A stretch of 64,000 bases of DNA from a virus (Duplodnaviria > Heunggongvirae > Uroviricota > Caudoviricetes), in the IMG/VR virus record IMGVR_UViG_3300005613_000043. The stretch is one strand, 5' to 3'. Made by a program: the position numbers and the translations under genes. Below are positions 1 to 64,000 of the stretch, one piece after another. Numbering within the stretch: position 1 is the first letter of the stretch; each line of letters begins with the position of its first letter. The notes under the pieces are model-generated. The model saw only the letters and a program-made list of their open reading frames with translations, was not told the DNA's origin and did not search any database.

Positions 1-10
1 TAAATTTTTA

Positions 11-346
11 TTGGTAATCATGTATTTTTTTTTAGGAATCACTTTAGTCTATTCCATTCATACTACTGATGTAGTTCCAATAGGAAACGATACCTATGAC
101 TTGGGAAACTCTACAGATATGTATCGTGACCTGTGGATTTCAAGAAACGCATATATAGGCGGGACTCTTGAAGTGAGGGGAGTTTCTGAGTTTTATGATA
201 ATATGTCTTTATTTGGAAGCTTCAATGCTTCTGAAAACATAACTGTTGGAGAGGATATAAATTTAAATAGTTCAATTAGGGGTATTCATTCAAAGACTTT
301 TATTGAATATGATGAAAATGGTGCTCTTGTGATTCATATAGAATGA
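11..346 (+). CDS. hypothetical protein, sequon-rich (NDT, NST, NMS, NAS, NIT, NSS); possibly the 3' part of a gene starting before the window
   Basis: ORF track; composition resembles the downstream fibre-like genes; several N-x-S/T sequons. Confidence 0.3.
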   Translation: MVIMYFFLGITLVYSIHTTDVVPIGNDTYDLGNSTDMYRDLWISRNAYIGGTLEVRGVSEFYDNMSLFGSFNASENITVGEDINLNSSIRGIHSKTFIEYDENGALVIHIE

Positions 347-511
347 AAATTAAGGTAAAAGAGGAAAGTTAAATGAATAAAAAGGAAATTATAATAATTT
401 TTGTAATGCTAATGGCTTTTTTAAGTCGTTTTCTTAGAATTAATTGGTTTTGGATACTCTTTAAATCATTATATTTATTGATAAGTTTTTTAAGGTGAAA
501 ATAAATAAATA

Positions 512-1381
512 TTGGAGATAGAAATGAAAATAAAAATAAATAAAAAAACAATGGCTATTGGAATATTAGCGATAATATTTGGGATGGTATTCGCAAAAGC
601 AGCAATTCCAGATGCAGTGACTTTTAAGATAGAAAATAGCACGGGAACAGTATTCACAGTGGATAAGGTAGGTCATTTAAATGCTACAGGGAACATACAA
701 GCTGGATGGGATTTATATGTGGAAGGGACAATACATGCTGGAGCAGACAAGCTGGCTGAATCTATAATAGACTTTGATACATCATGTGGGACAGGGAATC
801 ATTTATACGTGAATGGAAATAATTTAGCTTGCGAAGCAGACGATGATACACCAGATTCAGATGCAGAAGTCCCTGACGCAATCACAGTAGACGGCGGGGT
901 AATAAACCTAACGACTAACGTGTTTGGAGGAACTCTTGGCGGGGATAACATAACAGATGGAACTATTGACGAATCAGAACTTGCAGACGATTCTGTTAAA
1001 GTGGGGGAGCTTGATGTATCAGATGTTTCTGACGACATCGCTGCAGACATAGCAGAAGGCGAACTTGCAGATAGCATAATACTCAGTACAGACATCAAAG
1101 ACGGAGTAATAAACGCATCTGATTTAGTAGCTGACCTTGATTTGCATTACAACAATCTTACAGCATGTACAGGGACAGAAATTTTGAAAATGTCTGGTGG
1201 GGCATGGGTATGTGCAGAAGATGTTTCAGGTGCGGTGGATTCGTATGTCAATACAACAGGAGACACAATGACAGGAAATTTAACTATGCAGAACCCAAAT
1301 ACAGCGATTGTAACTAACGACACGCATTCGTATATCTATTTTGATAGTGCTGGCGCAGTTATAGTTCGCCTCGAAGCTTAA
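512..1381 (+). CDS. fibre/adhesin-like protein with N-terminal signal peptide or TM anchor, acidic D/E repeat region, C-terminal GDTMTGNLT tail-fibre-type motif
   Basis: N-terminus MKIKINKKTMAIGILAIIFGMVFAKAA is hydrophobic; about 9 N-x-S/T sequons; motif GDTMTGNLTM shared with the next ORF; GGAG 9 nt upstream of ATG. Confidence 0.5.
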   Translation: MEIEMKIKINKKTMAIGILAIIFGMVFAKAAIPDAVTFKIENSTGTVFTVDKVGHLNATGNIQAGWDLYVEGTIHAGADKLAESIIDFDTSCGTGNHLYVNGNNLACEADDDTPDSDAEVPDAITVDGGVINLTTNVFGGTLGGDNITDGTIDESELADDSVKVGELDVSDVSDDIAADIAEGELADSIILSTDIKDGVINASDLVADLDLHYNNLTACTGTEILKMSGGAWVCAEDVSGAVDSYVNTTGDTMTGNLTMQNPNTAIVTNDTHSYIYFDSAGAVIVRLEA

Positions 1382-1384
1382 GAG

Positions 1385-1741
1385 TTGATAAAGATGAAAC
1401 TCAGAAAGTGGATTTGTTTAGTTATTGTTTTAGGAGTTTTTGTTACTGTTAAAGCCACACAATTTAAAATAGAAGACGCTACTAGCAATATAGTTGCTTG
1501 GTTTAATAATACTGGTTCTTTAAACATCACTGAAGATTTAATCTGCCCTGCTTGTATTAATCCAGAGGATGTTAATGATATTGATGATGAGGATATTGAA
1601 ACTGATTTGAACACTTATGTTGATATTGCTGGAGACACGATGAATGGAAATCTCACTATGAATGAAAATGCTATTAAAATTGGGAATTGGTGTATTTTGA
1701 ATTCCACTTCAACTAATTTAATAATTACAAATTCATGTTGA
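1385..1741 (+). CDS. small secreted fibre-associated protein sharing the GDTM(N/T)GNLTM motif
   Basis: signal peptide MIKMKLRKWICLVIVLGVFVTVKA; motif GDTMNGNLTMNEN paralogous to the C-terminus of the 512..1381 product. Confidence 0.45.
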   Translation: MIKMKLRKWICLVIVLGVFVTVKATQFKIEDATSNIVAWFNNTGSLNITEDLICPACINPEDVNDIDDEDIETDLNTYVDIAGDTMNGNLTMNENAIKIGNWCILNSTSTNLIITNSC

Positions 1742-3369
1742 TATGGATGGACAGGAAAGGCATAATAAAGAAAATAGGAATGTTGGTATTTTTGGTAGTG
1801 ATGGGAATAGAGTTTTCTTTGTTGTATCCAGAAGAAGTCAAAACACAAGAAAAAATAAAACAAATAGAAATCAAATCAACTTATACTCCAACTACTGAAA
1901 CACATTGTAATGATGGAAAGTGTACATTAACTCTTTACTCTGGTTATGCTCCTCATATGTGGGATAAGTTCAAGAATATGAGTTCTCTAAAAGATTATTT
2001 TAATGTAGTTTATTTGAAAAAAGATAAAAGATATAATTTGGAAGTAGAGGATTTTAATTATACTCATATTAAACTTAAACCTATTGTTAAAGATAATAAA
2101 GAATTGAATAAGTTAGTTCCTATAAAAACTGAAGGAAAGGTTCATTTTCATACTTTTAAAAATTTAAATGAAAGACCAACCGTTTTCTTTCAGATGGGTA
2201 ATGTTCTTGCTCATAATTATAGTTTTGGAGAACATTCTACGACTATTATGTTGCAAGAAGCTAATACAGAAAATTTAGATGATAATTATGTTCGTATAGA
2301 AGAAACAACTGATTACAGTGATACAGCATACTTACAGGATTCGTGGGACACAGGTGATGATGAATGGGAATACAGTTCATTTTTCAAATTTGATATAAGT
2401 TCATTGCCCAATGGTGCAACAATAGATAGTTCAGATTTTTATCAGTATTTTTATTACGAATCTCTTGACTCAGGTGAAAGTCTTTATTTGGGAGCATATC
2501 ATGTCTATGATGTTAACTCTTACAACATTTCAGGAGCTGAATGGGCAGAAGATACAATAGATGGAACGAATTATCCAGACGCTTCTGACGAATACAATAC
2601 GACTTATGAATCAACAAACACAATTTCAAATGGAGACTCTGATGCTTGGTATGGGTGGAGCGTAACTAACATGATTGTTAATGAATACAATAAAGCAAAT
2701 AATAATGTTTCGATTTGGATACTTCCCTATGACAAAGGAGGAAGTCCAACTCTTGTTGATTATGTTCGATTTTATTCAAAAGAATATACAACAGACACAA
2801 CACTCCGTCCCTATTTGAACATTACATATTCAACACCCGATACAGAATATCCTCAATACTCATTAAACTCAACAAACTCAACATATGCTGGAAAAATAAT
2901 AACCCATTCTTTATACTGGGAAGACAATGTTGACTTGGATTATACTGATGTTTATTTGGATAATTGTTCGGGTAGTTTGGATTTACTCACAACTGCTTAT
3001 CATGGTGGTGCATCCCCTGCTTGGGTCAATTTTACTGTTGGAATAAATGACACAGTAGGATGTACTGTAAGGTGGTGTGAAGAAACCAATGATACTGCTG
3101 GGAATAAAAACACCACATCTTGTAACAATCCGTTTTCTTATATAACGACATCACCAGACACATGCACTTATTCATCAGGAGATTGGGAAATAGACTGTAA
3201 TGACAATTGCGATGAAACAGGAATAAACATAACAGGGGATTTGAAGATTTATTCAACTGCTTCTGGAACAGTAAATCTAACTAATGTTAACTTTTCAACT
3301 TTTCAAGTCAATGCTACAGATGTTTGTACTATAACTTTAGGAAATCCGTGGAATGCTATGGGATGGTAA
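1735..3369 (+). CDS. secreted protein with DNRLRE-like (disaggregatase-related / carbohydrate-binding-like) domain and a Cys-rich C-terminus
   Basis: N-terminal hydrophobic segment; segment DDNYVRIEETTDYSDTAYLQDS...FFKFDISSLPNGATIDSSDF...WILPYDKGG resembles the DNRLRE-domain pattern; many N-x-S/T sequons. Confidence 0.45.
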   Translation: MLIWMDRKGIIKKIGMLVFLVVMGIEFSLLYPEEVKTQEKIKQIEIKSTYTPTTETHCNDGKCTLTLYSGYAPHMWDKFKNMSSLKDYFNVVYLKKDKRYNLEVEDFNYTHIKLKPIVKDNKELNKLVPIKTEGKVHFHTFKNLNERPTVFFQMGNVLAHNYSFGEHSTTIMLQEANTENLDDNYVRIEETTDYSDTAYLQDSWDTGDDEWEYSSFFKFDISSLPNGATIDSSDFYQYFYYESLDSGESLYLGAYHVYDVNSYNISGAEWAEDTIDGTNYPDASDEYNTTYESTNTISNGDSDAWYGWSVTNMIVNEYNKANNNVSIWILPYDKGGSPTLVDYVRFYSKEYTTDTTLRPYLNITYSTPDTEYPQYSLNSTNSTYAGKIITHSLYWEDNVDLDYTDVYLDNCSGSLDLLTTAYHGGASPAWVNFTVGINDTVGCTVRWCEETNDTAGNKNTTSCNNPFSYITTSPDTCTYSSGDWEIDCNDNCDETGINITGDLKIYSTASGTVNLTNVNFSTFQVNATDVCTITLGNPWNAMGW

Positions 3370-3417
3370 ACAGAAATATTTAACTACATTAAAACATAAT
3401 TAAATAAGGTTGATAAA

Positions 3418-3768
3418 ATGGAAAAAAAAGATTATTCAATGGTTGTTTTATCAACGGTTTTATTGGTAAGTTTAGGATTAAATGTGATGCCAGAACCCAC
3501 ACATTATTGTGATTCCAGAGAACTAAAAGCATATTGTTTTAGCCTTAGCGAGACATTAAAAACATGCTATACACTTCCTAATAATAAAGGAGGCAAGAGA
3601 TGTTCAGAGGGATGGAAAGAACTTATAATTGCTCCAGAAGGAGTGGAAACAGTTCAGGTAGATGCTAATGGAAAAATATGGGAATGTGAGATAAAGGAAG
3701 GAAAGATAAATAAGTATTCAAATTGTTTTTCAGGAAAATATCACGGATACCTTGGGGAATTTATCTAA
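3418..3768 (+). CDS. small secreted cysteine-rich protein
   Basis: signal peptide MVVLSTVLLVSLGLNV; 8 Cys in 116 aa. Confidence 0.35.
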   Translation: MEKKDYSMVVLSTVLLVSLGLNVMPEPTHYCDSRELKAYCFSLSETLKTCYTLPNNKGGKRCSEGWKELIIAPEGVETVQVDANGKIWECEIKEGKINKYSNCFSGKYHGYLGEFI

Positions 3769-3795
3769 TAAAAAAAATAAAATAATTAGACCGAT

Positions 3796-3972
3796 TCATT
3801 CTTCCAATTTTCTAATTACTACTTCTACTTTTTCTCCTTTCTTAAGTTTCAGTTTTCTCGCAGTTGTTCCAGTTTTAGAAAAACTCATTTCTGCTTGATT
3901 TCTTCCAAAATCAAGATGAATTTCAGAGCCGAAACCCATATCAACTTTAGCTTTTAAGATTGCTTCAACCAT
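3796..3972 (-). CDS. 58-aa protein (MVEAILKAKVDMGFGSEIHLDFGRNQAEMSFSKTGTTARKLKLKKGEKVEVVIRKLEE), possible AbrB/SpoVT-like small DNA-binding regulator
   Basis: Below the 60-aa track cut-off; perfect SD AAGGAGGTGA 8 nt upstream of ATG on the minus strand; KxGxxVEV-type C-terminus. Confidence 0.35.
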   Translation of the reverse strand: MVEAILKAKVDMGFGSEIHLDFGRNQAEMSFSKTGTTARKLKLKKGEKVEVVIRKLEE

Positions 3973-4612
3973 TTTTTTTCACCTCCTTATATCCTAATTG
4001 CCGACCTCGAAAGCTTAGGCGATGAATCCTCCGAGCAAAGAGAGAATGACATGGCGCATTCTGACAAAGGGGATAACCCTGCTCTGCAATTTTTTGCCTT
4101 GGTTTTTCGACACTTCATTTGTTAGCCATGCTTGATTAGATGCTTTCTACTTCAGGTCTTTAGCAAGGCTTTAAGATTACTTTCACTTTTTTAGTTCCTA
4201 ACATTGTTCCTATTACCTTTGGAACATAGATGTATTTTTTCTTATCACCAGTGATATTAGTGATAAAGATGAATTCTTTCTCGTCTAATTTTAATATTTC
4301 ATATTTAGTCAAAGGGATAAGACCACCTTTCTTGTTTCTTTTCTTTGGTTTCGAACATACACTTCGGGCAGTAAAACAATTCTGCTATTTTATTCCACTT
4401 CATGTAAGTTTGACATCGTTGGCACTTCATTTAATCAGCAATTTTCTTCCAGATTAAATTATTCCCAAATCTTTTTGCGAAATCCACTACTTCTAACCAT
4501 TCATTAAATTTCATGTCTGTGTCTATTTCGATTTTCATAATCTTATTCTAACTTTTAAGTATATATTCTTTTCTATACCAATTAATTTAAATTCTCGAAT
4601 CATAATTAACTT

Positions 4613-6007
4613 ATGCGAACCGTTAAAGAAATCCTCGATGGGATGAATCAGATTGATTTCGATTTGATAGCATCCCGTGACCCAGTGTTTTTCGGAAGGA
4701 GGGTATTAGGACTAATCATTAAACCGTTCCATGAGGAGTGGATTGATATGTTTATGAATAGTAATTTGACTTGTATCGTTGCTCCAACTGGGCACGGTAA
4801 AACGAATCTAATGGGAATAATGATGTCTTTATGGATAGCGCAGTATCAGCATAACAAAGAAATATTAATTGTATCGAATACGATGGAGCAATCGACTAAG
4901 ATATTAGACAGGATTAAGGATATGATTAGGGATAATGAAATGCTTCAGAATTTGATACCAATAAAGCAACAGGAAAAAACTTGGTCTAAAACCGAAATAC
5001 ACCTTAGAACTGGATGTAAAATTTACTGCAAACCATGCAACCAAAATATTCGAAGTTACCACGTAAACTACCTTTTAGCAGATGAAGTGGCTCAGTATCG
5101 AGACCACCAGGTATTCTTTAAGTGGATTATGACACGTGTTACGTCTAAAATGGGAAAATTAGTTGCAATCACTACTTTTATAGATGAGATGGACCTAGCT
5201 CATAAATTAGTTGGGAAAGAAGGAGAGAAAAGAGGATTTGCATCAAAAGTATATAAAGCAATTGACAAAGAAGGCAATCCATTTTTTCCTGAACTTTACT
5301 CCAAGGAAAGATTACAGGAGATTAAAGAGTCAATTGGCAGTCTGGCATTTGACCGAGAATACCTTAGCAATACTTTATCTATTGAAGACGCATTGTTTCC
5401 GCCTCAGATGGTTGCTTCTTGTTTTAACGAGGAATTAGGCTTCAGCATGAAAGAGGGCGAATACACAGTAATGGGAATTGATATAGCGGTAAGCGCTGGA
5501 GCTACTGCAGATTATTCAGTATTTACTATAGTCGAAAATATAGGCAGGAAGACTTACATAAGGAGAATTGAAAGATACAGGGGAATGCCAATATCTTTTC
5601 AAATTGACAGGATAATCGAACTTCAAAATATTTTCAAGTGCAAGCATATTTATTTAGATTCTAGTTCAATGGGGGAAACATTCGTGCAGGAGCTTAGGCA
5701 GAAAGGTTTGCCAATTACGCCTTGTGATTTCTCATACAAAAATAGAAATGATTACCTGATTAACTTAAGGAGATATATGGATGAAAAAAGGTTAGTAATT
5801 CCTCGAAAATTTGAAGACTCTAAATGCATAACAATGGGAGATATTTTATACGGAGAATTAATCTCATTTGTTGTTACAAAAACTCCAAGCGGGATGGTTA
5901 CTTATAAGACAACCTCTAAACATGATGACTCGGTTTTTAGCCTCGCCCTTGCTATCAAAGGGGCAAGTTCACAGAAAAAATTTATCGACACTTTTTTCGC
6001 TGAGTAG
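4613..6007 (+). CDS. terL: terminase large subunit
   Basis: Walker A IVAPTGHGKT, Walker B LLADEVAQ, C-terminal RNaseH-like nuclease motifs MGIDIAVSAGATADYSVFTIVE and KHDDSVFSLALAI; sits upstream of portal. Confidence 0.88.
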   Translation: MRTVKEILDGMNQIDFDLIASRDPVFFGRRVLGLIIKPFHEEWIDMFMNSNLTCIVAPTGHGKTNLMGIMMSLWIAQYQHNKEILIVSNTMEQSTKILDRIKDMIRDNEMLQNLIPIKQQEKTWSKTEIHLRTGCKIYCKPCNQNIRSYHVNYLLADEVAQYRDHQVFFKWIMTRVTSKMGKLVAITTFIDEMDLAHKLVGKEGEKRGFASKVYKAIDKEGNPFFPELYSKERLQEIKESIGSLAFDREYLSNTLSIEDALFPPQMVASCFNEELGFSMKEGEYTVMGIDIAVSAGATADYSVFTIVENIGRKTYIRRIERYRGMPISFQIDRIIELQNIFKCKHIYLDSSSMGETFVQELRQKGLPITPCDFSYKNRNDYLINLRRYMDEKRLVIPRKFEDSKCITMGDILYGELISFVVTKTPSGMVTYKTTSKHDDSVFSLALAIKGASSQKKFIDTFFAE

Positions 6008-6044
6008 ATAAATTTATTTATACTACTAAGTATAAATTCAATTC

Positions 6045-6431
6045 ATGAAAATAAAATCTATTTTAATTCAAGCTTTAATTTTTCTGAAAGAATTTTTAAA
6101 TAAGGTTTTAGATTTTCTAAAAGAGTCGTTTGTTAAGATTACAAAATCATTTGAAAGATTTAAAAAACAAATCAAAAGAAGGAAAAATAGAATTAAAAAT
6201 AATTTCTCAAAAAAAATAATTAAGGTTAAACTAATACTTGGAAAAATAAAATATGTCCCTTTGCTTCATTTTTTCTTGTTTGTTTTTTCTTATGGTCTGC
6301 TGATTAATTATGTTATTAAAATTCTTTTGAATTTTAAATTTACAATTTTCACCGTGCCTGCGTGGGGAATATTTTATTACTTTATCCGAGAGGAATTGGT
6401 AGGCATAATTAGAAAAATAAAAGGGAGATAA
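6045..6431 (+). CDS. hypothetical basic/hydrophobic small protein
   Basis: ORF track; Lys-rich N-terminus and hydrophobic C-terminus between terL and portal. Confidence 0.3.
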   Translation: MKIKSILIQALIFLKEFLNKVLDFLKESFVKITKSFERFKKQIKRRKNRIKNNFSKKIIKVKLILGKIKYVPLLHFFLFVFSYGLLINYVIKILLNFKFTIFTVPAWGIFYYFIREELVGIIRKIKGR

Positions 6432-7685
6432 ATGAAATTAATATCAGAAACACTTGGTTTGGATAAGGTCTTCTTCTTGGAAGAAGTAGGAGGAGAATCT
6501 GGAGTTCCAGTATCAGTGAAAACTACTCCAGAATTAGTTCGGGTTGAGAAAAAATTCCTTGAGCACATGTATATCGACAATCCTGTAGTTTTCAATTCAA
6601 TAAATAAAACTGTCCAGCTAATAATGTCCGCAGGGCATAAGATAATCGCTAAAGACCCAAAAGTTCAGGCTTTCTATGATGGTTTCATATCTAATATAGG
6701 TTACATGGGGGGAGAGAAGTATTGGGAAGAATTAGTAGAGGGGATGTTCAAGTCCCAAACAATTTTTGGTGACTGTTGGATTGAGAAAATTTTCAATACT
6801 AAGGGGAATAAAATAGTCGACTTAGACGCAATCGACCCAAAGAAGATGGATTATGCCAAAAATGGGATGCAAAAGATAGCTCTTGATAAATTTGGAAACC
6901 CGATTGGATATGCCCAAACGATTCCATACTCAGCGTCTTCACAGATTTCAAAGGTAATCAATCCGCCAAAAAATTCAAATATTCTCTTAATGGGAAACCA
7001 AATCTTCATACCGCCAGAACGGGTTGCCCACTTTAAGCTTTATACTGTCGGTGATGGATTCTACGGGATAGGATTAATCGAGCCTATTTATAAAATTTCA
7101 TCAAGTAAAATTGAAATGGAAAGGGCATTGGTGAATACGGCTTGGAGGGTTCTTTCGCCAACGCCAGTAGCAAAGGTTGGAGACAAAGACCATGAACCAA
7201 GCCCTAATCAGGTTAAAAATATTTTCGATAAGATTAAGAACATGAACTACAAATATGGATTCTCTTTTCCGTATTACAACGATATTCAGTTCTTGGAAGC
7301 CAAGCACCCTGAAAAAGCAAAGGAGCAGTTGACCTATTGGATAGACCAAGAAGTCACTGGAATGGGACTTCCTAAAGCAATTTCTACAGGAAGCGGGGCT
7401 ACTACATCCCGTTCAATCCTTGCAAAACAAATCTTCGTTTCCAAACTTACCTTAAAAGATATAGTCAAGCGGACAATCAGAGGGATAGAGAGTAAAATTT
7501 TCAAGCACGTTTCAAAATTAGAAGGATTCAAAGAAGTTCCAAGGATTGAATGGGGAGAATTAGCATTGGAGGAACTTGATGCTAAAATAAACAGGATTAT
7601 AGGGCTTAAGAAACAAGAACTAATCACTTCTGATGAAAACTTGGAGAACTACTTGAGGAAACTCGAAAACCTGCCAACTAAGTGA
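6432..7685 (+). CDS. portal protein (putative)
   Basis: 417 aa immediately downstream of terL and upstream of head-morphogenesis genes; GGGAG SD; size and position typical. Confidence 0.6.
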   Translation: MKLISETLGLDKVFFLEEVGGESGVPVSVKTTPELVRVEKKFLEHMYIDNPVVFNSINKTVQLIMSAGHKIIAKDPKVQAFYDGFISNIGYMGGEKYWEELVEGMFKSQTIFGDCWIEKIFNTKGNKIVDLDAIDPKKMDYAKNGMQKIALDKFGNPIGYAQTIPYSASSQISKVINPPKNSNILLMGNQIFIPPERVAHFKLYTVGDGFYGIGLIEPIYKISSSKIEMERALVNTAWRVLSPTPVAKVGDKDHEPSPNQVKNIFDKIKNMNYKYGFSFPYYNDIQFLEAKHPEKAKEQLTYWIDQEVTGMGLPKAISTGSGATTSRSILAKQIFVSKLTLKDIVKRTIRGIESKIFKHVSKLEGFKEVPRIEWGELALEELDAKINRIIGLKKQELITSDENLENYLRKLENLPTK

Positions 7686-9457
7686 GTTTCATGGTTAAAA
7701 TAATTGAAAATCTAACGGAGTTTAAAGAGGGAATATACATTTCTGAACCTTTAGGTAGATTGATTGCCGAGGGCGAGAAAACATTAATCGTCAAGAAAAA
7801 GAAATTCTCTTGGGAGAATAAGTTAAAGTATCTAGTATCTGGAGATAAGTGCTACGGGATTATTCAGATTAAGAAGATTTATCCTATAGATATTGATAAG
7901 TTCAGGGAGCTTGAAGATAGACATAAAGTTTCAGAAATTGAGAGGTCAAGATGGTTTCCTAATATTCAGATGTTGTTTGCTTATGATTTTGAAATAGTGG
8001 AGAAATACAAAGAGCCTAAAAAGATTGAATTGCCGAAGGATGTTAAAACTGATATTAAAAATGTGAAATTTTTATCAAAAATTACTTACGAAGAAGAAAG
8101 CAAAATAATTAATGAAAATAAAAAGAAACCAGAAGCATCCAAGCCGCATAAGTTTAAACCCGCTGAGTGGACTCACAAGAATGGTCATCCAAGATGTTTA
8201 ATTTGCGGCGATGAAGAATTAACAGAGGAAGCTTGTAAAGAATTTAACATACCAAAAGGATGGTGTAGGGGGATAGAAAAAGAAATTTTATCCGAAGAAT
8301 ATTCTCCTATTGGTATTTCAGACGACCATGACAAAGGAAGAGCGGTTAAGTGGGAAGAGGTGACCAAATACTGGAAAAAACCAATCAAGCTCGTGGAGGG
8401 GTTCATTCAGTTAATAGGAGGAGTTCCCTCTCATAAAGATGGCTCAACTGGTGACATTGACATATTGATTAGGAAACCCGAACCAAAGGGTTCAGAAGAT
8501 ATGCCTGTTAAGTTCAGGCTGTTCAGGTCATTGCCTCGTGAGTTGGGAAATAGGCTTCATTTTGTTTATGACAAGTTTCACGGACCAATTACTGATAATG
8601 TAAAAGTTTATGATTTAGTCCTGATGCCTATTGAATTGAAAGTTGAGAAGATGGAGATAAATGATTTGAATCAAGAGTCATCTAAAAAGTTAAGATTCGT
8701 TATACAATCACATTTTCGTGGGAAAAGTGAACATTTAGACTTTCGTTTTGAAATGAATGGTCATCTTGAGGGGTGGACGGTTGATGATTTAGTTAAAGGG
8801 GTTATAAAAGAACCAGTCTTAACAGTCGAAGAAGGTAAAAGAATATGTTCGAATAAACAAGCTTCAAAGATTGATTGGGATAAGGGTGAAACAAAAAAAT
8901 TACCTTCTGGTCAACACATGAAGATTTTAACCCAACCTAAGAAAAAACACCCAAAAGATTGGTTAAAAGTTAAAGGAATAGTTCCTATAGGTGAACCTGG
9001 CTCTACTAAACAATATCCAGGTGTGTTTATTATTAGGGATTCAGGGTGGTGGGAAGAAGGAGTTAGAAAACCTGATGTTTACGAATATTTCATTCATGGT
9101 AACAAGCTAAAAGGAATTTATATTTTTATAAAAATATCGACTAAAGGATTGAAGCCGAGAGAAGAGCCATTAAAGGATTCTATGGTATGGTTCTTTTGGA
9201 AGAAAGCTGAACAAGTTCCTTATATGCTTAGTTCAAGAAGTTTGAAAACAAAAACAATTCCACCAATTGGGGTATCATGGCTGCCGAAGAAAATAGAAAA
9301 CTTAATTCCTAAAGATTTGAGGTATTGGATTCCTAATTTATCAATGGAAGACCGATTGAAACGATTGGAAGGAGCGATAGATTTTTGGAAAGGAAGAGAA
9401 ATTGAAATGAGCCATGAATTGGACAAGGTTAAATTTTTAAAAGGGCTTGAGGCATGA
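7682..9457 (+). CDS. multidomain protein: N-terminal ASCH/PUA-like region, pol-beta-type nucleotidyltransferase motif, C-terminal LigD-like 3'-phosphoesterase (PE) domain
   Basis: GGVPSHKDGSTGDIDILIRKPE matches the hG[GS]x(9-13)DhD NTase signature; RFVIQSHFRGKSEHLDFRFEMNGHLEGWTV matches the LigD-PE core FVIQ.H.....H.DFR.E....L.sWAV; ATGA start overlap with the next gene. Confidence 0.5.
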   Translation: MSFMVKIIENLTEFKEGIYISEPLGRLIAEGEKTLIVKKKKFSWENKLKYLVSGDKCYGIIQIKKIYPIDIDKFRELEDRHKVSEIERSRWFPNIQMLFAYDFEIVEKYKEPKKIELPKDVKTDIKNVKFLSKITYEEESKIINENKKKPEASKPHKFKPAEWTHKNGHPRCLICGDEELTEEACKEFNIPKGWCRGIEKEILSEEYSPIGISDDHDKGRAVKWEEVTKYWKKPIKLVEGFIQLIGGVPSHKDGSTGDIDILIRKPEPKGSEDMPVKFRLFRSLPRELGNRLHFVYDKFHGPITDNVKVYDLVLMPIELKVEKMEINDLNQESSKKLRFVIQSHFRGKSEHLDFRFEMNGHLEGWTVDDLVKGVIKEPVLTVEEGKRICSNKQASKIDWDKGETKKLPSGQHMKILTQPKKKHPKDWLKVKGIVPIGEPGSTKQYPGVFIIRDSGWWEEGVRKPDVYEYFIHGNKLKGIYIFIKISTKGLKPREEPLKDSMVWFFWKKAEQVPYMLSSRSLKTKTIPPIGVSWLPKKIENLIPKDLRYWIPNLSMEDRLKRLEGAIDFWKGREIEMSHELDKVKFLKGLEA

Positions 9458-10071
9458 CTGTTAAATTCTACTTATACAGACACTGGTGGAGAGGTGTTGT
9501 ATTGCCTAAACAATCAATTTCTCATTATGATTTAAGGTTTGACGAAGATAGACCCATCCACAGGTATTTTAGGTTAGATAAAGACCCTATGTATTTTACC
9601 AAGAATATAATCAGCGTTGAGGACAAATGCGATGATGAGAGGTGGCTGACTTTTGAGGGGATAATAGAGCCAAAAGATAAAGAAACGAGAAAGTGGCTGA
9701 TTGGGGGGAATCCAAATAAGAAAATAGTTGCTCATGTGGACTTGATTGATTCAGGAAAAGTGAATATACTTTCTGACACTCCGATGTTTATCTCGTTCAT
9801 TTTTTCTGGAAAGGAAATAAAGGGGTATTGGGTAATGAGAGGAGCATCCCCTGAAGAAAAGGTATGGGTTTTTGAGAAGAGCAAACTGCCCAAGAGTTAT
9901 AAGGGAAAAAACTTAGAAGATAAAAGAAACCTTCAGAAAATCCCTCCTGAAATAGAAAAAGAAATAATCAAACTAACCAAAGAAGGAAAATCAAGACCTG
10001 ATATTTCAAAAATAACAAGCACATGCCAAGCTACAGTTTATTACTACCAAAAACAATACGGATTAGTGTGA
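9454..10071 (+). CDS. LigD-PE-like phosphoesterase domain protein with C-terminal helix-turn-helix
   Basis: SISHYDLRFDEDRPIHRYF and ISVEDKCDDERWLTFEGIIEP align to the LigD-PE motifs HYDLRLE and VEDHPLDY.DFEG.IP; C-terminus KLTKEGKSRPDISKITSTCQATVYYY is HTH-like. Confidence 0.5.
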   Translation: MTVKFYLYRHWWRGVVLPKQSISHYDLRFDEDRPIHRYFRLDKDPMYFTKNIISVEDKCDDERWLTFEGIIEPKDKETRKWLIGGNPNKKIVAHVDLIDSGKVNILSDTPMFISFIFSGKEIKGYWVMRGASPEEKVWVFEKSKLPKSYKGKNLEDKRNLQKIPPEIEKEIIKLTKEGKSRPDISKITSTCQATVYYYQKQYGLV

Positions 10072-10090
10072 CTTAGCATATAACGAAACA

Positions 10091-10112
10091 CTTATAAGTT
10101 CAACCCTTATGT
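10091..10112 (+). repeat. 22-bp element cttataagttcaacccttatgt (copy 1) containing the palindrome CTTATAAG and a 5-bp stem / 7-nt loop hairpin
   Basis: identical 22-mer at 22744..22765; TTATAA lies 25-28 nt upstream of the SD-less ATG at 10123. Confidence 0.6.
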
Positions 10113-10122
10113 TTTAATATCT

Positions 10123-11247
10123 ATGTTTGATAAACTCGATATTGGGGAAGTTTCTGGCGATAATATTCTGGATTATCCAGTAGATGAAAAATTAGCGGAA
10201 TCCGTATTTAATTTCGGAATACCGCTTCCATATGTAATTAAAAACGCAATTTTAATTTCTCCTGGAACTTGGAATAAATTTTATTATAATAAAGATTCAA
10301 TCAAAAAAGCCCATCGGATGACCGATTGGGAGGACAAATCAATTAAAAATCTTTATTTAGACCATGCGGATGACAAGACATCCCAATGGGTAGGTAATGT
10401 TTCTAACCTTAAGTGTATTAACGGCACAGAATACGGCGACCTTAACATCTTTGACCCGATTACTGCGGTCAAAATGGCTAAAGGAAAACCCAAATTCGGA
10501 ATAAGCCCACGGGTTAGAGGGCGGGCTGAAGAAGGAATTATGAAAGAGTTTACATTTGAGAACTTCAGCTTTGTAATTAATCCTGCCGTTAAGACAACTT
10601 ATATTAACAATATGGAGGTAAAAACAATGGAATTCAAACTTCAAGAGGAAGGTGAAGCCAAAGTCGAAACCCCAAAACCAGAAGAAGAAACAAAAGAAGA
10701 AGCAAAAGAAGAATTAGCAAAGAAAAAGGAAGAGCCAAAAGAAGAAGAGATGAAAAAAAAGAAAGAACCAGAAGAAGAAGAAATGAAGAAAAAGAAAGAC
10801 TATGGATATCCAAAAGAAGAACTCTCTGAATGGAGCGACAAGATTAAAAAATGGTGCAAAGCACATCCAGGAAAAGGAGTCAAAGAAGCAATAGCGGCAA
10901 TTAAAAAAGAGATGGAAGAAGTCGAAATGGCTTCTGAAGACAAAAGATTCAAAGAAATACTTCAGGAAGTCTTAGAGATAATGAAAAAGAAAACAAAAGA
11001 AGAAGAGCCAGACGAGTATCCATACAAAAAGAAATTATCAGAAATGCAAGAGGAACTCGCAAGCAGAGATAAAGCAATAGAAGAACTTAAAGAACAGACA
11101 ATGAAACTTGAACAAAGGTTAAACAAACCAGCAGAGAGAATAACGGTTAAATCTGAAGAGCCAACAACTCAAATGTTGTCTTATTCAGATGAAAATTTCC
11201 TTGAGTTCTTAAGAGAAGACGGTCAAGGAAAAGCGGAGATGGTATAA
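10123..11247 (+). CDS. head scaffolding protein, possibly fused to an N-terminal prohead-protease-like domain
   Basis: C-terminal half is an E/K-rich predicted coiled coil (EEEMKKKKEPEEEEMKKKK); lies directly upstream of the capsid gene; no SD, TTATAA box 25-28 nt upstream, so possibly leaderless. Confidence 0.5.
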   Translation: MFDKLDIGEVSGDNILDYPVDEKLAESVFNFGIPLPYVIKNAILISPGTWNKFYYNKDSIKKAHRMTDWEDKSIKNLYLDHADDKTSQWVGNVSNLKCINGTEYGDLNIFDPITAVKMAKGKPKFGISPRVRGRAEEGIMKEFTFENFSFVINPAVKTTYINNMEVKTMEFKLQEEGEAKVETPKPEEETKEEAKEELAKKKEEPKEEEMKKKKEPEEEEMKKKKDYGYPKEELSEWSDKIKKWCKAHPGKGVKEAIAAIKKEMEEVEMASEDKRFKEILQEVLEIMKKKTKEEEPDEYPYKKKLSEMQEELASRDKAIEELKEQTMKLEQRLNKPAERITVKSEEPTTQMLSYSDENFLEFLREDGQGKAEMV

Positions 11248-12411
11248 ATGGTTTCATTCAACTTAGAATATAAAGAGGAAAAAAACAAATTCCCTTGGAA
11301 GAGCTATAACTTAGCCACAACTGTTACAGCAGCAAGTACAACAAGAGGTTCATCAAGCGAAACAGTTTATGGTTTGCAACCAATGGGCTTTCTTAAAAAG
11401 TCAATTGACGCAGCAAGAGAAAACATGAGATTCATGGAAGTCGTAAGGCAAGAAGTAATGCCGCCTGGATTCAAAGATTGGGCAATCCCAAAAAGGAAAA
11501 CCTATCTTGCGGATTCGAGCTGGGAAACTTCAGCATCAGAATACGCAGCCCACACAGCATCAGCAGCCACAGGAGAAATAATATGGACAAACATAGACAC
11601 AATGGACAGTGTAATCGTAACTCCTACCAGATATAACTACGGAGTCGCATTAACTAACGATGCAATCAGAAAACATTTACTTAACTTAGTCAATTATGCG
11701 AACGAGGAATTGTCTTACAAATACGAAAACTCAATTGACAATGCAATTAGAGACGCAATATTCGGAACATGCACAACTGGAACAGCAACAGAGCCAACAC
11801 CAATGAGTGATTCAGTTAATGGAGCTCAGACAATTTTCGGCGGAGACGCAACAGATGCCAGTGATAACTTAGATACAGGGGACATATTAACGCCTGAGAT
11901 GATAAAGAAAGCTAAAAGACTTCTAATGAGTACAAAAGGTTACTACTGGGATAGCAATACTCATACAGTTTCATCCACAGCTAAAAATGCTTGGTCGCCA
12001 ACTGATGCAGAGCCATTCGTTCTTTTCGTTGCTCCTGAGCAAATGGAAAGTTTGATGAATGATTCTCAATTCACAAATGCGGCTGAGTTCGGAAGTCAAG
12101 AGCCAGTTTTAACAGGACAGGTAGCAAAATACTGCGGAATTAGGATAATCGAAACTACAAAAGTTCCATCATTTACAGACAACGACAACATAGATGTGCA
12201 AGCATCAAACTTAACAATGGATTTAGATGGTCATATCTGTGCACTGGTTAAGGCACAAAGATGTGGAGCAATGGTTTGGGGACAAAAGGCAGAATTTAAG
12301 ACATTTGACTGGCCTATAGGAGACCAGAAAAGAATGACTTTGAGCATGTCTTATGGAGTAGGCACGATTCACCCCGATGGGATAGTTCGACTAGTCGTAG
12401 CAGATGCTTAG
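11248..12411 (+). CDS. major capsid protein (HK97-fold, putative)
   Basis: 387 aa, follows the scaffold with a TAAATG junction; followed by a T7 tract and hairpins; order terL-portal-scaffold-MCP. Confidence 0.62.
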   Translation: MVSFNLEYKEEKNKFPWKSYNLATTVTAASTTRGSSSETVYGLQPMGFLKKSIDAARENMRFMEVVRQEVMPPGFKDWAIPKRKTYLADSSWETSASEYAAHTASAATGEIIWTNIDTMDSVIVTPTRYNYGVALTNDAIRKHLLNLVNYANEELSYKYENSIDNAIRDAIFGTCTTGTATEPTPMSDSVNGAQTIFGGDATDASDNLDTGDILTPEMIKKAKRLLMSTKGYYWDSNTHTVSSTAKNAWSPTDAEPFVLFVAPEQMESLMNDSQFTNAAEFGSQEPVLTGQVAKYCGIRIIETTKVPSFTDNDNIDVQASNLTMDLDGHICALVKAQRCGAMVWGQKAEFKTFDWPIGDQKRMTLSMSYGVGTIHPDGIVRLVVADA

Positions 12412-12463
12412 ACTTAGGTTTCAACCAAAAGGAATTTAAAGGCAAACTTTAGTGGTAGCTTGA

Positions 12464-12470
12464 TTTTTTT
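12464..12470 (+). terminator. T7 tract downstream of the capsid gene (archaeal-type oligo-T terminator candidate)
   Basis: gattttttt 50 nt after the MCP stop. Confidence 0.25.
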
Positions 12471-12495
12471 GGCTATCGTATTATATTTACAATGT

Positions 12496-12529
12496 GACCC
12501 GTAGGGTCAATAAGTGGCTCGAAAGAGCC
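12496..12529 (+). other. two adjacent short hairpins (gacccgtagggtc; ggctcgaaagagcc with a GNRA-like loop) in the MCP/fibre intergenic leader
   Basis: perfect 5-bp stems read directly from the sequence. Confidence 0.4.
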
Positions 12530-12558
12530 CTTTACAATAAATATGGAGGAAAAAAAAT

Positions 12559-15501
12559 ATGGCAATTAGAACATCTTACATAAAATGTCATAGAACAGAC
12601 AAAACTTCGACACTTTCTGGAAATTTAGCAGTAACGGGAACTTCAGCATTTACTGGAAATGTAACCTTAACAGGAGACTTAACAATAGGCGGAAGTATGA
12701 CTTTTGGCGATGCTTCTGTAGATACGTTAACTGTCAATGGAACAGCGAGTTTTAATACAAATGCAACATTTACTCTAAGCGATGCAGAAACAGTTACTAT
12801 TGCAGGAACAACAACTGATGACGCTTTGTTGATTTCGGCAGTTGCGACAGATTCTGCAATTGAGGTGAGTAGCGCCAATGCTTATGGGTTAAAACTCAGT
12901 GGAGCAAACACTACAGCAGCGATTGCAATTACTGGAACGAACACAGGAAGAGCTTTAAGAATAGGAACAAAAGAAAGTGCAGCAACTTCACTAACTATTT
13001 CTTCGGGTAAAAGCGTTGATGCAGAACCAGCAAATAACTATTTATTCGGTTTGTTTACAAAAGTAGCAAGCGATGAATCAGCAATAACAGATGAGTTAAG
13101 AAGTGCTTGGATTAGAACAAGAGTCAATGAGGGATGTCATGTAGGTCAAAGTGCTGGATATGGATACGGAGTTTGCGGTGCTGAAATTCAGCTTAAAATA
13201 TATGCTGATGGAGCGGCAACAAATTTGTATTCTTGGCAGAACTCAGCAGTATGGGCACAGTTAGAAACACAAGGAGCTTCAGGGGTAGTATTCAAAGATG
13301 GAAGCAATGTTCAAGCGATTTTAGCTAATGTGGGAATGACAAGTACAACAACAATTAATGATGGAGCAATCGTATCAGGAGTTCTAATCAATACGAACAC
13401 ATCAACAAGTGATGTTACAATAGATTCTGGAGGGCTTTATTACGGTTTATTTGTAACTGATGTAAGTCCTTCTCATTTAGACTTTACAGCAGGAGTAGTG
13501 ATAGACGATGATGTAGCAACTACAGGCATGCAAATCGGAAATTGTACAACAGGAATCAAATTAGATGGAACATTTACGGATGGTATTAGGATGATGGGTG
13601 ACGAAGCTTATAATCCGATACACATTGGTACAAAAGCGAATACAGCAACTGGCGGGCTTAATATGAATGGACAAGATTCATATGATGAGCATGGAGGAAT
13701 AATGATATTTGGCGATGATGGAGGAGTTGCTTTGGCAACTACATATACAACATCATTATTTTGGTCAAGATATCTAATAACAGCAAACCAAACAAGCAAC
13801 ACAGCTACAGGAGCATATCTACAGATGAAGCTTAAAAAAGCTTCAGGAAGTTTGGACCTTACAACTGTTGATTATTCAGCAGCAAAAACATACATTGAAA
13901 CAGACTGTGCGGTTGATGTAAAAAGCGGGGGTTTATTTGTAATAAACTCTACACTTGAAATGGGAGATGACCTTACAAATACAGCAGGAATAGTAGCAGG
14001 AATTAATGTAGAGCTTAATGATGGAACAAATACTCTTACAGATACAGCAGTAAATAGTTCTGGTATTCTTATCAGAAAGAATGCTAGTTCAACAGCTGGA
14101 TGGCCAGTAGGATTAAATATAGAAGCTAGTGGAGCCACAACAGGAATTAAAATTGGAACTTGTACCACTGGAATTAGCATTGGTAATGCACCAACTGGAA
14201 TTACATTTACAGATGTAGGTGCGGCAACAGAACATTTAATTGATGTAGTAGACGCATACACAGGAATGGTAATAGAAACAGGAACATACCAAAGTTCAGC
14301 AGATGGAGGAGTAATATTATCTGATACAAATACGAGACCAGTTAGTTTCTTGTTTGATGATAGTGCAGCCGCATTAACAGGAAATAATAGAGCAGTATTA
14401 TCAAGGATATATCTTGCTGAAAGTCAAGGAAGCGGTGGAACAATTGTTTCAATACAAGGTCAGCTAAAAATTGCTGATGACAAGGATTTCAGTGCTGGAA
14501 GATTCTGTGGAGTTGATGGCTACATGGAATTTGGAGGTACTACGGATATAAATAGCGGTGCTTATGTATCTGCTATAAATGCTAGAATTGATGTACCAGC
14601 AAGTGAAACTGTTGAGGTAAAAACTGGTGGATATTTATGTGGAATACATATACATACAACTGGAACAGGAACATTAACTTCAAGTGGAAATAGTTATGGT
14701 ATTTACATAAATGACCAAGGCACAGTAGACGACTGGGAATATGGTATTAGTGTCAATAACTCTGCAACAGGAATTGAAATCGCTACTTGTGCAACAGATG
14801 GTCTTAGTTTCCCAACAGGAAGTACATATGGAACATCAGCAATTAACATGGGTACTTTCGCAGCACCGATAAGTTATGCTACAACTGGAAAAAAATTGGT
14901 TCAGATGTATGGAGCATATACGGGAACAAGCGGTTCATTTACTGGATTCAGAATGAGAGCAAGAGGAAACAGTGCAAGTGGAACAGCAAGTATAACAAGT
15001 GCTTTGATACAAGCGGATGTTATAGCGAGTAAATATGCACAGGATTGCATCGGATTGAATGTTGAAACAATCGCAAAAGATAGTGCAACATTAGCTTCAG
15101 GAGGATGGTTTAGTGCAGGACAATTTAAAGTAGAAGATGAATATGCAACAGGCGGTTCAGGAAGCGCACCTACTTTTGGCGGGCACGTAGCATGCTTGAG
15201 ATTGATGGGAAACATAAGTGCTAATCCAACTAATACATATACAGCTATATTCATTGATTGTCAATCAGGTACAGGTGGACAAGAAGCTTTTGATAGTTTA
15301 ATCCATGTTCAAGCTTCAGGGCAAAACTCAGCGATAGAACATTTCTTAACAACTGGAGATAGTTATGCAACTTTGTATACAGCAAGCAAGTGGATAGTAA
15401 ATGAAACACCAGATGATGCATTAGGAAGTGCGGCAGGATGTTTAAGGATTGATTTAAATGGAACAGACTATTACATACCATTTTTCGATTCAGTAACATA
15501 A
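12559..15501 (+). CDS. 980-aa Thr/Gly/Ala-rich beta-helical repeat structural protein (head fibre / decoration or fibre protein)
   Basis: No signal peptide; repeated Cys-containing motif IG.CTTGI (QIGNCTTGIKLDG, KIGTCTTGISIGN, EIATCATDGLSF); strong GGAGG SD; 10-bp perfect hairpin 11 nt after the stop. Confidence 0.5.
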   Translation: MAIRTSYIKCHRTDKTSTLSGNLAVTGTSAFTGNVTLTGDLTIGGSMTFGDASVDTLTVNGTASFNTNATFTLSDAETVTIAGTTTDDALLISAVATDSAIEVSSANAYGLKLSGANTTAAIAITGTNTGRALRIGTKESAATSLTISSGKSVDAEPANNYLFGLFTKVASDESAITDELRSAWIRTRVNEGCHVGQSAGYGYGVCGAEIQLKIYADGAATNLYSWQNSAVWAQLETQGASGVVFKDGSNVQAILANVGMTSTTTINDGAIVSGVLINTNTSTSDVTIDSGGLYYGLFVTDVSPSHLDFTAGVVIDDDVATTGMQIGNCTTGIKLDGTFTDGIRMMGDEAYNPIHIGTKANTATGGLNMNGQDSYDEHGGIMIFGDDGGVALATTYTTSLFWSRYLITANQTSNTATGAYLQMKLKKASGSLDLTTVDYSAAKTYIETDCAVDVKSGGLFVINSTLEMGDDLTNTAGIVAGINVELNDGTNTLTDTAVNSSGILIRKNASSTAGWPVGLNIEASGATTGIKIGTCTTGISIGNAPTGITFTDVGAATEHLIDVVDAYTGMVIETGTYQSSADGGVILSDTNTRPVSFLFDDSAAALTGNNRAVLSRIYLAESQGSGGTIVSIQGQLKIADDKDFSAGRFCGVDGYMEFGGTTDINSGAYVSAINARIDVPASETVEVKTGGYLCGIHIHTTGTGTLTSSGNSYGIYINDQGTVDDWEYGISVNNSATGIEIATCATDGLSFPTGSTYGTSAINMGTFAAPISYATTGKKLVQMYGAYTGTSGSFTGFRMRARGNSASGTASITSALIQADVIASKYAQDCIGLNVETIAKDSATLASGGWFSAGQFKVEDEYATGGSGSAPTFGGHVACLRLMGNISANPTNTYTAIFIDCQSGTGGQEAFDSLIHVQASGQNSAIEHFLTTGDSYATLYTASKWIVNETPDDALGSAAGCLRIDLNGTDYYIPFFDSVT

Positions 15502-15511
15502 GAAATTCATT

Positions 15512-15535
15512 TCTTTCTTTTTTTTAAAAGAAAGA
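15512..15535 (+). terminator. perfect 10-bp AT hairpin tctttctttt-tttt-aaaagaaaga after the 980-aa gene
   Basis: palindrome verified by eye; 11 nt after the stop codon. Confidence 0.4.
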
Positions 15536-15588
15536 TTAAAAAAGACAGAAATTCAATATTAAACAGAAAGGTTTAGAGGTGAAACGAA

Positions 15589-15915
15589 ATGAGAAAAATC
15601 AATCTAACAAACTATATGGTTCAAGTTAGAACTCAAGAAGGAATAACAGAAATACCTTATGATGTGAAGGAAGCTTTAAGCAATATTATTTTCCATCCCG
15701 AATTAAAACTCGGTGGAAGGGAAATAATCTTAAGGGGCAAACTCGGTGAGAAAATCGACAAAGCAGACAAGGAAATCATTTTAGAAGAAACAGAATATAA
15801 TAAGATAAAACAGGCATTTGAAACAGTAAAGGGATTCGGAAAGAATGAACTTGAATTATGTAAAAGAGTCTTGGAAGCAGAACTGATAGAAGTCGAAGAA
15901 AAGAAGAAAAAATGA
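15589..15915 (+). CDS. hypothetical protein
   Basis: ORF track; SD GAGGTGA upstream. Confidence 0.4.
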   Translation: MRKINLTNYMVQVRTQEGITEIPYDVKEALSNIIFHPELKLGGREIILRGKLGEKIDKADKEIILEETEYNKIKQAFETVKGFGKNELELCKRVLEAELIEVEEKKKK

Positions 15916-16002
15916 CATCTAAATTAGGCTTGATTTAATTTCAAGGAGTAAATTATTTAACTCCTTTACTTAGTATTTAGTATAAAATAAGAAGGTGAAA
16001 AT

Positions 16003-16179
16003 ATGGGAACAGATGAAAGATTAGTCGCACCACCCCAACTAAGGGTAATAAAAGTATTGCCTCCTTTAGGAACAGCCCAAATAGGTGAGATGTTCCTTTT
16101 GATTGACGGTGGAGCCGACAATAATAAAATCCATGTTAGGACAGTATCTGGATGGATAAAAACAGCCGCATTATCTTAG
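16003..16179 (+). CDS. 58-aa hypothetical protein (MGTDERLVAPPQLRVIKVLPPLGTAQIGEMFLLIDGG...)
   Basis: unannotated small ORF with SD AAGGTGA 6 nt upstream. Confidence 0.3.
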   Translation: MGTDERLVAPPQLRVIKVLPPLGTAQIGEMFLLIDGGADNNKIHVRTVSGWIKTAALS

Positions 16180-16527
16180 GTGATGAAATTGGTTACGATT
16201 AAAGGCGGAATTAAGTTTAAAAGAGGAAAACCCCTTCCAGAGAAATTCGTAAAAGCAATTGGCGGGACTATTTTACCGTTTAAGGCGAGAGGATGGAAAT
16301 CCACTAAAGGAATGGACGCAATACCTGACGATTTCAAGAAAAAAGAAACTTTAGTTGAAAAGGTTATCAAGAAGGTCAAAAAAGAAGAACCATTCGCTTA
16401 TACTGAAAAATCACTTAGAGAAATGAAATTCAAAGATTTAAGAGAATTTGCAAAAGGATTCGGAGTAAAGGCAAGAAGCAGGGATGAGTTTATTAGAGAA
16501 TTAAAAGAAAAGGGAGTTGTTGGATAA
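16180..16527 (+). CDS. hypothetical Lys-rich protein
   Basis: ORF track; AGGTGATG start context. Confidence 0.35.
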   Translation: MMKLVTIKGGIKFKRGKPLPEKFVKAIGGTILPFKARGWKSTKGMDAIPDDFKKKETLVEKVIKKVKKEEPFAYTEKSLREMKFKDLREFAKGFGVKARSRDEFIRELKEKGVVG

Positions 16528-16820
16528 TGACTGTGAGCACGACAGATTATGGAACTATAATAGCTCATTTAGGGACATTTGCTGAGGTAATGGCAGCATT
16601 GACAGGCGTTCCATCAACAAAAATAATTGCCGTTTATTATGATGCAGGAGCTTCTAAAACTGTGGGGATACAAAAGAGCTGATATAATGGAAGAATTTAA
16701 AGGGCATAATTTAGAAGGAACTGATTTGGAAGAAGTCTTAGATAAGATATTCTCAAATGGAGTAACACCAGGACAAATAATTGGGATAGTAATTAAAGGA
16801 AAAATTTACCATGTGGCTTA

Positions 16821-17123
16821 TTGGACATACGAATAGGTGAATGGATGAAAATGGATTGGGTTAAGATTATTGGAAACAGTGGAATATCGTTTTTTTCCAC
16901 ACTTGTTTCGTTGTTAACTTTTGACGCTTTGGCAAATGTAGAAATGCCGATTCAAGCGTTTATATGTATTGCATTTTTCGTTTCGTTTATTCAGGGCGGG
17001 TTGACATTCTGCAAAGAGGTCGTAAAAAATAGGAATGGAATAGGAACTAAGGGGTATTCGAGAATGAAAGCTTCGAAAGCGAAAAAGACTTATACGTTAC
17101 TGGATAAAATTACATTATTTTGA
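16821..17123 (+). CDS. small membrane protein with two TM helices (holin-like candidate)
   Basis: two hydrophobic segments followed by a basic C-terminal tail. Confidence 0.3.
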   Translation: MDIRIGEWMKMDWVKIIGNSGISFFSTLVSLLTFDALANVEMPIQAFICIAFFVSFIQGGLTFCKEVVKNRNGIGTKGYSRMKASKAKKTYTLLDKITLF

Positions 17124-17145
17124 AACGATAGAATTGGTGAAATGA

Positions 17146-18438
17146 TTGAGATTGGGAATATGTATACCTTTATATAAAACAGTCAGTGCTAAGTTTTTTT
17201 CTAACTTCATCACTCGATTAATGGAATTGTTCAAGCACCCTAATCTTAAGATTGATGTAATTATGGTTACTTCTACCATAGTAGATGAAGCGAGAAATAA
17301 ACTAATTGAACAGGCATTAGATAGAAAATGTGATTTAATTTGGATGATAGATTCAGACTCTATGATTCAAAAAGGCACTTTTGAAAAATTATTAAAACAT
17401 GATGCTGATTTTGTCTCAGGGTTATACTTCTCAAAAGGGTATCCTTTTCATCCTATAGTTAGGGTTGAAAAAGATGGCATGTCTACTTACCTACATGATA
17501 TTGAGTTTGGAAAGGTTTACGAGGTTCAGGGAGTCGGGCTCGGATGCGCATTAGTTAAAACGAGTATATTTGACGGTCTTGAAAAGCCTTATTTTAAATT
17601 TGAATATAAACGGCTTGAGAATGGAATGCTTGATAAGGTTTCTGAAGATATCTACCTATGCAATTCATTAAGAAAGAAAGGAGTTAAGATACTACTTGAT
17701 ACAAACATAATTATAGGGCATGAGGGAGGCACTATCACTGATTTTGAATACAGGGCTAACAAACCATTTTTGGTTAAGATTTCAAAGATGCGAGACCAAG
17801 CATTGGAGGATTATTCAGAATTTGCTAAAATTTCGCTTAAACAAGCATGGGACAATTTCAGATTCGGGCTCTACCTATACGCCGATGAGTTTAATTTATT
17901 CTTTAAGGATAAAAAAATAACTAATGAGAATCTAATAAAATTCTACAAGACGGCTAAATATTCTATTCCTGACTTGCTTTATTGGCATCTTGGAAGCGAG
18001 AAAAAAATGTTTGATACCCAACTGGTTAATTACCTTAAAAATAAATACGATAAAAACATTGAAATTTTAGATTTTGGGTGCGGAGCTGGAATCAATGCTT
18101 CGCAACTATCACAAGAAGGGTTTAAAGTAACTGGAGCTGACCTTGACGGAAAAATGCTCAATTTCTTCAAGTTTAGGTGCAAAAAACATAATATTAAAAT
18201 GAATTTTATCGAACTTCCATTTAAAAAACCAATTAAGAAAAAGTTTGATGTAATTTTAGCCCTAGATGTATTAGAGCATATTCATGACAGCGAGTTTGAA
18301 AACACGATTAACCTTATTAAATCCCTTAAGAAACCAAATGGTGAAGTAATCGTAACCGCTCCATTTGGAAAGACAAGCATTCATCCTATGCATTTTGAGA
18401 ACTCATCAGAAAAAGAAAAAATGATTAGGGAATTATGA
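17146..18438 (+). CDS. bifunctional family-2 glycosyltransferase / class I SAM-dependent methyltransferase
   Basis: N-terminal GT-A features (IPLYK..., DSD DxD motif, LYFSKGYPFHP); C-terminal motif I LDFGCGAGINA and motif DVILALDVLEHI. Confidence 0.7.
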   Translation: MRLGICIPLYKTVSAKFFSNFITRLMELFKHPNLKIDVIMVTSTIVDEARNKLIEQALDRKCDLIWMIDSDSMIQKGTFEKLLKHDADFVSGLYFSKGYPFHPIVRVEKDGMSTYLHDIEFGKVYEVQGVGLGCALVKTSIFDGLEKPYFKFEYKRLENGMLDKVSEDIYLCNSLRKKGVKILLDTNIIIGHEGGTITDFEYRANKPFLVKISKMRDQALEDYSEFAKISLKQAWDNFRFGLYLYADEFNLFFKDKKITNENLIKFYKTAKYSIPDLLYWHLGSEKKMFDTQLVNYLKNKYDKNIEILDFGCGAGINASQLSQEGFKVTGADLDGKMLNFFKFRCKKHNIKMNFIELPFKKPIKKKFDVILALDVLEHIHDSEFENTINLIKSLKKPNGEVIVTAPFGKTSIHPMHFENSSEKEKMIREL

Positions 18439-18696
18439 TTTATTTTTAAATTTTTCAAGTTTCTTTTCACATTCTTCTTTTGTTCCTACAAATAATATCT
18501 GGTCAATCCCATCGTAATCCGCTTCTATTGGGCTTCCATCACAAAACCCGCAAATTGGAATTAAACAAACATTGGGTCGATTTTTGATAATTGCTATATC
18601 CCACATATATGCGAGAACATTTTCAATCCAATACCCCTCTTTTTCATTCTCAGAATTCTTCCAGATGGCATAGGTGTTTTGATTTGCTAGTATCAC
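18433..18696 (-). CDS. hypothetical protein
   Basis: ORF track. Confidence 0.3.
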   Translation of the reverse strand: MILANQNTYAIWKNSENEKEGYWIENVLAYMWDIAIIKNRPNVCLIPICGFCDGSPIEADYDGIDQILFVGTKEECEKKLEKFKNKS

Positions 18697-18916
18697 ACCA
18701 TACTAAGATTCAATACCAAAATTTTCATATTTCATTTTATCCAACCTCCTTTTTTTAAAAATATTTTTATCATTTTTTTTTGTTATCATTAAGTAAGTAT
18801 AATTAAGGGATAGATGGGATAGATATTTATCATACTACTCCTTTTAATTTTAATATCCATTTTTTAATTCAGATAGTATATTCGTAATCTATGACATCTA
18901 TACCTGTGTATATATA

Positions 18917-20446
18917 TTATAATCTATGTTGTTCATTTACGGACTCTTTAAAATCAACCCCCTTATACGCTGGTAATCCATTTTTTTTACAAGTTCCACA
19001 TCCAGTTGTTTGTAAAAATATTCTTCCAAACAATATTTGGTTCTCTTCTGATGATTCATTCATTTTACAATAATCCTTATATTTGCTCCACACTTCCCTT
19101 TTAGTGAGTGAGCTATATTCATCTGTAAGAATTATTTCTTCTTCAATAAAAGCATCGATTGAATTTGAGTGTTTTTCCCATAATTTCTTAATATCATGCT
19201 TAGTGAATGGATAATTGCTAAATCCTTTATTTTTTAAAAGGCGTTCTAAACCATCAACAGACCATTTAAATATGCCATCAATTTCTTCGACTAATTCTTC
19301 TTCAAGATTTGGTTTTATTTCTTCTGGTGTCAAAACCTTATTAAATTCAATGTAAATCCATCTTCTGTAGAACTCAAGACCTTTTCGTGGTGTTCTCGGT
19401 AATTTGTTACAACTAAATATTAGTTTGCACATATTTTTGAAAGTAATTTCTGGATGGTTTTTTTTTGCACCTCCACCGTATTTATCACCAGTCATTGAAA
19501 GAAATTTTCCAACATTTTTTAGACCTGAAGCGTCTAAATCAGGGCATATATTGGCGAGTATGTTTTGAAGGTATGCTGATGCGAATGTGTTTTTTGTGAT
19601 ATGTTGGAGTGACATTGTTTTGATATTCCTTTCTCCAAGCATTGTTGATAAGATAGATAACAATGTTGATTTTCCAGTGTTCTCTTTTCCTCTGAGCATT
19701 AAAGCCATTTGAAAACGAATATCTTTTAAAAGACAATATCCAAAAAACTCTTGGATTGTGTCAATCTTCCACTCATCCCCTTCCTTTTCAACAACTCTAT
19801 TTTTTAACCACTCTAAAAATTTTGGACATTCTGCGTCTGAATTGTAGTTTACTGGTAACTTATATGTAAAAAAATACTTTGGGTTGTGGGGAATTATTCC
19901 CAATGTCTCTAAATCTAAAATACCGTTTTCTACAGGGATTTTATTAACTTCGTTATTAATTTCATCTCTATCAATGAACGTTGTATCCCTCACAAAACCA
20001 ACGGTTTCACCAACATGATAATTTTTTGTCTTTTCTCCCAATATCCCTCTAACAGATTGTTTAATCAAATGTTTTCCAAGAACATAGATTCCGTTTTTAT
20101 AAACATGAATTTCTTCCGTATCAGATGGTGTCTTAAAAATATATTTTTCTTTAATTTCATCAGCCATTCGTTTGGGAATGAATCCTTTTAGAGTTTCTTC
20201 ATTCTCAAAATAAATCCCTATATTTTTATTAGGTCTAAGTTCATAGACCACATCTTTAGAATTAAAGACTAAAATATCATCAAGAATTTTTGACACCTCT
20301 AAAGCATCAAACTTCTTTTCTTCTACAAATTCCTTAATCACGTAATCTTTGTCTTTGATTGTATAATACTGTCTCTCCATCATCCATTTAACTAATGAAT
20401 CTTTAATGTTTGTAGTTTCGAGTGGTAGAGTAGTTAATGAACTCAT
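18917..20446 (-). CDS. DNA primase/helicase, D5/P4-type (SF3 NTPase C-terminal domain)
   Basis: Walker A LMLRGKENTGKSTLLSILSTMLGERN followed by IFSCNKLP motif-C-like segment; overall architecture of phage/plasmid primase P4 C-terminal family. Confidence 0.62.
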   Translation of the reverse strand: MSSLTTLPLETTNIKDSLVKWMMERQYYTIKDKDYVIKEFVEEKKFDALEVSKILDDILVFNSKDVVYELRPNKNIGIYFENEETLKGFIPKRMADEIKEKYIFKTPSDTEEIHVYKNGIYVLGKHLIKQSVRGILGEKTKNYHVGETVGFVRDTTFIDRDEINNEVNKIPVENGILDLETLGIIPHNPKYFFTYKLPVNYNSDAECPKFLEWLKNRVVEKEGDEWKIDTIQEFFGYCLLKDIRFQMALMLRGKENTGKSTLLSILSTMLGERNIKTMSLQHITKNTFASAYLQNILANICPDLDASGLKNVGKFLSMTGDKYGGGAKKNHPEITFKNMCKLIFSCNKLPRTPRKGLEFYRRWIYIEFNKVLTPEEIKPNLEEELVEEIDGIFKWSVDGLERLLKNKGFSNYPFTKHDIKKLWEKHSNSIDAFIEEEIILTDEYSSLTKREVWSKYKDYCKMNESSEENQILFGRIFLQTTGCGTCKKNGLPAYKGVDFKESVNEQHRL

Positions 20447-20640
20447 CTGAATGACCTCCTCACATTCATTATATCACTTAGAGAAATCGCAATAACACCA
20501 ATTTTTTTATCATCTAATGACAAAAAATTTTCATCAAAATCCAACAATCTGCCTTCGTATTTAAAACCATTTTTCAGGATTATAAATAACCTTTCATTTT
20601 TGTTAATTTTTAGAACATCATACACTATATTTTTTTTCAT
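20443..20640 (-). CDS. Sm-like (LSm/Hfq-fold) small protein
   Basis: FIILKNGFKYEGRLLDFDENFLSLDD...IAISLSDIMNV fits the Sm1/Sm2 pattern; ATGA-coupled to the primase gene. Confidence 0.4.
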   Translation of the reverse strand: MKKNIVYDVLKINKNERLFIILKNGFKYEGRLLDFDENFLSLDDKKIGVIAISLSDIMNVRRSFR

Positions 20641-20907
20641 CGCATCCCATCTTTGCTCGTTTTACTTCTTATTCAAAACTTTATCCCTCTCAAATTTTTC
20701 AAGAATAGCTTGCTCCACAAATGGGCTCATTGTAATGAATTGCTCTCTCTTTTGTTTTCTTAACTTTTCGTATGTTTCTGGAGTAAGGCAGAAATTTCTT
20801 GTTATTTTCTTTTTCATATACTTCTATCTGTTATTAGTTATTAAATCAATTTGTATTCTTGAACAAACAATTAAATTTATTTATACTACTTTATCAATAT
20901 TTAATCA

Positions 20908-21574
20908 GGTGATTTTAATTTCATATTGTTCAGTTAGCGATATTAAGAAAATTGTGTCATTTCCAGATAACATAACCGACCAAGCAATCTCGGATTTAAT
21001 CCCTCTATGTACCGCTGAACTCAATGCTGATATTAATATCTTAGTGGTCAGGGAACCAGTTGATTATATAGACGAAACACGGGACAATTACATTGACAGC
21101 TCAAACACAGACTATTACATCAAAGAATGGAAACATTATTATATTGGAGACTCCTCTAACAACGGAACGGTGGACACTTCTGATGTAACCGTAACAGCGG
21201 TTGACTCAGATGGAACTGAAACTGAACCTACCATTTCATCTATCACCCATGACGAAGGGAAAATCGTTATGGAAGAAGCTCCAGAAAGCGGGCTTGATTT
21301 ATACATCACATATTCTCGTGCTCCGATTGACGAATCTACACCCCATTCCTTGATTAAAATCGCTATGGCTCAGTTAGTCGGGGCATATTCTTTCCTAAGA
21401 GTAGACGCTAAACTAATCGAAAGATTTAGGATAGGGAAAGTATCGGTAGGCAAGCAATCAGGAGGGTTTGATAAATTATACAATGCATATAGGAGAACAA
21501 TTAATCGAATCCTTAAAGACACAATTGAAGCTGGTGAAGGGACAATAGTAATAACTAAGCGAGGCGAGGTCTAA
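20908..21574 (+). CDS. hypothetical structural (head-tail joining region) protein; start uncertain
   Basis: Track ORF 20600..21574 has a low-complexity N-terminus overlapping the minus-strand gene; plausible GTG start at 20908 after AGGTGA. Confidence 0.35.
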
Positions 21575-21916
21575 TTGTCAAGATTTTCAATTAAATCTAT
21601 AATAGAGCAGGATGAAATAGGGGAAGATTTAACCTTAGTGGATGTAAGTAGGACTTACAACGACAGGGGAGATGCCATCGAAAATACAACTGACCTTACA
21701 ATTACAGGGTATGTTGATGAATTGTCAGGGGATGAAGAGATAGTAACTGAAGGAATCCTAAAAAGAGGAGATATTATCGTTTATATAGATGAAGATGAAA
21801 ATAACGTTGCTTATTTGAAAAACGGCAATAGATTCGTTAGAAATTCTATTAATTACGAAATTAAAAATCCTATTCATAACCCAGGGCATTGGGAAATATA
21901 TGCTTCGAGGATTTAG
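21575..21916 (+). CDS. hypothetical protein
   Basis: ORF track; 1-nt gap after the preceding gene. Confidence 0.4.
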   Translation: MSRFSIKSIIEQDEIGEDLTLVDVSRTYNDRGDAIENTTDLTITGYVDELSGDEEIVTEGILKRGDIIVYIDEDENNVAYLKNGNRFVRNSINYEIKNPIHNPGHWEIYASRI

Positions 21917-22740
21917 TTTTTTTCCATTTCATTACGATATAATTGGTAAATTTCTTTTTGTTTTTCAATATTTTTTTCTTTCTTCGCATTAATTATTTGA
22001 AGTACCAAATCTGCTCGTTTTTGTTTTACAATTAATTTATTATAAAGTAAAATAAGAATTTGTTCAATTACTTTTTGGTTATTAACGCACCAACGATATA
22101 ATTTCCTATATTGTCTATGTTTTGGGTTCGGTTTAATTTTGAATATAGAACCCCACCTAAAAAAATTTTTGATTTCTTTTATTACTTGCTTATTTGTATT
22201 ACAAGCTGTAAGTTGTGATGAAAAATATGGCTTGCCCTTATACCATTTAGGAAATGATTTTATTACAGAAATACCTCCATCAGCATCAATAAAACCTGCA
22301 ATATAAAACAACTTAGGATTTAAAGGATTCATCTTCTTTAAGAAAGTGATACAAGAATCAGGACAGGGTTCTCTATTTGCTTTAGTTTGTTTATATAAGC
22401 TTCCCGGAGAAATATTATATTTATTCAGAATCTCTTTAATTGATATTCCAGAAAAATAATCATTTCGTAATTTTTTAATTATTTCTTTAGTCATATCTTT
22501 CCTTCTTCGCCTTGGAAGTAATTTTCTGCTTGTTACTGCTCCTATTTTATATTTTTTTCGAATATCTTTAATTTTCATTCCATTTTCAAAATCTGTTTTG
22601 ATATTATTCAAATCTTCTTTGGTTAATTCTGTCTTTTGAAATCTTCCCTTTCCGTCTCTTATGCTCATAATTAACCTAGACATTTTGAACTTATATAATT
22701 TGCTATCAGAATTAAAAAAAAAGAGAGAGAGAAAAAGCAA
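21913..22740 (-). CDS. free-standing LAGLIDADG homing endonuclease with N-terminal HTH repeats
   Basis: single motif KLFYIAGFIDADGGISV; two N-terminal HTH-like repeats (IKDIRKKYKIGAVTSRKL; ISIKEILNKYNISPGSLYK). Confidence 0.72.
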   Translation of the reverse strand: MLFLSLFFFNSDSKLYKFKMSRLIMSIRDGKGRFQKTELTKEDLNNIKTDFENGMKIKDIRKKYKIGAVTSRKLLPRRRRKDMTKEIIKKLRNDYFSGISIKEILNKYNISPGSLYKQTKANREPCPDSCITFLKKMNPLNPKLFYIAGFIDADGGISVIKSFPKWYKGKPYFSSQLTACNTNKQVIKEIKNFFRWGSIFKIKPNPKHRQYRKLYRWCVNNQKVIEQILILLYNKLIVKQKRADLVLQIINAKKEKNIEKQKEIYQLYRNEMEKN

Positions 22741-22743
22741 ATC

Positions 22744-22765
22744 CTTATAAGTTCAACCCTTATGT
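22744..22765 (+). repeat. 22-bp element cttataagttcaacccttatgt (copy 2)
   Basis: identical to 10091..10112; just downstream of the LAGLIDADG gene start and upstream of the tail-module run. Confidence 0.6.
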
Positions 22766-22844
22766 ATTTCTACCTGTAGCGTAGTTGGTTTATGCCAACC
22801 CTACATCTATAGTCTGAGATTATAGATAAGTTGCTGAGCAACAG

Positions 22845-23312
22845 GTGATTGAAATTTCAGAAACAGTTTTATATTCCTCGATATTTACTGCGAGTTGGAA
22901 TAACATCTATTCTATTCTTAAGACTATCAATGACCCAGAAGCAAGGGATAATGTCAAATGGATATTCTCAGCTTATCCAGATAAACTTTTTGATGATAAG
23001 GATGCTTACCCAATTATGGTAATCCATCCATTTGACATGAGCGGGTATGATGTTTGGACAATGGGAACAACCCCTGAGAAACAAACAACCCTCCCTGTTC
23101 AGATTGATATTTTCACTCTTAAGGCTCTCCAAATTGATGAAATCATGGATGATGTATTTAAAAAGTTTGAAGATAGCGAGGGCACTTTTCATACCTATAA
23201 GATGAAAAATATGGGAGTTCTACGTTCCAGTTATTCAAATTTCGAGAGAGGAGGAATGAAAGTTCACTTTAAGTCTATCTCTTATGGGTTTAAATTTAAC
23301 TTCAGTGTTTAG
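22845..23312 (+). CDS. hypothetical neck/tail-completion candidate (GTG start)
   Basis: ORF track; first gene of the tail-module run; TATA-like ttatagataag about 25 nt upstream. Confidence 0.35.
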   Translation: MIEISETVLYSSIFTASWNNIYSILKTINDPEARDNVKWIFSAYPDKLFDDKDAYPIMVIHPFDMSGYDVWTMGTTPEKQTTLPVQIDIFTLKALQIDEIMDDVFKKFEDSEGTFHTYKMKNMGVLRSSYSNFERGGMKVHFKSISYGFKFNFSV

Positions 23313-23313
23313 T

Positions 23314-23817
23314 ATGGTTCGAGGATTAGAAATTAAAATGGATACGAAAGGCTTAGTCGAACTAAGGGACACCTTAGGCAAATACGCAACTAAACTTCCT
23401 AAAGCTATGAATACCGATATTAAAACCATAGCTGAAGATTATGCTTTCGAGATGGCATTTGAATTAGGTGTTCAGCGATTAAGATGGAAAGGTAAATTAA
23501 TAAGCAGTTGTGTTGCAAAAGAAATAGAAAAAGATACTTATGCTATCGCAATACCAGAATATGGATTCTACCTCGATAGGCGAATATCCACCAAGCCAGT
23601 TCCATTATGGAAAGCTTCCAAAAAAACTGGGCAACAACTTGGTGATTGGGCTACTGACCCTAGCAAGATTGGACTTCCAAAAGATAGATTGCCAAGTCAT
23701 ATGGTAGTTCATAAACACCCTTGGATGAAACAATCATTTAGAAGGGCTAGAGCTAAAATAGAAAGAAGACTTGAAAGGGGAGAGTTTCATAAAACAATAG
23801 AAAGAAAAGGGAGGTAA
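23314..23817 (+). CDS. hypothetical structural protein
   Basis: ORF track (23284 start trimmed to the first ATG after the upstream stop). Confidence 0.35.
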   Translation: MVRGLEIKMDTKGLVELRDTLGKYATKLPKAMNTDIKTIAEDYAFEMAFELGVQRLRWKGKLISSCVAKEIEKDTYAIAIPEYGFYLDRRISTKPVPLWKASKKTGQQLGDWATDPSKIGLPKDRLPSHMVVHKHPWMKQSFRRARAKIERRLERGEFHKTIERKGR

Positions 23818-23821
23818 TTAA

Positions 23822-24199
23822 ATGAAATACAGATATTTAGGGAGAAGTGGAATTTTTATTGAAGGGAAGCATTATCATACTCATGATATTGTAGAAACGA
23901 ATAAAAAAATTGAAGATTTAGATGTAGACCCTTTGCTCTTTTCAGAAGTAAAAGGGATGAAAGAAAAGTTGAAACTACAGGGGCAGATTGGATTGATTAA
24001 AGAGGAATACGATAAATTAAAAATTCAAGCGAAAAAAGAAGTAGCAACATTAAAAAATGCTTTTGATGTTAGAATTTCTCATTTAGAAAACAAAATAAAA
24101 AAGAAACAAAGGATTTTCAGGGAGGTATATGAGCCTAAAATGAAGCCAGTAAAAAAGGAAAAGGTTGAAAAGAAAAAAATTAAGGAGGTTGGTAAATAA
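23822..24199 (+). CDS. Lys-rich coiled-coil protein
   Basis: ORF track; heptad-like KxxK pattern. Confidence 0.35.
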   Translation: MKYRYLGRSGIFIEGKHYHTHDIVETNKKIEDLDVDPLLFSEVKGMKEKLKLQGQIGLIKEEYDKLKIQAKKEVATLKNAFDVRISHLENKIKKKQRIFREVYEPKMKPVKKEKVEKKKIKEVGK

Positions 24200-24717
24200 T
24201 GGCACTAACAGATAGTTTAAGTGGTAAAGTAAAAGGAGAATTAGACATTGATTTGGTCAGGACAGGAGAAGGCGGACACACAGGAGTAGATAAATTGAAT
24301 AAGAAATTATCTTTGATACTAACAGACGGGTCAAGTTCAGACCAAGGGACTGGATTCTTTTCCGAGTCATTTTCAATGACAACAGGAGGAATTACAATTT
24401 CATTAGGAGAAGCAACCACGCCAATAGCAGGTGCTGACTGCAACCCTACAGAAGACCCAGACGGTAAGGATTTAAGAGCTATTTTAATTCACAACGAAGA
24501 CGATACAAATTATGTAACGGTAGGATTAGGAACAAACGCATTAACAGGATGGTTGGGAGGAACAACTCCAACAGTTAGAATAAATGCTGGAGGGTTTTTG
24601 CTTCAAACTTTTCCGTCAGACCAATGCACACTAGATGCAACAGGGGACGCTGATGAGATTAAAATCACAGCCGATACCGCAGCTTGCATATGCACGGTAG
24701 CGTATATTTTCGGATAG
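24199..24717 (+). CDS. tail structural protein (putative)
   Basis: Gly/Thr-rich 172-aa protein ahead of the tail tube/chaperone/TMP run. Confidence 0.4.
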   Translation: MALTDSLSGKVKGELDIDLVRTGEGGHTGVDKLNKKLSLILTDGSSSDQGTGFFSESFSMTTGGITISLGEATTPIAGADCNPTEDPDGKDLRAILIHNEDDTNYVTVGLGTNALTGWLGGTTPTVRINAGGFLLQTFPSDQCTLDATGDADEIKITADTAACICTVAYIFG

Positions 24718-24766
24718 GTTGAAACGAAATTTAAGTCGAAATGAGCTGGAAGCATATAAAATATAA

Positions 24767-25279
24767 ATGGAGGTAAAAAATATGACAACATGGTTTGCAC
24801 GAGAAACAGTATTGAGGCACGCTGCAGCTATAACAGTTAATACAACAGAAGCTTTAGACACTCAGGTAGCAGCAACAGCATTTGAAACAAACGCAAAGAA
24901 TGTAACAATAGTAGAACCTGAAGGAGCTATTGATAAAATAGACTTGTTAGGGGAAACAAGCGGATTCCAAAATGCAGAGTTGGACTTTAAGCCTTTCGGA
25001 TTAGCAAGCATATCTGGAACTTTAATCTTAAGGGGAGATGAAGTCTTAGAGGCAAGGGCATCTGGCTCAGGTTACGATTGGGGAACGCACACAAGACATC
25101 AAGCGGGGGATTCAACAGCAGGAAAGACAAGAGTCGCATCAGCGTTTTTAGTCAATCTTGACGATTCAACTGATGAAGTAAACATACTCTTGAACAATGC
25201 ATGGGTAACTAAAATGGGAGACAAGAGAATCAGTGGTGCGGACGGGCATTGGGAAATGGAAGGTTTAATCTGTAACTAG
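24767..25279 (+). CDS. major tail (tube) protein, putative
   Basis: 170 aa; SD GGAGGT; position two genes upstream of the chaperone pair and TMP. Confidence 0.42.
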   Translation: MEVKNMTTWFARETVLRHAAAITVNTTEALDTQVAATAFETNAKNVTIVEPEGAIDKIDLLGETSGFQNAELDFKPFGLASISGTLILRGDEVLEARASGSGYDWGTHTRHQAGDSTAGKTRVASAFLVNLDDSTDEVNILLNNAWVTKMGDKRISGADGHWEMEGLICN

Positions 25280-25428
25280 GATTTGCCTGTTTAAACTTCA
25301 ATGCGGTCTGTTTACCAAAGGATTATTTCGTTGAATATAAAGATTAGTGTAGCAATTAATGTATAGATAAGAATTAGAAATTGTTTTTTTTATTTTTTTT
25401 ATTTTTAAAAAAAAATGGAAGTGATTGA

Positions 25429-25704
25429 ATGGTGAAAATAAAAGAATTTGGAAACGAGAAAAGAGATTCGCTTACTATATCAGCAAATTCCTTTCCTTTT
25501 AAGCTTTGGAATGAATGGGATTCCGACTGTATTGAAACTTTCGGAAACTGCAGGTGGATGAAGATGTGGCATGACCACTTAGCTTCTAAACAGCTTGATG
25601 TTTTTAGGGTATTAATGGAACAGGTTGAAGAATTAAAATTTAGATTAGATAAACTTGAAGAGAAACCAGTCAAGAAACAAACCTTGACACTGGGAAAAGA
25701 ATAG
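25429..25704 (+). CDS. hypothetical protein
   Basis: ORF track. Confidence 0.35.
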   Translation: MVKIKEFGNEKRDSLTISANSFPFKLWNEWDSDCIETFGNCRWMKMWHDHLASKQLDVFRVLMEQVEELKFRLDKLEEKPVKKQTLTLGKE

Positions 25705-25707
25705 GAG

Positions 25708-26052
25708 GTGAAATTTTTGAAAGAAGTTAAATTTGAAGGTCTAAGCAAGAAGATTAAAACAATTGAAATAGATGGGGAAAATCTAAAGATAAAGCCTAAG
25801 AGAAAAGACGTTGAGATGTTTGCTACTTTAAGCAGGGAAAAGTTCAGTAAGGAAGATTCTGCAAACATTACTGAGATTATGATTAACATGGTATCGAGAG
25901 CGAATCCAGAAGCAAACAAGGAAGACATTGAGGCTTACGTGGTTGAACACTACGGGCAGTTAATCTTGAAACTTGCTACTATATTTAGGTTTGCAACAGA
26001 AGAAAAAGTCAAGAAAGAAGTGGATAAATTTCGGGAAAAAAAATCTGACTAA
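25708..26052 (+). CDS. tail assembly chaperone (G-like)
   Basis: small acidic protein immediately upstream of the TMP; overlapped by an ORF in another frame; A8 run at its 3' end. Confidence 0.5.
   Translation: MKFLKEVKFEGLSKKIKTIEIDGENLKIKPKRKDVEMFATLSREKFSKEDSANITEIMINMVSRANPEANKEDIEAYVVEHYGQLILKLATIFRFATEEKVKKEVDKFREKKSD
26036..26043 (+). promoter_or_regulatory. A8 slippery run at the 3' end of the tail chaperone gene (candidate +1 frameshift / transcriptional-slippage site)
   Basis: gggaaaaaaaatc; skipping one nucleotide (or losing one A) joins the 25708 frame to the 25973..26281 frame. Confidence 0.45.
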
Positions 26053-26281
26053 GGAGCAAAAACTTAGAAGATTCCGACTTAGAATGAAAAGAAAGGCGGC
26101 TAAAGCTGACCTTGAAAGGAATTTAATTAACGAAACCATCGCAATCGCTCAGGCGATGCATTGGAATTTAGAATATGTGCTTAACATGGGAATTGACGCT
26201 TACTTTTACGTAGCGGACTTTTTAGTAGAGCAGGCTAAAAGGTCTGAACCAAGCGGTCAATTACCGACTACATTAAGATGA
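26045..26281 (+). CDS. frameshift extension (GT-like) of the tail assembly chaperone
   Basis: ORF 25973..26281 overlaps the chaperone by 80 nt in the +1 frame; its N-terminal 24 aa are low-complexity. Confidence 0.4.
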   Translation: MTKEQKLRRFRLRMKRKAAKADLERNLINETIAIAQAMHWNLEYVLNMGIDAYFYVADFLVEQAKRSEPSGQLPTTLR

Positions 26282-26285
26282 GAAT

Positions 26286-28115
26286 ATGGAAGAAATAGCA
26301 GTTATGACAAGATTGATAGACGTAAATCTCAAAAGTGGTTTACAAGGTATTCAGAAAGTGGTAACGAGGACGCAGAGCATAATGGGTGGAATGACAGAAG
26401 TAACAAAAACACAAGGAAGAATGTGGGATATTGTAGCCAGTAAATTGGCACATCAATATGGTCTGAATATTGATATGGCTTATTCAGTTGCGAATCTCAA
26501 TGCTACGAAAAAAGAAACAGTTGATATTGTTTATGATACGCTTCGAAGTTTGCGAGATGAGACCAGAGCTAGGGGTGAACTATTAGGTTTATCAAAAGAA
26601 ACAATCGCAGGAATGACATCCCAATTTGACCTTACCAAAAAAGATATTGCTGGTTGGGGAAGTAGAGAGGAAATTATGAATAAGATGATGACAACACAGA
26701 AAAAAACTACAAAAGGTTCTCAGAAATTCCGAATGGAATTATTGTCTGTAATGTTTTTTGGTCAAGCTTTGAAACAAACATTTATGGGTTTGCTCAAGCC
26801 TGCTTTGGAAGTTACTGGTATTTTTGACTTATTGACTGCGACTTTAAAAGTCGTATTTTTACCTATAGCTATGGTACTATTAAAACTCCTGCTTCCAATT
26901 TTTAAATGGTTTATGAATCTATCAAAAGGAGTAAAATTATTTTTAGGGTCGCTTGCGGTTGCTGGAATTATTCTTGGAACAATTTTAATGTTAATAGGAA
27001 CTTTAGGATTAGGGTTAGCAGGGTTAGCAGCAGCATTTGGAAGTTTAGTGCTTTTCTTACCTGTGATTGGAAAATTAGCTTTAGTTTTCGCTGGTCTAAC
27101 TGCTGGAATAATGGCAACGGCAACTGCGGTCTCAGCTCAGGGTGGAGCGGTTTCAAGTTTGCGTGATATTTGGGAAATGCTTCTCTCAAAAATTAAAGGG
27201 ATTCCAATAATTGGCGAAATGGTGGAAGGAATTAGTTATCTAATTACCAGTTGGAGGGAGGGGACACTTTCTTTAGGGGATATCATTTCAGGGGTCTTAA
27301 AAGCAGTCGTTACTAAAATAAAAGAAATTCTTATTTCTGGATTTAAAATGGTTTTTGCATCTCTTAAAGACCTGCCAATAATTGGTAATGTGATTGAATT
27401 ATTTGAAAAAGTTTGGAATGCTATAACTGATTGGATACAAGAAGCGAGGCAAATTGATTCTATTCAAAGTGCATTTAATTTTATCTTAGAAACAATGGGT
27501 GTGCCATCAGGAATAATTACCTTTATCGATAAAGTATGGAATAAGTTAAGAGGATGGATTGACTTAGTTGGGAAAGGCAAATTATTTGATGCTTTTGCTG
27601 ATATTTTAGAAACTTTAGGAGTTCCGCCAGAAATAATCACTTTCTTAACGAAGTTATGGGATAATGTTACATCTTTTATACAGGAAGCAAAACAAATTGA
27701 TAGTTTGACCAAAGCACTTGATGCCATAATTCATGGAATTACTAAATTTGGAGAATGGGGATTTTATATAGCTGGTGAAATTGCTAAAGGGATTATAGAT
27801 GGGCTTAAAGAAAAATTAAAAGACAAAATAAGCATTAGACCGAGTATTTCCCCAAGTGCGGGGGCTATGATGGGAGGAGCAATGATGGGAGGTGGTATGA
27901 GAGATTTCATATGGAGACCAGGGTTTGCTCCAGTTCCATTTTCACCTTCAGATACTTTAGTTGGAACTAAAAGTGGAGGAGGAACTTCTACAGTTATCAA
28001 TGCCAATACTACTTTTAATATATCAGCCACCATATCTTCTGGTATGGATGTGGAAGAATTGGCTAATGATTTAAATGCTCGGTTTGAGGAAACTGTGAGA
28101 ACGCTTATCAGGTAA
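26286..28115 (+). CDS. tail tape measure protein
   Basis: 609 aa, alpha-helical with a central cluster of hydrophobic TM-like segments, G/M-rich C-terminal region; follows the chaperone pair. Confidence 0.62.
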   Translation: MEEIAVMTRLIDVNLKSGLQGIQKVVTRTQSIMGGMTEVTKTQGRMWDIVASKLAHQYGLNIDMAYSVANLNATKKETVDIVYDTLRSLRDETRARGELLGLSKETIAGMTSQFDLTKKDIAGWGSREEIMNKMMTTQKKTTKGSQKFRMELLSVMFFGQALKQTFMGLLKPALEVTGIFDLLTATLKVVFLPIAMVLLKLLLPIFKWFMNLSKGVKLFLGSLAVAGIILGTILMLIGTLGLGLAGLAAAFGSLVLFLPVIGKLALVFAGLTAGIMATATAVSAQGGAVSSLRDIWEMLLSKIKGIPIIGEMVEGISYLITSWREGTLSLGDIISGVLKAVVTKIKEILISGFKMVFASLKDLPIIGNVIELFEKVWNAITDWIQEARQIDSIQSAFNFILETMGVPSGIITFIDKVWNKLRGWIDLVGKGKLFDAFADILETLGVPPEIITFLTKLWDNVTSFIQEAKQIDSLTKALDAIIHGITKFGEWGFYIAGEIAKGIIDGLKEKLKDKISIRPSISPSAGAMMGGAMMGGGMRDFIWRPGFAPVPFSPSDTLVGTKSGGGTSTVINANTTFNISATISSGMDVEELANDLNARFEETVRTLIR

Positions 28116-28121
28116 TTAAAT

Positions 28122-28646
28122 ATGACACAAGCCGCAACTTTAACAAAAGGTTCTATTTCGGTAGAGATAGGTTCAGCTAAAATTGAGCATGACATACAGA
28201 ATACCCTTATTAAATTTGCTATTCCAGTCATAGACGACCAAGATACTACAGTTCCTACTGTTTTTGTCGAAGATATTAAACGATTCATCCAATTGATTAC
28301 AATCACTGGGTATTTATTAAGTGATTCAGCTTCGAGCGCACTTGCCAAAAAACAAGCATTAATCAGCCCATCTACTTTAGGCGCTACTCATCCATTAGCT
28401 GCAAGTTCGATAGGAGCGGTTTGGAAAAGCGGTTCTTTTACTCTTACTTGGCGGAGTGAAACATATACTGTTTATGTTGACAAGATTAAAATTACGGATG
28501 ACTCAGGAAGAAAAGACAAGACTGCTTATTGTACGGATTCACAATATACCACTCAAGGCACTTGTGAAGGTGCAGGAGAAGTTTGGTTTCCATTAGGGGT
28601 GGATAAATATCAAATAATAATTACTCTTACGGTGCAACCTTCATGA
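28122..28646 (+). CDS. distal tail protein candidate
   Basis: position immediately after the TMP. Confidence 0.3.
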   Translation: MTQAATLTKGSISVEIGSAKIEHDIQNTLIKFAIPVIDDQDTTVPTVFVEDIKRFIQLITITGYLLSDSASSALAKKQALISPSTLGATHPLAASSIGAVWKSGSFTLTWRSETYTVYVDKIKITDDSGRKDKTAYCTDSQYTTQGTCEGAGEVWFPLGVDKYQIIITLTVQPS

Positions 28647-28745
28647 TTAGGTAGATAATATGGAAAAGAAAAAAATAATTGTTGGAATTTTAGTATTGCT
28701 AATATCCGCTGGTTCGGTTTATATCACTATGTCCAATCAGGTTAA

Positions 28746-29570
28746 GTGGTTTTAATGGTAAGAAAAAAATGTAAGCAGTGTAAAGAAGAATTTAGTAGTT
28801 ATGGAAGTAGGAATAGGAAATTTTGTTCTCGGGAATGCTATAATAAGCATAGAAATGTTGGAAGAATAAAAAAGAAATGTAAAAAATGTGGAAAAGAATT
28901 CTATGTTAAGTATAGTAGGAAAGATAAAGCTAAGTTTTGTTCTCAAAATTGTTATAAGATTTATTGGAAAAAAGAAAAATATTGTAGACACTTTAAAAAA
29001 CACACTAAAGAGACTAAAAGAAACATACGTGTAGCTTTGAATAAATTATATCAATCTGGAAAGAAAGTTGCTTGGAACAAAGGTAAAAAGATGCCTTCTA
29101 TTACTGGAGAGAATAGTCATTTTTGGAAAGGTGGAAAAATAATTAAAAAATGTAAATATTGTAATCAAGAATTTAAGTCATTTCCTTCTGATAATCGTAT
29201 TTATTGTTCTTTAATATGTAATTGGAAAGGCATAGTAGGATTACGTGTTAGAGAAAAACATCATAATTGGAAACATAATAGAAAATTAAAAGAACATATT
29301 AGAGAAGGTTTTAAATATATAAATTGGAGAAATTCAATTTTTAAAAGAGATAATTACACATGCCAAGAATGTGGAATAAGAAGTGGAAACGGTAAAAAAG
29401 TTATTTTAAATGCTCATCATGTAAAACCATTTTATAAAATTATTGATGAAAACAATATATCTACCTTAGAAGAGGCAGATAAATGTAATGAGTTATGGGA
29501 TTTAAATAATGGTTTAACTTTATGTCAGCAATGTCATATTAAAACTGACAATTTTGGTGGTAATGCGTAA
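28746..29570 (+). CDS. HNH homing endonuclease with three zinc-finger repeats and NUMOD-like motifs
   Basis: three C-x2-C...FCS..C repeats; C-terminal LNAHHVKP...N...LTLCQQCH (H-N-H). Confidence 0.75.
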   Translation: MVLMVRKKCKQCKEEFSSYGSRNRKFCSRECYNKHRNVGRIKKKCKKCGKEFYVKYSRKDKAKFCSQNCYKIYWKKEKYCRHFKKHTKETKRNIRVALNKLYQSGKKVAWNKGKKMPSITGENSHFWKGGKIIKKCKYCNQEFKSFPSDNRIYCSLICNWKGIVGLRVREKHHNWKHNRKLKEHIREGFKYINWRNSIFKRDNYTCQECGIRSGNGKKVILNAHHVKPFYKIIDENNISTLEEADKCNELWDLNNGLTLCQQCHIKTDNFGGNA

Positions 29571-30226
29571 TGAAAACTAAAAATAAAATCATTGTTGGTT
29601 TTTTGGTAATAATTTTATCTACTACAGGATGGGTTTCCATTACTATGAATAATGTTAGGATAATAGTAAGAAAAGATGAGACAACTTTTAAAGTGCCACG
29701 TGAAGACATAACTTGGTTTTGGATGGTGAGTGGTCGTGAGCTTTATCCTAAACTCTTTGACGGCACAAGCCAGATGAATCGTAATCGTTCTGGAATCAAA
29801 GTAGAAACTTTCACTAATGGAATGGAAGTAACCATAATAAGAACCACTCCTTATATCCGTGGTCCAGTAATAATTGACACTTACAAATTCAGGGGGGATG
29901 TTAAAGATGTTGAATTATTTCCCATGTCGCATACAGTCGAAATATTCAACGCAAAGGGGAAGTTCTATCGTTATGAAGTCAGGGACTTAATTTATGACGG
30001 AGATACTTATAAACTAAACGGAGAGACTGAATTAACCTTTGGAAGAAACATGAAAGTAACTTTACATCCTAATTACAGATGGGCATGGATATATAAAACA
30101 AAATTAATTAAAGCACAATATAATATAAATAGTAATTATGAGAAATATAATTTAAGGTTGTTTGACCCAGCTTCAAATGTAGTTTCAGTAGATGAGAATG
30201 TGTTAATATCGCCAAGTGGTGTTTAA
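29570..30226 (+). CDS. membrane-anchored hypothetical protein
   Basis: N-terminal TM segment IIVGFLVIILSTTGWVSI. Confidence 0.35.
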   Translation: MKTKNKIIVGFLVIILSTTGWVSITMNNVRIIVRKDETTFKVPREDITWFWMVSGRELYPKLFDGTSQMNRNRSGIKVETFTNGMEVTIIRTTPYIRGPVIIDTYKFRGDVKDVELFPMSHTVEIFNAKGKFYRYEVRDLIYDGDTYKLNGETELTFGRNMKVTLHPNYRWAWIYKTKLIKAQYNINSNYEKYNLRLFDPASNVVSVDENVLISPSGV

Positions 30227-32293
30227 ATGAATAAATCAAGATTAATCCAATGGGGGCTTCTTTTTATAGTAATTTTTATCACATTAGGTTTTTCTTCCGA
30301 AACATTGATTAGAGATACTTATGTTAAAACAGATGATTCCAACACTACTAATATCTATACAACTAATCTATACGCTACAAACTTAGAACAAGATTTAGAC
30401 GGAACAGGATTTGATTTAAAAATAGATGATTTAAACATAACTGGAAATGTAAAGAATACTGCAACTTGTGTTGTAGACTTAGATGGTTATGGTGATTATA
30501 CAGATATTCAGAGTTGTATTGATTCTATATCAAATGGAACTGTATATGTTAAGGATAATTTATTTTCAATATCAGACACAATTGAATTGAAGTCAAAAAT
30601 AGCCTTACATTGTGATGCAGGAACAATATTACAGTTAGCAGTTAGTACAGATAAGGATATGTTCAACACAACAAACGGTGCAACAGAAGTAAAAATAATA
30701 GGATGCAATATAGATGCAAATGATGATGGACAAGGGGATAGTTCTTATGCTATCAAATTTTATAATACTACAAATTCATTGGTGCAGAATTGTAACATAA
30801 CAGATTCAAGGGATGGTGGTATTTTTATTTCAGGTATTGATTCAGAGAAAAATGTTATAGACAACAACTGGATTCATTATGACTTCTCAGGAGGTGGTGT
30901 ATTAGTTGATGGCTCTGACAACAAAATCACGAATAATCATATAAGGAATGATAAAATAACCTTGGGTGCAGGGTATTGTATATATGTGAGACAAGCCAAT
31001 AGTACTCTTGTTGATGGTAATTATATGTACGGTGGAGAAATGGGGGTCGGATTAGCAGAGGTAGCAGACGAAGAAAATATAGTGACTAACAATTTTGCTT
31101 TTAATACATTTGACGCAGGATATAAAATTTCAGGTTCGGTTAGAGGTATAATATCTAACAACTGGGCTATAAATTGTACCTATGGGTTTGATGTTTCAGG
31201 AGCAGGAACAAACGACATAACATTAAGTAATAACTATGCTTATGAAAGTGGTGCATGGGGGTTTTATGTTGGTGTGAATAATTCAATAATAATAGGAAAC
31301 ACTGCAAAAAACAGTGGCCAAACTACTGATGCCAGAGCAGGGTTGACTCTTGTAAACGCTTACAACAATACAGTTATAGGTAATCTATTTTACGATGACC
31401 AAGCATCATCAACACAAGATTATGGGATTCTTGAATCAAGCGGTTCAGATGAAAATATATACATAGGAAATAAACTGCGAAACAATAATGTTTCAGACAT
31501 GACTTTAGTTGGAACACATAATATAGTTGTTCAGGATAGCATATCGGGTATGAGCCATTTAAATGCGACAAGAGGTTATGTAACAAATTGGAATGTTTCA
31601 GGAACTCTTACGGTTGGTACTGTTTCAGCTGATTCCATAGAAGGGGTTAATAGTTTGTATTACGCAGAGCCAATCCTTAATCTTCAAATGAATAGGAATA
31701 GTTCTTCTACTATTTACGATTATTCAAAATTTGATAATGATGGAACTTTATCCGGTGGAACTTGGGTATCAAATTGTAAATATGGTGGAGCTTATGATTT
31801 TGATGGAACTGATGATGAAATTACAGTCAGTGCGTCAAGTGAACTAAATATTTCAGAAAGTATAACAGTTATGTGTTTTGTGAAATATGATTATAGCGGT
31901 GCTGTTAAAGGTATAATAGATAAAAGAGCAGGTTCTGGTGTGATTAATTACAGAATAATTGAATCAGCAGACGGAAGTTTGGCTTGTGATTTTTATGATG
32001 GAACTTCTGAAATAATACCTGCTTCTGGAACTGCTTATAATGATGATATATGGCATCATGTAGCTTGTGTTAGAAATGCCGATACCAATAGAGCATTAAT
32101 TTATGTTGATGGAATTTTGGAAGATAATGATACTGACACAACGGTAGGTGTAAACCTCCTCGCAGCGGGGGGATTAACAATAGGAGACACAGGCGAAAGT
32201 GGTAAGAATTTCAATGGAACAATAGATGAAGTCAGACTTTATGATAGAGCATTAACTACAAACGAAATAAAAGCTTTAGCTGTAGGATGTTGA
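30227..32293 (+). CDS. secreted parallel beta-helix (pectin-lyase-like) protein with C-terminal LamG/ConA-like lectin domain; receptor-binding / depolymerase candidate
   Basis: signal peptide; PbH1-type repeats (NCNITDSRDGGIFISG, NNWIHYDFSGGG, NNHIRND, NNFAFNTFDAG, NNWAINCTYGFD, NNYAYESGAWGF); C-terminal ...GKNFNGTIDEVRLYDRALTTNEIKAL is the LamG_3 hallmark. Confidence 0.7.
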   Translation: MNKSRLIQWGLLFIVIFITLGFSSETLIRDTYVKTDDSNTTNIYTTNLYATNLEQDLDGTGFDLKIDDLNITGNVKNTATCVVDLDGYGDYTDIQSCIDSISNGTVYVKDNLFSISDTIELKSKIALHCDAGTILQLAVSTDKDMFNTTNGATEVKIIGCNIDANDDGQGDSSYAIKFYNTTNSLVQNCNITDSRDGGIFISGIDSEKNVIDNNWIHYDFSGGGVLVDGSDNKITNNHIRNDKITLGAGYCIYVRQANSTLVDGNYMYGGEMGVGLAEVADEENIVTNNFAFNTFDAGYKISGSVRGIISNNWAINCTYGFDVSGAGTNDITLSNNYAYESGAWGFYVGVNNSIIIGNTAKNSGQTTDARAGLTLVNAYNNTVIGNLFYDDQASSTQDYGILESSGSDENIYIGNKLRNNNVSDMTLVGTHNIVVQDSISGMSHLNATRGYVTNWNVSGTLTVGTVSADSIEGVNSLYYAEPILNLQMNRNSSSTIYDYSKFDNDGTLSGGTWVSNCKYGGAYDFDGTDDEITVSASSELNISESITVMCFVKYDYSGAVKGIIDKRAGSGVINYRIIESADGSLACDFYDGTSEIIPASGTAYNDDIWHHVACVRNADTNRALIYVDGILEDNDTDTTVGVNLLAAGGLTIGDTGESGKNFNGTIDEVRLYDRALTTNEIKALAVGC

Positions 32294-32296
32294 GAG

Positions 32297-35200
32297 TTGA
32301 AAAGATATGAATATAGTAAAAAAAAAAACTTAATTTTATTTAGTATAGTCATTTTATTTTCTATCTATCTTGTTAATGCAACTATTTATTATAAGTTTCC
32401 TTCTGAAAAGAATTTCACTGAGATTATAGTCTATCCTACTGGAGCCAAATTCAACACCACTAATTTCACTATCATTCCATCTAGTGGGGAAGTGAATGTG
32501 ACTATTATCAATGTGACTGAAACACACTCGTTCTTCAATATAACTGGGGAGAACCAATTAGTTAATATGATATTTCAGAATAGGACTTCGACAGATTTCC
32601 TCTGGGATTTGACAAACCATAACATCACGAAAAAGACAGATTTAGACACTTCCAATTCAACTGTAGTTGCAACTTCGACTCCAAGAATGTTTGTTCTTCT
32701 CAGCGGGCAGTTCAATCTAACAGAAGGCTCTAAAACAAAACTATATGATACTTCTAATAATCTGATAGATGATGAAGTCCCAATTACTATTAAAACCGCT
32801 ACTAATTCCTCTATTCTGATTAATTCGACTTACGACTTTGACGAGATTGACCTTAGGGTAAATGTTACTTCAGTTTCTAATATGACTAATGTAACTTGGT
32901 ATTATAAAGGATTTGACTATGCTATCGCAATAGCAGTTGAAACAGCTAATGTAACTTACGGAAACGGGTTAGTCTTCGACTTAAAAGGAATCAATATCAG
33001 CTCAACTGGGGATAATGAACTAACTTATGTGAATACTACTCTTTGGAATGTGAGCGAGCCAGTTTGGAAATTATATCCCCTTGAGGACTCATATATAAAT
33101 TCAAAATACCCAACTGCTTCGTTTTATGATTACACAAGATTAGAATCAGGGGCTTTATTAAGGAATTACAACTCATGGGCTTGGCTAAAATTTGACAAGT
33201 CATCAGTTAATTACTGCGACAAGGCATACCTCTGCATGTATAGGTATCATGCATATTTATTATCAGACCAAGATTTCAAGCTTTACTATTCGCATAATCA
33301 GACTTGGACAGAAGGGGAATTGACTTGGAATGTAAAACCAGAATGGAATGATGCTCATGTTTCTAACTTAACTATGACTTCTGGAAGTTCAGATGATGAA
33401 TATTACTGCTGGGATATAGCAGACGCTTACTGCGATAATGTAAACGACAACGCAACTTACATGCTAAGAGTAAAGATTGAGACTTTTGACACTGGAACAG
33501 AACATGCAAATTATACAACTGAATCTATAGGAGCTAAGAGGAGTTATGACCTATATGTAGACGAGGCAAACTCAACTGGCAATTTCAACGATTCGGCTGT
33601 GATTGAGCTTTTAAATGTTACTGGAGCTTCAAGGTGGGGTTATCTGGAAATTGCTCCTTCTTCCATTTACTTCCCAGGGTCGAGAGTAAACAATGCAACC
33701 CTTTACATGTATGTCCCAGGAGGGTGCAACCAGTCCCTTAATGTATCAGTCTATAGGACTTACGAAGAAAATACAACTGATACCATGACTTGGGATTCTA
33801 AACCTAAAATAGACACTTCTGACTTGGGAAAAATAGACGAGATAAATATGACAACAACTGGTTGGAAGACGCTTAATATCACCGATATGGTTCAAAGGTC
33901 TGCCTTAAGCGGGGGATGGTTCACTTCTAACATATCTTTAAGGTTCGCTCCAACTACTGAAGGTGGAGACACAACTACAATTCTTGACGGTGGGGAAACA
34001 ACTAAGAGGTTTAACTTTACTACTAATGGAAATAAAACCGATTACATTAAGATTCCAAAATATGTAAATGTGACTTCTGCTTATATTAATTTAACTGGTA
34101 AAACAACTTGGATTGATACAAAATGGAATAATACTCTTCCAGACCCAACCGTTCATCATGTAGTCATTAGCCCGGGAGGTGATGGAGATTATACATGCAC
34201 CGATACTCATGCTGGAATTGGAGATTTTACTCATGCTTCCAGCACTCCTTATGCTAATGCTAATTTCGCATGGAATGTATCGAGTTGGAATACAGCTTGG
34301 TTTAACTGGACTGCTGTATACGGATACGCAAATGTTGAAGGTAGTGGAGTAGGTGGCGGGGATGAATCATACTATATTAGAGGTGGTGATACATGCACTG
34401 AAACTTTGGCTGATATTTGTGCTGAAAGAGAAGATGGTGACAATGCAATTCCAGAATGTACTGAATGGACAGAAAACTCGACAAGCCCTCCAGGGGATTT
34501 CGCTAAAAAAAGCATTTTTAAAGTAACCGCTCCTACTAAAGGAGATGTAATCGCATTAGGGGCTTTTGCTGGGTCTACAGCTGGGCTTAATTTGAAGGTA
34601 GGAATTAAATGGGAAGGAGATTCTTACTTAAAGATTACAATGGAAAATAGAACTTGCGACTTCCCTGAAAATGTTTCAATAGATTTCAACAACGATGGAG
34701 ACTATGATTGGATAAATTCTGGCAATTTAACCACCACAAATAGAACCATTGATTTCGCTTCGGATATTAATACATTTTTAACTACCTGTTCTCCAGATGC
34801 GAATGGATTATGTTCATTCCCGATTGTCATTCATGCAGATGTAAATGGTACAGTTATTCTTGATGATATTGAAATCAATTATACTGGCTCTTGTTTTGCC
34901 TCATGCGAATACGATTCATACGACCCTATAGTTGAGATTGGATTCACATACACCACTAAAGACGCTTACGCTTACTTCAACAGTTCAAATACTTCAGGAA
35001 CAGCTTACGACCCATACTTAGTGGCTAATATTAGCTGGGGTTTAAATGCAACAAGCAACAATGGAACATTTGAGCCATTCGGACAGACAGACACCCAATG
35101 GATTCATAAGGTCTGCTCTGACCCTGAATCTAACGGACCAATTGATATTTACCTTAACTTAACCGATATAGTGAACTCAACAGGAGACAGTTTAACTGAG

Positions 35201-35428
35201 TTACCAGCATGCGTAACAAGTTTCTATCATTACGGAAATTCAACCAATGTTGACTCGGCTTGCGAGGAGAATATAACAGGAAATACAGCCGTTAAAGTCC
35301 TTGATGGGCTAAAGAATGGAACATGCGCTTATATATGGGAGAATCTTACGTTTTCCGATTGTACCGTGGGTGATGCATTTTCGTTCAATTTTTCTTGGTC
35401 TGCAACGACTGAATCATTTGGAGGATAA
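32297..35428 (+). CDS. 1043-aa secreted, extremely sequon-rich adhesin-like protein with DNRLRE/CBM-like domain
   Basis: signal peptide; roughly 55-60 N-x-S/T sequons by hand count; segment YPLEDSYINSKYP...NYNSWAWLKFDKSS...ELTWNVKPEW matches the DNRLRE-type pattern. Confidence 0.5.
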   Translation: MKRYEYSKKKNLILFSIVILFSIYLVNATIYYKFPSEKNFTEIIVYPTGAKFNTTNFTIIPSSGEVNVTIINVTETHSFFNITGENQLVNMIFQNRTSTDFLWDLTNHNITKKTDLDTSNSTVVATSTPRMFVLLSGQFNLTEGSKTKLYDTSNNLIDDEVPITIKTATNSSILINSTYDFDEIDLRVNVTSVSNMTNVTWYYKGFDYAIAIAVETANVTYGNGLVFDLKGINISSTGDNELTYVNTTLWNVSEPVWKLYPLEDSYINSKYPTASFYDYTRLESGALLRNYNSWAWLKFDKSSVNYCDKAYLCMYRYHAYLLSDQDFKLYYSHNQTWTEGELTWNVKPEWNDAHVSNLTMTSGSSDDEYYCWDIADAYCDNVNDNATYMLRVKIETFDTGTEHANYTTESIGAKRSYDLYVDEANSTGNFNDSAVIELLNVTGASRWGYLEIAPSSIYFPGSRVNNATLYMYVPGGCNQSLNVSVYRTYEENTTDTMTWDSKPKIDTSDLGKIDEINMTTTGWKTLNITDMVQRSALSGGWFTSNISLRFAPTTEGGDTTTILDGGETTKRFNFTTNGNKTDYIKIPKYVNVTSAYINLTGKTTWIDTKWNNTLPDPTVHHVVISPGGDGDYTCTDTHAGIGDFTHASSTPYANANFAWNVSSWNTAWFNWTAVYGYANVEGSGVGGGDESYYIRGGDTCTETLADICAEREDGDNAIPECTEWTENSTSPPGDFAKKSIFKVTAPTKGDVIALGAFAGSTAGLNLKVGIKWEGDSYLKITMENRTCDFPENVSIDFNNDGDYDWINSGNLTTTNRTIDFASDINTFLTTCSPDANGLCSFPIVIHADVNGTVILDDIEINYTGSCFASCEYDSYDPIVEIGFTYTTKDAYAYFNSSNTSGTAYDPYLVANISWGLNATSNNGTFEPFGQTDTQWIHKVCSDPESNGPIDIYLNLTDIVNSTGDSLTELPACVTSFYHYGNSTNVDSACEENITGNTAVKVLDGLKNGTCAYIWENLTFSDCTVGDAFSFNFSWSATTESFGG

Positions 35429-35438
35429 TGGTGATGAA

Positions 35439-37442
35439 ATGCCTAAAGTTGTAATCCCCCCATCATCCACAATTCCTTCTTTTCCACCTGCAAGTGTGGA
35501 TGTAGTTTATGGGAAACCGAAAAAAACATCTGTTTATTTTAAAGACGCAAGCAGTGGTTCTGAAAAATCATTTTCTGACTTTTTAATCTTCTGGGACTAT
35601 ATAGTCGAGTTGAATAAACTCAAATCATGCAAATTAACTTTAGTTGGTCTATCAGCAAGTGATTTTACAACTTACGTTAAAAAGAAAAATACATTTAAGT
35701 TATTCTCCGAAGAGCATTTCGCAGGAAAGTTTAAAATAGAGGAAGTCAAGAGAAAAGAGGATTACACAATAGAAGTCAAGGGAATAGGCATGGGAATCAC
35801 CCTACAGGAAGCTGTAACTGACCAGTCAACATATAATTATTATTCCGAGGATACCCCGACTATAGTAACCGAGATATGCACTGAAATGAACATTAATGAG
35901 AATCAGGATTTAGGAAATGTAACTGGCTCGTTCTCATGGCAGGATAAGTTAAGCGCTTTGTTTACTATCTCAAATTATTTCCAAGCCGACTGGTGGGTTG
36001 ACCAAGTATTCCCATTCGATACCGACAGGTTCAATATTAAGCAAAGAAGAGGCAGTGTTCCAGTTGTGAGAAATTACTATGATGACGGCTCTAATAGAAA
36101 TGCAAACATAACTAAAAGAATCAATACTGAATTTCATGTAAATGATATCAGCCTAAGAGGTAAAAATGATGCGGATGTATTCCCAATAGGTCATGCGACC
36201 GTTACAGATGTTGTTGCCGATTCTATTGTTACTTCTTTTCCAATTTATAAGTCAACTTATAAAACAGTTAGAGAGTCTAATTTCGTAATTAGTACAGTAT
36301 TGTGTACAGAAGAGCCTCAATGGGTTCAGCTTCAGGTTTATGACGGGAATGATTGGCATAACTACCGAGAATTAACAGTCAAAGCTAACAGGGTTTCCTC
36401 TTATACTTTAGATGTGAGGAATGTGTCATTAAATGGAATCTGGATGAGACCTTTAGGGTGGAGAATAAGGCTTGTAACCCACGCAAGCAATACATGCGAT
36501 GTTACGATTAGTTTTGCGAGGACTATCCCATTAAGGGTGAGAATGTATATGGTGAATGACTATTATTCTAAACTTGACGCAGATTTTACTGTATCTGAAG
36601 GAGTTCCTTTTGATATTGCATGCCAAGACTCGGTTAGTTTTCCAGATAAGGGGATTGTTAAAATAGGCAACGACTCTATTGGTTATCTTGACAATGAAGG
36701 AAATGTATTAGCTAACTGCATAGCTGACGTATACGCAGGAGCATTAGAAAAGCATAGGGCTGGGATTATAATCTACCCTGTTTATGATGCCGAAGGCAAG
36801 GCTGATACATTCTTAACTGCTAACGTTAGCGCTGGGGTATCGACTTATACAGTAAACGATACAACTGGTTTTCCAAGTTCAGGAAGCATTATCATATCTG
36901 ACCAAGTAATCGACTATACAGGTAAAACATCAAGTTCCTTTACTGGTTGCACTAATAACGAGCCAACCGACTGGACAAGTATTGAAGTTCCCCATTCGCA
37001 ATATACAAGAGTATTTGAATACGACTCGACCAAACATTATCTCCCATCCGCTCCCAAAACAGGAAGCTTGGTTCAATCAGAGAGTTTGAAATCAGGAAAG
37101 TATTTTGACAGTTCGTTGGATGACGAGACAACTGCTGAAGTATTAGCTTCGGCTATAATGGAGGCTAATTTAGACTCTAACGTAATAGCTGAGGGGGGTC
37201 TAATCACCATAGATATAGAAGTCGACCATCCTTGGCTGGAGATGGGAAAGGTAAATTTAGGGGATACAATCTACGTTAATTCTATCTCAACAAGGGCTAA
37301 CATAGACGGAAATTATAGGGTGAAGAAAATTCACTGGTATTTCAACTCTAAATATGGTCACAGGATGATAATAGAAGCGGGTAGCAAGAAGAATTTATTT
37401 GTTGAGAAGTTAATGTCCAAATGGAAGCAATTGGCTGATTAG
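35439..37442 (+). CDS. large hypothetical tail/baseplate-associated protein (no signal peptide)
   Basis: track ORF 35316..37442 trimmed to ATG 35439 just after the upstream stop and GGAGGA/GGTGA; 667 aa. Confidence 0.4.
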   Translation: MPKVVIPPSSTIPSFPPASVDVVYGKPKKTSVYFKDASSGSEKSFSDFLIFWDYIVELNKLKSCKLTLVGLSASDFTTYVKKKNTFKLFSEEHFAGKFKIEEVKRKEDYTIEVKGIGMGITLQEAVTDQSTYNYYSEDTPTIVTEICTEMNINENQDLGNVTGSFSWQDKLSALFTISNYFQADWWVDQVFPFDTDRFNIKQRRGSVPVVRNYYDDGSNRNANITKRINTEFHVNDISLRGKNDADVFPIGHATVTDVVADSIVTSFPIYKSTYKTVRESNFVISTVLCTEEPQWVQLQVYDGNDWHNYRELTVKANRVSSYTLDVRNVSLNGIWMRPLGWRIRLVTHASNTCDVTISFARTIPLRVRMYMVNDYYSKLDADFTVSEGVPFDIACQDSVSFPDKGIVKIGNDSIGYLDNEGNVLANCIADVYAGALEKHRAGIIIYPVYDAEGKADTFLTANVSAGVSTYTVNDTTGFPSSGSIIISDQVIDYTGKTSSSFTGCTNNEPTDWTSIEVPHSQYTRVFEYDSTKHYLPSAPKTGSLVQSESLKSGKYFDSSLDDETTAEVLASAIMEANLDSNVIAEGGLITIDIEVDHPWLEMGKVNLGDTIYVNSISTRANIDGNYRVKKIHWYFNSKYGHRMIIEAGSKKNLFVEKLMSKWKQLAD

Positions 37443-37599
37443 ATTTCCATCCAATTTTTGATTTCTTCAGGGCTTTCTATGACAATATCATCAGATTCAT
37501 CTTTTTTCTTAGGAATGACTTTTGGTCTCTTCTCTTTTAATATTTCAAATTCTAATAATGTCCGCTGGGGGTTCTTGTCATTCCGATAAGGGTGTTTTT

Positions 37600-37848
37600 T
37601 CATTTAATCCTTTTCCAAATTAATTCATTTAAATCGCATTTAATACATCTTAATCGTTTTTCCTGTAGTTTGCCGTTCCAAATCGAAGAACATAAACAGT
37701 CCGACATAATTAAGAAGCTTTGGTTAATTGTTCCGCATTTAGGACAGGTGAATCTCCCATTAAACCACTCGGTGAATGACTGGTAGGGGTTTCTGCATTT
37801 GACTATCCTCTTCCACAGTTTCATTTCAATCATCTTTTCTAAGCCCAA
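37600..37848 (-). CDS. zinc-finger protein
   Basis: CPKCG...CIKCD motifs. Confidence 0.35.
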   Translation of the reverse strand: MGLEKMIEMKLWKRIVKCRNPYQSFTEWFNGRFTCPKCGTINQSFLIMSDCLCSSIWNGKLQEKRLRCIKCDLNELIWKRIK

Positions 37849-38202
37849 TTCTAAATGTTAATTTGAAAGTATTCGGTTTAATATTATCAAACACCCTTAT
37901 TTCTGACAGTTCCTCATTAAATTTTGGAAATTTTGGGATTATCGCATCAATCCTCCCGTCAACAATCTCCACTTTATCCACTTTGCCGTGTTTTTCTACA
38001 AACTTAATTATTTCTTTTAATTGTTTCTCATATAATTTCATTTCATCACCTCTTCCAAATTAATTCAAAAGTCTTATAATGTTTTCCTGACATGATAATC
38101 TTATTCCCATTCTTAAGGATAATTTCAGCAACACTGTTGTCTGGAATGTTCATAACGTCTTTATTTTTTTTAATGTCTATTTCTTTCATTCCTTTCACCC
38201 AA

Positions 38203-38397
38203 TCACCTCCCAATTAATTTTCCCAGTTTATCTCTAACTTCATCTTTAGTCAAGTGGTAATCATCAATCAATCCCCAGATTTCTTTTCTTGTTAAGGTTA
38301 CTTTGAATGGCTTATCTGGACATTCTTCCTGATTCACTCCTTCTTCATCTGGTAAATCGCAACCACAATATTTACATTTCACCCAATCACCTCGCAT
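38203..38397 (-). CDS. zinc-ribbon small protein
   Basis: CKYCGC...EEC. Confidence 0.35.
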   Translation of the reverse strand: MRGDWVKCKYCGCDLPDEEGVNQEECPDKPFKVTLTRKEIWGLIDDYHLTKDEVRDKLGKLIGR

Positions 38398-39706
38398 AAT
38401 TCACCCACAGCCCCAGCATAGAAACAATCCTCTAAAACATTAACCATACCTGAAATGTTTCTTTCATAATCCCTGTTAACATAGTCGCATACATCATAAG
38501 TTGTGTCCATCTTTTTCGATAAAGGTAAAGGATATTTGTCATACAATACTTTAAAAATAATTAAAATAAAACTAACTATAATGACTAAAATCGAAATAAA
38601 AATTTGAATGGTAATAAAACTTTCTTCTTTCATTTCTTAACCTCTTTTAAATTTAATAATACATCCAAATCCTTTACTTCTAGAACAAAATATTCATTGA
38701 CATTATATCCTTTCTTATTACAATCTTCTATTGCCTTCTTAAGCATTGGATTCTCTCTAATTTGTTTTTTCGTGAATAATTTTTTAGTTATCATTTTAAA
38801 TCATCTTTTTTAGGAAACCATATTATATTTGCATTGTTATGACCACAAGTAAATTCAACAGCAGTTCCCCCATAAACTTTTTTCAAAGGTTTTCCACAAA
38901 CGCTGCATTTTGGATATTTCATAATTTCTTCGATATTCATTTTAATTCCTCTCTTGTTAAATTGAAAAAATATGTAAGTAATGCTAACATACCATATTCT
39001 GCTCCATATCTGAACATTTCATTATTCCAAAATCTTTTCGCTATCTTGCCACGACAATCGATGGGAAACGAATCCAATATGAATGGAACGACTGTATTTG
39101 AACTTTGTATATTTTTAATCCAACATCCAATAACATCTTTCATGGCTGTTCTGTAAGCTAAGATTGTCGCCTTATCACTAATAGTTAAATTTTTCAATTT
39201 CTTTTGTATGTCCTTTTCTAATTCTAATTTCATAGTTCAATCACCTCTGGTTTTCTCCTTTTAGAGCATTGATGCTTTTTAGCATCGTCTTTATTTGGCA
39301 AATATGTATGACATGTTTTGCAATACCAAATCTTAATCACCTTATTTTACGAATTTTTTGATTAATCCAATCAATTCCTTCCCACATTTAAGACAAAATT
39401 CATTTGAGCATACTTCTCTACTTTCATAACGATGTCCTTTCTTTGGGTTTTTAAATTCCTCGATTGTTAAATTCATTCTTGAAGGTTCAATTTCCTTTCT
39501 ACACTTATCGCATACTTTCATTTTCTCACCTTAATATTTCACCCTAAAGTCCTTGTATTTTTTAATATTCTCATAACCACAACTATTACAAACAAAACCA
39601 TATTCATAGTTCCCATCTTTTGGGATTAATAATGGCTTCAACTTGACTGAGTTACAGACTGGACAATGCTTTCTGCCTCCTCTTTTTGAAAATATTTTTG
39701 CATTTT

Positions 39707-39895
39707 TCATGATTTATTCCTTTTCCTCAATAATCTAAGTTCATCCTCTTTTTCAATTGCTTCTTCCATGTCTTTTGCGAACCATAACGAACACCCCATT
39801 AATGTTCCATGTACTCTTGTTTTACATGTCTTTATCCTGAAACATTCGGAACATGGCTTGATTTCTGAATTCATTTTTTTACCCAATACAACCAT
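39707..39895 (-). CDS. zinc-ribbon small protein
   Basis: PCSECF...CKT...GC. Confidence 0.35.
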   Translation of the reverse strand: MVVLGKKMNSEIKPCSECFRIKTCKTRVHGTLMGCSLWFAKDMEEAIEKEDELRLLRKRNKS

Positions 39896-40065
39896 CTTCC
39901 TTTAGCGATTCTTTTGACCAATCCTCTTTTTTCCAATTCGTACAATACATGCTTGACGATGTAATAGTCTATACCTAAAAATCTGGCTATTAATGTGGTT
40001 GGTGTCCTTTCTCTGCCTGATAGAAAAGCAAGGATTTTCTCTTCTTGTTTTTTAAATTCATACAT
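39871..40065 (-). CDS. winged-helix transcriptional regulator (MarR/TrmB-like)
   Basis: EKILAFLSGRERTPTTLIARFLGIDYYIVKHVLYELEKRGLVKR is a classic wHTH; first gene after a 425-bp divergent intergenic region. Confidence 0.5.
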   Translation of the reverse strand: MYEFKKQEEKILAFLSGRERTPTTLIARFLGIDYYIVKHVLYELEKRGLVKRIAKGRWLYWVKK

Positions 40066-40490
40066 ATGTTAATATTATTAGAAATAATAATATAAATAAA
40101 TTTCTATGTTCTAAAAAATATAATTTCATTAATAATTATCATTGAATGAGGTCTCCATTTAATTTGTAATTAAATTATTCTTTTGGTAATACTAAACGAA
40201 TCAAACTTATATCAAGAACACACATGACTCGTTAGCTAAGAGATGGAGTTCAGGAGGATAGACTTAATTATTTCCTGATTCATAGATGATATTCAGTTAT
40301 CCTGTCGTAAGACTCATTCAGGAGTTTTAGAAACAATTCTCTATTTGTTCTGACTTTCAGTAAATGACGCAAAGTTTTGACTTTTTTCATTTCTTCTTTT
40401 GTTAATTTATGGGCTGCAAATAACATTTCCAATATATAAACCTTAAATTATTTAAGTCAGGAATCTAAATTGACTCAGAGGTAAAAATAT
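40066..40490. other. 425-bp AT-rich divergent intergenic region containing GACTCGTTAG / GACTCATTCAGGAG motifs (regulatory hub or origin candidate)
   Basis: no ORF over 40 aa; divergent promoters; GACTCR core shared with the 36-bp repeat arrays at 53.6-55.0 kb. Confidence 0.3.
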
Positions 40491-40727
40491 ATGGCTAAAA
40501 CAGAAAGTTTTGACAATCTTTGGACAAAACTACATCTTGGTAGTTTAAGAGGCAACCCAATATTCAGGGCAGTTTGGAGAGCAGTTAAAGTAGGAGCAGT
40601 TACAGGGGCTTTGTTCTTTTTGGACAAATACGCAGGAATCATACCAGCTAATCTTCAGGTATTGATACCATTGATTGCAACAGCATTAGAGAAAATGTCC
40701 AGAACATTGTATCTTGAAAAGAAATAA
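40491..40727 (+). CDS. small membrane protein
   Basis: ORF track; two hydrophobic segments. Confidence 0.35.
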   Translation: MAKTESFDNLWTKLHLGSLRGNPIFRAVWRAVKVGAVTGALFFLDKYAGIIPANLQVLIPLIATALEKMSRTLYLEKK

Positions 40728-40800
40728 TCAGAACCATACAAACTCAGAGTAAGTAATTATTCAGTTTGGTGGATATTTTTATTATTTCTATCAAACTGAT

Positions 40801-41658
40801 TTATTTAGCTTTAGCATTGAAGAAATTATCTAATCTCTTAGGAACTTTATTTAATCTTTCACGGGCAATATCACAATAATTTTCATTTATTTCGATGCCT
40901 ATGTATCTTCTGTTTAGTTTTTTACATGCTACTGCTGTTGTTCCACTTCCCATGAATGGGTCGAGGATAATATCGTTTTTGTTACTTGAAATTTCAATTA
41001 ATTCTTTTATTAACCATTCTGGTTTTTGTGTTCTATGTTCAGTTCTTTCATTTCCTTGACATATTCCACCTTCAAATAAATTATGTTTTACATAGTTTGT
41101 ATTGAAAAAATATTTTGAAGATTTAGTAGCAAAAGTAAAAAACTCACAACTTGAAACAAAACCTTTTGTAAATAATCTTGGCATTGGGTTAGTTTTATGC
41201 CATACACAAGTAGAACGAACTTTAAACCCACTCTCTTCTAAAATATCTTCAAGATAATTTATTAGATTCCTTGAAAAGAAACAATATAAAGAACCATTTG
41301 GCTTTAATTTATCATAACACAACTTTGTCCATTTTCTATTGAAATCTAAGTATTCTTCTTTCGTTTCAAAAAAATCCCATTTACCAAAATTAAATTTAAC
41401 TGTCTTACTTCTTTTTCCAACTCTTCTCATAGCAGGGTTTCTTACATTTATTCGTTTGACATTCTTTTTTTGACTAATATTATAAGGTGGGTCAGTTAAA
41501 ACCAAATCAATAGAATTATCTTTAAAATGTTTTAATGCCTCAATACAATCAGCATTATAGATAACATTTTCTTCAACTCCTTTCTCTTTTAAATCCTCAA
41601 TTGTTCTTATCAAATTTCTTCCTCCTCTTTTCCAATCAAGTCCATGATTGAAATACAA
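40801..41658 (-). CDS. DNA methyltransferase (N6-adenine/N4-cytosine, beta-class), orphan
   Basis: motif IV LVLTDPPYN precedes motif I FMGSGTTAVA; no cognate nuclease adjacent. Confidence 0.85.
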   Translation of the reverse strand: MYFNHGLDWKRGGRNLIRTIEDLKEKGVEENVIYNADCIEALKHFKDNSIDLVLTDPPYNISQKKNVKRINVRNPAMRRVGKRSKTVKFNFGKWDFFETKEEYLDFNRKWTKLCYDKLKPNGSLYCFFSRNLINYLEDILEESGFKVRSTCVWHKTNPMPRLFTKGFVSSCEFFTFATKSSKYFFNTNYVKHNLFEGGICQGNERTEHRTQKPEWLIKELIEISSNKNDIILDPFMGSGTTAVACKKLNRRYIGIEINENYCDIARERLNKVPKRLDNFFNAKAK

Positions 41659-41904
41659 TCTCTAAGGGCAACCCTGTGCTTTTCCTTTAACTTTCTCATT
41701 TTCTTATCGGCGTATATGGAATCTTTCCCTGTCGCTAATTCATTGATATGCTCAATCATTTTGCTTATTTTCTCATCTACCCTTAAGTTTTCAAATTCTG
41801 AAATTTTGAACCCGCAAATTTTACAATGCAATTTACCACCTCGAAATTTATTTAAGTTACATTATTTATTCTATAATTAATTAAATTTTAATTTGAAGTA
41901 ATTT

Positions 41905-42624
41905 ATGAGGTGTATTGAGGCGAAATACGAACTTTATGAAGATTCTGTAAAATCCCGAATAGTAGAGCTTAGAGCTAAAGGGGATAGCTTTCAGACAATC
42001 GCCAATAAGATTAAAAAAGAATATAACTTTAATTTCTTAGTGGACAAATCAGCCATTTGGAGGGTGCATAACATAGCCATGAAAGATGCGATGGCTGGGG
42101 ACAAGTCTGAAATCATCGCAGGGGGAAAGTCAAAGGCAATGGAGCAAAGGGACAAGACATTCCAGCAAATACGAGGACAGCTCACTAAGATTAATTCCCT
42201 TTTATGGAAACATTTAAACCAGCTTGAAAAAGCCCAAAACATATTAGGCGATGAGTTGAAGAAATGGCTTGAGCAGGCAAAAGACGCCAAAAAAATTGAC
42301 AAGGATTTAATCCACCAGATTCGGACAGGAATATCCCATGATATAGCTAACATTTCAACTATCAGTTCTCAGATAATAAAACAACTTGAAACTCAGGCGA
42401 GGTTAGTTGGGCTACTTACCAAGCCAGCTGAGATTAGAGTGTCGAGAATAGATGTTATTAATCAGATTAACCAATCGTTTAAGAATATTCATAATGAAGG
42501 ATATTTTATGATTAAATGCCTTGATTCCGAATCCAAAAGAAAATTCAGCCTTAAATTCGAGAACAAATCCGCTAAGGATATATTCGATGAATTAATCCGA
42601 ATCGGAATGCTGAAACAATATTAA
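41905..42624 (+). CDS. HTH plus coiled-coil protein (regulator or small-terminase-like), function unknown
   Basis: N-terminal HTH GDSFQTIANKI; long predicted coiled coil. Confidence 0.35.
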   Translation: MRCIEAKYELYEDSVKSRIVELRAKGDSFQTIANKIKKEYNFNFLVDKSAIWRVHNIAMKDAMAGDKSEIIAGGKSKAMEQRDKTFQQIRGQLTKINSLLWKHLNQLEKAQNILGDELKKWLEQAKDAKKIDKDLIHQIRTGISHDIANISTISSQIIKQLETQARLVGLLTKPAEIRVSRIDVINQINQSFKNIHNEGYFMIKCLDSESKRKFSLKFENKSAKDIFDELIRIGMLKQY

Positions 42625-42769
42625 TTCCTTTTAGATAATGTAAAGGTTACCGTATTCGGTGATTTTGATATTACTTCCATATTAGAGTCTAATCCTATTG
42701 AAACTCTCACTTCTTTCACATCAAATTCTTTCATAGTATTTACAAAACTTTTCATCCATATTTCCAATT

Positions 42770-43078
42770 TCATTCTAATCCCCCCTTAACTAATTTTTTA
42801 AAGTCTTTTAGTTTCATCATAATTACATTCGTATGTTGCCCTTTCTTTCTGAATATAAACATTGGTATCTTCTTTTCTTTTTTTGCTTTCTCAACAGTAT
42901 CCATGAATGTGTTCCAAAAAGGTATCTTGCTTCTCATCTTGACTTCGATATAATACTTGTCATGTAGTGTATCTGATTCTGTGTGCCTGCTTAGACTTCC
43001 TGATAACGGTGTTCTAAAAGTTTTAAACTCTTTAGCTATTTTCCGTTCATACGCCTTCCATGTTCCTCTTGAAGTCAT
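42770..43078 (-). CDS. Holliday-junction-resolvase-like PD-(D/E)xK nuclease (Hjc-like)
   Basis: WKAYERKIAKEF...SGSLSRHTESDTLHDKYYIEVKMRSK...MFIFRKKG parallels the Hjc pattern G..ERel...Sg...DliA...iEvK. Confidence 0.5.
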   Translation of the reverse strand: MTSRGTWKAYERKIAKEFKTFRTPLSGSLSRHTESDTLHDKYYIEVKMRSKIPFWNTFMDTVEKAKKEKKIPMFIFRKKGQHTNVIMMKLKDFKKLVKGGLE

Positions 43079-43135
43079 TAAATCATCTTTTCATATTATG
43101 CATTGTCCATCACAACAACCAATAATAAAAAAAAA

Positions 43136-43993
43136 TTATTGTATTTGTAAAAATGGTATTACTCCTCCTGTATATGTTGGCATTTTTCCATCCCATTTTT
43201 GTATTGCTTTTATTTGTGCTTCTACTTTTGCTTTTTCTACTTCAATTTGTCTTAGTTTTATTAAGTCTTCAGTTACTTCTTGTTTTTGTAATCTTAATGA
43301 TTCTGCTTCTGCTTTAGCCTTTTCTATGTTTTGTTGAGCTTCAAACTTAACTCTTTCCAAATTCCATTTCTCTTCTAATGCTCGTTGTTCAGCAGTTACC
43401 TTAGCTTCTATTGCATTATCAAATTCTTCTGAAAATTTAAAATTCACTATATTCACTTCTTCTACCATAATACCGCTATTTGACATATCGCCAAGCTTTG
43501 CAACTAATAATTCTGTCATTGAATCTCTTGTTTGCTTTCTGTTGGTTATTAATTCTTCTGCTGTAAATTTAGCTGTTGATGCTTTCACACTTTCTTCTAT
43601 TGCTGGGTCTATTATCATTTCTTCAATTTCCCTATTTGTTCCTATTGTTTGATAGAGGTAATTAACTTTTCTTGGGTCAAGACGATAGTTTAAAGCTATC
43701 GTTGACATAATGGATTGCAAATCTTTTGAAGCCGAGTCAGCGTCTGTTTGGTATTTCGTAGTTCTGACACTCATTTTTATTATTTTTTCCATTATTGGTA
43801 TTCTAAAATATGGTCCTCCTTCAGATAAAACTTTGTCTTGTACTGCTCCCCATCTCGTCACTACACCCCTATGCCCTGCTGGTATCGTCACTAATGGAAA
43901 ATTAAAAACAACTATCACAAAAACAAGAATAAGTATGCCATATTTCCAAACATATTTCAATAATCTATTCATTTCTATTTCACCTCCTTTCAT
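43136..43993 (-). CDS. SPFH/band-7 (stomatin/prohibitin-like) membrane protein
   Basis: N-terminal TM, HRGVVTRWGAV...EGGPYFRIP core, C-terminal coiled coil AKAEAESLRLQKQ. Confidence 0.8.
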   Translation of the reverse strand: MKGGEIEMNRLLKYVWKYGILILVFVIVVFNFPLVTIPAGHRGVVTRWGAVQDKVLSEGGPYFRIPIMEKIIKMSVRTTKYQTDADSASKDLQSIMSTIALNYRLDPRKVNYLYQTIGTNREIEEMIIDPAIEESVKASTAKFTAEELITNRKQTRDSMTELLVAKLGDMSNSGIMVEEVNIVNFKFSEEFDNAIEAKVTAEQRALEEKWNLERVKFEAQQNIEKAKAEAESLRLQKQEVTEDLIKLRQIEVEKAKVEAQIKAIQKWDGKMPTYTGGVIPFLQIQ

Positions 43994-44025
43994 TTCAAAA
44001 CATTTCCTTAAGTCTGAATTCTTTA

Positions 44026-44226
44026 TTACTTCCCCCCAATTATTCCTAAACTTATGAAGAGGATAATTACAATCGGTATAAAAAATACTAAATCACCAAT
44101 ATTACTAAAACCAAATACAGCTATTATAAACTGCGCCCACAACCAAAATAATCCGATTATAAATGAAAAAACAAGAACAATTATCAAGGTTGCAATAATT
44201 GCAAACTCATAATCAAATTTAACCAT
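44026..44226 (-). CDS. small polytopic membrane protein (NfeD-like partner of SPFH)
   Basis: 66 aa, almost entirely hydrophobic, immediately upstream of the SPFH gene. Confidence 0.4.
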   Translation of the reverse strand: MVKFDYEFAIIATLIIVLVFSFIIGLFWLWAQFIIAVFGFSNIGDLVFFIPIVIILFISLGIIGGK

Positions 44227-45412
44227 CTTTAATCACCCCCTTAGTCTTTTTTCTAATGGAATCACCTCTAATCATATTTTTTATTCTTTATTTGTAGTGA
44301 ACCAATCAATATACTCATCATCTGATTCAATAACCATTATCTGTCCCGATTTAAATAAAATAACACATCCTTGTGGTCCTTCTCCACAAAAATCTCCAAT
44401 AATATTTCCACCAATACCCTTATCTATTTCATAGACTTCTTTTATTTTACCAAATTCTTTTTCCTGTGCCTTGAAAAAGATATTATCTAATTCCATTTCA
44501 TCTACAGTGCCATATCCTGTTAGTTTTATCTTTTTCTTGACATATTCTTTCCAATCCATTAAATCACCTCAATCATATTTTTTATTCTTTATCCTGCGTT
44601 AAATGAAGAAACTACTACTCCTTTTTTCATGCCTTGTTTTGCTTCTCCAATTTCTTCAACTTTTATTTTATCTATACCTTGAAACAGAACCCATGAGGAT
44701 AACCTATCAATATTTTCTGATTCATATTCTTTTCCATGAAGTTCGGGTTTGTCTGGACAATCGTATGTTCCAAACCATTTGCCATCACGGGAATGGGTAA
44801 CATATTTAGAAGGATGAATTTTTCTTGCTTCATTTTCGTTTTCTGCGATAACGACACAACTATCATAAGTATCGTAACCATTTACTATATCTTGGCTTAA
44901 TTTAAATATTTTCATTTTAATCATACTTACCATCTTTAATCTGCCTATACATTCTGTTGTAACACACATCGCACATCCTATGCCCTGCTGGAGTTAGATA
45001 CCTGACTCTTTTCTTTTCCTTCCACTTACCGCATGAGCTACAAAATCTTTGATTTGGCAAACCAATTGGAGTGTCAAATGGCATTACTAATTTTTTCTCT
45101 TTCAATTTCTTGACTCTTTTTACTCCCCTTCCAGCTAACCAGTAGAAGAATGTAAAAACTGATGCCACTATAAAACCTATTCCTATAACAATCAAATCAC
45201 CAGATGTAAAATTCATATTTCCTCCCTCTCCAAACTTTCTAAGATAGCTCCTTCCACTTTTTTAAGGTTAAAAGGAACAGTATTGTAAAAGCTAATTGAC
45301 TTTGATTCGGTGAACTTGCCATTATCCACCAATGACAGCTGAATCTTTAGCCTATATCTTGGTTTTCTCATCATCCTCATAGATATTACTTAGATATTTT
45401 AAGTATTTATAG

Positions 45413-45943
45413 TTACTCAGCTCCTGTTATTGCTATTCCCTTTCCATTTATGTTATGATATTTTATATCTCCGCACATTATCCAATCTAATCCGTAATCC
45501 TGCATAACGGCAATTTTTCCAGAACAAAATGCTGTTGCATTGATTTGCTCAACTGTTTTCTCAAGCATCGCTAATCTGATTTGAGTATCTCTTAATTCCT
45601 TCTGGTATTCAACCCTTGGCAAAAACCAAGCATTAAGGGCATTGCCTATCCTGTAATGCCATTCTGAGCAGTGTTTTTTAGTTCCTAACATACAATTAAC
45701 TGTATTTTCTATATGTTTTACCATATCCCAAACATTGAAACGATTAAGACCTGAGATTTTTTCATCAACATAATCGGGATAGTAACTTCCATCAAGCATG
45801 TAATTGCATGTTCCGTTTGTATAGCAGTTTGCCCAGAAGTTCACATCTTGGTTTGTAATCACATCTATTTGTATGTCAGTATCTGCCAATACGCATTGTC
45901 CGATTAGGAAAATTGTGGTTATTAACAATACTATTTTTTTCAT
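45413..45943 (-). CDS. secreted Cys-rich protein
   Basis: signal peptide MKKIVLLITTIFLIGQCVLA. Confidence 0.4.
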   Translation of the reverse strand: MKKIVLLITTIFLIGQCVLADTDIQIDVITNQDVNFWANCYTNGTCNYMLDGSYYPDYVDEKISGLNRFNVWDMVKHIENTVNCMLGTKKHCSEWHYRIGNALNAWFLPRVEYQKELRDTQIRLAMLEKTVEQINATAFCSGKIAVMQDYGLDWIMCGDIKYHNINGKGIAITGAE

Positions 45944-46740
45944 GGTTTAATCCCCTCCATTATTTTCTTAATCATTTTTTCTTCGTCTTTTAATTCTTCT
46001 TGCCATAAAACCAAACTTTTCCAACCATATCTATTAAAATATTTTATTCTCTGTTTTTCATATTCTTGCCAAGAGTGATAACTTCTACCTTTTCTTTTTA
46101 TTGACTTCTCAACTTTATTACAAACTTCTATGCAAATCTTTTTTCCATTACTTTCAACAAAATCTGGATTCTTAAATCCAATCAATAAAGAACCATCACC
46201 ACAATAATTAAATGAAATTTTATGTTTCTTAAAAAAATTAATAAATTTTTGTTCAAGTTTGGTCGGTCTTTTCATCAAGGCTTTTAAGCTATTTTTGATT
46301 CTTCTTTCTTGAATTTCTTTATTGTGATAATGAGAGTGTGGGTCTTGGAATTCTTTCTTTTTTGTAATTCTAATTCTTTCTTTTACTTCTTTAGCTCGTT
46401 TCTTTCCAAATATATCTTCATATGTTTTCCCCTTTTTAGGTGATAGTTTATTTTTATGAGACAAATATAATTTCTTCTTCAGAATCTTAGCTCGTTCCTG
46501 TCCGTAAAACTCTTCATAAGTTTTGCCTTTTCTAGATGATTTCTTCCCTTTATGTGATAATCTTAATTTTATCTTTGTTTCTTCTCTACAAGGTATTCCC
46601 TTGTTCCATGCTTTTAATTTTCCCTTAGTTCCTTTATTCCACGGAATATGTCCTTTCTTAAATTCTGTCGAAGGATGAATCCCTCTTTTAAATTCTGTTG
46701 GTGAATGATAATTCTTTTGAATTCCTTTTCCAAATGCCAT
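45940..46740 (-). CDS. homing endonuclease with NUMOD3 repeats and C-terminal Vsr/DUF559-like PD-(D/E)xK domain
   Basis: FKKGHIPWNKGTKG and AWNKGIP NUMOD3 motifs; C-terminus NPDFVESNGKKICIEVCN...KYFNRYGWKSLVLW. Confidence 0.6.
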   Translation of the reverse strand: MAFGKGIQKNYHSPTEFKRGIHPSTEFKKGHIPWNKGTKGKLKAWNKGIPCREETKIKLRLSHKGKKSSRKGKTYEEFYGQERAKILKKKLYLSHKNKLSPKKGKTYEDIFGKKRAKEVKERIRITKKKEFQDPHSHYHNKEIQERRIKNSLKALMKRPTKLEQKFINFFKKHKISFNYCGDGSLLIGFKNPDFVESNGKKICIEVCNKVEKSIKRKGRSYHSWQEYEKQRIKYFNRYGWKSLVLWQEELKDEEKMIKKIMEGIKP

Positions 46741-46794
46741 ATCTTCACCTCATTATCGAAAAAATTGCGGGCATCTCAGCCCTAAAAATCAATT

Positions 46795-47568
46795 CTATTG
46801 TTTTTCTATTGTGAATCCAACAGGCATATAATCGTGGTTAAAATGCCAAGTTCCACCATAATCTATACCATAATCCACATCATGGAAACTTCCACTAAAA
46901 TCAATGTGTGTTCCTTCTCGTGTTCCTACATCCACTTCATTAGCTAATGTTGGATTAAAACCGAACATACCATTGGCTGAAGCATCTAGCAATAAACCAT
47001 TGACATCGGTTGTAAAGCTTGATGATGCATAGACATTCAAATCATCTGCACCACCGGCAGAACCAAAATCAACTTTTGGTGTAGACTTGTAAGTTTGGAT
47101 TTCATCCATTAATCCACCACTTGTTGTATGTGTGAATCCATAGTTGTATGAAGCCCCGTCATCAATTGAACTAACAAATGTTGATGGGAATCTTCCTATT
47201 CTTGTTTGAATAAATGAATTACCATCGTAGTTTTGTGTTATCCATGATTCACCATGATTAACATGTCCGCTTGTATATGTTGATGATATGTAGTTGTAAT
47301 GTGTTACACCATCTGAATGTACTGTATCAAATTCCACTTGATTGCTATACGGATAAGGTTCTACATAATTCATATCCACTCTTCTATCAATTGTGCTATC
47401 TGCGATGCTTGCGTCTACATCAAAATGATATGAATTTATGGACATTACATCATCAAAATTTGGTGTGTGGGTTTTTACTATAAATACCCCAGAACCTTCT
47501 CCATCGATTGTCAATGCCATTACTGAACTAATCGCTAATAGTATTCCTAATATTGCTAATATTTTCAT
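46795..47568 (-). CDS. secreted hypothetical protein
   Basis: signal peptide MKILAILGILLAISSVMA. Confidence 0.4.
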   Translation of the reverse strand: MKILAILGILLAISSVMALTIDGEGSGVFIVKTHTPNFDDVMSINSYHFDVDASIADSTIDRRVDMNYVEPYPYSNQVEFDTVHSDGVTHYNYISSTYTSGHVNHGESWITQNYDGNSFIQTRIGRFPSTFVSSIDDGASYNYGFTHTTSGGLMDEIQTYKSTPKVDFGSAGGADDLNVYASSSFTTDVNGLLLDASANGMFGFNPTLANEVDVGTREGTHIDFSGSFHDVDYGIDYGGTWHFNHDYMPVGFTIEKQ

Positions 47569-49610
47569 ATTTTTACCTCCGTTTTATATTTATCGAAAAT
47601 TTTTACATTTAAATCTCTATTCTTTTTAAAATTTATATCTAAAATACTTCAGAAATATCATTAATATTGTAATTTTTAGCAGATACTTTAATTATTTTCA
47701 ACCCTTCTGGATATTTTTTAATTTTCTGTTTAAATAATTTTTCAGTTTCAGTGTGGAGTATTTCAATGGCAGTTGCTGAGTCAGTAACAAAAACATCTAT
47801 TATATTTTTGAGATTCTTTAAACGGCACTCGGTCAGGAATTCCTTATTCGCTTTTAAAAGTGAATAGCATATCTCAGCCTTGGTCATCTCATGCTCTATT
47901 GAATTATGGACATTGAACCTGATATGATTACGGTATGTTCCATCCATTATGTCAATATACTTTCTCACATTGTCGTTTCTTGTTGTTTGTAGTTCCCTGT
48001 TCATTCTACTCCACCAGCTTCCACAAAATGCCTTTATTATAGATGAAGACATTGTTGTCTTTAACTTCCACATCATCAAAAAACTCGAAGCCAGTGCTTT
48101 TAGATGGAAAGTATCTCAAATAATGAACCCCGACCTTTTTTAATTTTGGAATTCTTTTGTCTTTTTTAACCATCTATTTCACTCCATGCTTTTTCTTTAA
48201 TTGTTTGTAACCTTCATAACGACTATCTATGTAAATCATCTTGTTATCCATTAACATCTTATCAATATCATCAAATATCTTTTTTGAGCATTCTTGGATT
48301 TCCTGTTCAACAAATTCAATTACTCCTTTTTCTGGTATTGGTTCTCCTTCAACATATTCATGTGGATATTCTATTTGCATAAACTCATTCCAATCCTTTT
48401 TGATTTTCTCTTTAATGTTATTGGTCATTTGGATTCCACCACTTCTTCTAAGTCTTCTTTATAGTTTTGCATAAATGTACAATCAAATAATTCTATATCA
48501 AATTCCTTATATGAACCCTTAATGAATTCCAATTCCTCCTTGGCGAGTTCTATTAGTTTATGTCTTACACTAACTAATGTTTCTCTTTTAAATTTATGGT
48601 CTTCTTTTGTATGTTGAGTAAATGGACAATTATCTATTCCATCTATTGCTTTTTCAATCCAATCATATAGTTCTTTTATTGCTGTCATTTTAATTCACTT
48701 CTTTTAGTTCTTCTTCTAAGTCTATATAGTCTCCATCAGAATCATTGAAAGATATCAATGCTTGTATTCCGCATTTTTTACACTCTAAAAGAGCATGTGG
48801 AATATTATCTATCCACTCTATATGATTCGGCTCTTCCATTAAACTGACACATTTCGGACATCTCATTCCGATTTCATATAATTTTATTTTTTTCATTCAA
48901 TCACCTTTCTTTTAAACCATTCCTTATCACAAATCGGACATGGTCTTACAGCGTCATGCTTTAAGCATAAAGGCATACAAATTACATCTTTGGTCATTTT
49001 ATTTCACTTCTTAGTTTTTCAAGCACTTCTATTTTGCCTCTATCATGCCATGTCTGAACAGTATTGGGGTCACCATATTCATTTATTCTTTCTTGTGATT
49101 CTTGGATTAAAGTTTTTATCAATTCATTCAGGTCTGAGAGTTTGATTACTTCTACTAATCTTAATTCTTGGTTTGGTAATTCTCTTTCTAAAGTTACTTT
49201 GTCTAACAAATCTTCCCATACTTTGTAAGTTTTGATAAAACTTTTCCTAAAAGTTTTTTTCTTAACCATGTTTAATCAGCTCCTTATTATTAATCTTTCT
49301 CAGTTTGTATGGAGGCACATTCCACTTTCATCCCATGTATACAAGCAATATAATAAAAGGAAGCACAGCTTTGTCTATTATTTTTCTCGTATGATTCTTG
49401 TAAAGTTTTTACATAGGGATAATCAACATTGACTGTGTTCCATAGTCTTACTGATTCTTTTAGACATTTTTCCTTTCTTATTTCCATATAATAAAACCTA
49501 AAAATCGGAAATAAAATTAAAAACACAACTATTCCAGTTAGCAGATATGTTATTAGTTTTTTAATGTCTTGTTTTTCTCTTAATATATATTTTGTTTTAA
49601 CCATGTTTAA

Positions 49611-49811
49611 TTACCTCACTGTTCTTTCAACAGCGTCTCTGACTTCTTGGAAATTACAATCCACTGAATCACAAATCATTTGCAAAACATCCCAAGCGCT
49701 CTTATTCTCTACATTCATTAAACAATGCTTTAATCTTAGGTAGCCTGTTTTAGCAAATTTTCTTTTTGTTTTAAAATTCTCTTCAATTAATTCGATTTCT
49801 TCAATTTTCAT
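49611..49811 (-). CDS. 66-aa Cys-containing protein, paralog of 59932..60132
   Basis: about 70% aa identity (MKIEEIELIEENFKTKRKFAKTGYLRLKH... versus MKIEQIELIEEEHKTKRKFAKTGYLRLKH...). Confidence 0.5.
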   Translation of the reverse strand: MKIEEIELIEENFKTKRKFAKTGYLRLKHCLMNVENKSAWDVLQMICDSVDCNFQEVRDAVERTVR

Positions 49812-50136
49812 TCAATCTCCTCCAATTCAATTAAAGGAACACTCTTCTGCTCTCCCCATCCCCAATTAAGGTTTGTTCCGTTTAAGTATTGGTCAACTGT
49901 AGTTTTATAACTCTTATCGCCGTTTAAGTTCTTCTCCACTATTACTATCTCGCTTATATCATGTTCTTTTAAAAAAATAAGTATTTCTAACTCAATCGGG
50001 TAGCCTTCGCCTATTCTATACCAGTGTTTTGGCTTATATCTCGGGGTGTAGTAGGTCATATTCTGAATGTATCCGCACTTGCGTTTCTTCTTGTCTAAGC
50101 CTTCTAAGATTATCCAGTTGTCAATTATTTTTAATG

Positions 50137-50811
50137 TCATTTCACCAACCTCTTATATCTGTAAAAACTCCTGCGGGAAAGTCCGCTTTCTTCTACAAAA
50201 ATTCTAATTTGTTCTTTAATTGATTTTCCCGAACTAATTAATTCCTGAACTAATAATTTATTCTTATCTACTTGAAGTAAAGGCAATACTAAATTTTTAA
50301 AATCCTTCCCATGCTCACGGGCATATAGGTAACAACTCTCAGCCTTTGCCTGAAGCCTTAAATTAAGATTCTTCGTGCTTGGGCTTGTTTGCTTCTGTAT
50401 ATACTTGAACACTTCAAACCTCTCATCCCTTGTTAGGTTCGGATGATTCACCTTGCAAATCTCAGCCATGATTTTAATGATAGTCTTATAGTCGAATTTA
50501 ATCTCATGAACTAAACACCTGCTTAAGATAGCTTTGAATATCGGGTCTTTTGGTATTTGATTTAATGTAAATATTATCTTGCTCGAAAAAGAAAACTTAG
50601 GCGGGACATTAATCTTGGGACTGCTCGTAAACCAGCTGACCGTTCTAACACCTGTAGTAGACCAAAGTGCTGGTAATAATAAACTATTATGAGAAAGAAC
50701 CCCATTTTCGAGTATAAAATTATGATTATCTTCTACTTCAATATCATACATCGGTATTTTCATTTCGGTTCTTTCTATTTTCAAAATAGATAATTTCTTT
50801 AATTTCATCAT
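50137..50811 (-). CDS. C-terminal fragment gene of the fractured clamp-loader-family AAA+ ATPase: C-split intein (about 42 aa) plus C-extein with sensor-1 and SRC motif
   Basis: starts MYDIEVEDNHNFILENGVLSHN|S (intein blocks F/G); extein KIIFTLNQIPKDPIFKAILSRCLVHEIKF matches the RFC-box pattern fILscN....IiepiqSRC. Confidence 0.7.
   Translation of the reverse strand: MMKLKKLSILKIERTEMKIPMYDIEVEDNHNFILENGVLSHNSLLLPALWSTTGVRTVSWFTSSPKINVPPKFSFSSKIIFTLNQIPKDPIFKAILSRCLVHEIKFDYKTIIKIMAEICKVNHPNLTRDERFEVFKYIQKQTSPSTKNLNLRLQAKAESCYLYAREHGKDFKNLVLPLLQVDKNKLLVQELISSGKSIKEQIRIFVEESGLSRRSFYRYKRLVK
50686..50811 (-). mobile_element. C-terminal half of a split intein
   Basis: block F/G VLSHN followed by the nucleophile Ser. 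Confidence 0.65.
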
Positions 50812-51628
50812 TCTCCTTCACCTCTATCAGACATATATTAATGCCCTGGCTCAATAGGGCAAGCAAATTTTTAGTTTGAATGAAACTAAAATTATCACTC
50901 TCTTTTTTTACTTCTCCTAAATAAAAAATCCCATTTTTAATCAGAATAAAATCGAAAAAACTAATTTTTTCAATTTCAGCAAATCGAATCGGGCAGTTCT
51001 TACAGATATTTAGTGGATAAGTAGGAGGTTTTAAAAGACAAAGATTGGCACAATGGAACGCTTTATGATTTGGTAGTTGGTTAAAATATTCAATTATTTT
51101 AGCATCGGATTTGGCTTGATGTGTTTTTCTATATTTATTCATACCTGGAGGTAATCCTGTTCCTTTTAGGATTTTATAAAGTTTATGAATGCCACATTTA
51201 TATTCAATTCTTAATCGAGTTAGAGTCATTCCTGCCTTAAATTTTTGAATAATTTCAGATGCTGGTAAGGATGGTCTTCTGATTTTATGATATTTGATTC
51301 TACGATGAATAGTCTGTTCACAAACTCCCAATTTTATTGCTATTTGTTTTTGTGAAATGCCTGAAAGATATAAATCTTTTATTTTTTTAATATTAATTTT
51401 AATCCAATTTGGATGATTTTTACCCTCCCAATTAATATATCCACATGAATGAAGAAATTTCATTTCACACGAACGATTGCAAAAATGATGTTTATAAGGT
51501 CGATATTTTCCTTTGGTAATCTTTCCACTTCGTCTTACTGGTAGATTCTTTCCACACCAATCACATTTTAGCCCGTGAATTCTTTTGGCATGTCCCCTAT
51601 GTGATAGTTTTAAATTATTTGAGTTCAT
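50744..51628 (-). CDS. free-standing PD-(D/E)xK-type homing endonuclease inserted between the split-intein halves (third reading frame)
   Basis: N-terminal C4 zinc finger and HTH (ISQKQIAIKLGVCEQTIHRRIK), NUMOD-like GKNHPNW, C-terminal FFDFILIKNGIFYLGEVKK (D...E-V-K); overlaps the upstream gene by 14 nt and the downstream gene by 68 nt. Confidence 0.6.
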   Translation of the reverse strand: MNSNNLKLSHRGHAKRIHGLKCDWCGKNLPVRRSGKITKGKYRPYKHHFCNRSCEMKFLHSCGYINWEGKNHPNWIKINIKKIKDLYLSGISQKQIAIKLGVCEQTIHRRIKYHKIRRPSLPASEIIQKFKAGMTLTRLRIEYKCGIHKLYKILKGTGLPPGMNKYRKTHQAKSDAKIIEYFNQLPNHKAFHCANLCLLKPPTYPLNICKNCPIRFAEIEKISFFDFILIKNGIFYLGEVKKESDNFSFIQTKNLLALLSQGINICLIEVKENDEIKEIIYFENRKNRNENTDV

Positions 51629-53609
51629 TCATATCAATATATATTATATGGTCATCATCATTTAAATCTTTTGCTCTTTTTAATTCAATCAAATCATTTT
51701 TCTTGACAAACCATCGATGTTCGGGAGAACATTCAATTATTCCTTTTTTCGTATGAATTCTAATTACGGGTTTCAAACCTACATGTTTACTTTTAAATGG
51801 TTTTAATTCGATTTTCTTTAATCTAAAATTATATGAAGGAAGATATTCATCTCCCAGTAAATCAGATATTTCTTTTATTCCTTTTGAGGTAATAATTTTT
51901 GTATAAAATGGGAGACAGACGGCTTCTTTGGAATGGACAATTTCTGTAGTGTCATCGAAAAAAAGGACATAGCCGTCTTTATGTTGGTATAGGAACTCAA
52001 ATAGCCTCAGTGGTGTTCGATGTCCTGAGTGGTAGATATAAGGCATTTTTGACTTCTCCAAGATGTTTAATATCTGAAAAGTATTATGAATAAAAATATC
52101 ATTTGCAACGAAATTATGGAAAGCTTTTAATACTGTAAAATCATAAACTTTAAACTTTCCTGTTTTCTTCTTGATTGAAACAATTTTGTCCCAAAAAATT
52201 TCCGAATGTTTTAAATCAGTATCTTGAATTGATTTTCTGGTAAAATGTCCCCCACGTGAAGGGTCCCTAATTATGGGTATAATATCAACATTAGTGTTTG
52301 ATTTTTTGGTCTTATAAGACTCAACCATTTTTCCTAATTTGAGAAACTTTCTTCGTAATGGAATTCTGATATTTTCATAAAATTTGATAATATTATCTTT
52401 TCCAAGTACTGATGTAGTCCAATATATTTGGTTATATTTTTTGTTTAACTTCCCGAACACAGTAGATAAAATTCCAAATCTTAACAAAAGATGTTGAATT
52501 TGTCTTGCCAACAATCTTGACTTAGACGTATATTCGACTTTCCCTTTTCCGATATAACCATCTCCCGCATAAAGATAACCAAGGAATTCTGAAACTTGAA
52601 ATAGATTTAATGTCATTATCTCGTTTGGAATAAATTTTTCTCCTGATAATTTCTTTGCTAAATTTAATTTCCTGAGATATTTTCCTACTGCATTTGAACC
52701 TGTTTTTTCTTTCTTTTTGGCAATATGATAAGAATATTTTTTCATTTTTCTAAGTCGTAAATGTTTATCAAATCGCTTGACTAAACACTCAAATTCCTTA
52801 AGAAGCTCTGGTTCACTTGTAGAAAAAAGAAAGTGTCCCGATTTCGACATACACCCTTCAGAAATCATAAGTGCAAGAAGTTTTACCTTATGTTCGCTAA
52901 GAACTCGTTTGGGGTTAATATGATAAATTCTGGGTGTTGCGATAAATCCACCTTCTTTTAAAGTATCGGCTTGTTTCCAGCCATCAATGGTAAAAAATGG
53001 ATGTTCTGGCGTAACGGATATATCCCTTCCACTTCGTAAGGTGAATTTTAAAATTTCATTTGATTCTAATTCCTTCATATCGGTTATTCGAGTTTTTTTA
53101 ATCTTTAATTTTGTATTCAAACCAAAAAGTTGAGATTTTCTTTTCTTTTTGAAGATATTTAAATCCTTTTCAAATATTAATCTTCCATCTCCTCCAACTA
53201 AAAATGTATCTTTATCGAAGAATATGCACTTCCCAATGCCGACTTGACCAAAAACAATCATTGAATTAGTGAATCCCTCAACCACCATCTGGGTGTATTC
53301 ATGTAAAATTTTGTAGAACCTTTCAATCTTAGGCGTCATGGATTCTTCTATTAACCTGATTGATTCTTTCTGGGTGAGTTCCAATGATTCCTGCTCTTTC
53401 TTGAAACACTCTTGTATCTCAGATTGAATCTTCCCCATGTCTAATTTCTCTTTAAATGCTTCTGGGTATTTCCCCTTTATTGTTGAAAGGTTACTCGCAA
53501 TTGGTAGGTTTGAGTCCCAATTATCTGAAAAGGGAAACTTATCGAATGATTCTGGATTCTTCAGCATTTTCTTTAATATGTTTTCTGAAAATGAACTATA
53601 GCTAACCAT
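51615..53609 (-). CDS. N-terminal fragment gene of the fractured clamp-loader-family AAA+ ATPase: N-extein, complete LAGLIDADG intein in the P-loop, Walker B segment, then N-split intein
   Basis: VFGQVGIGK|C...FIHN|TFQILN: Walker A interrupted by a 382-aa intein; YVLFFDD Walker B; C-terminal 100 aa CLPFYTKIITSKG...ECSPEHRWF are intein blocks A/B ending at the stop. Confidence 0.75.
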   Translation of the reverse strand: MVSYSSFSENILKKMLKNPESFDKFPFSDNWDSNLPIASNLSTIKGKYPEAFKEKLDMGKIQSEIQECFKKEQESLELTQKESIRLIEESMTPKIERFYKILHEYTQMVVEGFTNSMIVFGQVGIGKCIFFDKDTFLVGGDGRLIFEKDLNIFKKKRKSQLFGLNTKLKIKKTRITDMKELESNEILKFTLRSGRDISVTPEHPFFTIDGWKQADTLKEGGFIATPRIYHINPKRVLSEHKVKLLALMISEGCMSKSGHFLFSTSEPELLKEFECLVKRFDKHLRLRKMKKYSYHIAKKKEKTGSNAVGKYLRKLNLAKKLSGEKFIPNEIMTLNLFQVSEFLGYLYAGDGYIGKGKVEYTSKSRLLARQIQHLLLRFGILSTVFGKLNKKYNQIYWTTSVLGKDNIIKFYENIRIPLRRKFLKLGKMVESYKTKKSNTNVDIIPIIRDPSRGGHFTRKSIQDTDLKHSEIFWDKIVSIKKKTGKFKVYDFTVLKAFHNFVANDIFIHNTFQILNILEKSKMPYIYHSGHRTPLRLFEFLYQHKDGYVLFFDDTTEIVHSKEAVCLPFYTKIITSKGIKEISDLLGDEYLPSYNFRLKKIELKPFKSKHVGLKPVIRIHTKKGIIECSPEHRWFVKKNDLIELKRAKDLNDDDHIIYIDMNELK
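51618..51917 (-). mobile_element. N-terminal half of a split intein (about 100 aa) at the 3' end of the upstream fragment gene
   Basis: begins at Cys after ...VHSKEAV; blocks A and B present; the ORF stops with no C-terminal splice block. Confidence 0.65.
52083..53228 (-). mobile_element. complete intein with LAGLIDADG endonuclease domain inserted after GK of the Walker A motif
   Basis: starts Cys, block B SVTPEHPFF, LAGLIDADG motifs LLALMISEGCM and LGYLYAGDGYI, block F/G VYDFTV...HNFVANDIFIHN followed by Thr. Confidence 0.8.
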
Positions 53610-53663
53610 AATTTAACCTCATTATTAAAATCGTAATTTGTTTTCGGTTTTTATTTCTATACT

Positions 53664-53845
53664 GACTCGTATGCTTATCATGAGTTTTACAATAGGCAAT
53701 GACTCGCAATTATCAAATGTTCTATTCTTGTTTTGGCTCGCAGACACAGTTTGGTTTTTCACTTGAACTTTGGCTCGTAATCGTCTAATGGATTTTATTC
53801 ACCTGGCGACTCGTAATTTTCTATTGGTTTTCATCCTAACCTTGA
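53664..53845. repeat. array of five roughly 36-bp degenerate direct repeats with core GRCTCG(Y)AA
   Basis: units start at 53664, 53701, 53735, 53772 and 53808 (gactcgtatg..., gactcgcaatt..., ggctcgcagac..., ggctcgtaatc..., gactcgtaattt...). Confidence 0.7.
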
Positions 53846-53846
53846 C

Positions 53847-54743
53847 TTACTTTTTGTCAACCCAATCCAAGTATTCAACCCCTTCTGGAGTCTCAATGAA
53901 TGGAGGCTCAATGTCGTGCCCCATCAATCCTGGATACGGGTCAGTAATGGGTAGATTGTTTAATTTTCTGAACACCTTCCAGTAGTTAGTTAGGAATATT
54001 CTCATTGTCATATTCTTAGCGGTCAGATGGACTTTAAGTTTCTTTGTTCCCTTTTCTGGTTCAGGGCATCTCTCATCGTATTCCCTTTTCTTCCTCAGGT
54101 AGGTAGCATAGTATTGCCCTTTAGCTTTCATTAGCTGGGTCAATATCTTAAACATCAATGTTTTCAGTCTTGGGTTGAAATGAGTCGCTTCTCCTCTTTT
54201 GAGTCTTGAATCGGGTATTATACCGCAGTATTTGTGAAGCTTGCTCGGATTTGTAGCTACTGTCATTACAGGAAAATATTTTACCCTTATCCATCTGTCT
54301 TTTAAGTTTTCTTCAACCACTTCTCCATATTCTGGTATTTCAAGCGAAATCGTTTCGTTCTTTTTCTTCTGTTTGTAAACATCATCTTTTACTTTTTTAG
54401 TTATCCCTTGTATCTTAAATTCTCTCGGCTTTGCCAGCCAAGCCAATAGATACCCTGACATTATTGGTCCTATTCCCTTTATTTTCTTAAGATATTTAAC
54501 GTATATTTCTTCCTTTTTTACTTCCTTTCCGATTTCTTTGCTTAACATAACTTCCAGTCCCTGCTCTTTTGCCTCTAATTCCCTGAAGAATGCTTCGTTC
54601 TTAAGCTCCTCTGGCAAACTTAGAAGCCTGTTCCCGCTTCTAATTCTGTCCTTCTGATAGTCCACTAAACTCTCCACTAAAAATCTTAGTTTATCCATAG
54701 TATCACCTCTGATTATTTTAAAAAAAACATGACGTATTTTCAA
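53847..54743 (-). CDS. IS110-family C-terminal (Transposase_20 / HhH) domain protein lacking the N-terminal DEDD/RuvC-like catalytic domain
   Basis: coiled-coil LVESLVDYQKDRIRSGNRLLSL; HhH KIKGIGPIMSGYLLAWLAKPREFK; KYCGIIPDSRLKRGEATHFNPRLKTLMFKI...YYATYLRKKRE...KVHLTAKNMTMRIFLTNYW parallels the Pfam Transposase_20 consensus; only about 85 aa precede the HhH. Confidence 0.5.
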   Translation of the reverse strand: MKIRHVFFKIIRGDTMDKLRFLVESLVDYQKDRIRSGNRLLSLPEELKNEAFFRELEAKEQGLEVMLSKEIGKEVKKEEIYVKYLKKIKGIGPIMSGYLLAWLAKPREFKIQGITKKVKDDVYKQKKKNETISLEIPEYGEVVEENLKDRWIRVKYFPVMTVATNPSKLHKYCGIIPDSRLKRGEATHFNPRLKTLMFKILTQLMKAKGQYYATYLRKKREYDERCPEPEKGTKKLKVHLTAKNMTMRIFLTNYWKVFRKLNNLPITDPYPGLMGHDIEPPFIETPEGVEYLDWVDKK

Positions 54744-54764
54744 TTTGGTTTATAAAATTGTTGT

Positions 54765-54960
54765 GACTCGTAAATTTCTAAATGGTTTTTATTCAACTAT
54801 TGACTCGCAAATTATAGTTGAACTATATTTTACTTTTTGGCTCGTAAATCTCTTCTGGATTATATTCATACTACGACTCATATCTATTACATGAGTTTTA
54901 AAGTTTCATTGATTCGCAACCTTCTTTTGTATTTTACACAATATTTGGCTATCGCATAAG
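54765..54960. repeat. array of six roughly 36-bp degenerate direct repeats, same family and orientation as 53664..53845
   Basis: units start at 54765, 54802, 54839, 54875, 54911 and 54947; unit 54875 (gactcatatctattacatgagtttta) closely resembles unit 53664 (gactcgtatgcttatcatgagtttta). Confidence 0.7.
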
Positions 54961-54980
54961 AAAAAAATAAAAAGAAGGCT

Positions 54981-55463
54981 CTAATATTCCAAAATAATCT
55001 TAACAAACAAATCAGTAAGAGCCTTTACTCCATCAGCTATTCCTTCTTTACTATAGGTCTGACCCATTAATTTGCCTTCGGAATCGGTATAAGTGTTCTC
55101 TATCTCCCATTGCTTTAGGAAACAATCAGTAGCTTTTTTGAACGCCTCTAAACGAACATTCAATCCCTCTGCTTGCTTGTAATACTGGCTTGCTGGCGGG
55201 AATGAATCATCGACTTTACTTTGAACTTGTTCTGTTTCTTTTATCACTTCAACCACTCCCTTGACATTGTGAAAATTCCCTTTCTCTACTCCCTCGAACT
55301 TGACCATGTCATCTTTTACAGCAGTTGTAACTCCGAACCCGTTCCACCATGTATTTCCTATTTTAATCCCGTAGGTTTTTTTAGGCACTCCTTCGACCAT
55401 TACCTCTCTCGGAGAAGATACAGCTTCTACTTTTCCTATTATTTCCATATTATCCCTCCTCAC
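54981..55463 (-). CDS. hypothetical protein (possible OB-fold)
   Basis: ORF track. Confidence 0.3.
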   Translation of the reverse strand: MRRDNMEIIGKVEAVSSPREVMVEGVPKKTYGIKIGNTWWNGFGVTTAVKDDMVKFEGVEKGNFHNVKGVVEVIKETEQVQSKVDDSFPPASQYYKQAEGLNVRLEAFKKATDCFLKQWEIENTYTDSEGKLMGQTYSKEGIADGVKALTDLFVKIILEY

Positions 55464-55963
55464 ATGAATTATAATCTATTATACTTTTCCAATCCTCTCA
55501 TTTTGTAATCTAATGATTTCTAATATAACCATTTTTTTTCCAATGTAGTCCAAATTTCCCTACGTTTGTTCTCTATATCCTCCATTTCAACAGAATATTT
55601 AAGGTATGTATCAGCCAATTTATTGTTTTCATCATTGAACTCTAAGAATGGTCCATTTGTAGCAATGATACCTCCTTCATCAAAATATTCAATGGCTATA
55701 TCTTGACTTTGAATTCTATTAGCATTTGTAAAACCAATCTTTTTAATTGTTGTGATTATCTTAGAGCCATCTCTACTACTGAATCCGATAATCTTCTTCC
55801 CTAAAAGAGCTTTCGCTTTCAAAAAATTATCTATAGTTTTTCTCGCTTGAATAACGGTATATACTCTTAATAAGGTTTCTTGAATTGTAAAACCAAATTG
55901 TCCTGCTCCATATTCTACATATTCTATCAAATATCCTTTATATGTTTCTTTCGTATTCTCACC

Positions 55964-56176
55964 TCAAACAGCATCAATCTTGCTAAATTCAGTTAGACAT
56001 TTGGGACACAATATACGCTCCTTATTGTTAAAATAAAATAAAAGATAGTCCTGGTTTTTTGAACCGCATTCTGGACATATCCTTTTGATTTTCACGAATT
56101 TCCAATCATCCCAATTACACTTTTTCGACTTTAATTTCGATTTCTGTGACATGAATTTCTCTATTTTCTTTTTCAA
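55964..56176 (-). CDS. zinc-ribbon small protein
   Basis: CPECGSKNQ...CPKCLTEF. Confidence 0.35.
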   Translation of the reverse strand: MKKKIEKFMSQKSKLKSKKCNWDDWKFVKIKRICPECGSKNQDYLLFYFNNKERILCPKCLTEFSKIDAV

Positions 56177-56438
56177 AGGAATTTGTCTTAATCTTCACAT
56201 CTGAAATCTTAGCCATTCCTTCTCTTTCTAAGATAGCAGCCACATCGCATGCCCTTGAAGTTGCCCTTCCCCTTGCGAGTATTGACACTTTTCCTTTATT
56301 TTTCGGGTCTTTTAACTGCCTAAGGGTTGCGAGCTGGTATACCGACAAATCCTTTCCTGTCATAGTTTTTGTTTCAGGGTCGAATCTCCGAGAGCTGATA
56401 TACACACAGCCATCTTTTAGTTTTCCTTTATTTTCCAT
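56115..56438 (-). CDS. albA: Alba-family DNA/RNA-binding protein
   Basis: GKVSILARGRATSRACDVAAILEREGMAKISDVKIKTNSFEKENREIHVTEIEIKVEK aligns to the Alba core eivIkArGraIskAVdvaEi....ikigte...g....vs.ieivl.k. Confidence 0.65.
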   Translation of the reverse strand: MENKGKLKDGCVYISSRRFDPETKTMTGKDLSVYQLATLRQLKDPKNKGKVSILARGRATSRACDVAAILEREGMAKISDVKIKTNSFEKENREIHVTEIEIKVEKV

Positions 56439-56451
56439 TGTTTTTACCTCC

Positions 56452-57285
56452 TTATATTACCTGTCCACTCATTGAATGAAATACATGTTCTGAGTCTGCT
56501 CTTATTTTATCTTGCCTCAATTTATTTGTTTCGGTTGTAGCTTTTGGTTTGAACTGAGAAGTGTAAACTGTTCCTTCCTCAGCTTTCTTAATCTTTTCAT
56601 CAAGCTTGTTTTCAATTTTTTTTAATTTTAATTGGTCTTTTTTTGTTAATCCTCTAAGAGTAGAATGTATAGCCTGATGACAATTTCTACATAAGACTAT
56701 CAAATTAGAAATAGAATTGTTTAAGTGATTATTATCTCTATGATGAATTTCTAAGGAGCTAATATACTTTTTATATCCACATAACATACATTCAACGCTT
56801 GGGGTAATCCTCAAAATTTGTTTCCTTTTTATTAATCCTTTTTTTTCGCTGATTTCATTTCTATGTTTTCTTGCCCATAATCTGCTTCTTTTTCTAATTC
56901 TTTCACTATGACGTTCTTTGTATTGTTTATAATATATTTTCCTTTTTTCAGGATTCTTTCTATACCATTCTTTAATATATTCTTTTCTGTATTTTTTTGA
57001 ATTAAATCTGTTACGTCTTTTACGAGGAATATTGTTTTTAGCTAATAGTTTTCTGATTGGTTCTTTTGTAACTCCATACTGCTCTCCAATTTCTCTTGTA
57101 TTAAATCCATCCACTGTATATCTTCTAATTATATCATTCGTAAAATCCTTTAATAATGGTTTTTTCAGACTCTTAGAATCAGGATACCTATGGCTAATAT
57201 AGAAACCACTAATTCCAAGAGTTTTCTGCACATTAGCCATAGATACCAAATTAGTATTGATTTCTGGATATATAAAACTTTTCAT
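56452..57285 (-). CDS. HNH homing endonuclease with N-terminal HTH repeats
   Basis: LEIHHRDNNHLNNSISNLIVLCRNCHQAIH. Confidence 0.75.
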   Translation of the reverse strand: MKSFIYPEINTNLVSMANVQKTLGISGFYISHRYPDSKSLKKPLLKDFTNDIIRRYTVDGFNTREIGEQYGVTKEPIRKLLAKNNIPRKRRNRFNSKKYRKEYIKEWYRKNPEKRKIYYKQYKERHSERIRKRSRLWARKHRNEISEKKGLIKRKQILRITPSVECMLCGYKKYISSLEIHHRDNNHLNNSISNLIVLCRNCHQAIHSTLRGLTKKDQLKLKKIENKLDEKIKKAEEGTVYTSQFKPKATTETNKLRQDKIRADSEHVFHSMSGQVI

Positions 57286-59931
57286 TACCCATTCCTCAGT
57301 TTTTCATCTCCTTATTTTTTATGTTTTATTATTATCTTCATCTTCTATTTTCTTAATTTTTGAATCAAGGGCATTTTGTATCATAGTAAATAATTTAGGA
57401 CATCTTGCCTCGAATAATGCTATCGCTATCCTTTCTATATGTTCTCCTCCATTTTGTGGTTCTTTTTTTAATATTGGTCTGTTAAGAGAATCTATTAAAC
57501 ATTCTTCCATTATATCATTCGATAATTTTCTATGGTCTGCTATTACCTGTGCTTCTTCTTCTGGTAGTAGGGTCATAAACTGCCATTTCCCTTTTATAAT
57601 ACATTTCTTGTAATACATTTTTTATCACCTCTCCAAAAATTATTTCTTTTCAAATGAATTACAAGCTGAACCATTTGGATTTACATTTATTCCCTTTAAA
57701 ATACACCAACCTGATTCATCCTTCCATCTGAAATTTTTACATTCTTTATGTATTGGCATTTATTCACCTATCAATAAACATCCTATGATAACAGATGTGA
57801 TTGATAATATTAGCCAAATGATACATCCTTTCTTCATGTATTTAGTATTATGATAAGTGTTGATAGACATCGGTATTCCGCCAATCCCGAAACTTAACAG
57901 AAAACAAATCAAGAATGTTTTAATCATATAGATTCCTCCTTAATTATCCGTATTTTTTTAACCATGTCTAAAGTTTCCTCAAATGAATTGGGTTCAGGTG
58001 CAAACTTAACGGATAAATCGCTAATAAATTTGGCTGTTTCTTCTTCCGAGCTAAACCTACATACGCCGTTTACTATTTTTCTAATGTGTTGAATTAATGG
58101 TTTATTCCAATTCTTTCGGTAAAATTCTAAAGAATATTTCATTCCAATTTAACTCCTTCTTTTATTCGCTTCTCCATTTCCTTTCTGATTTCAAATATCT
58201 TATCAATTTCTTTCTTCCAATCCTTATCGAAATCAAAATAGTGCTTACAATCAAAATATAAGTCTCCCTTTGCTGTTTCCTTTAATGTTATGCTATCTGG
58301 TCGATTACTAATAATATGAATCTCCTTGTCTTTTGGAATATATTCTTTCACCCCTGACATTGCGTCTTTCTTCTCAATTCCAAATCTTTCATAAATTTCC
58401 TCATTTGTTAATTTTGTCATAATTTCACCTCTTTTATTCCATCTCTCAATTTTGTTAATGTAAGCGTGTTAAGTCTGGTTAAAGCATTTTTGTCTATTCC
58501 ACCTTCTATGAGTGAGTCTATTTCGTTAATCAGGTCAATCCTTAATTTTCTTTTACTCTTCACATTTCCACCTTTCGATTAACCGCTCTTATTATTTCTT
58601 TTTGTTTCTTGCTCGTGAAGAAGAATCCGCATTCGTCACTAATTATTTCTAAAATTCTTTTAATTTCCTTTTCTTCCATTTTAATCGAGCTCCGAATAAT
58701 CCAATGGTTCTATCTGTTCTGGTTGATTAGCCATATGCTCTTGTATTTCATCTGCTACTAAGTCATCGAGATAATTCGCAACCTCTTTGATTCTTTGCGG
58801 GGTAATCGCTAACCATCCTTGAGTCATTTTGATTAATACTTCAGCCTCTTTTTCATACGGCATTTTATCTCCTCTTTTTAATCAATCTCTTCTAATTCTT
58901 CTAATGCTTCTAACATCCCTTTTTTCACTAATTCTAAATTTATCAAAGTTGTTGATAGAGACTTTTTTAGAATTTCTGATGTTATGTTTTCTTCGCCCAT
59001 TGTTGACAATTCCTTAACTAAGTTTTCCATCCTCTTTCCTATTTTCTTCATTACTTCTAATTCCATTTTTTTTTCACCTCTTTCTTTTAAAACTATTCCT
59101 TCAAGAAAATCCCATTCAATCTGGTCTTTCCAGACTTCTTCCAAAGTATAGATTTAATCACTCTCTAATTTTTTTAATCTTTTATCATAATCTTCAAGTT
59201 TAACATAAAGCCAAAAAACACAAAATACAGTTAATATCAATTTTGTAAGTCTCACAACTTCTAACGTGCCCATTCTAATCACCTCGTATTATGCAAAAAC
59301 ATCTTGAATTTCTTATACTGAATCGTTCTCCTAATCCTTTTAATATCAATTCCACTTTCATACAATCGGTCTAAAAATTCACTTACTTTAATTGCTTCTT
59401 GATGAGATACCATCTAATCACCCTGATTTATATCTCCAGAGTTTATCCAATTCAGGAAATAAAAACATTTCAATTATATCTTCTGATTCTTTCCCATTTT
59501 CCCAATTGTTAATATACCTCTTAACCCTTTCAATTGATACATTCGGATAGTCGCCTTTCATCTGTTTTACGAATTGCTTGGCTATTTTATCTTTCTCTTC
59601 GTTTGTAAATTTCATTTAATCACCAAATTTCAACCAAAAAACCATTCTTCCGAACTCATGTATGTCTCAAGTTTCATCTTCGGATTTTTCTTGATTTTAT
59701 CGCACCATTTCTTATGACCTATTTTTGCTTCTTCTTCTGATTCGTATGCTTCTACTCCTATCCAAGCTTTCCCTTTCGGCTGGATTCCCGTTTCCCATTT
59801 CTCTGTATCTGGGGCATAGCATGTGTCAATCGTAAAATTATTTATTTCATCAGTTAATGCTGTATCCCTCCATTCTTGGGTTTGGTTAGCTAGTATTCCC
59901 AAAAATCTCATAAAATTTCCACCCATTCTAA

Positions 59932-60132
59932 TCACCTCACCGTTCTGTTAATTGCATCTAAAACCTCTATGAAATTACAATCTACCTTATCGCAAATCAT
60001 ATCTAAAATTTCAAAAGCATTTTTATTGTCTACATTTAGTAGGGTATGTTTTAGTCTCAAATATCCTGTCTTTGCGAATTTTCTTTTAGTTTTATGTTCT
60101 TCTTCGATTAGTTCTATTTGTTCAATTTTCAT
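59932..60132 (-). CDS. 66-aa Cys-containing protein, paralog of 49611..49811
   Basis: protein and nucleotide similarity to the 49.6-kb copy. Confidence 0.5.
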   Translation of the reverse strand: MKIEQIELIEEEHKTKRKFAKTGYLRLKHTLLNVDNKNAFEILDMICDKVDCNFIEVLDAINRTVR

Positions 60133-60147
60133 TCAATCACCAAATTA

Positions 60148-60453
60148 TTATTTTTCTACGCTATCATCAAACACTTCCAATAAAACATTTAATCCAATTA
60201 CAAATTCCTTACCCTTGTCAGTTATGATAAACTTATTCTCAATATGCTCAATCAGTCCATGCTTAATCAGGACATTGGCGTGCTTATACAGTTCCGAACT
60301 GCCTATGACTACATTAAATTGCGATGCTATGTTCTTTATTGAGCCGTATCCCAAGAAGGGATTATCGCTTAATGCGTATAGGATTAAAATTCTCTTTTTA
60401 CTCGCACAAATATCAGCTATGTTTTTCAAATATTCAAATTCTTTATCATCCAT
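60148..60453 (-). CDS. winged-helix transcriptional regulator (ArsR/TrmB-like)
   Basis: ASKKRILILYALSDNPFLGYGSIKNIASQF...ELYKHANVLIKHGLIE. Confidence 0.55.
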   Translation of the reverse strand: MDDKEFEYLKNIADICASKKRILILYALSDNPFLGYGSIKNIASQFNVVIGSSELYKHANVLIKHGLIEHIENKFIITDKGKEFVIGLNVLLEVFDDSVEK

Positions 60454-60724
60454 CCAATCACCTGTTGTTTGTTATAAATAACCATAAAGTTGAAATTAGG
60501 AGGTAAATCAAACAAATCAGAAAGATTAAAATCTCATTTTTAACGCATTTTAAGGATATGATTGCTGTCATCCATAATCCTATCCAAATTAAATAACGCC
60601 TTAATTCATTCCAATAGAATTTCTTTCCCATCATGTTCCTCTTCCACATCTTCCTTATCCTGATTAAGTTCCACTTGAAGCGAACCCTTAACATGAATAA
60701 ATGTAGTTTATCCCGAATTTTCAT

Positions 60725-61171
60725 TTAATCAACTTTATTTTTCATTTCTTTTTCAACTGCCATCATATCACAAAAATGTAATTTAATTGCTAACTTAGTG
60801 TGTTCACCGTTGAATGGGGAAAACCCCCCATGATGGAATTGAATGGCATTTAATTCCTCTTCGGTTAATCTGATTCCATACTCATAAAGCATAACTATAG
60901 TATGGAAATGATGGTCAACATCTGGTTTTCTATGCTTAATCTCGTTTCCATCCCAATAATATCTTCTTGCCTTGCCTAAATCATGAATCAATGCCATGAA
61001 ATGCAACTGGTCATCATCTGGAAAATATTTCTTAGCAAAATATAATGTGTTTTCCATATGTTGAATCAGTCCCCATTTAATATTATTATGATGTTTTCTA
61101 CATGCTGGTAAATCAGATATTTCATCTTTAAAATGTTTTATTATTTTCCTTGCCGATTCTTCATTTCTCAT
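60725..61171 (-). CDS. HD-domain phosphohydrolase
   Basis: H...HMENTLY, ALIHDLGK (HD), additional downstream His/Asp residues. Confidence 0.68.
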   Translation of the reverse strand: MRNEESARKIIKHFKDEISDLPACRKHHNNIKWGLIQHMENTLYFAKKYFPDDDQLHFMALIHDLGKARRYYWDGNEIKHRKPDVDHHFHTIVMLYEYGIRLTEEELNAIQFHHGGFSPFNGEHTKLAIKLHFCDMMAVEKEMKNKVD

Positions 61172-61746
61172 TTTAAATCCTCCATGAATCTTTTAAGTCT
61201 TTCAAAACCATGCTCATAGTCAACTTCTGGGAGATAGTGTGTCGGGGCTAAATCATGCCTTTCTAAATCTATGTAATGTTCAAACTTATGCTTGAATCCG
61301 TCATCTTCCATTCTCCTTACATCGTCACGGCTAATTCTATACGGCATGTGAGCAAGTGTTTCCCCCATTTGAATCATATCGGAATTATAATTAGTTCTAT
61401 ATCCTGTCAACGACAAACCCTCCATGGATTTTAAATGGTCGGGCGGTATTGGCTGATGTGAACATAAGAGAAAAAACTCATCACCAGATAATTCTGACGC
61501 TTTTGAAACACTTTGCCTAAATGTTGGCTCCCTGTCCAAAAAATCATAATCAAACCCGACCAAGAAAGGGATTAATGCTTCTCTTAATTCTGGTCTTGTG
61601 ACTATCAATAAATCATAACCATGCAAGGAATCTAATGTATAACTTATTAATGGTCTTCCCCCTATTTCCATAAACATTTTTGGTTTCATCGGGTCAGTGA
61701 TTCCCATTCTTTTTCCAAATCCCCCTGCCATTACCGCAACTATCAT
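61168..61746 (-). CDS. nucleotidyltransferase (sugar-phosphate / MobA-like NTP-transferase fold)
   Basis: N-terminal IVAVMAGGFGKRMG glycine-rich loop; 4-nt overlap with the HD gene. Confidence 0.6.
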   Translation of the reverse strand: MIVAVMAGGFGKRMGITDPMKPKMFMEIGGRPLISYTLDSLHGYDLLIVTRPELREALIPFLVGFDYDFLDREPTFRQSVSKASELSGDEFFLLCSHQPIPPDHLKSMEGLSLTGYRTNYNSDMIQMGETLAHMPYRISRDDVRRMEDDGFKHKFEHYIDLERHDLAPTHYLPEVDYEHGFERLKRFMEDLK

Positions 61747-62456
61747 TCAAATCCCTTTAAATTCTCAATTCATATGTCAATTTATCAGCTTTTTCTCATT
61801 CTATTATTGAACCATCTCTTGAAAGATAGCCTGACATCGTATTCCTCATCAACATGTTTTATGATTATCTTCTCCAAGTTTCTAATCTTATTCGAGAGAA
61901 TGTCTAATTTTCTTTCAACATTTTTTAACCTAACATTAGCCTCTTTGCTTCTCAGTTCGTATTCCATCTGCTTCTTCTCTAACAACTGCCTTAAGGATAG
62001 CTTATTGTAGTCTTTGATTAATTCCTCGTCTGATTTAACCTTTCGCAACTTTTCAGGAACGCTCCAGATTGCCATTTAAACACCTGATTTTTCATATTTC
62101 TCGGTGAATTTTTTAAGCAGAAACGCTCTTAATTTCGCATATTTAAGATACTCAGTTGGATTTTTAATCGCCAAAACAATTTCCCCTTTGGCTTGATTTA
62201 AATGAGAATTTAGAGTATGCTTTATAAAGTCGTTTAATTCTTTTTCCTTTAAATTTAACATATCTTCACCTATAGTTAGAATAGTAGAATTGCTTTTGAA
62301 CCTTAGTAAGTTTACTCCACTTCTCGTAAGCGTCTTTTAATTTCTTTTCAGTATTAATCAAATCATCCTCTTCAAGAAAGCCAAGCTTGTCTAAAGTATC
62401 GAGGTCTGCGGTGTGAAACCACCTGTCCATTTCAACTTCTCTTATCCTCCTGTCCA

Positions 62457-62840
62457 TCAGCAATCCCTTCCATACTCTTTATATTTTTCCCCATAAGTTT
62501 CTTTGGGTATAACGATTCCTTTGGTTGATTCTACCATGATTTCTGGAAAGCCAGTAATTACAATCCAAGCGTGATTAGAGCCGTCGGTTTCGTTAAACTC
62601 TTCGTAATCCCCATGAACATAGCAGGACTTATACCCTGCTTCGTTAAGCCTTCTTTGCAGTTCCCAGCTGTAATGACGGCATACGTAGTCTTTACTTGGC
62701 GGGTGTTCTTCGAGCAGATTCTCAGCTATTAAGTTAAAGTTAAAAGGACTGTCTGGACACTCAATATGAGTAATAGCATAAAAATACATTAGGGTTATTC
62801 CTAATGCGAATCCAATTATAAAACCGATTGTAAATTTCAT
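62457..62840 (-). CDS. membrane-anchored transglutaminase-core-like cysteine peptidase candidate
   Basis: N-terminal TM; YVCRHYSWELQRRLNEAGYKSCYVHG...GSNHAWIV fits the Transglut_core pattern GvCrdfA.l...llRa.GIpAR.V.G.....HaWvev. Confidence 0.4.
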   Translation of the reverse strand: MKFTIGFIIGFALGITLMYFYAITHIECPDSPFNFNLIAENLLEEHPPSKDYVCRHYSWELQRRLNEAGYKSCYVHGDYEEFNETDGSNHAWIVITGFPEIMVESTKGIVIPKETYGEKYKEYGRDC

Positions 62841-64000
62841 ATAATCATAATAAATTAAAACAAAAAAACCTATTGCAGTTTTAATTTACTTTTTATTACC
62901 CCTGACCCATATTTTATTGCAAGTCCAGACTAATCCTACGCCCATACACCAGTATTGAACAAGTATTGACGCTCCTTGGATTATATCTGTTACCCCTTTA
63001 ACTAATTCATACACGCTTAGCAAATTATCACCTCCTTTAACTACCTCGACCACGACCTCGACCAACGCCCCTCACTCAAAAAACAAATATTCATAAAATC
63101 CTCTCTTTTATCTAACATATACAACTAAAACAGTCAAACTTATATATTTTAATCTATGTGTTTTAGAATCAGTAAACAAATAAGACAAGCTAAACCCAAA
63201 TAAACTGTCCAGAAGATGTCGTAAAATAACTGACTTGGAAAGGTCGGATAGAGCGGATGATAAGATTCAATACCAAATAGTTCAACTAAATGAAGGCTAA
63301 AGTCCCAAAATATCATTAATAAGACTACTGTTACAGTTCTTATTTTCATTTAATCACTTTAATTCTTTAAAAACAAAATGACCACAATGCAAACATTGGT
63401 ATACTTTATAATCGTTTATCCAAATATCCCATTTTATATTTTTCATTCTTTTTTTACAATTTGGGCATTTCATACACTCATCCAAACACTTTAATGTAAT
63501 TCTTACAAGCTTTAAAAGACTTTGATTTAAACATAACTGTATAGTTTTTAATCACTTCATAAATTGGATTTTTTCGCTTTAAAAGCCCTTCTGTTCTATT
63601 CCAATAGTATTCATTTACTATTATGCTAAATATCCCATTATCGAAAATTATTTTAAATCCCATTTAATCAAACTCTTTTAAGACGTCCAACAAAATAGCT
63701 CTTATTTCTTCTTTTTTGATTTTTTTTGCTACCCTACCTATTAGCTCTGTTGCCTCGTCTTCTAATTCTCTGTGTGTGTAAATTGTTATGTCTTTTTTGT
63801 GTGTATTATCTCTTTTCCAAACCATAATTACCACAACCTCCTTATTTCTTTCTCTAAATCAAACCTATTGATTTCTACACTTTCTTGGTCTATTATCCAT
63901 TGTTTTAATTTTTCTATCCTTGAAACCATCTGCCATAACCTCTTTAAGATAAATTCCGAACAAGACACGAACGCCCATGAACGAAATGAACGGCACGAGT

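Follow-up and report, generated by a model that had tools for sequence, protein, structure and literature searches.

Bacterial LigD and the stand-alone archaeal 3'-phosphoesterases (PEs; PaePE 3n9b, CkoPE 3p4h, MbaPE 3p43 and the M. paludicola PE 5dmp) are among the closest described counterparts of the locus analyzed here, which encodes two domains homologous to the LigD 3'-phosphoesterase domain. The three-activity logic of LigD is matched in relatives of the locus, in which PE is combined with an ATP-dependent, LigD-like ligase and a domain that adds nucleotides. The reliance of a tailed virus on LigD-type joining of its own genome ends shortly after entering the cell has a precedent in mycobacteriophage NHEJ, in which phage Ku and host LigD reportedly circularise the genome (the work is attributed to Pitcher et al. 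in 2006). There the phage gives Ku and the host gives LigD, whereas here the virus head module gives the end-processing domains and, in relatives, also the ligase. The polyvalent proteins of phages and conjugative elements (Iyer et al. 2017, PMC5512222; MuF/portal-fused effectors, P1 Dar-type packaged proteins) gather many enzymatic and binding domains in one head-module protein, adjoin or fuse with portal or MuF-type modules, often have DNA methylase domains as partners and are predicted to be carried along with the DNA; the family described below resembles them in all these respects. The text of that study mentions no LigD-type PE, ASCH or XkdF, and none of its three uses of "ligase" concerns DNA ligases.

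The window, i.e., the whole 64-kb stretch of DNA that was analyzed, contains the following features.

4613-6007: TerL
6432..7685, + strand: portal, immediately upstream of the 591-aa gene (Portal_Mu E 7.4e-6; phrog_9232 E 4e-8)
7682..9457, + strand: five-module gene, ASCH - His/Cys module - NTase-like - PE1 - CT, 591 aa
7706..8071, + strand: ASCH (PUA-like) domain, residues 9-130 (Pfam and PDB profile matches)
8069..8251, + strand: 60-aa His/Cys module, residues 130-190, HKFKPAEWTHKNGHPRCLICG...C
8279..8671, + strand: Pol-beta-superfamily-like minimal nucleotidyltransferase (NTase) domain, residues 200-330
8672..9238, + strand: PE1, LigD-type 3'-phosphoesterase domain, residues 331-519 (Pfam, PDB and NCBIfam profile matches)
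9182..9418, + strand: CT, conserved tail domain, residues 501-579, W..PYxLSxRA..PPxGxSxLP..P..RYW
9454..10071, + strand: PE2-HTH gene, 205 aa
9457..9903, + strand: PE2, paralogous PE-like domain, residues 2-150 (hhalign and PDB profile matches)
9934..10065, + strand: C-terminal helix-turn-helix, residues 161-204 (AF2 helices and weak HTH matches)
10123..11247, + strand: scaffold-like protein, next downstream of the PE2-HTH gene, with an N-terminal domain and a highly charged coiled-coil stretch
11248..12411, + strand: major capsid protein (Phage_capsid_3 and several major-head PHROGs)

The 591 residues are counted from GTG 7682, which overlaps the portal stop; the start chosen by gene callers, ATG 7691, gives 588 aa, identical to P0001. 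The two ORFs are joined by an ATGA overlap with GAGG just 5' of it. The original prediction had placed both genes between portal and scaffold, and the portal matches upstream and the scaffold-like and capsid genes downstream confirmed this. All motif strings that it quoted were located in the two proteins; the ASCH domain, the His/Cys module and the CT tail were absent from its account of the 591-aa protein.

A search for relatives yielded a family of 1,705 homologues, and the domain architecture was recorded for 175 of them, of which 149 contained PE. Among these 149, an ATP-dependent, LigD-like DNA ligase was present in 112, PE2 was part of the same polypeptide in 108 and CT came after PE1 in 146. 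DNA_ligase_A_M sat between NTase and PE in all ten relatives scanned with Pfam, and the KxDG motif was found in 91 of 108 ligase domains. In L010, a single 1082-aa protein (NT-LIG-PE-CT-PE2HTH) fuses both window genes. Judged by these architectures, the window pair is a split, ligase-less member of a large NTase-ligase-PE-PE2 family, a context that had been overlooked in the first description of the two genes. This LigD-like repair-protein family of virus head gene clusters is large and so far undescribed. Unlike LigD, the window has neither a ligase nor a primase-polymerase (AEP), and a Pol-beta-like domain of ~130 aa takes the nucleotide-adding role; in contrast to LigD and the stand-alone PEs, its genes are viral and belong to a head module, no Ku was found, and a second PE-like domain, CT, ASCH and HTH are attached.

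The LigD-type phosphoesterase core predicted in the 591-aa protein (RFVIQSHFRGKSEHLDFRFEMNGHLEGWTV, residues 338-367) was recovered by Pfam LigD_N (E 4.1e-5), PDB 3p43 (E 4.4e-5) and NCBIfam TIGR02777 (E 6e-10), with scores under the curated family cut-offs (24.1 versus 31.1 bits for Pfam, 39.1 versus 144 for TIGR02777). On these profile matches PE1 is a true but distant homologue of the LigD 3'-phosphoesterase. Its key residues are H344, R346, H351, D353, R355, K420, H423 and W427, the two motifs being separated by an insert of ~35 aa. Of the active-site residues whose conservation was to be checked, His-His-Asp-Arg-His are intact, but the Tyr is replaced by Trp. All Mn ligands (His, His, Asp) and both phosphate-binding residues, Arg and His (H423), known from LigD and the stand-alone PEs are thus kept, whereas the insert, the Trp and an invariant Lys420 set PE1 apart from them. 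H344, H351, D353 and K420 were each present in 130 of 130 sequences and R355 in 125 of 130. The canonical phosphate-binding His is absent from most family members, being Glu or Gln in most PE1 relatives, so the chemistry of the PE1 family may differ from that of the LigD PE.

The 205-aa protein had been credited with a second LigD PE core. The homology is real (PE2 versus the PE1 family in hhalign: probability 97.8%, E 1.1e-12; PE2 profile versus PDB: 3p4h 9.4e-4, 5dmp 7.2e-3), and PE2 is, on this alignment, a paralogue of PE1. The core is nevertheless weaker than claimed: PE2 has H10, H24, D26, R28, K58 and W64, but Asp60 occupies the position of the phosphate-binding His, and the catalytic motif is retained in about 21-24 of 91 relatives, i.e., about a quarter. 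HYDLRFDE corresponds to residues 24-31 and VEDKCDDERWLTFEGIIEP to residues 55-73. The predicted C-terminal HTH agreed with three confident AF2 helices (165-176, 181-188 and 192-201, block pLDDT 71-97) and with weak HTH_23/28/7 matches; the homologues P0034 and P0035 have precomputed HTH_23/HTH_28/HTH_7.

The degenerate PE2 motif of most relatives, the replacement of the canonical His across the family, the lost ligase and the disappearance of R346 and R355 from P0004, the closest ASCH-PE relative (HFMGKAAHVDLFFE), could mean that the two products are largely non-catalytic minor head proteins, whose PE and NTase folds were retained after ligase loss to bind DNA ends or to serve as structural modules that, for instance, keep the genome terminus in place at the portal. 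We consider this quite improbable: the metal ligands and phosphate-binding residues of the window PE1, the NTase DxD and the His-His-Asp-Arg of PE2 are all intact, and the PE1 motif is retained in 134 of 142 relatives, which argues for selection on catalysis.

The nucleotidyltransferase signature (GGVPSHKDGSTGDIDILIRKPE, residues 246-267) was present as predicted, with D258 and D260 as its DxD, but the conserved glycines are G246-G247, ten residues before D258, and not the GS at 254-255. The motif reads I-G246-G247-x10-D258-I-D260-ILI; R279, R282, R291 and G301-P302 are also conserved, and the domain showed no third carboxylate with clear conservation. Its structure model is confident and the top matches were consistently NTases, none of the fold matches being individually significant. 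Every top profile and fold match came from the Pol X/minimal NTase superfamily (Pol beta palm, ASFV Pol X, MNT antitoxins, e.g., HI0073), with which the domain shares the G-[GS]-x9-10-D-x-D signature carried by a strand, short helix, strand core. The nearest structural neighbours were MNT antitoxins and aminoglycoside nucleotidyltransferases, and protein modification has been proposed for Pol-beta NTases in polyvalent phage proteins (PMC5512222). The domain might accordingly be a counter-defence effector unrelated to PE, acting on proteins or small molecules by AMPylation or by making or degrading a nucleotide signal. There is only a slim chance of this: the best sequence-profile matches were Pol X palms, in which the G-[GS]-x9-DxD spacing is identical, NTase shares its chain with PE in 113 of the 149 PE-containing relatives, and in the dominant architectures it lies directly ahead of the DNA ligase or of PE1. 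The earlier suggestion of a role against cyclic-nucleotide signalling received no support.

ASCH domains are predicted RNA-binding modules, and the one in the window protein is well supported (23.8 bits for the isolated domain, above the Pfam gathering score of 21.2; family profile versus PDB 2dp9 E 3.3e-8 and 1wk2 E 3.9e-8, matched over the full length). Together with CCA-adding enzymes and poly(A) polymerases among the NTase fold matches, and with weak matches of some relatives' ligase domains to the Pfam RNA_ligase model, it raises the alternative of RNA repair or counter-defence. PE would then heal 3'-phosphate or 2',3'-cyclic-phosphate RNA ends, NTase would rebuild 3' ends like a CCA-adding enzyme or poly(A) polymerase, the ASCH domain would provide RNA binding, and the ligases of relatives would rejoin tRNA or mRNA that host ribonucleases had cleaved, as Pnkp/Rnl of phage T4 do. 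The ligase domains, however, score far higher with models of ATP-dependent DNA ligase and of NHEJ/LigD than with RNA ligase; NHEJ/LigD ligase models were best for the L007 ligase domain (TIGR02779 E 1.5e-20). Partner domains among the relatives are DNA-directed (D12 adenine methylase and PAPS-reductase-type domains), PE2 bears a DNA-binding HTH, and the substrates of known PE enzymes are DNA primer-templates (PMC3082917). RNA repair is therefore quite improbable.

The portal directly precedes the gene in the window and in six more loci (L002, L006, L007, L008, L011 and ANMV-1, L012), and in L013 and L018 a portal-like ORF is located a short way upstream of the gene. Encapsidation does not follow from gene order by itself, and no portal, MuF or XkdF domain was found within the 591-aa protein. 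The same enzymes might be late, unpackaged cytoplasmic factors that tidy the DNA ends, nicks and gaps of replicated concatemers ahead of packaging or while it proceeds, with portal adjacency reflecting co-expression only; a ligase combined with end healing, as suggested by the architectures of relatives, would fit nick sealing before packaging. Against this stands the XkdF head-protease domain, covalently fused as the C-terminal end of 36 of the 149 PE-containing relatives (no XkdF similarity was detectable in the downstream 374-aa scaffold-like protein of the window). The L011 portal itself bears an ASCH domain, and the His/Cys module, for which no Pfam or PHROG match was obtained, recurs at 55-77% identity in head proteins that are unrelated outside this module (portal-MuF fusions, XkdF proteins and methylase fusions). 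The XkdF fusion, the portal ASCH and the shared His/Cys module are typical of head-internal polyvalent proteins (PMC5512222). Unpackaged enzymes seem unlikely to us, and we infer that the 591-aa and 205-aa proteins are packaged into the virion: given the place of the gene behind the portal and the fusion of relatives to XkdF or portal, the module is most likely built into the procapsid or placed at the portal.

With moderate confidence, we interpret the two genes as a module that heals and tails DNA 3' ends in association with the head: a split form, without its own ligase, of a widespread polyvalent LigD-like DNA-end repair protein that archaeal tailed viruses encode. The homologies of the domains, the conservation of residues, the fusions and the order of the genes are observed; the proposed enzyme activities would be exerted on DNA by encapsidated proteins. 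PE1, a putative Mn-dependent phosphoesterase, would remove 3'-phosphate or 3'-ribonucleotides and so heal 3' ends, and the small Pol-beta-type nucleotidyltransferase beside it would add nucleotides to the healed 3'-OH. PE2-HTH would grip DNA and may also be catalytic in the window clade, while ASCH and the His/Cys module may bind nucleic acid or connect the protein to the head. No ligase gene was found anywhere in the 64-kb window, so the virus alone could not complete the heal, fill and seal logic; sealing would fall to a host ligase or another one, most relatives using their own fused LigD-type ligase. The ends of the viral genome are the likely targets, whether on entry, for repair, circularisation or defence against nucleases, or during packaging.

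The archaeal setting put forward in the original prediction was borne out by the relatives, which include an Aenigmatarchaeota-binned contig, a Heimdallarchaeota-named protein and the ANME-1 virus ANMV-1. GenBank phage records contain hardly any member of the family: ANMV-1 is the only one among 50,697. Its protein AJP62006.1 (KP703175.1), labelled only "ATP-dependent DNA ligase", is a family member of 866 aa (NT-LIG-PE-CT) and has about 30% identity to the window protein, from which it differs in keeping the ligase and having neither ASCH nor the His/Cys module; a PE2-HTH gene on its own was not detected in ANMV-1. As in the window, the gene of this virus of an archaeal host lies directly downstream of the portal, which is mis-annotated there as "MutT-like phage hydrolase".

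Both open reading frames were located where the original prediction had described them, and all the motif strings that it quoted were found (residues 246-267 and 338-367 of the 591-aa protein, 24-31 and 55-73 of the 205-aa protein). The genes of their surroundings are as follows:

4613-6007: TerL, part of a standard head module
6432-7685: portal, directly upstream of the two genes under study
7682..9457, + strand: gene of the 591-aa protein, with a GTG start overlapping the portal stop
9454..10071, + strand: gene of the 205-aa protein
10123-11247: scaffold-like protein of 374 aa with much charged coiled-coil sequence
11248-12411: major capsid protein

A 128-aa ORF separates the TerL and portal genes. 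The genes of the 591-aa and 205-aa proteins are joined by an ATGA overlap with GAGG just upstream. Gene callers start the former at ATG 7691, giving a product of 588 aa identical to the homologue P0001 from a 44-kb ENA contig. The nearest GenBank relative of the capsid protein comes from an Altiarchaeum virus. Directly after the capsid gene (12559-15501, +), a 980-aa Ala/Gly/Thr-rich protein of repetitive sequence is encoded; no family is assigned to it, and it could serve as a decoration protein or head fibre.

On the basis of its homologues and of local HMMs, the 591-aa protein was divided into five modules. Two of them, the nucleotidyltransferase-like (NTase) domain and the LigD-type 3'-phosphoesterase (PE) domain PE1, had been recognized in the original prediction; the ASCH domain, the His/Cys module, and the conserved tail domain (CT) had been overlooked.

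Residues 9-130: ASCH
Residues 130-190 (window 8069-8251): His/Cys module of 60 aa
Residues 200-330: nucleotidyltransferase-like domain
Residues 331-519: PE1
Residues 501-579 (window 9182-9418): CT

We regard the family context, as read from the sequences, as the decisive evidence. An exhaustive HMMER search returned 1,705 homologues at a threshold of E ≤ 1e-3, of which 242 reached E ≤ 1e-30; the family therefore counts at least 1,705 members among 50%-identity cluster representatives. The homologues listed were mostly 900-2,300 aa long. In all 10 typical members analysed with Pfam, the NTase and the PE flanked an ATP-dependent DNA ligase domain, and some homologues ended in XkdF (PF14550), described in Pfam as a putative head protease. 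In PBSX-type phages the XkdF gene lies between the portal and capsid genes; taken with the protease description, this would imply that proteins fused to XkdF are present inside the procapsid.

A census with local HMMs covered 175 homologues, 149 of which contained a PE. Among these 149, a ligase (LIG) was found in 112, the NTase (NT) in 113, the paralogous PE-like domain PE2 in the same chain in 108, and an XkdF end in 36. The dominant architecture was (ASCH)-NT-LIG-PE-CT-PE2(-XkdF). A high-GC subgroup was arranged as (ASCH)-NT-PE-CT-PE2-LIG-XkdF, i.e., in the window order plus ligase and XkdF at the end. KxDG was retained in 91 of 108 ligase domains, and the ligase domain of locus L007 had its best matches in the ligase models of NHEJ/LigD (TIGR02779, E 1.5e-20). 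Some relatives carried up to eight or more modules, including D12 methylase and PAPS-reductase domains. Since in locus L010 NT-LIG-PE-CT-PE2HTH forms one protein of 1082 aa, the two window genes are a split of one functional unit. No ligase was detected by tblastn or HMM in a search of the whole window, and the downstream 374-aa protein, checked as an XkdF equivalent, had no similarity to it. The window member is the unusual ligase-less, split form. Among the Pfam/NCBIfam matches of both proteins and the large window ORFs, there was neither an AEP primase-polymerase domain nor Ku. LigD combines a ligase with an AEP domain and has Ku as its partner; the window system, in which none of these was found, is not LigD.

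The ASCH assignment (PF04266) is solid: isolated residues 1-130 scored 23.8 bits, above the gathering score of 21.2, and the family profile gave full-length matches to PDB entries 2dp9 (E 3.3e-8) and 1wk2 (E 3.9e-8). The His/Cys module (...ETExIxxNKKKPEAxKxHKFKxAxWTHxNGHPRCLICGDEE...C) is the best-conserved stretch of the 591-aa protein and matched nothing in Pfam or PHROG. It recurred with 55-77% identity in otherwise unrelated portal-MuF fusions, XkdF proteins, and methylase fusions. In homologue P0014 it occupies residues 478-541, between a portal domain (65-437) and a MuF domain (668-780), and P0010 has two copies, at 674-740 and 748-829. The module may bind zinc, or serve as a head-targeting or linker element. 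CT, with the pattern W..PYxLSxRA..PPxGxSxLP..P..RYW, followed PE1 in 146 of the 149 PE-containing relatives and matched no known family.

PE1 matched Pfam LigD_N at E 4.1e-5 over profile positions 5-107 of 107, NCBIfam TIGR02777 at E 6e-10, and the PDB structures of MbaPE (3p43, E 4.4e-5) and the PaeLigD PE (3n9b, E 0.009); the PE1 family profile matched CkoPE (3p4h) at E 8.9e-5. The scores fell under the curated cut-offs (24.1 versus the gathering 31.1 bits in Pfam, 39.1 versus 144 bits for TIGR02777), which points to a distant branch of the PE superfamily and not an equivalog. At the level of sequence, the similarity of PE1 to LigD-type 3'-phosphoesterases is significant but distant.

In the PE active site, Mn is bound by two His and one Asp and the phosphate by Arg and His, with a Tyr as the sixth residue; the corresponding MbaPE residues are H36, H42, and D44, R46 and H78, and Y82 (PMC3082917). 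Five of these six are kept in the window PE1. The Mn-ligand equivalents H344, H351, and D353 are present and invariant in 130/130 family members, R355 and H423 align to the canonical phosphate-binding positions, and the Tyr is replaced by W427 (Trp in 125/130). This replacement need not disqualify PE1, because MbaPE Y82A retains partial activity (PMC3082917). K420 was invariant (130/130), with R346 found in 129 and R355 in 125 of the 130 members. Position 423 was His in 8/130 and mostly Glu or Gln, the window PE1 retaining the canonical His unlike most of the family. The second motif reads K-x2-[EQH]-P-x2-W-L versus the canonical E-D-H-P-x2-Y, and an insert of ~35 aa lies between the two motifs. 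The invariant and replaced residues of the 130-member alignment mark the family as a PE branch of its own, altered in the second motif. In P0004 (L002, 6001-7206), the closest ASCH-PE-CT relative without an NTase, both conserved PE-motif arginines were lost (HFMGKAAHVDLFFE), which suggests that the PE of this virus is inactive or altered.

The second LigD core proposed for the 205-aa protein stood as far as homology to PE is concerned, but not for the complete active site. Only seven close homologues of this protein were found. The relationship of PE2 (residues 2-150) to PE1 was visible by profile methods only: a direct BLAST comparison of the 205-aa with the 591-aa protein stayed short of significance (E 0.23-0.25), and hhalign of the two families gave a probability of 97.8% (E 1.1e-12, 134 columns). 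The PE2 profile matched CkoPE (3p4h, 9.4e-4) and the M. paludicola PE (5dmp, 7.2e-3) in the PDB, and the PE1 HMM picked up PE2 among the window six-frame ORFs at E 1.3e-7, a value which, like all E-values of our local HMMs, is relative to a small custom set. PE2 keeps H10, H24, D26, R28, the invariant K58, and W64. The full catalytic set is absent, with Asp60 at the position of the phosphate-binding His and Trp64 at that of the Tyr. The H-x-D-x-R motif was retained in 21 of 91 PE2 relatives versus 134 of 142 for PE1; PE2 thus seems to be generally under relaxed catalytic constraint, yet its motif is intact in the window clade. A mainly structural, non-catalytic use of the proteins appears improbable. 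The C-terminal HTH of the 205-aa protein, also part of the original prediction, was supported by three confident helices in the AF2 model and by weak HTH_23/28/7 matches; this model, built on an 8-sequence alignment, had a pLDDT of 42.8, and only the HTH was confident.

The NTase domain recurred in 95 of 182 collected proteins with the pattern LVGG-x9-10-DIDILI ... FRxxRxLP ... R ... GPFT ... YDL. G246, D258, and R279 were invariant, and D260, R282, P285, R291, G301, and P302 were shared by at least 90% of the 40 sequences aligned; D297 (HFxYD) and D311 (YDL), candidates for a third catalytic carboxylate on a neighbouring strand, were common, not invariant. The Pol-beta-superfamily signature hG[GS]-x9-13-Dh[DE]h is matched by I-G246-G247-x10-D258-I-D260-I, aligned to G179-S180...D190-x-D192 of Pol beta. 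The superfamily motif had thus been rightly perceived at the outset, but in the wrong register: 'GS-x-GDIDILI' was replaced by GG-x10-DxD, its glycines being G246-G247. All 59 PDB matches of the family profile were to Pol X (Pol beta palm, ASFV Pol X, TdT) or minimal nucleotidyltransferases with the motif in register, the best E being only 0.085. Pfam matches among the members (DNA_pol_B_palm, NTP_transf_2, Polbeta, DUF6932) were all sub-threshold, and a homologue search with the profile yielded only three short proteins, none annotated. The AF2 model from 40 sequences was confident (pLDDT 89.3, pTM 0.74), with the expected order of strand, GG, short helix, strand (DxD), helix, strand, and strand. 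In Foldseek searches, 2rff and MNT antitoxins came on top in the PDB (E 0.4-1), and a 'Polymerase beta nucleotidyltransferase domain' protein among viral models (E 0.063). All these profile and fold results agree and none is individually significant; residues 200-330 probably belong to the Pol-beta-like nucleotidyltransferase superfamily.

Pol X polymerases have a palm, fingers, and thumb, whereas the window NTase is a minimal core of ~130 aa. A complete Pol X polymerase was rejected, as the model showed a minimal strand-helix-strand core without the fingers, thumb, or 8-kDa domain, and the NTase can be no more than a minimal domain of the Pol-beta fold. Such a domain, with MNT antitoxins among its top structural matches, might conceivably nucleotidylate a protein or a small molecule, which we consider very improbable. 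A role connected with cyclic-nucleotide signalling, one of the options in the original prediction, was unsupported and was dropped.

In the window and six further loci (L002, L006, L007, L008, L011, and ANMV-1), the gene lies directly after the portal gene. The order in L002 is TerL, a 100-aa ORF, portal, ASCH-PE-CT, PE2HTH, scaffold, and capsid; in L006 it is portal, ASCH-NT-NT-LIG, PE-CT-PE2, and Peptidase_S78. L007 is an Aenigmatarchaeota-binned Guaymas contig. In L011 the portal (3198-4811) itself carries a C-terminal ASCH (residues 418-539), and the next protein (5286-9410, 1374 aa) has a PAPS-reductase domain followed by NT-LIG-Zn-PE-CT-PE2, Zn denoting the His/Cys module. The family protein after the L008 portal starts with a D12 methylase. 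In the product of the gene that follows it (8782-10089), PE2 is joined to a second DNA-ligase domain, and the HTH is in an overlapping ORF (9896-10225), a separation that could stem from a frameshift or from faulty assembly. The high-GC loci L013 and L018 have the gene 1.4-1.9 kb downstream of a portal-like ORF.

ANMV-1 (L012, KP703175.1) was the only GenBank phage/virus record with a homologue among 50,697. Its AJP62005.1 (1913-3193), a 'MutT-like phage hydrolase', is a portal (Phage_portal_3, E 3e-22), and AJP62006.1 (3200-5800, 866 aa), an 'ATP-dependent DNA ligase', is the four-module NT-LIG-PE-CT; both GenBank labels look wrong or incomplete. The names on the relatives were all archaeal: Heimdallarchaeota, Nitrosopumilus, Aenigmatarchaeota, and uncultured archaeon, the recorded host of ANMV-1. 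We infer archaeal hosts for the relatives from binning and record names only.

Altogether, a conserved NTase-PE1-CT-PE2 unit, usually with a LigD-like ligase, is encoded beside the portal and is repeatedly fused to head-internal modules. This portal-adjacent unit, the analogy with LigD, and the XkdF fusions lead us to favor, by a modest preference, a head-associated end-healing and tailing module acting on the viral genome ends, which in the window virus would depend on a host ligase. By analogy with LigD (PMC3082917), PE1 would remove 3'-phosphates or trim 3'-ribonucleotides, and the NTase would extend 3'-OH ends with nucleotides. Sealing would fall to the ligase in those relatives that have one, and in the window virus to a ligase of its host. 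PE2-HTH and ASCH would bind nucleic acid. The module would act on the genome ends at entry or at packaging. The same enzymes working unpackaged in the cytoplasm seem unlikely to us, given the fusions to head-internal modules. Even less probable is a function in RNA repair.

A further-reaching form of the favored head-associated module, which we put forward tentatively, is a self-contained LigD-like end-joining machine that archaeal tailed viruses would carry within the capsid or at the portal. In it, a minimal Pol-beta-type NTase would stand in for the primase-polymerase, next to a LigD-type ligase and two PEs, one active and one degenerate. Entering the cell together with the genome, it would heal, tail, and join the viral ends; the window virus would possess only the healing and tailing half and leave sealing to the host. 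If true, packaged DNA-repair proteins of this kind would be a class of viral cargo not seen before, and LigD would have been built a second time, independently.

The system of the two window genes fits the 'polyvalent protein' theme. Polyvalent proteins of mobile elements carry several unrelated enzymatic or binding domains per chain (PMC5512222), as does the 591-aa protein with its five modules. Their linkage to portal, MuF, or other head-internal modules (PMC5512222) is likewise seen here in the portal adjacency, the XkdF fusions, the portal-ASCH fusion, and the module common to the portal-MuF fusions. LigD-type PE, ASCH, and XkdF are not mentioned in that survey, in which 'ligase' never stands for a DNA ligase (PMC5512222), and no description of a LigD-like head-module family was found in the literature searched.

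Should the favored reading be right, uncultivated archaeal viruses forming a large group would encode a DNA-end repair kit of their own among their head genes, extending the 'polyvalent protein' idea to archaeal viruses. LigD would then have been re-invented in nature, its nucleotide-adding part being a minimal enzyme of the Pol-beta fold, and the module would point to a means by which viruses protect or circularise their genomes on entry into hosts with little-known end-joining systems. The PE branch, with the canonical His mostly replaced and an invariant Lys, lends itself to tests of the PE mechanism, and compact ligase/phosphatase/tailing fusions could serve as enzyme tools. The findings also bear on annotation, since in records such as ANMV-1 the whole protein is labelled a 'DNA ligase' and the portal a 'MutT-like hydrolase'.

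Elsewhere in the window, gene orientation and GC skew switch at ~38 kb, and several further genes were observed:

17146-18438, + strand: SAM-dependent methyltransferase
18917-20446, - strand: D5_N/DUF5906 primase-helicase
21913-22740, - strand: free-standing homing-endonuclease-type gene, LAGLIDADG_1 with HTH_7
40801-41658, - strand: N6/N4 DNA methylase
43136-43993, - strand: SPFH/Band 7 family protein (E 2.6e-31), an uncommon viral cargo
50137-53609, - strand: 664-aa ORF with an intein (Intein_splicing, E 1.7e-30) and a LAGLIDADG_3 homing endonuclease, and adjacent overlapping ORFs with an intein fragment and HTH_23
56452-57285, - strand: free-standing homing-endonuclease-type gene, HNH endonuclease

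Follow-up and report, generated by a model that had tools for sequence, protein, structure and literature searches.

In the window, the whole 64,000-nucleotide stretch of DNA analysed here, and throughout the clade of related viruses, proteins with signal-like N-termini carry an excess of N-x-S/T sequons. We infer, with a probability of about 0.8, that the products of 30227-32293, 32297-35428, 512-1381 and 1735-3369 are exported through the Sec pathway, cleaved by signal peptidase I and N-glycosylated by AglB. Such an exported maturation of tail-operon proteins would differ from the normal making of tailed-virus fibres. The earlier note had offered two alternatives, receptor-binding proteins that mature through host secretion or secreted proteins that remodel the host surface, and these were the right pair to weigh.

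The virus and its host

The window covers the greater part of a head-tailed dsDNA virus genome. The features referred to below are as follows.

11..3768, + strand: five signal-bearing genes ahead of the terminase (11-346, 512-1381, 1385-1741, 1735-3369 and 3418-3768)
11248..12411, + strand: HK97-type major capsid protein (Pfam Phage_capsid_3), the marker defining the virus clade
12559..15501, + strand: fibre-like protein, 980 aa, S/T-rich, no signal peptide; used as internal negative control
17146..18438, + strand: GT-A-type glycosyltransferase (DxD) fused to a SAM methyltransferase (Pfam methyltransferase; PHROG 1574)
26286..28115, + strand: tape-measure protein (TMP), 609 aa (weak PHROG match, phrog_305, E 0.004)
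28122..28646, + strand: Dit-like protein, 174 aa, named by position alone; no signal, 0 sequons
28746..29570, + strand: HNH homing-endonuclease-like insertion (Pfam HNH_2)
29570..30226, + strand: 218-aa protein, N-terminal hydrophobic helix and ~200-aa domain; no sequon excess
30227..32293, + strand: 688-aa protein, signal peptide, right-handed beta-helix and C-terminal LamG; 18 sequons
32297..35428, + strand: 1043-aa protein, signal peptide (VNA/T), CBM96/DNRLRE, Cys-rich C-terminus; 60 sequons
35439..37442, + strand: conserved tail-module protein, 667 aa; neither signal peptide nor sequon excess
45413..47568, - strand: two signal-bearing early/accessory-region proteins (45413-45943 and 46795-47568); no sequon excess

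Judging from its relatives, the host is most likely an archaeon. Searches with the major capsid protein gave 76 homologues and 79 IMG/VR loci, and its relatives among species-representative genomes were all found in archaeal MAGs; the 1043-aa protein's named relatives belong to archaea as well, so that the bacterial host which, according to the earlier note, would overturn its reading is not what these relatives indicate. The nearest capsid relatives are viral contigs binned with Heimdall- and Lokiarchaeota, and hence the host remains putative. The methanogen adhesin/disaggregatase connection drawn earlier found no support, given the lack of Disaggr domains in a Pfam search of the window proteins, these closest relatives, and a capsid identity of just 42% for the Methanosarcinales-binned relative.

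Signal-like N-termini

Each protein for which a signal peptide had been claimed indeed possesses exactly one hydrophobic segment, located at the N-terminus and preceded by K/R; to this list we added 29570-30226 and 11-346, whose N-termini are of the same type. Most of these N-termini are tripartite (n/h/c structure), and in most the segment is followed by a small-x-small site (VFA/K and AKA/A, VKA/T, VNA/T, VLA/D, VMA/L, GFS/S; the slash marks the cut), as in 30227-32293, which begins MNKSR-LIQWGLLFIVIFITLGFS/SE, and in the 1043-aa protein, where the cut is predicted at VNA/T. With a single hydrophobic segment each, the listed proteins have no C-terminal anchor or archaeosortase signal. The 218-aa protein would be the exception: in its family, the helix retains K6, G10 and L12 throughout and lacks an AxA site; it is probably an uncleaved signal anchor, so that the protein more likely stays in the membrane in type II orientation.

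Sequon counts in the window

Sequons were defined as N-x-S/T and expected counts were obtained from shuffled protein sequences. The 1043-aa protein contains 60 sequons (5.75 per 100 aa), in line with the 55-60 counted by hand before, compared with 19.2 expected from whole-protein shuffles (z 10.6; 0 of 2000 shuffles reached 60) and ~20 when shuffling was confined to 20- or 40-aa blocks (z 10.5-10.8). The control motifs [ST]-x-N, N-[ST] and N-x-x-[ST] occur 23, 19 and 16 times, NxT outnumbers NxS by 47 to 13, and sequons account for 63% of the protein's Asn residues. The description "massively enriched" thus suits this protein alone. In the beta-helix/LamG protein the earlier count of about 20 was close (18 in 688 aa), and the excess is marginal, barely exceeding composition (12.2 expected, z 1.9, p ~0.045-0.07). 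The 387-aa major capsid protein has 2 sequons, as previously counted, vs 3.6 expected.

In the cluster ahead of the terminase the z values are 4.3 for 11-346, 4.0 for 512-1381, 1.4 for 1385-1741, 3.6 for 1735-3369 and -1.0 for 3418-3768; enrichment is therefore strong in one protein of the window (1043 aa) and moderate in 11-346, 512-1381 and 1735-3369. It is not common to all signal-bearing proteins: it is absent in five, namely 3418-3768 (0 sequons), 29570-30226 (1 vs 2.2), 1385-1741 (4 vs 2.1), 45413-45943 (2 vs 1.3) and 46795-47568 (0 vs 2.8), and this counts against export coupled to glycosylation. When the window ORFs of 150 aa or more are pooled, the signal-like class (n=8) has 108 sequons where 50 are expected (54 for the reverse motif), and the others (n=31) have 69, equal to the 69 expected (66 for the reverse motif). 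The signal-less 980-aa protein has 14 vs 11.6 expected (z 0.8), and its homologues in loci L055, L057 and L043 likewise lack a signal and give z 0-0.5; a control set of 18 phage T4 structural proteins showed no sequon enrichment.

The pattern in related viruses

Among 88 related loci, signal-like ORFs (n=63) contain 2.0 times the expected number of sequons vs 1.1 times in the others (n=830), with z>3 in 51% vs 1% (Mann-Whitney p ~1e-14). NxT is preferred in the signal-like class only (NxT:NxS 860:529 vs 1222:1174). Such a coupling of signal and sequon would be expected if the proteins are exported and then N-glycosylated in the AglB manner, and it favours an extracytoplasmic oligosaccharyltransferase over an enzyme of the HMW1C type. 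No acidic (D/E) excess was found at position -2 of the sequons in the related loci, which makes a bacterial PglB-type sequon unlikely.

Homologues of the 1043-aa protein (P0002-P0005) occupy the equivalent position in loci L001-L004, and identity with the window protein is 38-63%. Thirteen sequons and 8 cysteines are invariant across five homologues, and the Asn of sequons is 79% conserved vs 38% for other Asn, which points to purifying selection on the sequons. The protein comprises two DNRLRE/CBM96 modules, a ~80-aa module common to archaeal surface proteins, and a conserved Cys-rich C-terminal domain (residues 866-1043). Its C-terminus is conserved and its N-terminus variable, the inverse of the usual fibre pattern. 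Its relatives come from archaea, bear signals and are rich in sequons; among them is a cellular Aenigmarchaeota surface protein of the PGF-pre-PGF type, in which the ~80-aa module recurs; the sequon/signal pattern is repeated in 114 distant relatives.

Organization of the tail module

The TMP has internal hydrophobic segments, is preceded by the overlapping small ORFs 25708-26052 and 25973-26281, and is homologous to genes at the TMP position in L001, L076 and L036. The Dit-like protein gave no family match in profile searches; it shares 56% identity with L001 5850-6407 and 28% with L076 19153-19629, each right behind the TMP. The HNH insertion, missing there in L001 and L002, separates the Dit-like gene from the exported-protein genes. 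These are translationally coupled and lie between the TMP/Dit-like genes and the 667-aa gene, a gene order kept in at least four viruses. The start of the 218-aa gene overlaps the HNH stop (TAATG), and 30227-32293 follows at a TAAATG junction.

The conserved ~200-aa domain of the 218-aa protein ends in NVRLFDP. Its homologues begin at residue 1-6 and lie directly behind TMP-Dit in L076 and TMP in L036; the L043 homologue carries a fused LamG domain, and that of L076 a longer C-terminal extension without annotation. Domain searches bore out all the DNRLRE, beta-helix and LamG assignments made from the sequence: 30227-32293 gave Beta_helix (1.6e-16), NosD and Laminin_G_3 (4e-23) in Pfam, and CBM96/DNRLRE was matched in both 32297-35428 and 1735-3369 (DNRLRE 4.8e-16 in the latter). 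The LamG part of 30227-32293 also has a PHROG match (8510, "virion structural protein", 2e-15); it can be aligned with LamG repeats in the same-position L001 protein and matches that of L002. Alignment with homologues (P0086-P0091, 42-62% identity) places the start of the 667-aa gene at 35439, not 35316, and a Shine-Dalgarno-like GGAGGA/GGTGATGA stands ahead of this ATG. The 667-aa protein had no PDB or family match.

Proposed pathway and alternative explanations

Made late, along with the tail, the four proteins would cross the host membrane via Sec, probably together with the small proteins adjoining 512-1381 and 1735-3369; signal peptidase I would remove their signals, and outside the membrane the host oligosaccharyltransferase AglB would glycosylate their many N-x-T/S sites. 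The mature proteins are predicted to be heavily glycosylated, all-beta and probably disulfide-bonded, built from LamG and DNRLRE/CBM96 glycan-binding modules and a pectin-lyase-type beta-helix. They may then bind the glycan-rich envelope, the beta-helix protein possibly cleaving envelope glycans, so that the envelope would be conditioned or breached for release and/or receptors masked, in which case progeny would not be lost on debris or infected cells. That the proteins act on the envelope from outside, rather than joining the particle during its cytoplasmic assembly, is a tentative assignment to which we give slightly less than an even chance. In phages, exported non-structural proteins adjoin tail genes (lambda Lom, T5 Llp). 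Head-tailed archaeal viruses have been described to encode Sec-exported proteins, for which an envelope-directed role in egress was proposed (PMC11576556), the terminal variability of the 1043-aa family is opposite to that of usual fibres, and the signal-less 12559-15501 and 35439-37442 are candidates for the true virion fibre/tip proteins. On the other side, the coupled position in the tail operon fits a structural role at least as well as an accessory one, all enriched signal-like ORFs (32/32) in the related loci share the strand of the capsid gene, domain content and shuffling are as in receptor-binding proteins, a coat of 60 glycans suggests a long-lived extracellular protein and not a transient lysis factor, and catalysis by the beta-helix protein is putative.

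A less probable, though still substantial, alternative is that the exported glycoproteins serve the virus as its actual fibres or adhesins for receptor binding. The cytoplasm would be the site of capsid and tail assembly, whereas the fibres would be exported, glycosylated, kept under or on the envelope and docked at the tail tip, for example on the Dit-like ring or the 667-aa protein, once the membrane is breached and not before. Such two-compartment assembly would account for the structural orientation and tight coupling, the CBM96 gene being directly upstream of the 667-aa gene wherever context was read, and for dense conserved glycosylation in a protein that has to survive outside cells. 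The 218-aa family, conserved in its N-terminal domain behind TMP-Dit and variable in its lectin C-termini, has the classic attachment-plus-receptor-binding layout; 512-1381 and 1385-1741 carry a tail-fibre motif of the GDTMTGNLTM type (weak PHROG tail-fibre matches), the LamG of 30227-32293 has its virion PHROG, and the T4 record annotates that short tail fibres "can be added after phage completion", a precedent for fibres joining finished particles late. Comparable glycan-binding domains occur on the HFTV1 virion (10.1101/2024.12.09.627619), but HRTV-DL1 is unaffected by aglB deletion (PMC10384203). Two-compartment assembly is also without precedent among tailed viruses and is topologically problematic; conservation in the 1043-aa family lies at the C-terminus and variation at the N-terminus, the same genome encodes a signal-less fibre-like protein (12559-15501), and docking is putative, with poor AF2 models (pLDDT 44 for the 667-aa protein).

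Export itself would be dispensable if the N-terminal helices were membrane-active or oligomerisation segments of tail-tip proteins assembled in the cytoplasm, and the sequons were structural or used by a cytoplasmic, possibly viral, glycosyltransferase. Virions of chloroviruses and mycobacteriophages are known to be glycosylated in the cytoplasm, the 218-aa helix is conserved with no cleavage motif, the clade's TMPs likewise have hydrophobic segments, and the conserved GT-A enzyme lies in the structural module, in L057 directly upstream of a 1509-aa signal-bearing protein with z 9.8. We consider this improbable: most N-termini have the full n/h/c structure and small-x-small sites, sequon excess and NxT preference are tied to the signal class, the invariant cysteines suggest an extracytoplasmic fold, and, to our knowledge, the only cytoplasmic enzymes that read N-x-S/T are of the GT41 HMW1C type, which was not found among the window proteins scanned. 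An equally small chance falls to conversion-type adhesins that alter how infected or carrier cells stick to partners, substrates or other cells (aggregation/disaggregation, symbiont attachment), the late-operon location being incidental. The modules are common to cellular archaeal surface proteins, the LamG part of 30227-32293 has weak similarity to the TafC fimbrial protein, and relatives occur in bins of DPANN and Asgard MAGs, organisms that live by cell-cell contact; against this, neither an integrase nor a lysogeny module appeared among the family matches of the window proteins, the genes are tied to the tail genes by coupling and not independently promoted, and the proteins lack an anchor. 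Finally, the sequons could be a by-product of N/S/T-rich composition (fN 0.09-0.10, fST 0.18-0.21) or beta-solenoid repeats and the N-termini chance or mis-called starts, as the marginal excess in the beta-helix protein might suggest. This was tested and found unsupported, and we regard it as very improbable indeed: every null keeps composition, local composition included, reverse and shifted motifs match expectation, the equally S/T-rich signal-less fibre has no excess, the pattern recurs in the 88 loci and 114 distant relatives, and the start used is the database gene call (P0001).

Comparison with known systems

Lambda Lom, T5 Llp and Cor are signal-bearing non-virion proteins encoded in or beside the tail-fibre region that act at the cell surface, for example in receptor masking; they are small, unglycosylated outer-membrane proteins or lipoproteins, whereas the proteins found here are conserved lectins of several domains whose genes are coupled to those of the baseplate. 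Archaeal S-layer and PGF-pre-PGF proteins, methanogen ALPs, Methanosarcina disaggregatase and Tafi tip proteins share the Sec signal, dense N-x-S/T and beta-helix/DNRLRE/LamG architecture, whereas the present proteins are virus-encoded in a tail operon and without C-terminal anchor or PGF-CTERM. The head-tailed viruses of sheathed archaea encode signal-bearing sheath-like (SH-like) proteins of 150-350 aa, amyloid-like mimics of sheath subunits (PMC11576556), which resemble our case in the Sec signal, the type of virus and the secreted envelope action proposed for egress. Those proteins are small and linked to the sheath, whereas ours are lectin/beta-helix proteins of 290-1900 aa within structural operons, defined by a sequon excess coupled to the signal, a feature that did not figure in the sheath study.

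Pleolipovirus spikes of haloarchaea (HRPV-1 VP4, HFPV-1 ORF4) are N-glycosylated (summarised in PMC10384203) and, like the present proteins as predicted, are host-recognition proteins with export signals that use the host N-glycosylation machinery; being membrane-anchored on budding enveloped virions, they face no topological problem, unlike proteins of a lipid-free head-tailed virus assembled in the cytoplasm. The turret, baseplate hub and fibres of HFTV1 are glycan-binding virion proteins (10.1101/2024.12.09.627619), and HRTV-DL1, on which aglB deletion is without effect, was reported to show faint glycostaining of virion proteins and encodes ORF24 with 9 sequons (PMC10384203). They share with our proteins carbohydrate-binding or hydrolase-like domains directed at a glycosylated S-layer, but signal peptides were not reported for them. 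Haemophilus HMW1 has many N-x-S/T sites in an adhesin-type protein, as here, and is N-glycosylated in the cytoplasm by HMW1C (10.1101/744037), a system that needs a GT41 cytoplasmic N-glycosyltransferase, an enzyme not found among the window proteins scanned.

Accessory region and glycosyltransferase

The product of 3418-3768 is small and Cys-rich. BLAST homologues of 45413-45943 were found at L001 18319-18906 and L002 18037-18660, and the signal-bearing ORFs adjoining them (L001 19013-19837 and L002 17434-18033) have 0 sequons. In the family of 17146-18438 (18 members), D69 and D71 are invariant, 6 members match Glycos_transf_2 (best 3e-8) and 9 match Anp1, and the window protein also has weak glycosyltransferase PHROG matches; a glycan- or DNA-modifying enzyme is a possible function.

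A tail locus with signal-bearing, sequon-rich products

Downstream of the tape-measure gene (26286-28115), the window encodes the following proteins:

28122-28646, 174-aa Dit-like protein, named by position
28746-29570, + strand, HNH insertion
29570-30226, 218-aa signal-anchor protein
30227-32293, 688-aa protein with signal, beta-helix and LamG
32297-35428, 1043-aa protein with signal and two DNRLRE/CBM96 domains
35439-37442, conserved 667-aa protein

The first two junctions are TAATG and TAAATG; the next is a gap of 3 nt, and the last is one of 10 nt that contains GGTGATGA. In two related viral loci, L001 and L002, the order is tape measure, Dit-like protein, a LamG protein of 1150-1190 aa whose N-terminus is a hydrophobic helix, CBM96 protein and a 657-665-aa homologue of the last gene; the partial contigs L003 and L004 retain this order across the genes that they cover. 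Neither L001 nor L002 has the HNH gene at this site. The 218-aa family, a helix followed by a domain of approximately 200 aa, lies directly after tape measure and Dit in locus L076 and after the tape measure in L036. In L043 this domain is joined to LamG, and in L076 it continues into a longer C-terminal extension that has no annotation. The idea that the 218-aa and 688-aa proteins together correspond to the long LamG protein of the relatives, cut in two, was discarded, as the LamG parts alone align. Upstream of the terminase, five more signal-bearing genes form a second cluster (11-3768); two of these carry a GDTMTG motif of the tail-fibre type and one a DNRLRE domain.

The earlier note had listed cleavable-looking signal peptides in several products, and n-region and h-region features were evident in the sequence of each protein so listed. 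Exactly one hydrophobic segment, always N-terminal, was observed in all 10 proteins examined, and the n-region charge ranged from +1 to +5 with the exception of 11-346, which had none. Nearly all of these N-termini combine a K/R-rich n-region with a small-x-small site: VFA|K and AKA|A (512-1381), VKA|T (1385-1741), VNA|T (32297-35428), GFS|S (30227-32293), VLA|D (45413-45943) and VMA|L (46795-47568), with VLA|Q, TFA|Q and VFS|I in homologues. The product of 29570-30226 has no such site and resembles a signal anchor. Tail fibres are expected to fold in the cytoplasm without an export signal, and the signal-like N-termini depart from this expectation. From these signals we infer that the proteins would be exposed at the outer face of the membrane.

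The sequon excess is directional and accompanies the signals

A recount gave 60 sequons (N-x-S/T) for the 1043-aa protein; the beta-helix/LamG protein has 18 and the capsid protein two, in agreement with the earlier hand counts. The shuffled-sequence comparison that the earlier note had proposed was then performed, where z denotes the excess over the shuffled expectation. The 1043-aa protein was expected to contain 19.2 sequons against the 60 found (z 10.6), and excesses were also obtained for 11-346 (z 4.3), 512-1381 (z 4.0) and 1735-3369 (z 3.6). The enrichment claimed for both large proteins held for the 1043-aa protein, but the beta-helix protein reached a z of just 1.9. Shuffles holding local composition in blocks of 20 or 40 aa produced the same picture.

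The excess in the 1043-aa protein is specific to the register and direction of the sequon: N-x-S/T occurs 60 times, against 23 for [ST]-x-N, 19 for N-[ST] and 16 for N-x-x-[ST]. NxT outnumbers NxS by 47 to 13, and 63% of all Asn residues lie within sequons. Two controls behaved as expected from composition. An S/T-rich, fibre-like 980-aa protein lacking a signal (12559-15501) and its homologues were at sequon expectation, and 18 baseplate and fibre proteins of phage T4 contained 125 sequons against 107 expected, with 121 of the reverse motif and a maximum z of 2.2. The excess was missing in five signal-bearing proteins of the window (1385-1741, 3418-3768, 29570-30226, 45413-45943 and 46795-47568). 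The ORF at 35316-37442, whose true start is at 35439, has neither signal nor sequon excess.

Conservation in the 1043-aa family

Relatives of the 1043-aa protein are rare: a 5.8-billion-protein collection contained only five, and 1.84 billion cluster representatives contained 118, seven of them at E <1e-30. The phage database gave no match. A five-member family was compiled from the window protein and four homologues that are 38-63% identical to it. All five have signal-like N-termini and sequon z values of 7.7 to 10.7, eight Cys residues are invariant, and 13 sequons are kept in every member. Sequon Asn residues are conserved at 79%, compared with 38% for other Asn and a mean column identity of 58%.

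A further 114 more distant relatives are mostly signal-bearing and sequon-rich (2261 sequons against 1051 expected). Most of these share with the 1043-aa protein only a module of approximately 80 aa. Those that are named are archaeal, and include a cellular PGF-pre-PGF surface protein of an Aenigmarchaeota on a 115-kb contig. The module itself (34650-34890 in the window, residues ~785-865) follows the pattern D-x-D-G-D...W...C-S-x-P-I-V-I-H...I-x-I-x-Y and has no family name; it is not the PGF-pre-PGF domain, which lies elsewhere in the Aenigmarchaeota protein. Many of the relatives (P0095-P0205) share a recurrent TFNDSS..KNLTF motif right after the signal.

Domain searches and structural classes

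The DNRLRE, beta-helix and LamG domains reported earlier all exceeded the Pfam or NCBIfam cut-offs. In 32297-35428, two stretches matched DNRLRE/CBM96 (PF24517, 77.6 bits, cut-off 26; NF033679, 65.6 bits, cut-off 34), 1735-3369 matched NF033679 at 59.2 bits, and 30227-32293 matched Beta_helix (60.8 bits), NosD (40.2 bits) and Laminin_G_3 (82.7 bits) in Pfam. Although both DNRLRE proteins pass the domain model, BLAST between them was insignificant and gave no support to paralogy. The framing of these proteins as methanogen adhesins found no support: the Pfam domains Disaggr_repeat and Disaggr_assoc gave no match at E up to 0.1, and the nearest relatives of the virus are not in methanogen bins.

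A profile search of the PDB with the 1043-aa family matched the CBM96 domain alone (8wab, 7vbo); sequence and profile searches of the PDB returned nothing for the 667-aa family, the 218-aa family or the glycosyltransferase domain. Neither PHROG, Pfam nor NCBIfam had a match to the Dit-like protein or to the 667-aa or 218-aa protein, and an IMG/VR scan with the 667-aa family found no relatives. The AF2 models of the 1043-aa protein (pLDDT 41.6, 5 sequences) and the 667-aa protein (pLDDT 44, 7-sequence alignment) were unusable. Matches of 512-1381 and 1385-1741 to PHROG tail fibres were at motif level only (E 1.5e-4 to 9e-3), and a phrog_8510 match covers the LamG domain of 30227-32293.

SH-like sheath proteins are 150-350 aa in length and possess a signal peptide and a two-sheet amyloid-like core (PMC11576556). 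The products of 29570-30226, 45413-45943, 46795-47568 and 512-1381 match this class by size and signal alone, whereas the large window proteins fall outside its size range. The signal-bearing accessory protein at 46795-47568 (- strand) has 0 sequons against 2.8 expected, and L001 (19013-19837) and L002 (17434-18033) have, at the corresponding place, ORFs with a signal and 0 sequons against 1.5-1.7; these three might belong to the sheath-like class. The adjoining small signal-bearing protein, 45413-45943, has BLAST homologues in both L001 and L002.

The coupling extends to related viral loci

ORFs of at least 150 aa were scored in 79 IMG/VR loci around capsid relatives together with MAG and contig loci, 88 related loci in all.

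Table. Sequons in signal-like and other ORFs of the related loci
Signal-like ORFs (n = 63): 1389 sequons, 692 expected (2.0x); reverse motif 675; z>3 in 51%; NxT:NxS 860:529
Other ORFs (n = 830): 2404 sequons, 2190 expected (1.1x); reverse motif 2115; z>3 in 1%; NxT:NxS 1222:1174

The two classes differ (Mann-Whitney p ~1e-14), a difference that persists without the window and its two nearest relatives, and their T/S composition is alike. All 32 enriched signal-like ORFs are on the strand of the capsid gene. Several high-z ORFs that the filter had classed as "other" have hydrophobic N-termini too, among them a 1900-aa protein of a virus binned with Nanoarchaeia. That locus (L007, JANQNG010000077.1) has three consecutive sequon-dense genes upstream of the head module (182-7128), encoding a 152-aa protein (z 4.9), the 1900-aa protein, with 127 sequons against 51 expected (z 12.6-13.8), and a 264-aa protein with a later transmembrane segment (z 5.1).

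Virus identity and host

The window is most of the genome of a head-tailed dsDNA virus. Besides the tape-measure gene, its landmark genes are:

4613-6007, large terminase
6432-7685, Mu-like portal
11248-12411, HK97-type major capsid protein
18917-20446, - strand, D5-type primase-helicase, amid the structural genes, which lie on the other strand
43136-43993, - strand, SPFH/Band-7 membrane protein in the accessory region

Its G+C content is approximately 33%, inteins and homing endonucleases are present, and the window contains no tRNAs. Terminal repeats were looked for in the window and none were found, so that completeness of the genome is unsupported.

The capsid protein has 76 homologues, every one metagenomic, and its sole match in the phage/archaeal-virus database is an Altiarchaeum virus. 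Among prokaryote contigs sampled at one genome per species, all six capsid relatives occurred in archaeal MAGs (Methanosarcinales, Nanoarchaeia, Woesearchaeota, Thermococci and one unclassified archaeon). Because its relatives sit in archaeal MAGs, the host is very probably an archaeon. BLAST matches of the terminase and primase are distant and are a mix of bacterial and archaeal sequences. Among the named relatives, the one with the most similar capsid protein (72% identity) belongs to a Heimdallarchaeota MAG, and a close relative of the 1043-aa protein is on a viral-like contig binned with Lokiarchaeota; both contigs are wholly viral and the host link thus comes from binning only, which makes an Asgard host a lead. 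In the more distant, Methanosarcinales-binned locus L006, a 668-aa ORF spans the capsid match (9047-11053), GT2-like and methyltransferase-like N-terminal motifs were seen by eye near the capsid gene (5629-7602, 14093-15386), and no signal-bearing sequon-rich ORF occurred within the 21 kb read.

Export, glycosylation and the site of action

Our preferred reading is that the sequon-rich signal proteins are exported and N-glycosylated by an enzyme of the AglB type, the archaeal oligosaccharyltransferase, to which we assign a probability of approximately 80% from sequence features. The sequons (N-x-S/T, x not P), the motif expected in AglB-type N-glycoproteins, are above composition and conserved. 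A signal coupled to a conserved, directional and NxT-biased excess, together with signal-less fibres at expectation, is what an extracytoplasmic oligosaccharyltransferase would predict; composition, a cytoplasmic enzyme or chance would not predict a signal-coupled excess. A compositional artefact was rejected on the evidence. Cytoplasmic N-glycosylation of the HMW1C type was rejected as well, as no GT41 N-glycosyltransferase was found among the window proteins scanned, in which a GT-A/GT2-like enzyme was the only glycosyltransferase. For bacterial PglB, the extended sequon D/E-x-N-x-S/T would be anticipated, yet D or E occupied position -2 in 9.2% of 1388 sequons against a D+E composition of 12%; with no enrichment at this position, a PglB-type N-glycoprotein was rejected.

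With regard to the site of action, textbooks present tailed viruses as self-assembling entirely in the cytoplasm, and exported accessory proteins beside phage tail genes have precedent. That the proteins act on the envelope and are not assembled in the cytoplasm is the role we favour, at slightly less than even odds; exported envelope-directed proteins have precedent in head-tailed archaeal viruses (PMC11576556). Docking of the exported proteins onto particles after export appears unlikely. Rather unlikely, too, is a fuller version in which particles are finished outside the cytoplasm, with Sec-exported, AglB-coated fibres or adhesins joining cytoplasmic tails only after the membrane is breached, possibly in viruses of Asgard or DPANN archaea. 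A role on the virion would be in keeping with the position of the operon in the tail module downstream of the tape measure, where fibre genes are found, with the coupling and the strict linkage to the 667-aa gene, with the attachment-domain layout of the 218-aa family and with the presence of fibre motifs and of domains of the receptor-binding type; being coated with glycans would also fit a long extracellular life. Against it stand the topology, the absence of any known precedent and the conservation of the 1043-aa family, which runs in reverse; moreover, the genome encodes other candidates for fibre and tip that have no signal. Virion glycoproteins have been described from enveloped or lipid-containing archaeal viruses. 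For the tailed HRTV-DL1, faint glycostaining was reported and aglB deletion had no effect (PMC10384203), and the structure of HFTV1 revealed glycan-binding virion proteins, with signals or glycans not reported (10.1101/2024.12.09.627619). A full-text literature search found no report of structural modules of tailed viruses in which sequon enrichment goes with a signal.

These data describe a clade of tailed viruses, very probably archaeal, with large signal-bearing, sequon-selected lectin proteins inside structural operons. If the virion carries them, both its route of assembly and its reliance on host glycosylation would be new to the class, and host range would hinge on the host N-glycan; assembly in two compartments would be the first such pathway, and the receptor-binding proteins the first to be obligatorily host-glycosylated, in Caudoviricetes. 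If they are off the virion, they would form a sizeable, so far overlooked group of effectors that viruses export against the archaeal envelope, with bearing on how archaeal tailed viruses exit S-layer-covered cells and avoid re-binding them. Either way, signal peptide plus sequon excess is a simple signature for archaeal tailed-virus contigs and envelope-interacting genes. The possible Asgard link, from binning only, adds interest since little is known of Asgard surface glycoproteins (PMC11284389).

A GT-A glycosyltransferase fused to a methyltransferase

The product of 17146-18438 combines a glycosyltransferase of the GT-A type with a SAM methyltransferase. The DxD motif is invariant in the GT-A family, whose members match Glycos_transf_2 and Anp1. 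The family is conserved throughout the virus clade: 25 homologous ORFs occur in related loci (among them L057, 13558-14877, and L008, 8243-9544), often beside the portal gene. The methyltransferase fusion is found in the window and two relatives. In L057 the next gene downstream of the glycosyltransferase homologue encodes a signal-bearing protein of 1509 aa with a z of 9.8. The enzyme could remodel a lipid-linked or protein-linked glycan, as has already been suggested for methyltransferases of Asgard viruses (10.1101/2021.07.29.453957). Alternatively, DNA could be its substrate; two members have weak matches to TET-associated glycosyltransferases.

Other features of the genome

Overlapping small ORFs just upstream of the tape-measure gene (25708-26052 and 25973-26281) have the arrangement of tail-assembly chaperones, which are produced from such ORFs by programmed frameshifting. 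Four homing-endonuclease-like genes (types LAGLIDADG+HTH, HNH_2, HNH and DUF559-like), two of them in the structural gene block, were identified:

21913-22740, - strand
28746-29570, + strand
45940-46740, - strand
56452-57285, - strand

An intein-bearing gene at 50137-53609 (- strand) appears to be broken into pieces: 51615-53609 holds the N-extein (phrog_1250) and an intein that contains a LAGLIDADG domain, the C-terminal splicing block of an intein opens 50137-50811 and is followed there by the remainder of phrog_1250, and an HTH/zinc-finger ORF (50744-51628) lies between the two. The gene after the portal (7682-9457) encodes a fusion of ASCH and a LigD-type 3'-phosphoesterase; at the same position, the Heimdallarchaeota-binned locus L091 (2055-6944) encodes a 1629-aa fusion of DNA methylase, ATP-dependent ligase and metallo-beta-lactamase (Apyc1-like). 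L002 has PTPS-, QueC- and TGT-family genes (19882-21934), which points to DNA modification of the 7-deazaguanine type.

Follow-up and report, generated by a model that had tools for sequence, protein, structure and literature searches.

A tailed virus of an undescribed sediment lineage with a probable archaeal host

Two archaeal viruses, ANMV-1 and Altiarchaeum virus, match the structural module of the virus studied here. When the portal, LigD-PE-like, scaffold-like and major capsid proteins of our window (the whole 64,000-nucleotide stretch of DNA that was analysed) were concatenated into one query, these were the only matches among 50,697 records (2/50,697). At the DNA level, the window matched none of the 50,697 deposited phage records. 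It covers all or most of the genome of one tailed dsDNA virus (Caudoviricetes), with 33% GC, an HK97-type capsid, a Mu-like portal and a large terminase subunit (TerL). We consider it a virus of an undescribed lineage from sediments, with an archaeon as its most likely host (probability of about 0.78), in whose cells it would replicate.

The structural genes lie on the plus strand. TerL (4613..6007) is recognized by phrog_38 (1e-45) and by Pfam Terminase_6N and Terminase_6C above cutoff; its relatives number 15 among 5.8 billion proteins, every one metagenomic, and the preliminary description was thus correct in calling the window largely novel gene space. The Mu-like portal gene (6432..7685; Pfam Portal_Mu 25.9 bits, cutoff 23.9; phrog_9232) is followed by a gene for an ASCH and LigD-phosphoesterase-like protein (7682..9457), whose place beside the portal gene is conserved in this lineage. 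This protein is 32% identical to the product of the ANMV-1 gene named 'ATP-dependent DNA ligase'. Stand-alone LigD-PE domains had been listed as an archaeal marker; a LigD-PE signal does exist here, but it is weak and below cutoffs (LigD_N 4.1e-5, 24.1 bits, cutoff 31.1; NCBIfam LigD_PE_dom 6e-10; ASCH, likewise sub-cutoff, 5.6e-4). Next come a Lys/Glu-rich scaffold-like head gene without a Shine-Dalgarno (SD) sequence (10123..11247), which has homologues in all close relatives, and the HK97-like major capsid gene (11248..12411; major-head PHROGs 2.6e-11; Pfam Phage_capsid_3 23.1 bits, cutoff 23). The sole deposited match of the capsid protein is that of Altiarchaeum virus (27% identity, 4e-9). 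A structural module that matches archaeal viruses only supports an archaeal host and speaks against a bacterial one.

The lineage is sparsely sampled and comes from anoxic and hydrothermal sediment metagenomes; wherever the sample is identifiable, the source is Guaymas Basin hydrothermal sediment, and the Guaymas vent metagenome 3300022188, home to a relative whose TerL is 51% identical, is in line with an archaeal host. The same holds for the tRNA genes of relatives that share 6-8 genes with the window, which have archaeal identity elements (Tyr, Gly, Trp); a point on the other side is that the TerL of these carriers is only 26-33% identical to that of the window. In L023 and L025 (TerL identity 30-33%; 8 and 7 genes in common), tRNA-Tyr combines C1:G72 and G37 with a short variable arm, where bacterial tRNA-Tyr has a long variable arm and G1:C72. 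Their tRNA-Gly, like that of L011, has A73 (U73 in bacteria), and the tRNA-Trp of L011 has G1:C72 and A73 (A1:U72 and G73 in bacteria). The test discriminates, since more distant control loci came out bacterial-type (tRNA-Trp G73 in L014, tRNA-Gly U73 in L048). In an unbootstrapped neighbour-joining tree of TerL, the subclade of the window adjoins the group formed by L022, L023, L025 and L032, together with L011, and gene sharing agrees with this placement. Further support for an archaeal host comes from the AsnRS of a close relative (L091), whose best solved match is PDB 1X54, presumably the Pyrococcus horikoshii enzyme, at 250 bits versus 180 for the next entry.

Genome bins give a mixed picture. 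Of the three top-ranking relatives from genome bins, two lie in DPANN MAGs (Woesearchaeota, Parvarchaeota), which supports an archaeal host, and a low-GC DPANN archaeon of one of these two types is our leading candidate. The closest genome-binned TerL (46% identity, over the N-terminal 200 aa only) sits in a 'Chlamydiae bacterium' MAG, and a Pacebacteria MAG gave a weak match. Both would suit a bacterial host, for example a CPR/Patescibacteria episymbiont, a low-GC Firmicute or a member of the Chlamydiae, with the archaeal-looking proteins discussed below (Alba, Sm-like protein, sequon-rich fibre) acquired horizontally or coincidental. We regard such a host as unlikely: the Chlamydiae-binned contig has no cellular genes, and the archaeal-type tRNA-Tyr, tRNA-Gly and tRNA-Trp of the relatives, with bacterial types given by distant loci, argue against it. 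As the DPANN-binned contigs are likewise purely viral, MAG binning is weak evidence either way.

In prokaryotes, Alba belongs essentially to the archaea. The preliminary description had reported an Alba homologue on the minus strand at 56115..56438, and profile searches establish this chromatin or RNA-binding protein as real: Pfam PF01918 scores 35.8 bits (cutoff 25), and archaeal Alba proteins head the PDB matches (AF1956, 3.4e-8), with NCBIfam AlbA models reaching 1.6e-11, yet below cutoff. Homologues with 84% and 65% identity occur in related metagenomic contigs, and two distant relatives (L044, L045) have a second, separate Alba lineage between TerL and portal. None of the 50,697 deposited phage records has an Alba, which weighs against a bacterial host. 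An archaeal host is supported because this viral Alba is real, is kept in relatives and is absent from those records. A minus-strand HNH endonuclease gene (56452..57285; Pfam HNH 28.8 bits, cutoff 21.4) is inserted beside it. A 65-aa protein encoded at 20443..20640, also on the minus strand, may be Sm-like, as weakly suggested by Pfam LSM (6.1e-5 in a small-ORF scan) and by top PDB matches to Pyrococcus Sm-like proteins (E = 0.04), with Hfq behind at 0.47. During infection, Alba, perhaps along with the Sm-like protein, would coat the DNA or RNA of the virus or remodel it.

Within the marker list of the preliminary description, Alba is one of only two diagnostic entries; the other is the sequon enrichment claimed for secreted proteins, borne out in the putative receptor-binding protein. 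This 1043-aa CBM96 protein with a DNRLRE-type module (32297..35428, plus strand; CBM96 1.3e-21) has 60 N-x-S/T sequons where 18.9 are expected (z = 11, reached in 0 of 1000 shuffles), N-x-T accounting for 47 against 11. The mirror motif S/T-x-N is not enriched (23 versus 19 expected), only 8 of the 60 sequons have D/E at -2, and the homologues P0020-P0023 show a sequon excess of z = 8-9. Being directional, biased to N-x-T, devoid of an acidic -2 preference and conserved in homologues, the excess is of the AglB rather than the PglB type; selection favours plain N-x-S/T sequons in this protein, and the missing D/E preference goes against a bacterial host. In an archaeal cell, the AglB oligosaccharyltransferase would N-glycosylate the secreted fibre protein. 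A neighbouring plus-strand gene (30227..32293) encodes a beta-helix and LamG tail fibre or adhesin (Laminin_G_3 4e-23, Beta_helix 1.6e-16, NosD 3.4e-10). The beta-helix and DNRLRE-like modules are therefore real, but they are uninformative on the host.

Transcription by archaeal RNA polymerase would be used in such a host, and two sets of observations bear on this. First, sigma-70-like promoters are at or below expectation in comparison with shuffles (65 versus 75, 77 versus 82.5 and 76 versus 92.6) and hairpin terminators are at expectation; this lack of enrichment supports an archaeal host and counts against a bacterial one. Second, the promoter-like 13-mer AAATTTATTTATA has three exact copies, at 40091..40103 on the minus strand and at 6010-6022 and 20873-20885 on the plus strand, where 0.04 are expected. 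Two of the copies precede SD-less genes, 6045 and 40065(-), where they span -35 to -23 and -38 to -26 relative to the start codon, with the midpoint of TTTATTTATA at about -27 and about -30; this placement also favours an archaeal host. The TTATAA upstream of the SD-less gene 10123, noted earlier as leaderless geometry, is confirmed as a sequence feature and occupies positions -31 to -26 relative to the ATG, and a 22-nt element, CTTATAAGTTCAACCCTTATGT, has copies at 10091 and 22744 with none expected. Some transcripts may be leaderless, starting from BRE/TATA-like elements that lie some 27-30 nt ahead of start codons lacking an SD. These AT-rich elements could alternatively be bacterial -10 boxes, and the regions upstream of genes show no excess of the canonical TTTAWATA box; both points weigh against an archaeal host. 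Most genes have a strong SD site of the GGAGGTGA type, on which their translation would depend. These sites suit a bacterial host, strong SD use fitting Firmicutes-like bacteria and many archaea equally.

Several other genes are most similar to those of bacteriophages and count against an archaeal host. The minus-strand SPFH/Band7 (prohibitin-like) membrane protein (43136..43993; Band_7 2.6e-31) had been taken as half of an archaeal SPFH/NfeD-like pair; the SPFH protein is real, yet its closest relatives are bacteriophage prohibitins (up to 43% identity), so it is not an archaeal marker, and no NfeD family was found among the small ORFs of the window. The D5_N/DUF5906 P4-family primase-helicase (18917..20446, minus strand; Pfam; NCBIfam primase_Cterm 168.5 bits, cutoff 108.7) and the N6/N4 DNA methyltransferase (40801..41658, minus strand; Pfam N6_N4_Mtase 1.6e-55) match thousands of bacterial phages, the D5/P4 primase being widespread in phages of both domains. 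L011 encodes YopX, which belongs to a typical phage family, and TIGR-Tas systems, of which the window has one, are common in phages and CPR bacteria; both again suit a bacterial host. Also on this side of the balance, the window has no direct host link in the form of a CRISPR spacer match, an integration site or a tRNA of its own. No ORF scanned contains a cell-wall or peptidoglycan hydrolase domain, Pei-like included, an absence that supports an archaeal host over a bacterial one.

The same scan bears on the low-GC methanogen suggested in the preliminary description, taken here as a pseudomurein-walled member of the Methanobacteriales that the virus would lyse with a Pei-like transglutaminase-fold endoisopeptidase at 62457-62840. 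A GC content of 33% with strong SD use is compatible with Methanobrevibacter or Methanosphaera, and the adhesin-like beta-helix and CBM96 fibres would fit. The proposed enzyme, a 127-aa membrane-anchored protein (62457..62840, minus strand), does show a C..HAW..E pattern behind its anchor, but this was picked out by eye; the protein matches nothing in Pfam, PHROG, NCBIfam or PDB, its structure model has a pLDDT of 61, and Peptidase_C71/Pei occurs in no ORF scanned. Furthermore, no deposited phage or archaeal-virus record resembles the window in its DNA, no methanogen-virus record came up among the protein matches, and the relatives are, where identifiable, from Guaymas hydrothermal sediment and were binned with DPANN MAGs, not methanogens. 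A methanogen host is thus without support, and we judge it very improbable. The case for an archaeal host stands, mostly on evidence outside the earlier marker list; part of that list is confirmed as sequence features, whereas its Hjc, RFC, NfeD and transglutaminase/Pei assignments are not.

As for the nuclease called Hjc-like, the profile searches that upheld Alba gave no Hjc family match and no PDB or NCBIfam match. This small PD-(D/E)xK protein (42770..43078, minus strand), a putative junction resolvase, matches sub-cutoff PDDEXK_15 (21.3 bits, cutoff 27) and phage resolvase families (phrog_244 1.1e-8, phrog_2002 1.3e-6); its AlphaFold model (pLDDT 56) is too poor for use. Winged-helix (wHTH) proteins, LAGLIDADG endonucleases, inteins and beta-helix fibres are found in both domains. 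Of the supposed TrmB/ArsR-like regulators, a small wHTH protein is present at 39871..40065 (minus strand, lacking an SD in the preceding 20 nt; FaeA-like 25.9 bits, cutoff 20.7), but TrmB is under cutoff (22.5 versus 25.6 bits) and the HTH matches at 60148-60453 are all sub-cutoff; the wHTH marker is uninformative on the host. The free-standing LAGLIDADG endonuclease with HTH at 21913..22740 (minus strand; LAGLIDADG_1 28.1 bits, cutoff 23.1) is real, but it is not an archaeal marker.

The P-loop ATPase gene, described as RFC-like with an SRC box, does have an intein in its Walker A motif and an SRC tripeptide, but profile searches do not confirm RFC: neither Pfam nor PDB gives a match for the spliced extein, and phrog_1250, of unknown function (1.5e-24), exceeds a clamp-loader PHROG (only 1.4e-5). 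The gene, on the minus strand, is broken up by a split intein. Its N-terminal two thirds (51615..53609) contain intein 1 (Intein_splicing 1.7e-30, LAGLIDADG_3 2.3e-21), inserted after GQVGIGK|C, and at the 3' end the N-half of intein 2. Between the halves, 50744..51628 (minus strand; HTH_23, HTH_38 and zf-FCS, all sub-cutoff) is a Zn-finger and HTH ORF, probably a free-standing homing endonuclease. The C-half of intein 2 (Intein_splicing C-terminal block 4.6e-6) and then the C-extein, which contains the SRC, follow at 50137..50811 (minus strand; junction ...VLSHN|SLLL). An intein-free 365-aa homologue in the syntenic relative L092 aligns to residues 1-127 (76%) and 489-582 (55%) of 51615..53609 and is 82% identical to 50137..50811.

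L092 lacks the adjacent gene for a Tas-like protein of the TIGR-Tas RNA-guided endonuclease family (53847..54743, minus strand; NCBIfam NF052498 2.6e-28, 99.5 bits, cutoff 100; phrog_4285 1.2e-19). In the window, this gene lies between two TIGR-like arrays on the same strand, both with units of 36-37 nt. The upstream array (54744..54965) has about 6 units, in which CGAG[TC]C boxes (54847, 54810, 54773) alternate with (A/G)TAAAA(C/T)C boxes and variable segments of roughly 9 nt. The downstream array (53625..53825), which corresponds to repeat family D14, has about 5-6 units, with CGAG[TC]C boxes at 53816, 53780, 53709 and 53672.

An archaeal host is likely for this virus, with a probability that we would put at about 0.8. 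The preliminary description had claimed such a host from a list of markers, and the claim is supported in part, most of the listed markers having proved non-diagnostic. That the virus is tailed follows from the TerL, Mu-like portal, HK97-like major capsid protein (MCP) and fibre proteins that it encodes, the first three being hallmarks of Caudoviricetes that are all present in the window. TerL (4613-6007; phrog_38, 1e-45; Pfam Terminase_6N and 6C), the portal (6432-7685), the MCP (11248-12411) and the beta-helix/LamG and CBM96 fibre proteins lie in a rightward block (~0.5-37.4 kb), which is followed by a leftward block (~37.4-64 kb). The GC content is ~33% overall, with a range of 29-39%, and an Rfam search of the window returned no RNA family.

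Among the proposed markers, the sequon-rich secreted proteins are clearly borne out. The CBM96 protein, a putative receptor-binding protein of 1043 aa (32297-35428(+)), carries 60 N-x-S/T sites against the 18.9 expected from its own composition (z = 11), a count reached in none of 1000 shuffles, and the excess survives shuffling within 30-residue windows. Almost all of this excess is N-x-T (47 against 11 expected); S/T-x-N, the mirror motif, shows no such excess (23 against 19 expected), and D/E occupies position -2 in 8 of the 60 sequons, which is the background frequency. The same pattern is found in four homologues (z = 8-9). Archaeal AglB glycosylates plain N-x-S/T sites, whereas bacterial PglB uses an extended sequon. 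The pattern of the CBM96 protein is thus the signature that would be expected of N-glycosylation at plain sites, of the AglB type and unlike PglB. Two further products encoded upstream of TerL (512-1381 and 1735-3369), neither with a family match, also have more N-x-S/T sites than expected (9 against 2.8 and 18 against 9; z = 4.2 and 3.4) with no enrichment of the mirror motif, and may likewise be glycosylated, as proteins of the virion or ones that interact with an envelope.

The other host signal comes from the relatives of the virus. No tRNA gene was found in the 64-kb window; three related contigs (L011, L023 and L025) carry tRNA arrays with archaeal-type identity elements. The tRNA-Tyr of L023 and L025 combines a short variable arm with C1:G72 and G37, the tRNA-Gly of all three has A73, and the tRNA-Trp of L011 has G1:C72 and A73. 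Controls from more distant loci gave bacterial-type elements (G73 in the tRNA-Trp of L014, U73 in the tRNA-Gly of L048), and therefore the test discriminates. The arrays of L023 and L025 comprise 8 and 6 tRNAs, respectively. That of L011 (7157-9959) lies directly upstream of TerL and has 24 tRNA genes, including tRNA-Ile(TAT), with no tRNA-Met, Cys or Tyr gene predicted. Sampling of tailed viruses from uncultivated archaea (e.g. DPANN, Asgard and sediment lineages) is very sparse, and their study is held back chiefly by the difficulty of assigning hosts. The window and about 20 related contigs make up one coherent lineage, whose host signal, archaeal tRNA elements and AglB-type sequons, is workable and independent of tools; both tests could be applied to other orphan viral contigs.

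The Alba homologue (56115-56438) was likewise confirmed. It scores 35.8 bits against Pfam PF01918 (cutoff 25) over profile positions 8-63 of 66, and archaeal Alba proteins are its best PDB matches, AF1956 (3.4e-8) being followed by four more chains named Alba (1e-4 to 5e-3). Against the NCBIfam equivalogs TIGR00285 and NF003088 it reaches 44.2 and 40.4 bits (E ~1e-11), below their cutoffs of 90 and 88, which mark orthologues of the cellular Alba. Judged by these scores, the viral Alba is a divergent, virus-specific protein and no recent copy of a host gene. No Alba was found in the deposited phage records. A close relative, L091, has an Alba 84% identical to that of the window and, ~3 kb away, a gene for an asparaginyl-tRNA synthetase (AsnRS) of 440 aa (465-1787). 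Among solved structures, the Pyrococcus horikoshii enzyme (PDB 1X54) is by far the best match of this AsnRS; NCBIfam gave it no domain-of-life assignment, so that its archaeal affinity is hinted at by the PDB ranking only. In the distant relatives L044 (3975-4184) and L045 (1484-1771) a different Alba gene is inserted between TerL and portal, which suggests more than one gain, or retention, of Alba in this virus group.

Virus-encoded Alba was first reported only in 2025, in an acid-mine-drainage study where DPANN-associated viruses encode it next to an aspartyl-tRNA synthetase gene (PMC12647753), and a 2025 preprint labels Alba on the maps that it gives of tailed viruses from haloarchaea and nanohaloarchaea (bioRxiv 10.1101/2025.02.15.638363). 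The present virus resembles those of both reports in encoding its own Alba, and the AsnRS gene near the Alba of L091 is a counterpart to the synthetase gene of the acid-mine-drainage viruses. However, its lineage comes from hydrothermal sediment, whereas the reported viruses come from acid mine drainage or hypersaline settings, and the window itself is devoid of any aminoacyl-tRNA synthetase gene.

Where does this virus stand among known ones? Megablast of 25 kb of the window against 50,697 deposited phage and archaeal-virus records gave no nucleotide match, and a search of 5.8 billion proteins yielded only 15 relatives of TerL, all metagenomic. In tblastn against deposited phages TerL gave matches of 20-26% to bacterial and archaeal viruses alike, and is therefore not discriminating for the host. 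With the portal, LigD-PE-like, scaffold-like and MCP proteins joined into one query, on the other hand, the only matches in the 50,697 records were ANMV-1 (KP703175) and the Altiarchaeum virus Altivir_8_HURL (BK059162), both of them archaeal viruses; these are the only structural-module matches among deposited records, at identities of only 24-32%. Other queries were set aside as host tests: two further concatenated ones were dominated first by the primase and methyltransferase, then by SPFH, and a tail-module query matched LamG domains only.

The HK97-type MCP, TerL and portal head module is the same as in archaeal Caudoviricetes such as these two viruses and Halogranum tailed virus 1. Three genes are in common with the Altiarchaeum virus (MCP 27%, TerL 26% identity) and two with ANMV-1 (32% for a ligase-related gene). 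However, that group carries MCM and other replication genes, where the window has a D5/P4 primase-helicase instead. The window would represent a tailed archaeal virus. Its lineage stands well apart from all classified families, the MCP identity to deposited viruses being no higher than 27%, and differs from the named archaeal tailed viruses at the family level or higher.

A scan with the TerL profile of one genome per GTDB species returned six loci. The best (46% identity, over the first 200 residues only) is at the end of a 9.8-kb contig in a Guaymas 'Chlamydiae' MAG; the second and third are in Woesearchaeota and Parvarchaeota MAGs. The relatives L011 and L012 are binned in DPANN MAGs, L011 in Woesearchaeota. 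Both this contig and the Chlamydiae-binned one have a purely viral gene content, making binning weak host evidence either way, and we rejected it as decisive. A DPANN host, suggested by binning and by analogy, would be the best available guess. The same profile found 75 IMG/VR contigs, about 20 of which have 4-8 head-module genes in common with the window. In a neighbour-joining tree of TerL the window forms a subclade with L016, L004, L002, L019, L020 and L024, adjoining the L022/L023/L025/L032 group and L011. The relative with 51% TerL identity comes from sample 3300022188, a Guaymas Basin hydrothermal metagenome, the sole metagenome that we traced in the literature.

The low-GC methanogen suggested in the preliminary description is an unlikely host. 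Nothing supports it: none of the ORFs scanned has a domain of a peptidoglycan or pseudomurein hydrolase, and the small protein likened to the transglutaminase core of pseudomurein endoisopeptidases (Pei; 62457-62840) matched no family in Pfam, PHROG or NCBIfam and no PDB entry, nor did any other ORF scanned show a Pei or transglutaminase-core family. The supposed Hjc resolvase (42770-43078) fared no better, with no Hjc family in Pfam and no PDB or NCBIfam match. In Pfam it matches phage PDDEXK_15 alone, below the cutoff (21.3 bits, where 27 are required), and it matches PHROG resolvase families at 1e-8 and 1e-6; an ER...SGS...D...IEVK pattern can be seen by eye. Single-sequence AlphaFold models of this ORF and of the Pei-like one (pLDDT 56 and 61, respectively) were too poor for a fold search.

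Several other markers were confirmed as domains: the P-loop intein with LAGLIDADG, the free-standing LAGLIDADG endonuclease, the beta-helix/LamG fibre, CBM96, one wHTH protein where two regulators had been proposed, and the SPFH half of the SPFH/NfeD-like pair, a search of small ORFs having found no NfeD family. None of them tells to which domain the host belongs. Bacteriophage prohibitins, those of Burkholderia and Acinetobacter phages among them, share up to 43% identity with SPFH, and thousands of bacterial phages match the D5/P4 primase and the N6/N4 methyltransferase.

The transcription and translation signals are less easily read. A Shine-Dalgarno (SD) sequence of the GGAGGTGA type precedes most genes and is the top enriched upstream k-mer, unbiased k-mer enrichment recovering the SD alone; its use fits Firmicutes-like bacteria and many archaea alike. 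In each of the three segments scanned, sigma-70-like promoters and hairpin terminators are as frequent as in shuffled sequence or rarer, and the canonical archaeal TATA box, TTTAWATA, shows no enrichment upstream of genes. The 13-mer AAATTTATTTATA occurs in three exact copies (6010-6022(+), 20873-20885(+) and 40091-40103(-)) against 0.04 expected, two of them being identical over 19 bases. Its TATA-like part is centred at about -27 and -30 from the ATGs of the SD-less genes 6045 and 40065, a spacing that would be the geometry of an archaeal BRE/TATA promoter with a leaderless transcript. This evidence is inconclusive, though consistent with an archaeal host, and it is possible to read such AT-rich elements as a bacterial -10 as well.

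The TTATAA box described upstream of the SD-less gene 10123 is indeed present, at -31 to -26. It belongs to a 22-nt element, CTTATAAGTTCAACCCTTATGT, found as an exact duplicate at 10091-10112 and 22744-22765 (0 expected), the second copy of which lies directly against the free-standing LAGLIDADG gene at its 5' end. The pair may be a duplicated promoter or a homing footprint. The element is absent from every relative fetched, and neither it nor the 13-mer shows informative conservation in relatives. ORF 20600-21574, a long one with a TTG start, encloses the copy of AAATTTATTTATA at 20873, after which comes an AGGTGAT SD. As relatives align to only about the last 200-230 residues of this ORF, and given the internal SD, its true start is probably downstream of the element.

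The head module of the lineage has a further peculiarity. The stand-alone LigD-PE domains of the preliminary description fall below threshold as domains, but the gene concerned is kept beside the portal in the lineage and matches the ANMV-1 gene annotated 'ATP-dependent DNA ligase'. In the window an ASCH and LigD-PE-like gene lies within 7682-10071, directly after the portal gene, and large ligase-related genes adjoin the 3' side of the portal in L004 (12892-16449) and L009 (3200-5800) as well, the L004 counterpart having metallo-beta-lactamase and DNA-ligase adenylation domains. A ligase-related gene is an unusual component of a head module, and here it is a conserved one. Elsewhere, immediately upstream of the primase-helicase gene, a 65-aa ORF (20443-20640(-)) has an Sm/LSM domain (Pfam 6e-5), its best PDB matches being Pyrococcus Sm-like proteins (E = 0.04), marginally ahead of Hfq.

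A TIGR-Tas-like locus was observed at 53625-54965(-). Its Tas-like ORF (53847-54743) matches NCBIfam NF052498, 'TIGR-Tas system RNA-guided endonuclease', at 99.5 bits (E = 2.6e-28), 0.5 bit under the cutoff of 100, and is flanked by an upstream (~54744-54965(-)) and a downstream (~53625-53825(-)) array of 36-37-nt units. Each unit reads TT(A/G)CGAG(T/C)C, ~9 nt, (A/G)T(A/G)AAAA(C/T)C, ~9 nt, boundaries and spacers being set by eye. The TIGR arrays of Faure et al. 2025 (PMC12045711) have ~36-nt units of two repeats and two ~9-nt spacers; the window resembles them in its unit length and, by eye, in two conserved boxes alternating with ~9-nt segments, here with a Tas-family protein between two arrays. 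Two small ORFs, 53625-53762(-) and 54745-54894(+), are array DNA and no genes. As L092, a syntenic relative, lacks it, the locus may be a mobile insertion. Somewhat short of an even chance, in our view, is the fuller reading that this is a new family-level lineage of tailed viruses of uncultivated low-GC sediment archaea, possibly DPANN, with its own Alba, perhaps an Sm-like protein as well, heavy N-glycosylation of the receptor-binding protein and a two-array TIGR-Tas system; if so, the latter perhaps serves virus-virus competition or host takeover.

The P-loop ATPase gene of the phrog_1250 family (50137-53609(-)) contains two inteins. Intein 1 is a conventional LAGLIDADG intein within the Walker A motif. 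Intein 2 is split, with its N-half at the end of ORF 51615-53609 and its C-half at the start of ORF 50137-50811; an endonuclease-like Zn-finger/HTH ORF (50744-51628) stands between them. The arrangement recalls the 'fractured genes' that Dassa et al. reportedly described in 2009, where a gene for a free-standing homing endonuclease parts the halves of a split intein. The break inside intein 2 and the endonuclease-like ORF between its halves are the same; however, the gene of the window has the additional conventional intein in its P-loop. This reading of the gene is validated by an uninterrupted, intein-free homologue of 365 aa in L092 (2063-3160). The genome adds another virus-encoded Alba and puts a TIGR-Tas-like system and a fractured gene with a split intein in a probable archaeal tailed virus, findings that extend a known category and do not overturn current views. 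The motifs of the RFC-like protein with an SRC box that had been proposed here can be recognized by eye (Walker A GQVGIGK(T) once the intein is removed, Walker B VLFFDD, and LSRC in the C-extein), but profiles recognize neither RFC nor a clamp loader in it. Neither Pfam nor the PDB gave a match for the spliced 364-aa extein; its best match is phrog_1250 itself (function unassigned; 1.5e-24), the clamp-loader family phrog_168 reaching only 1.4e-5.
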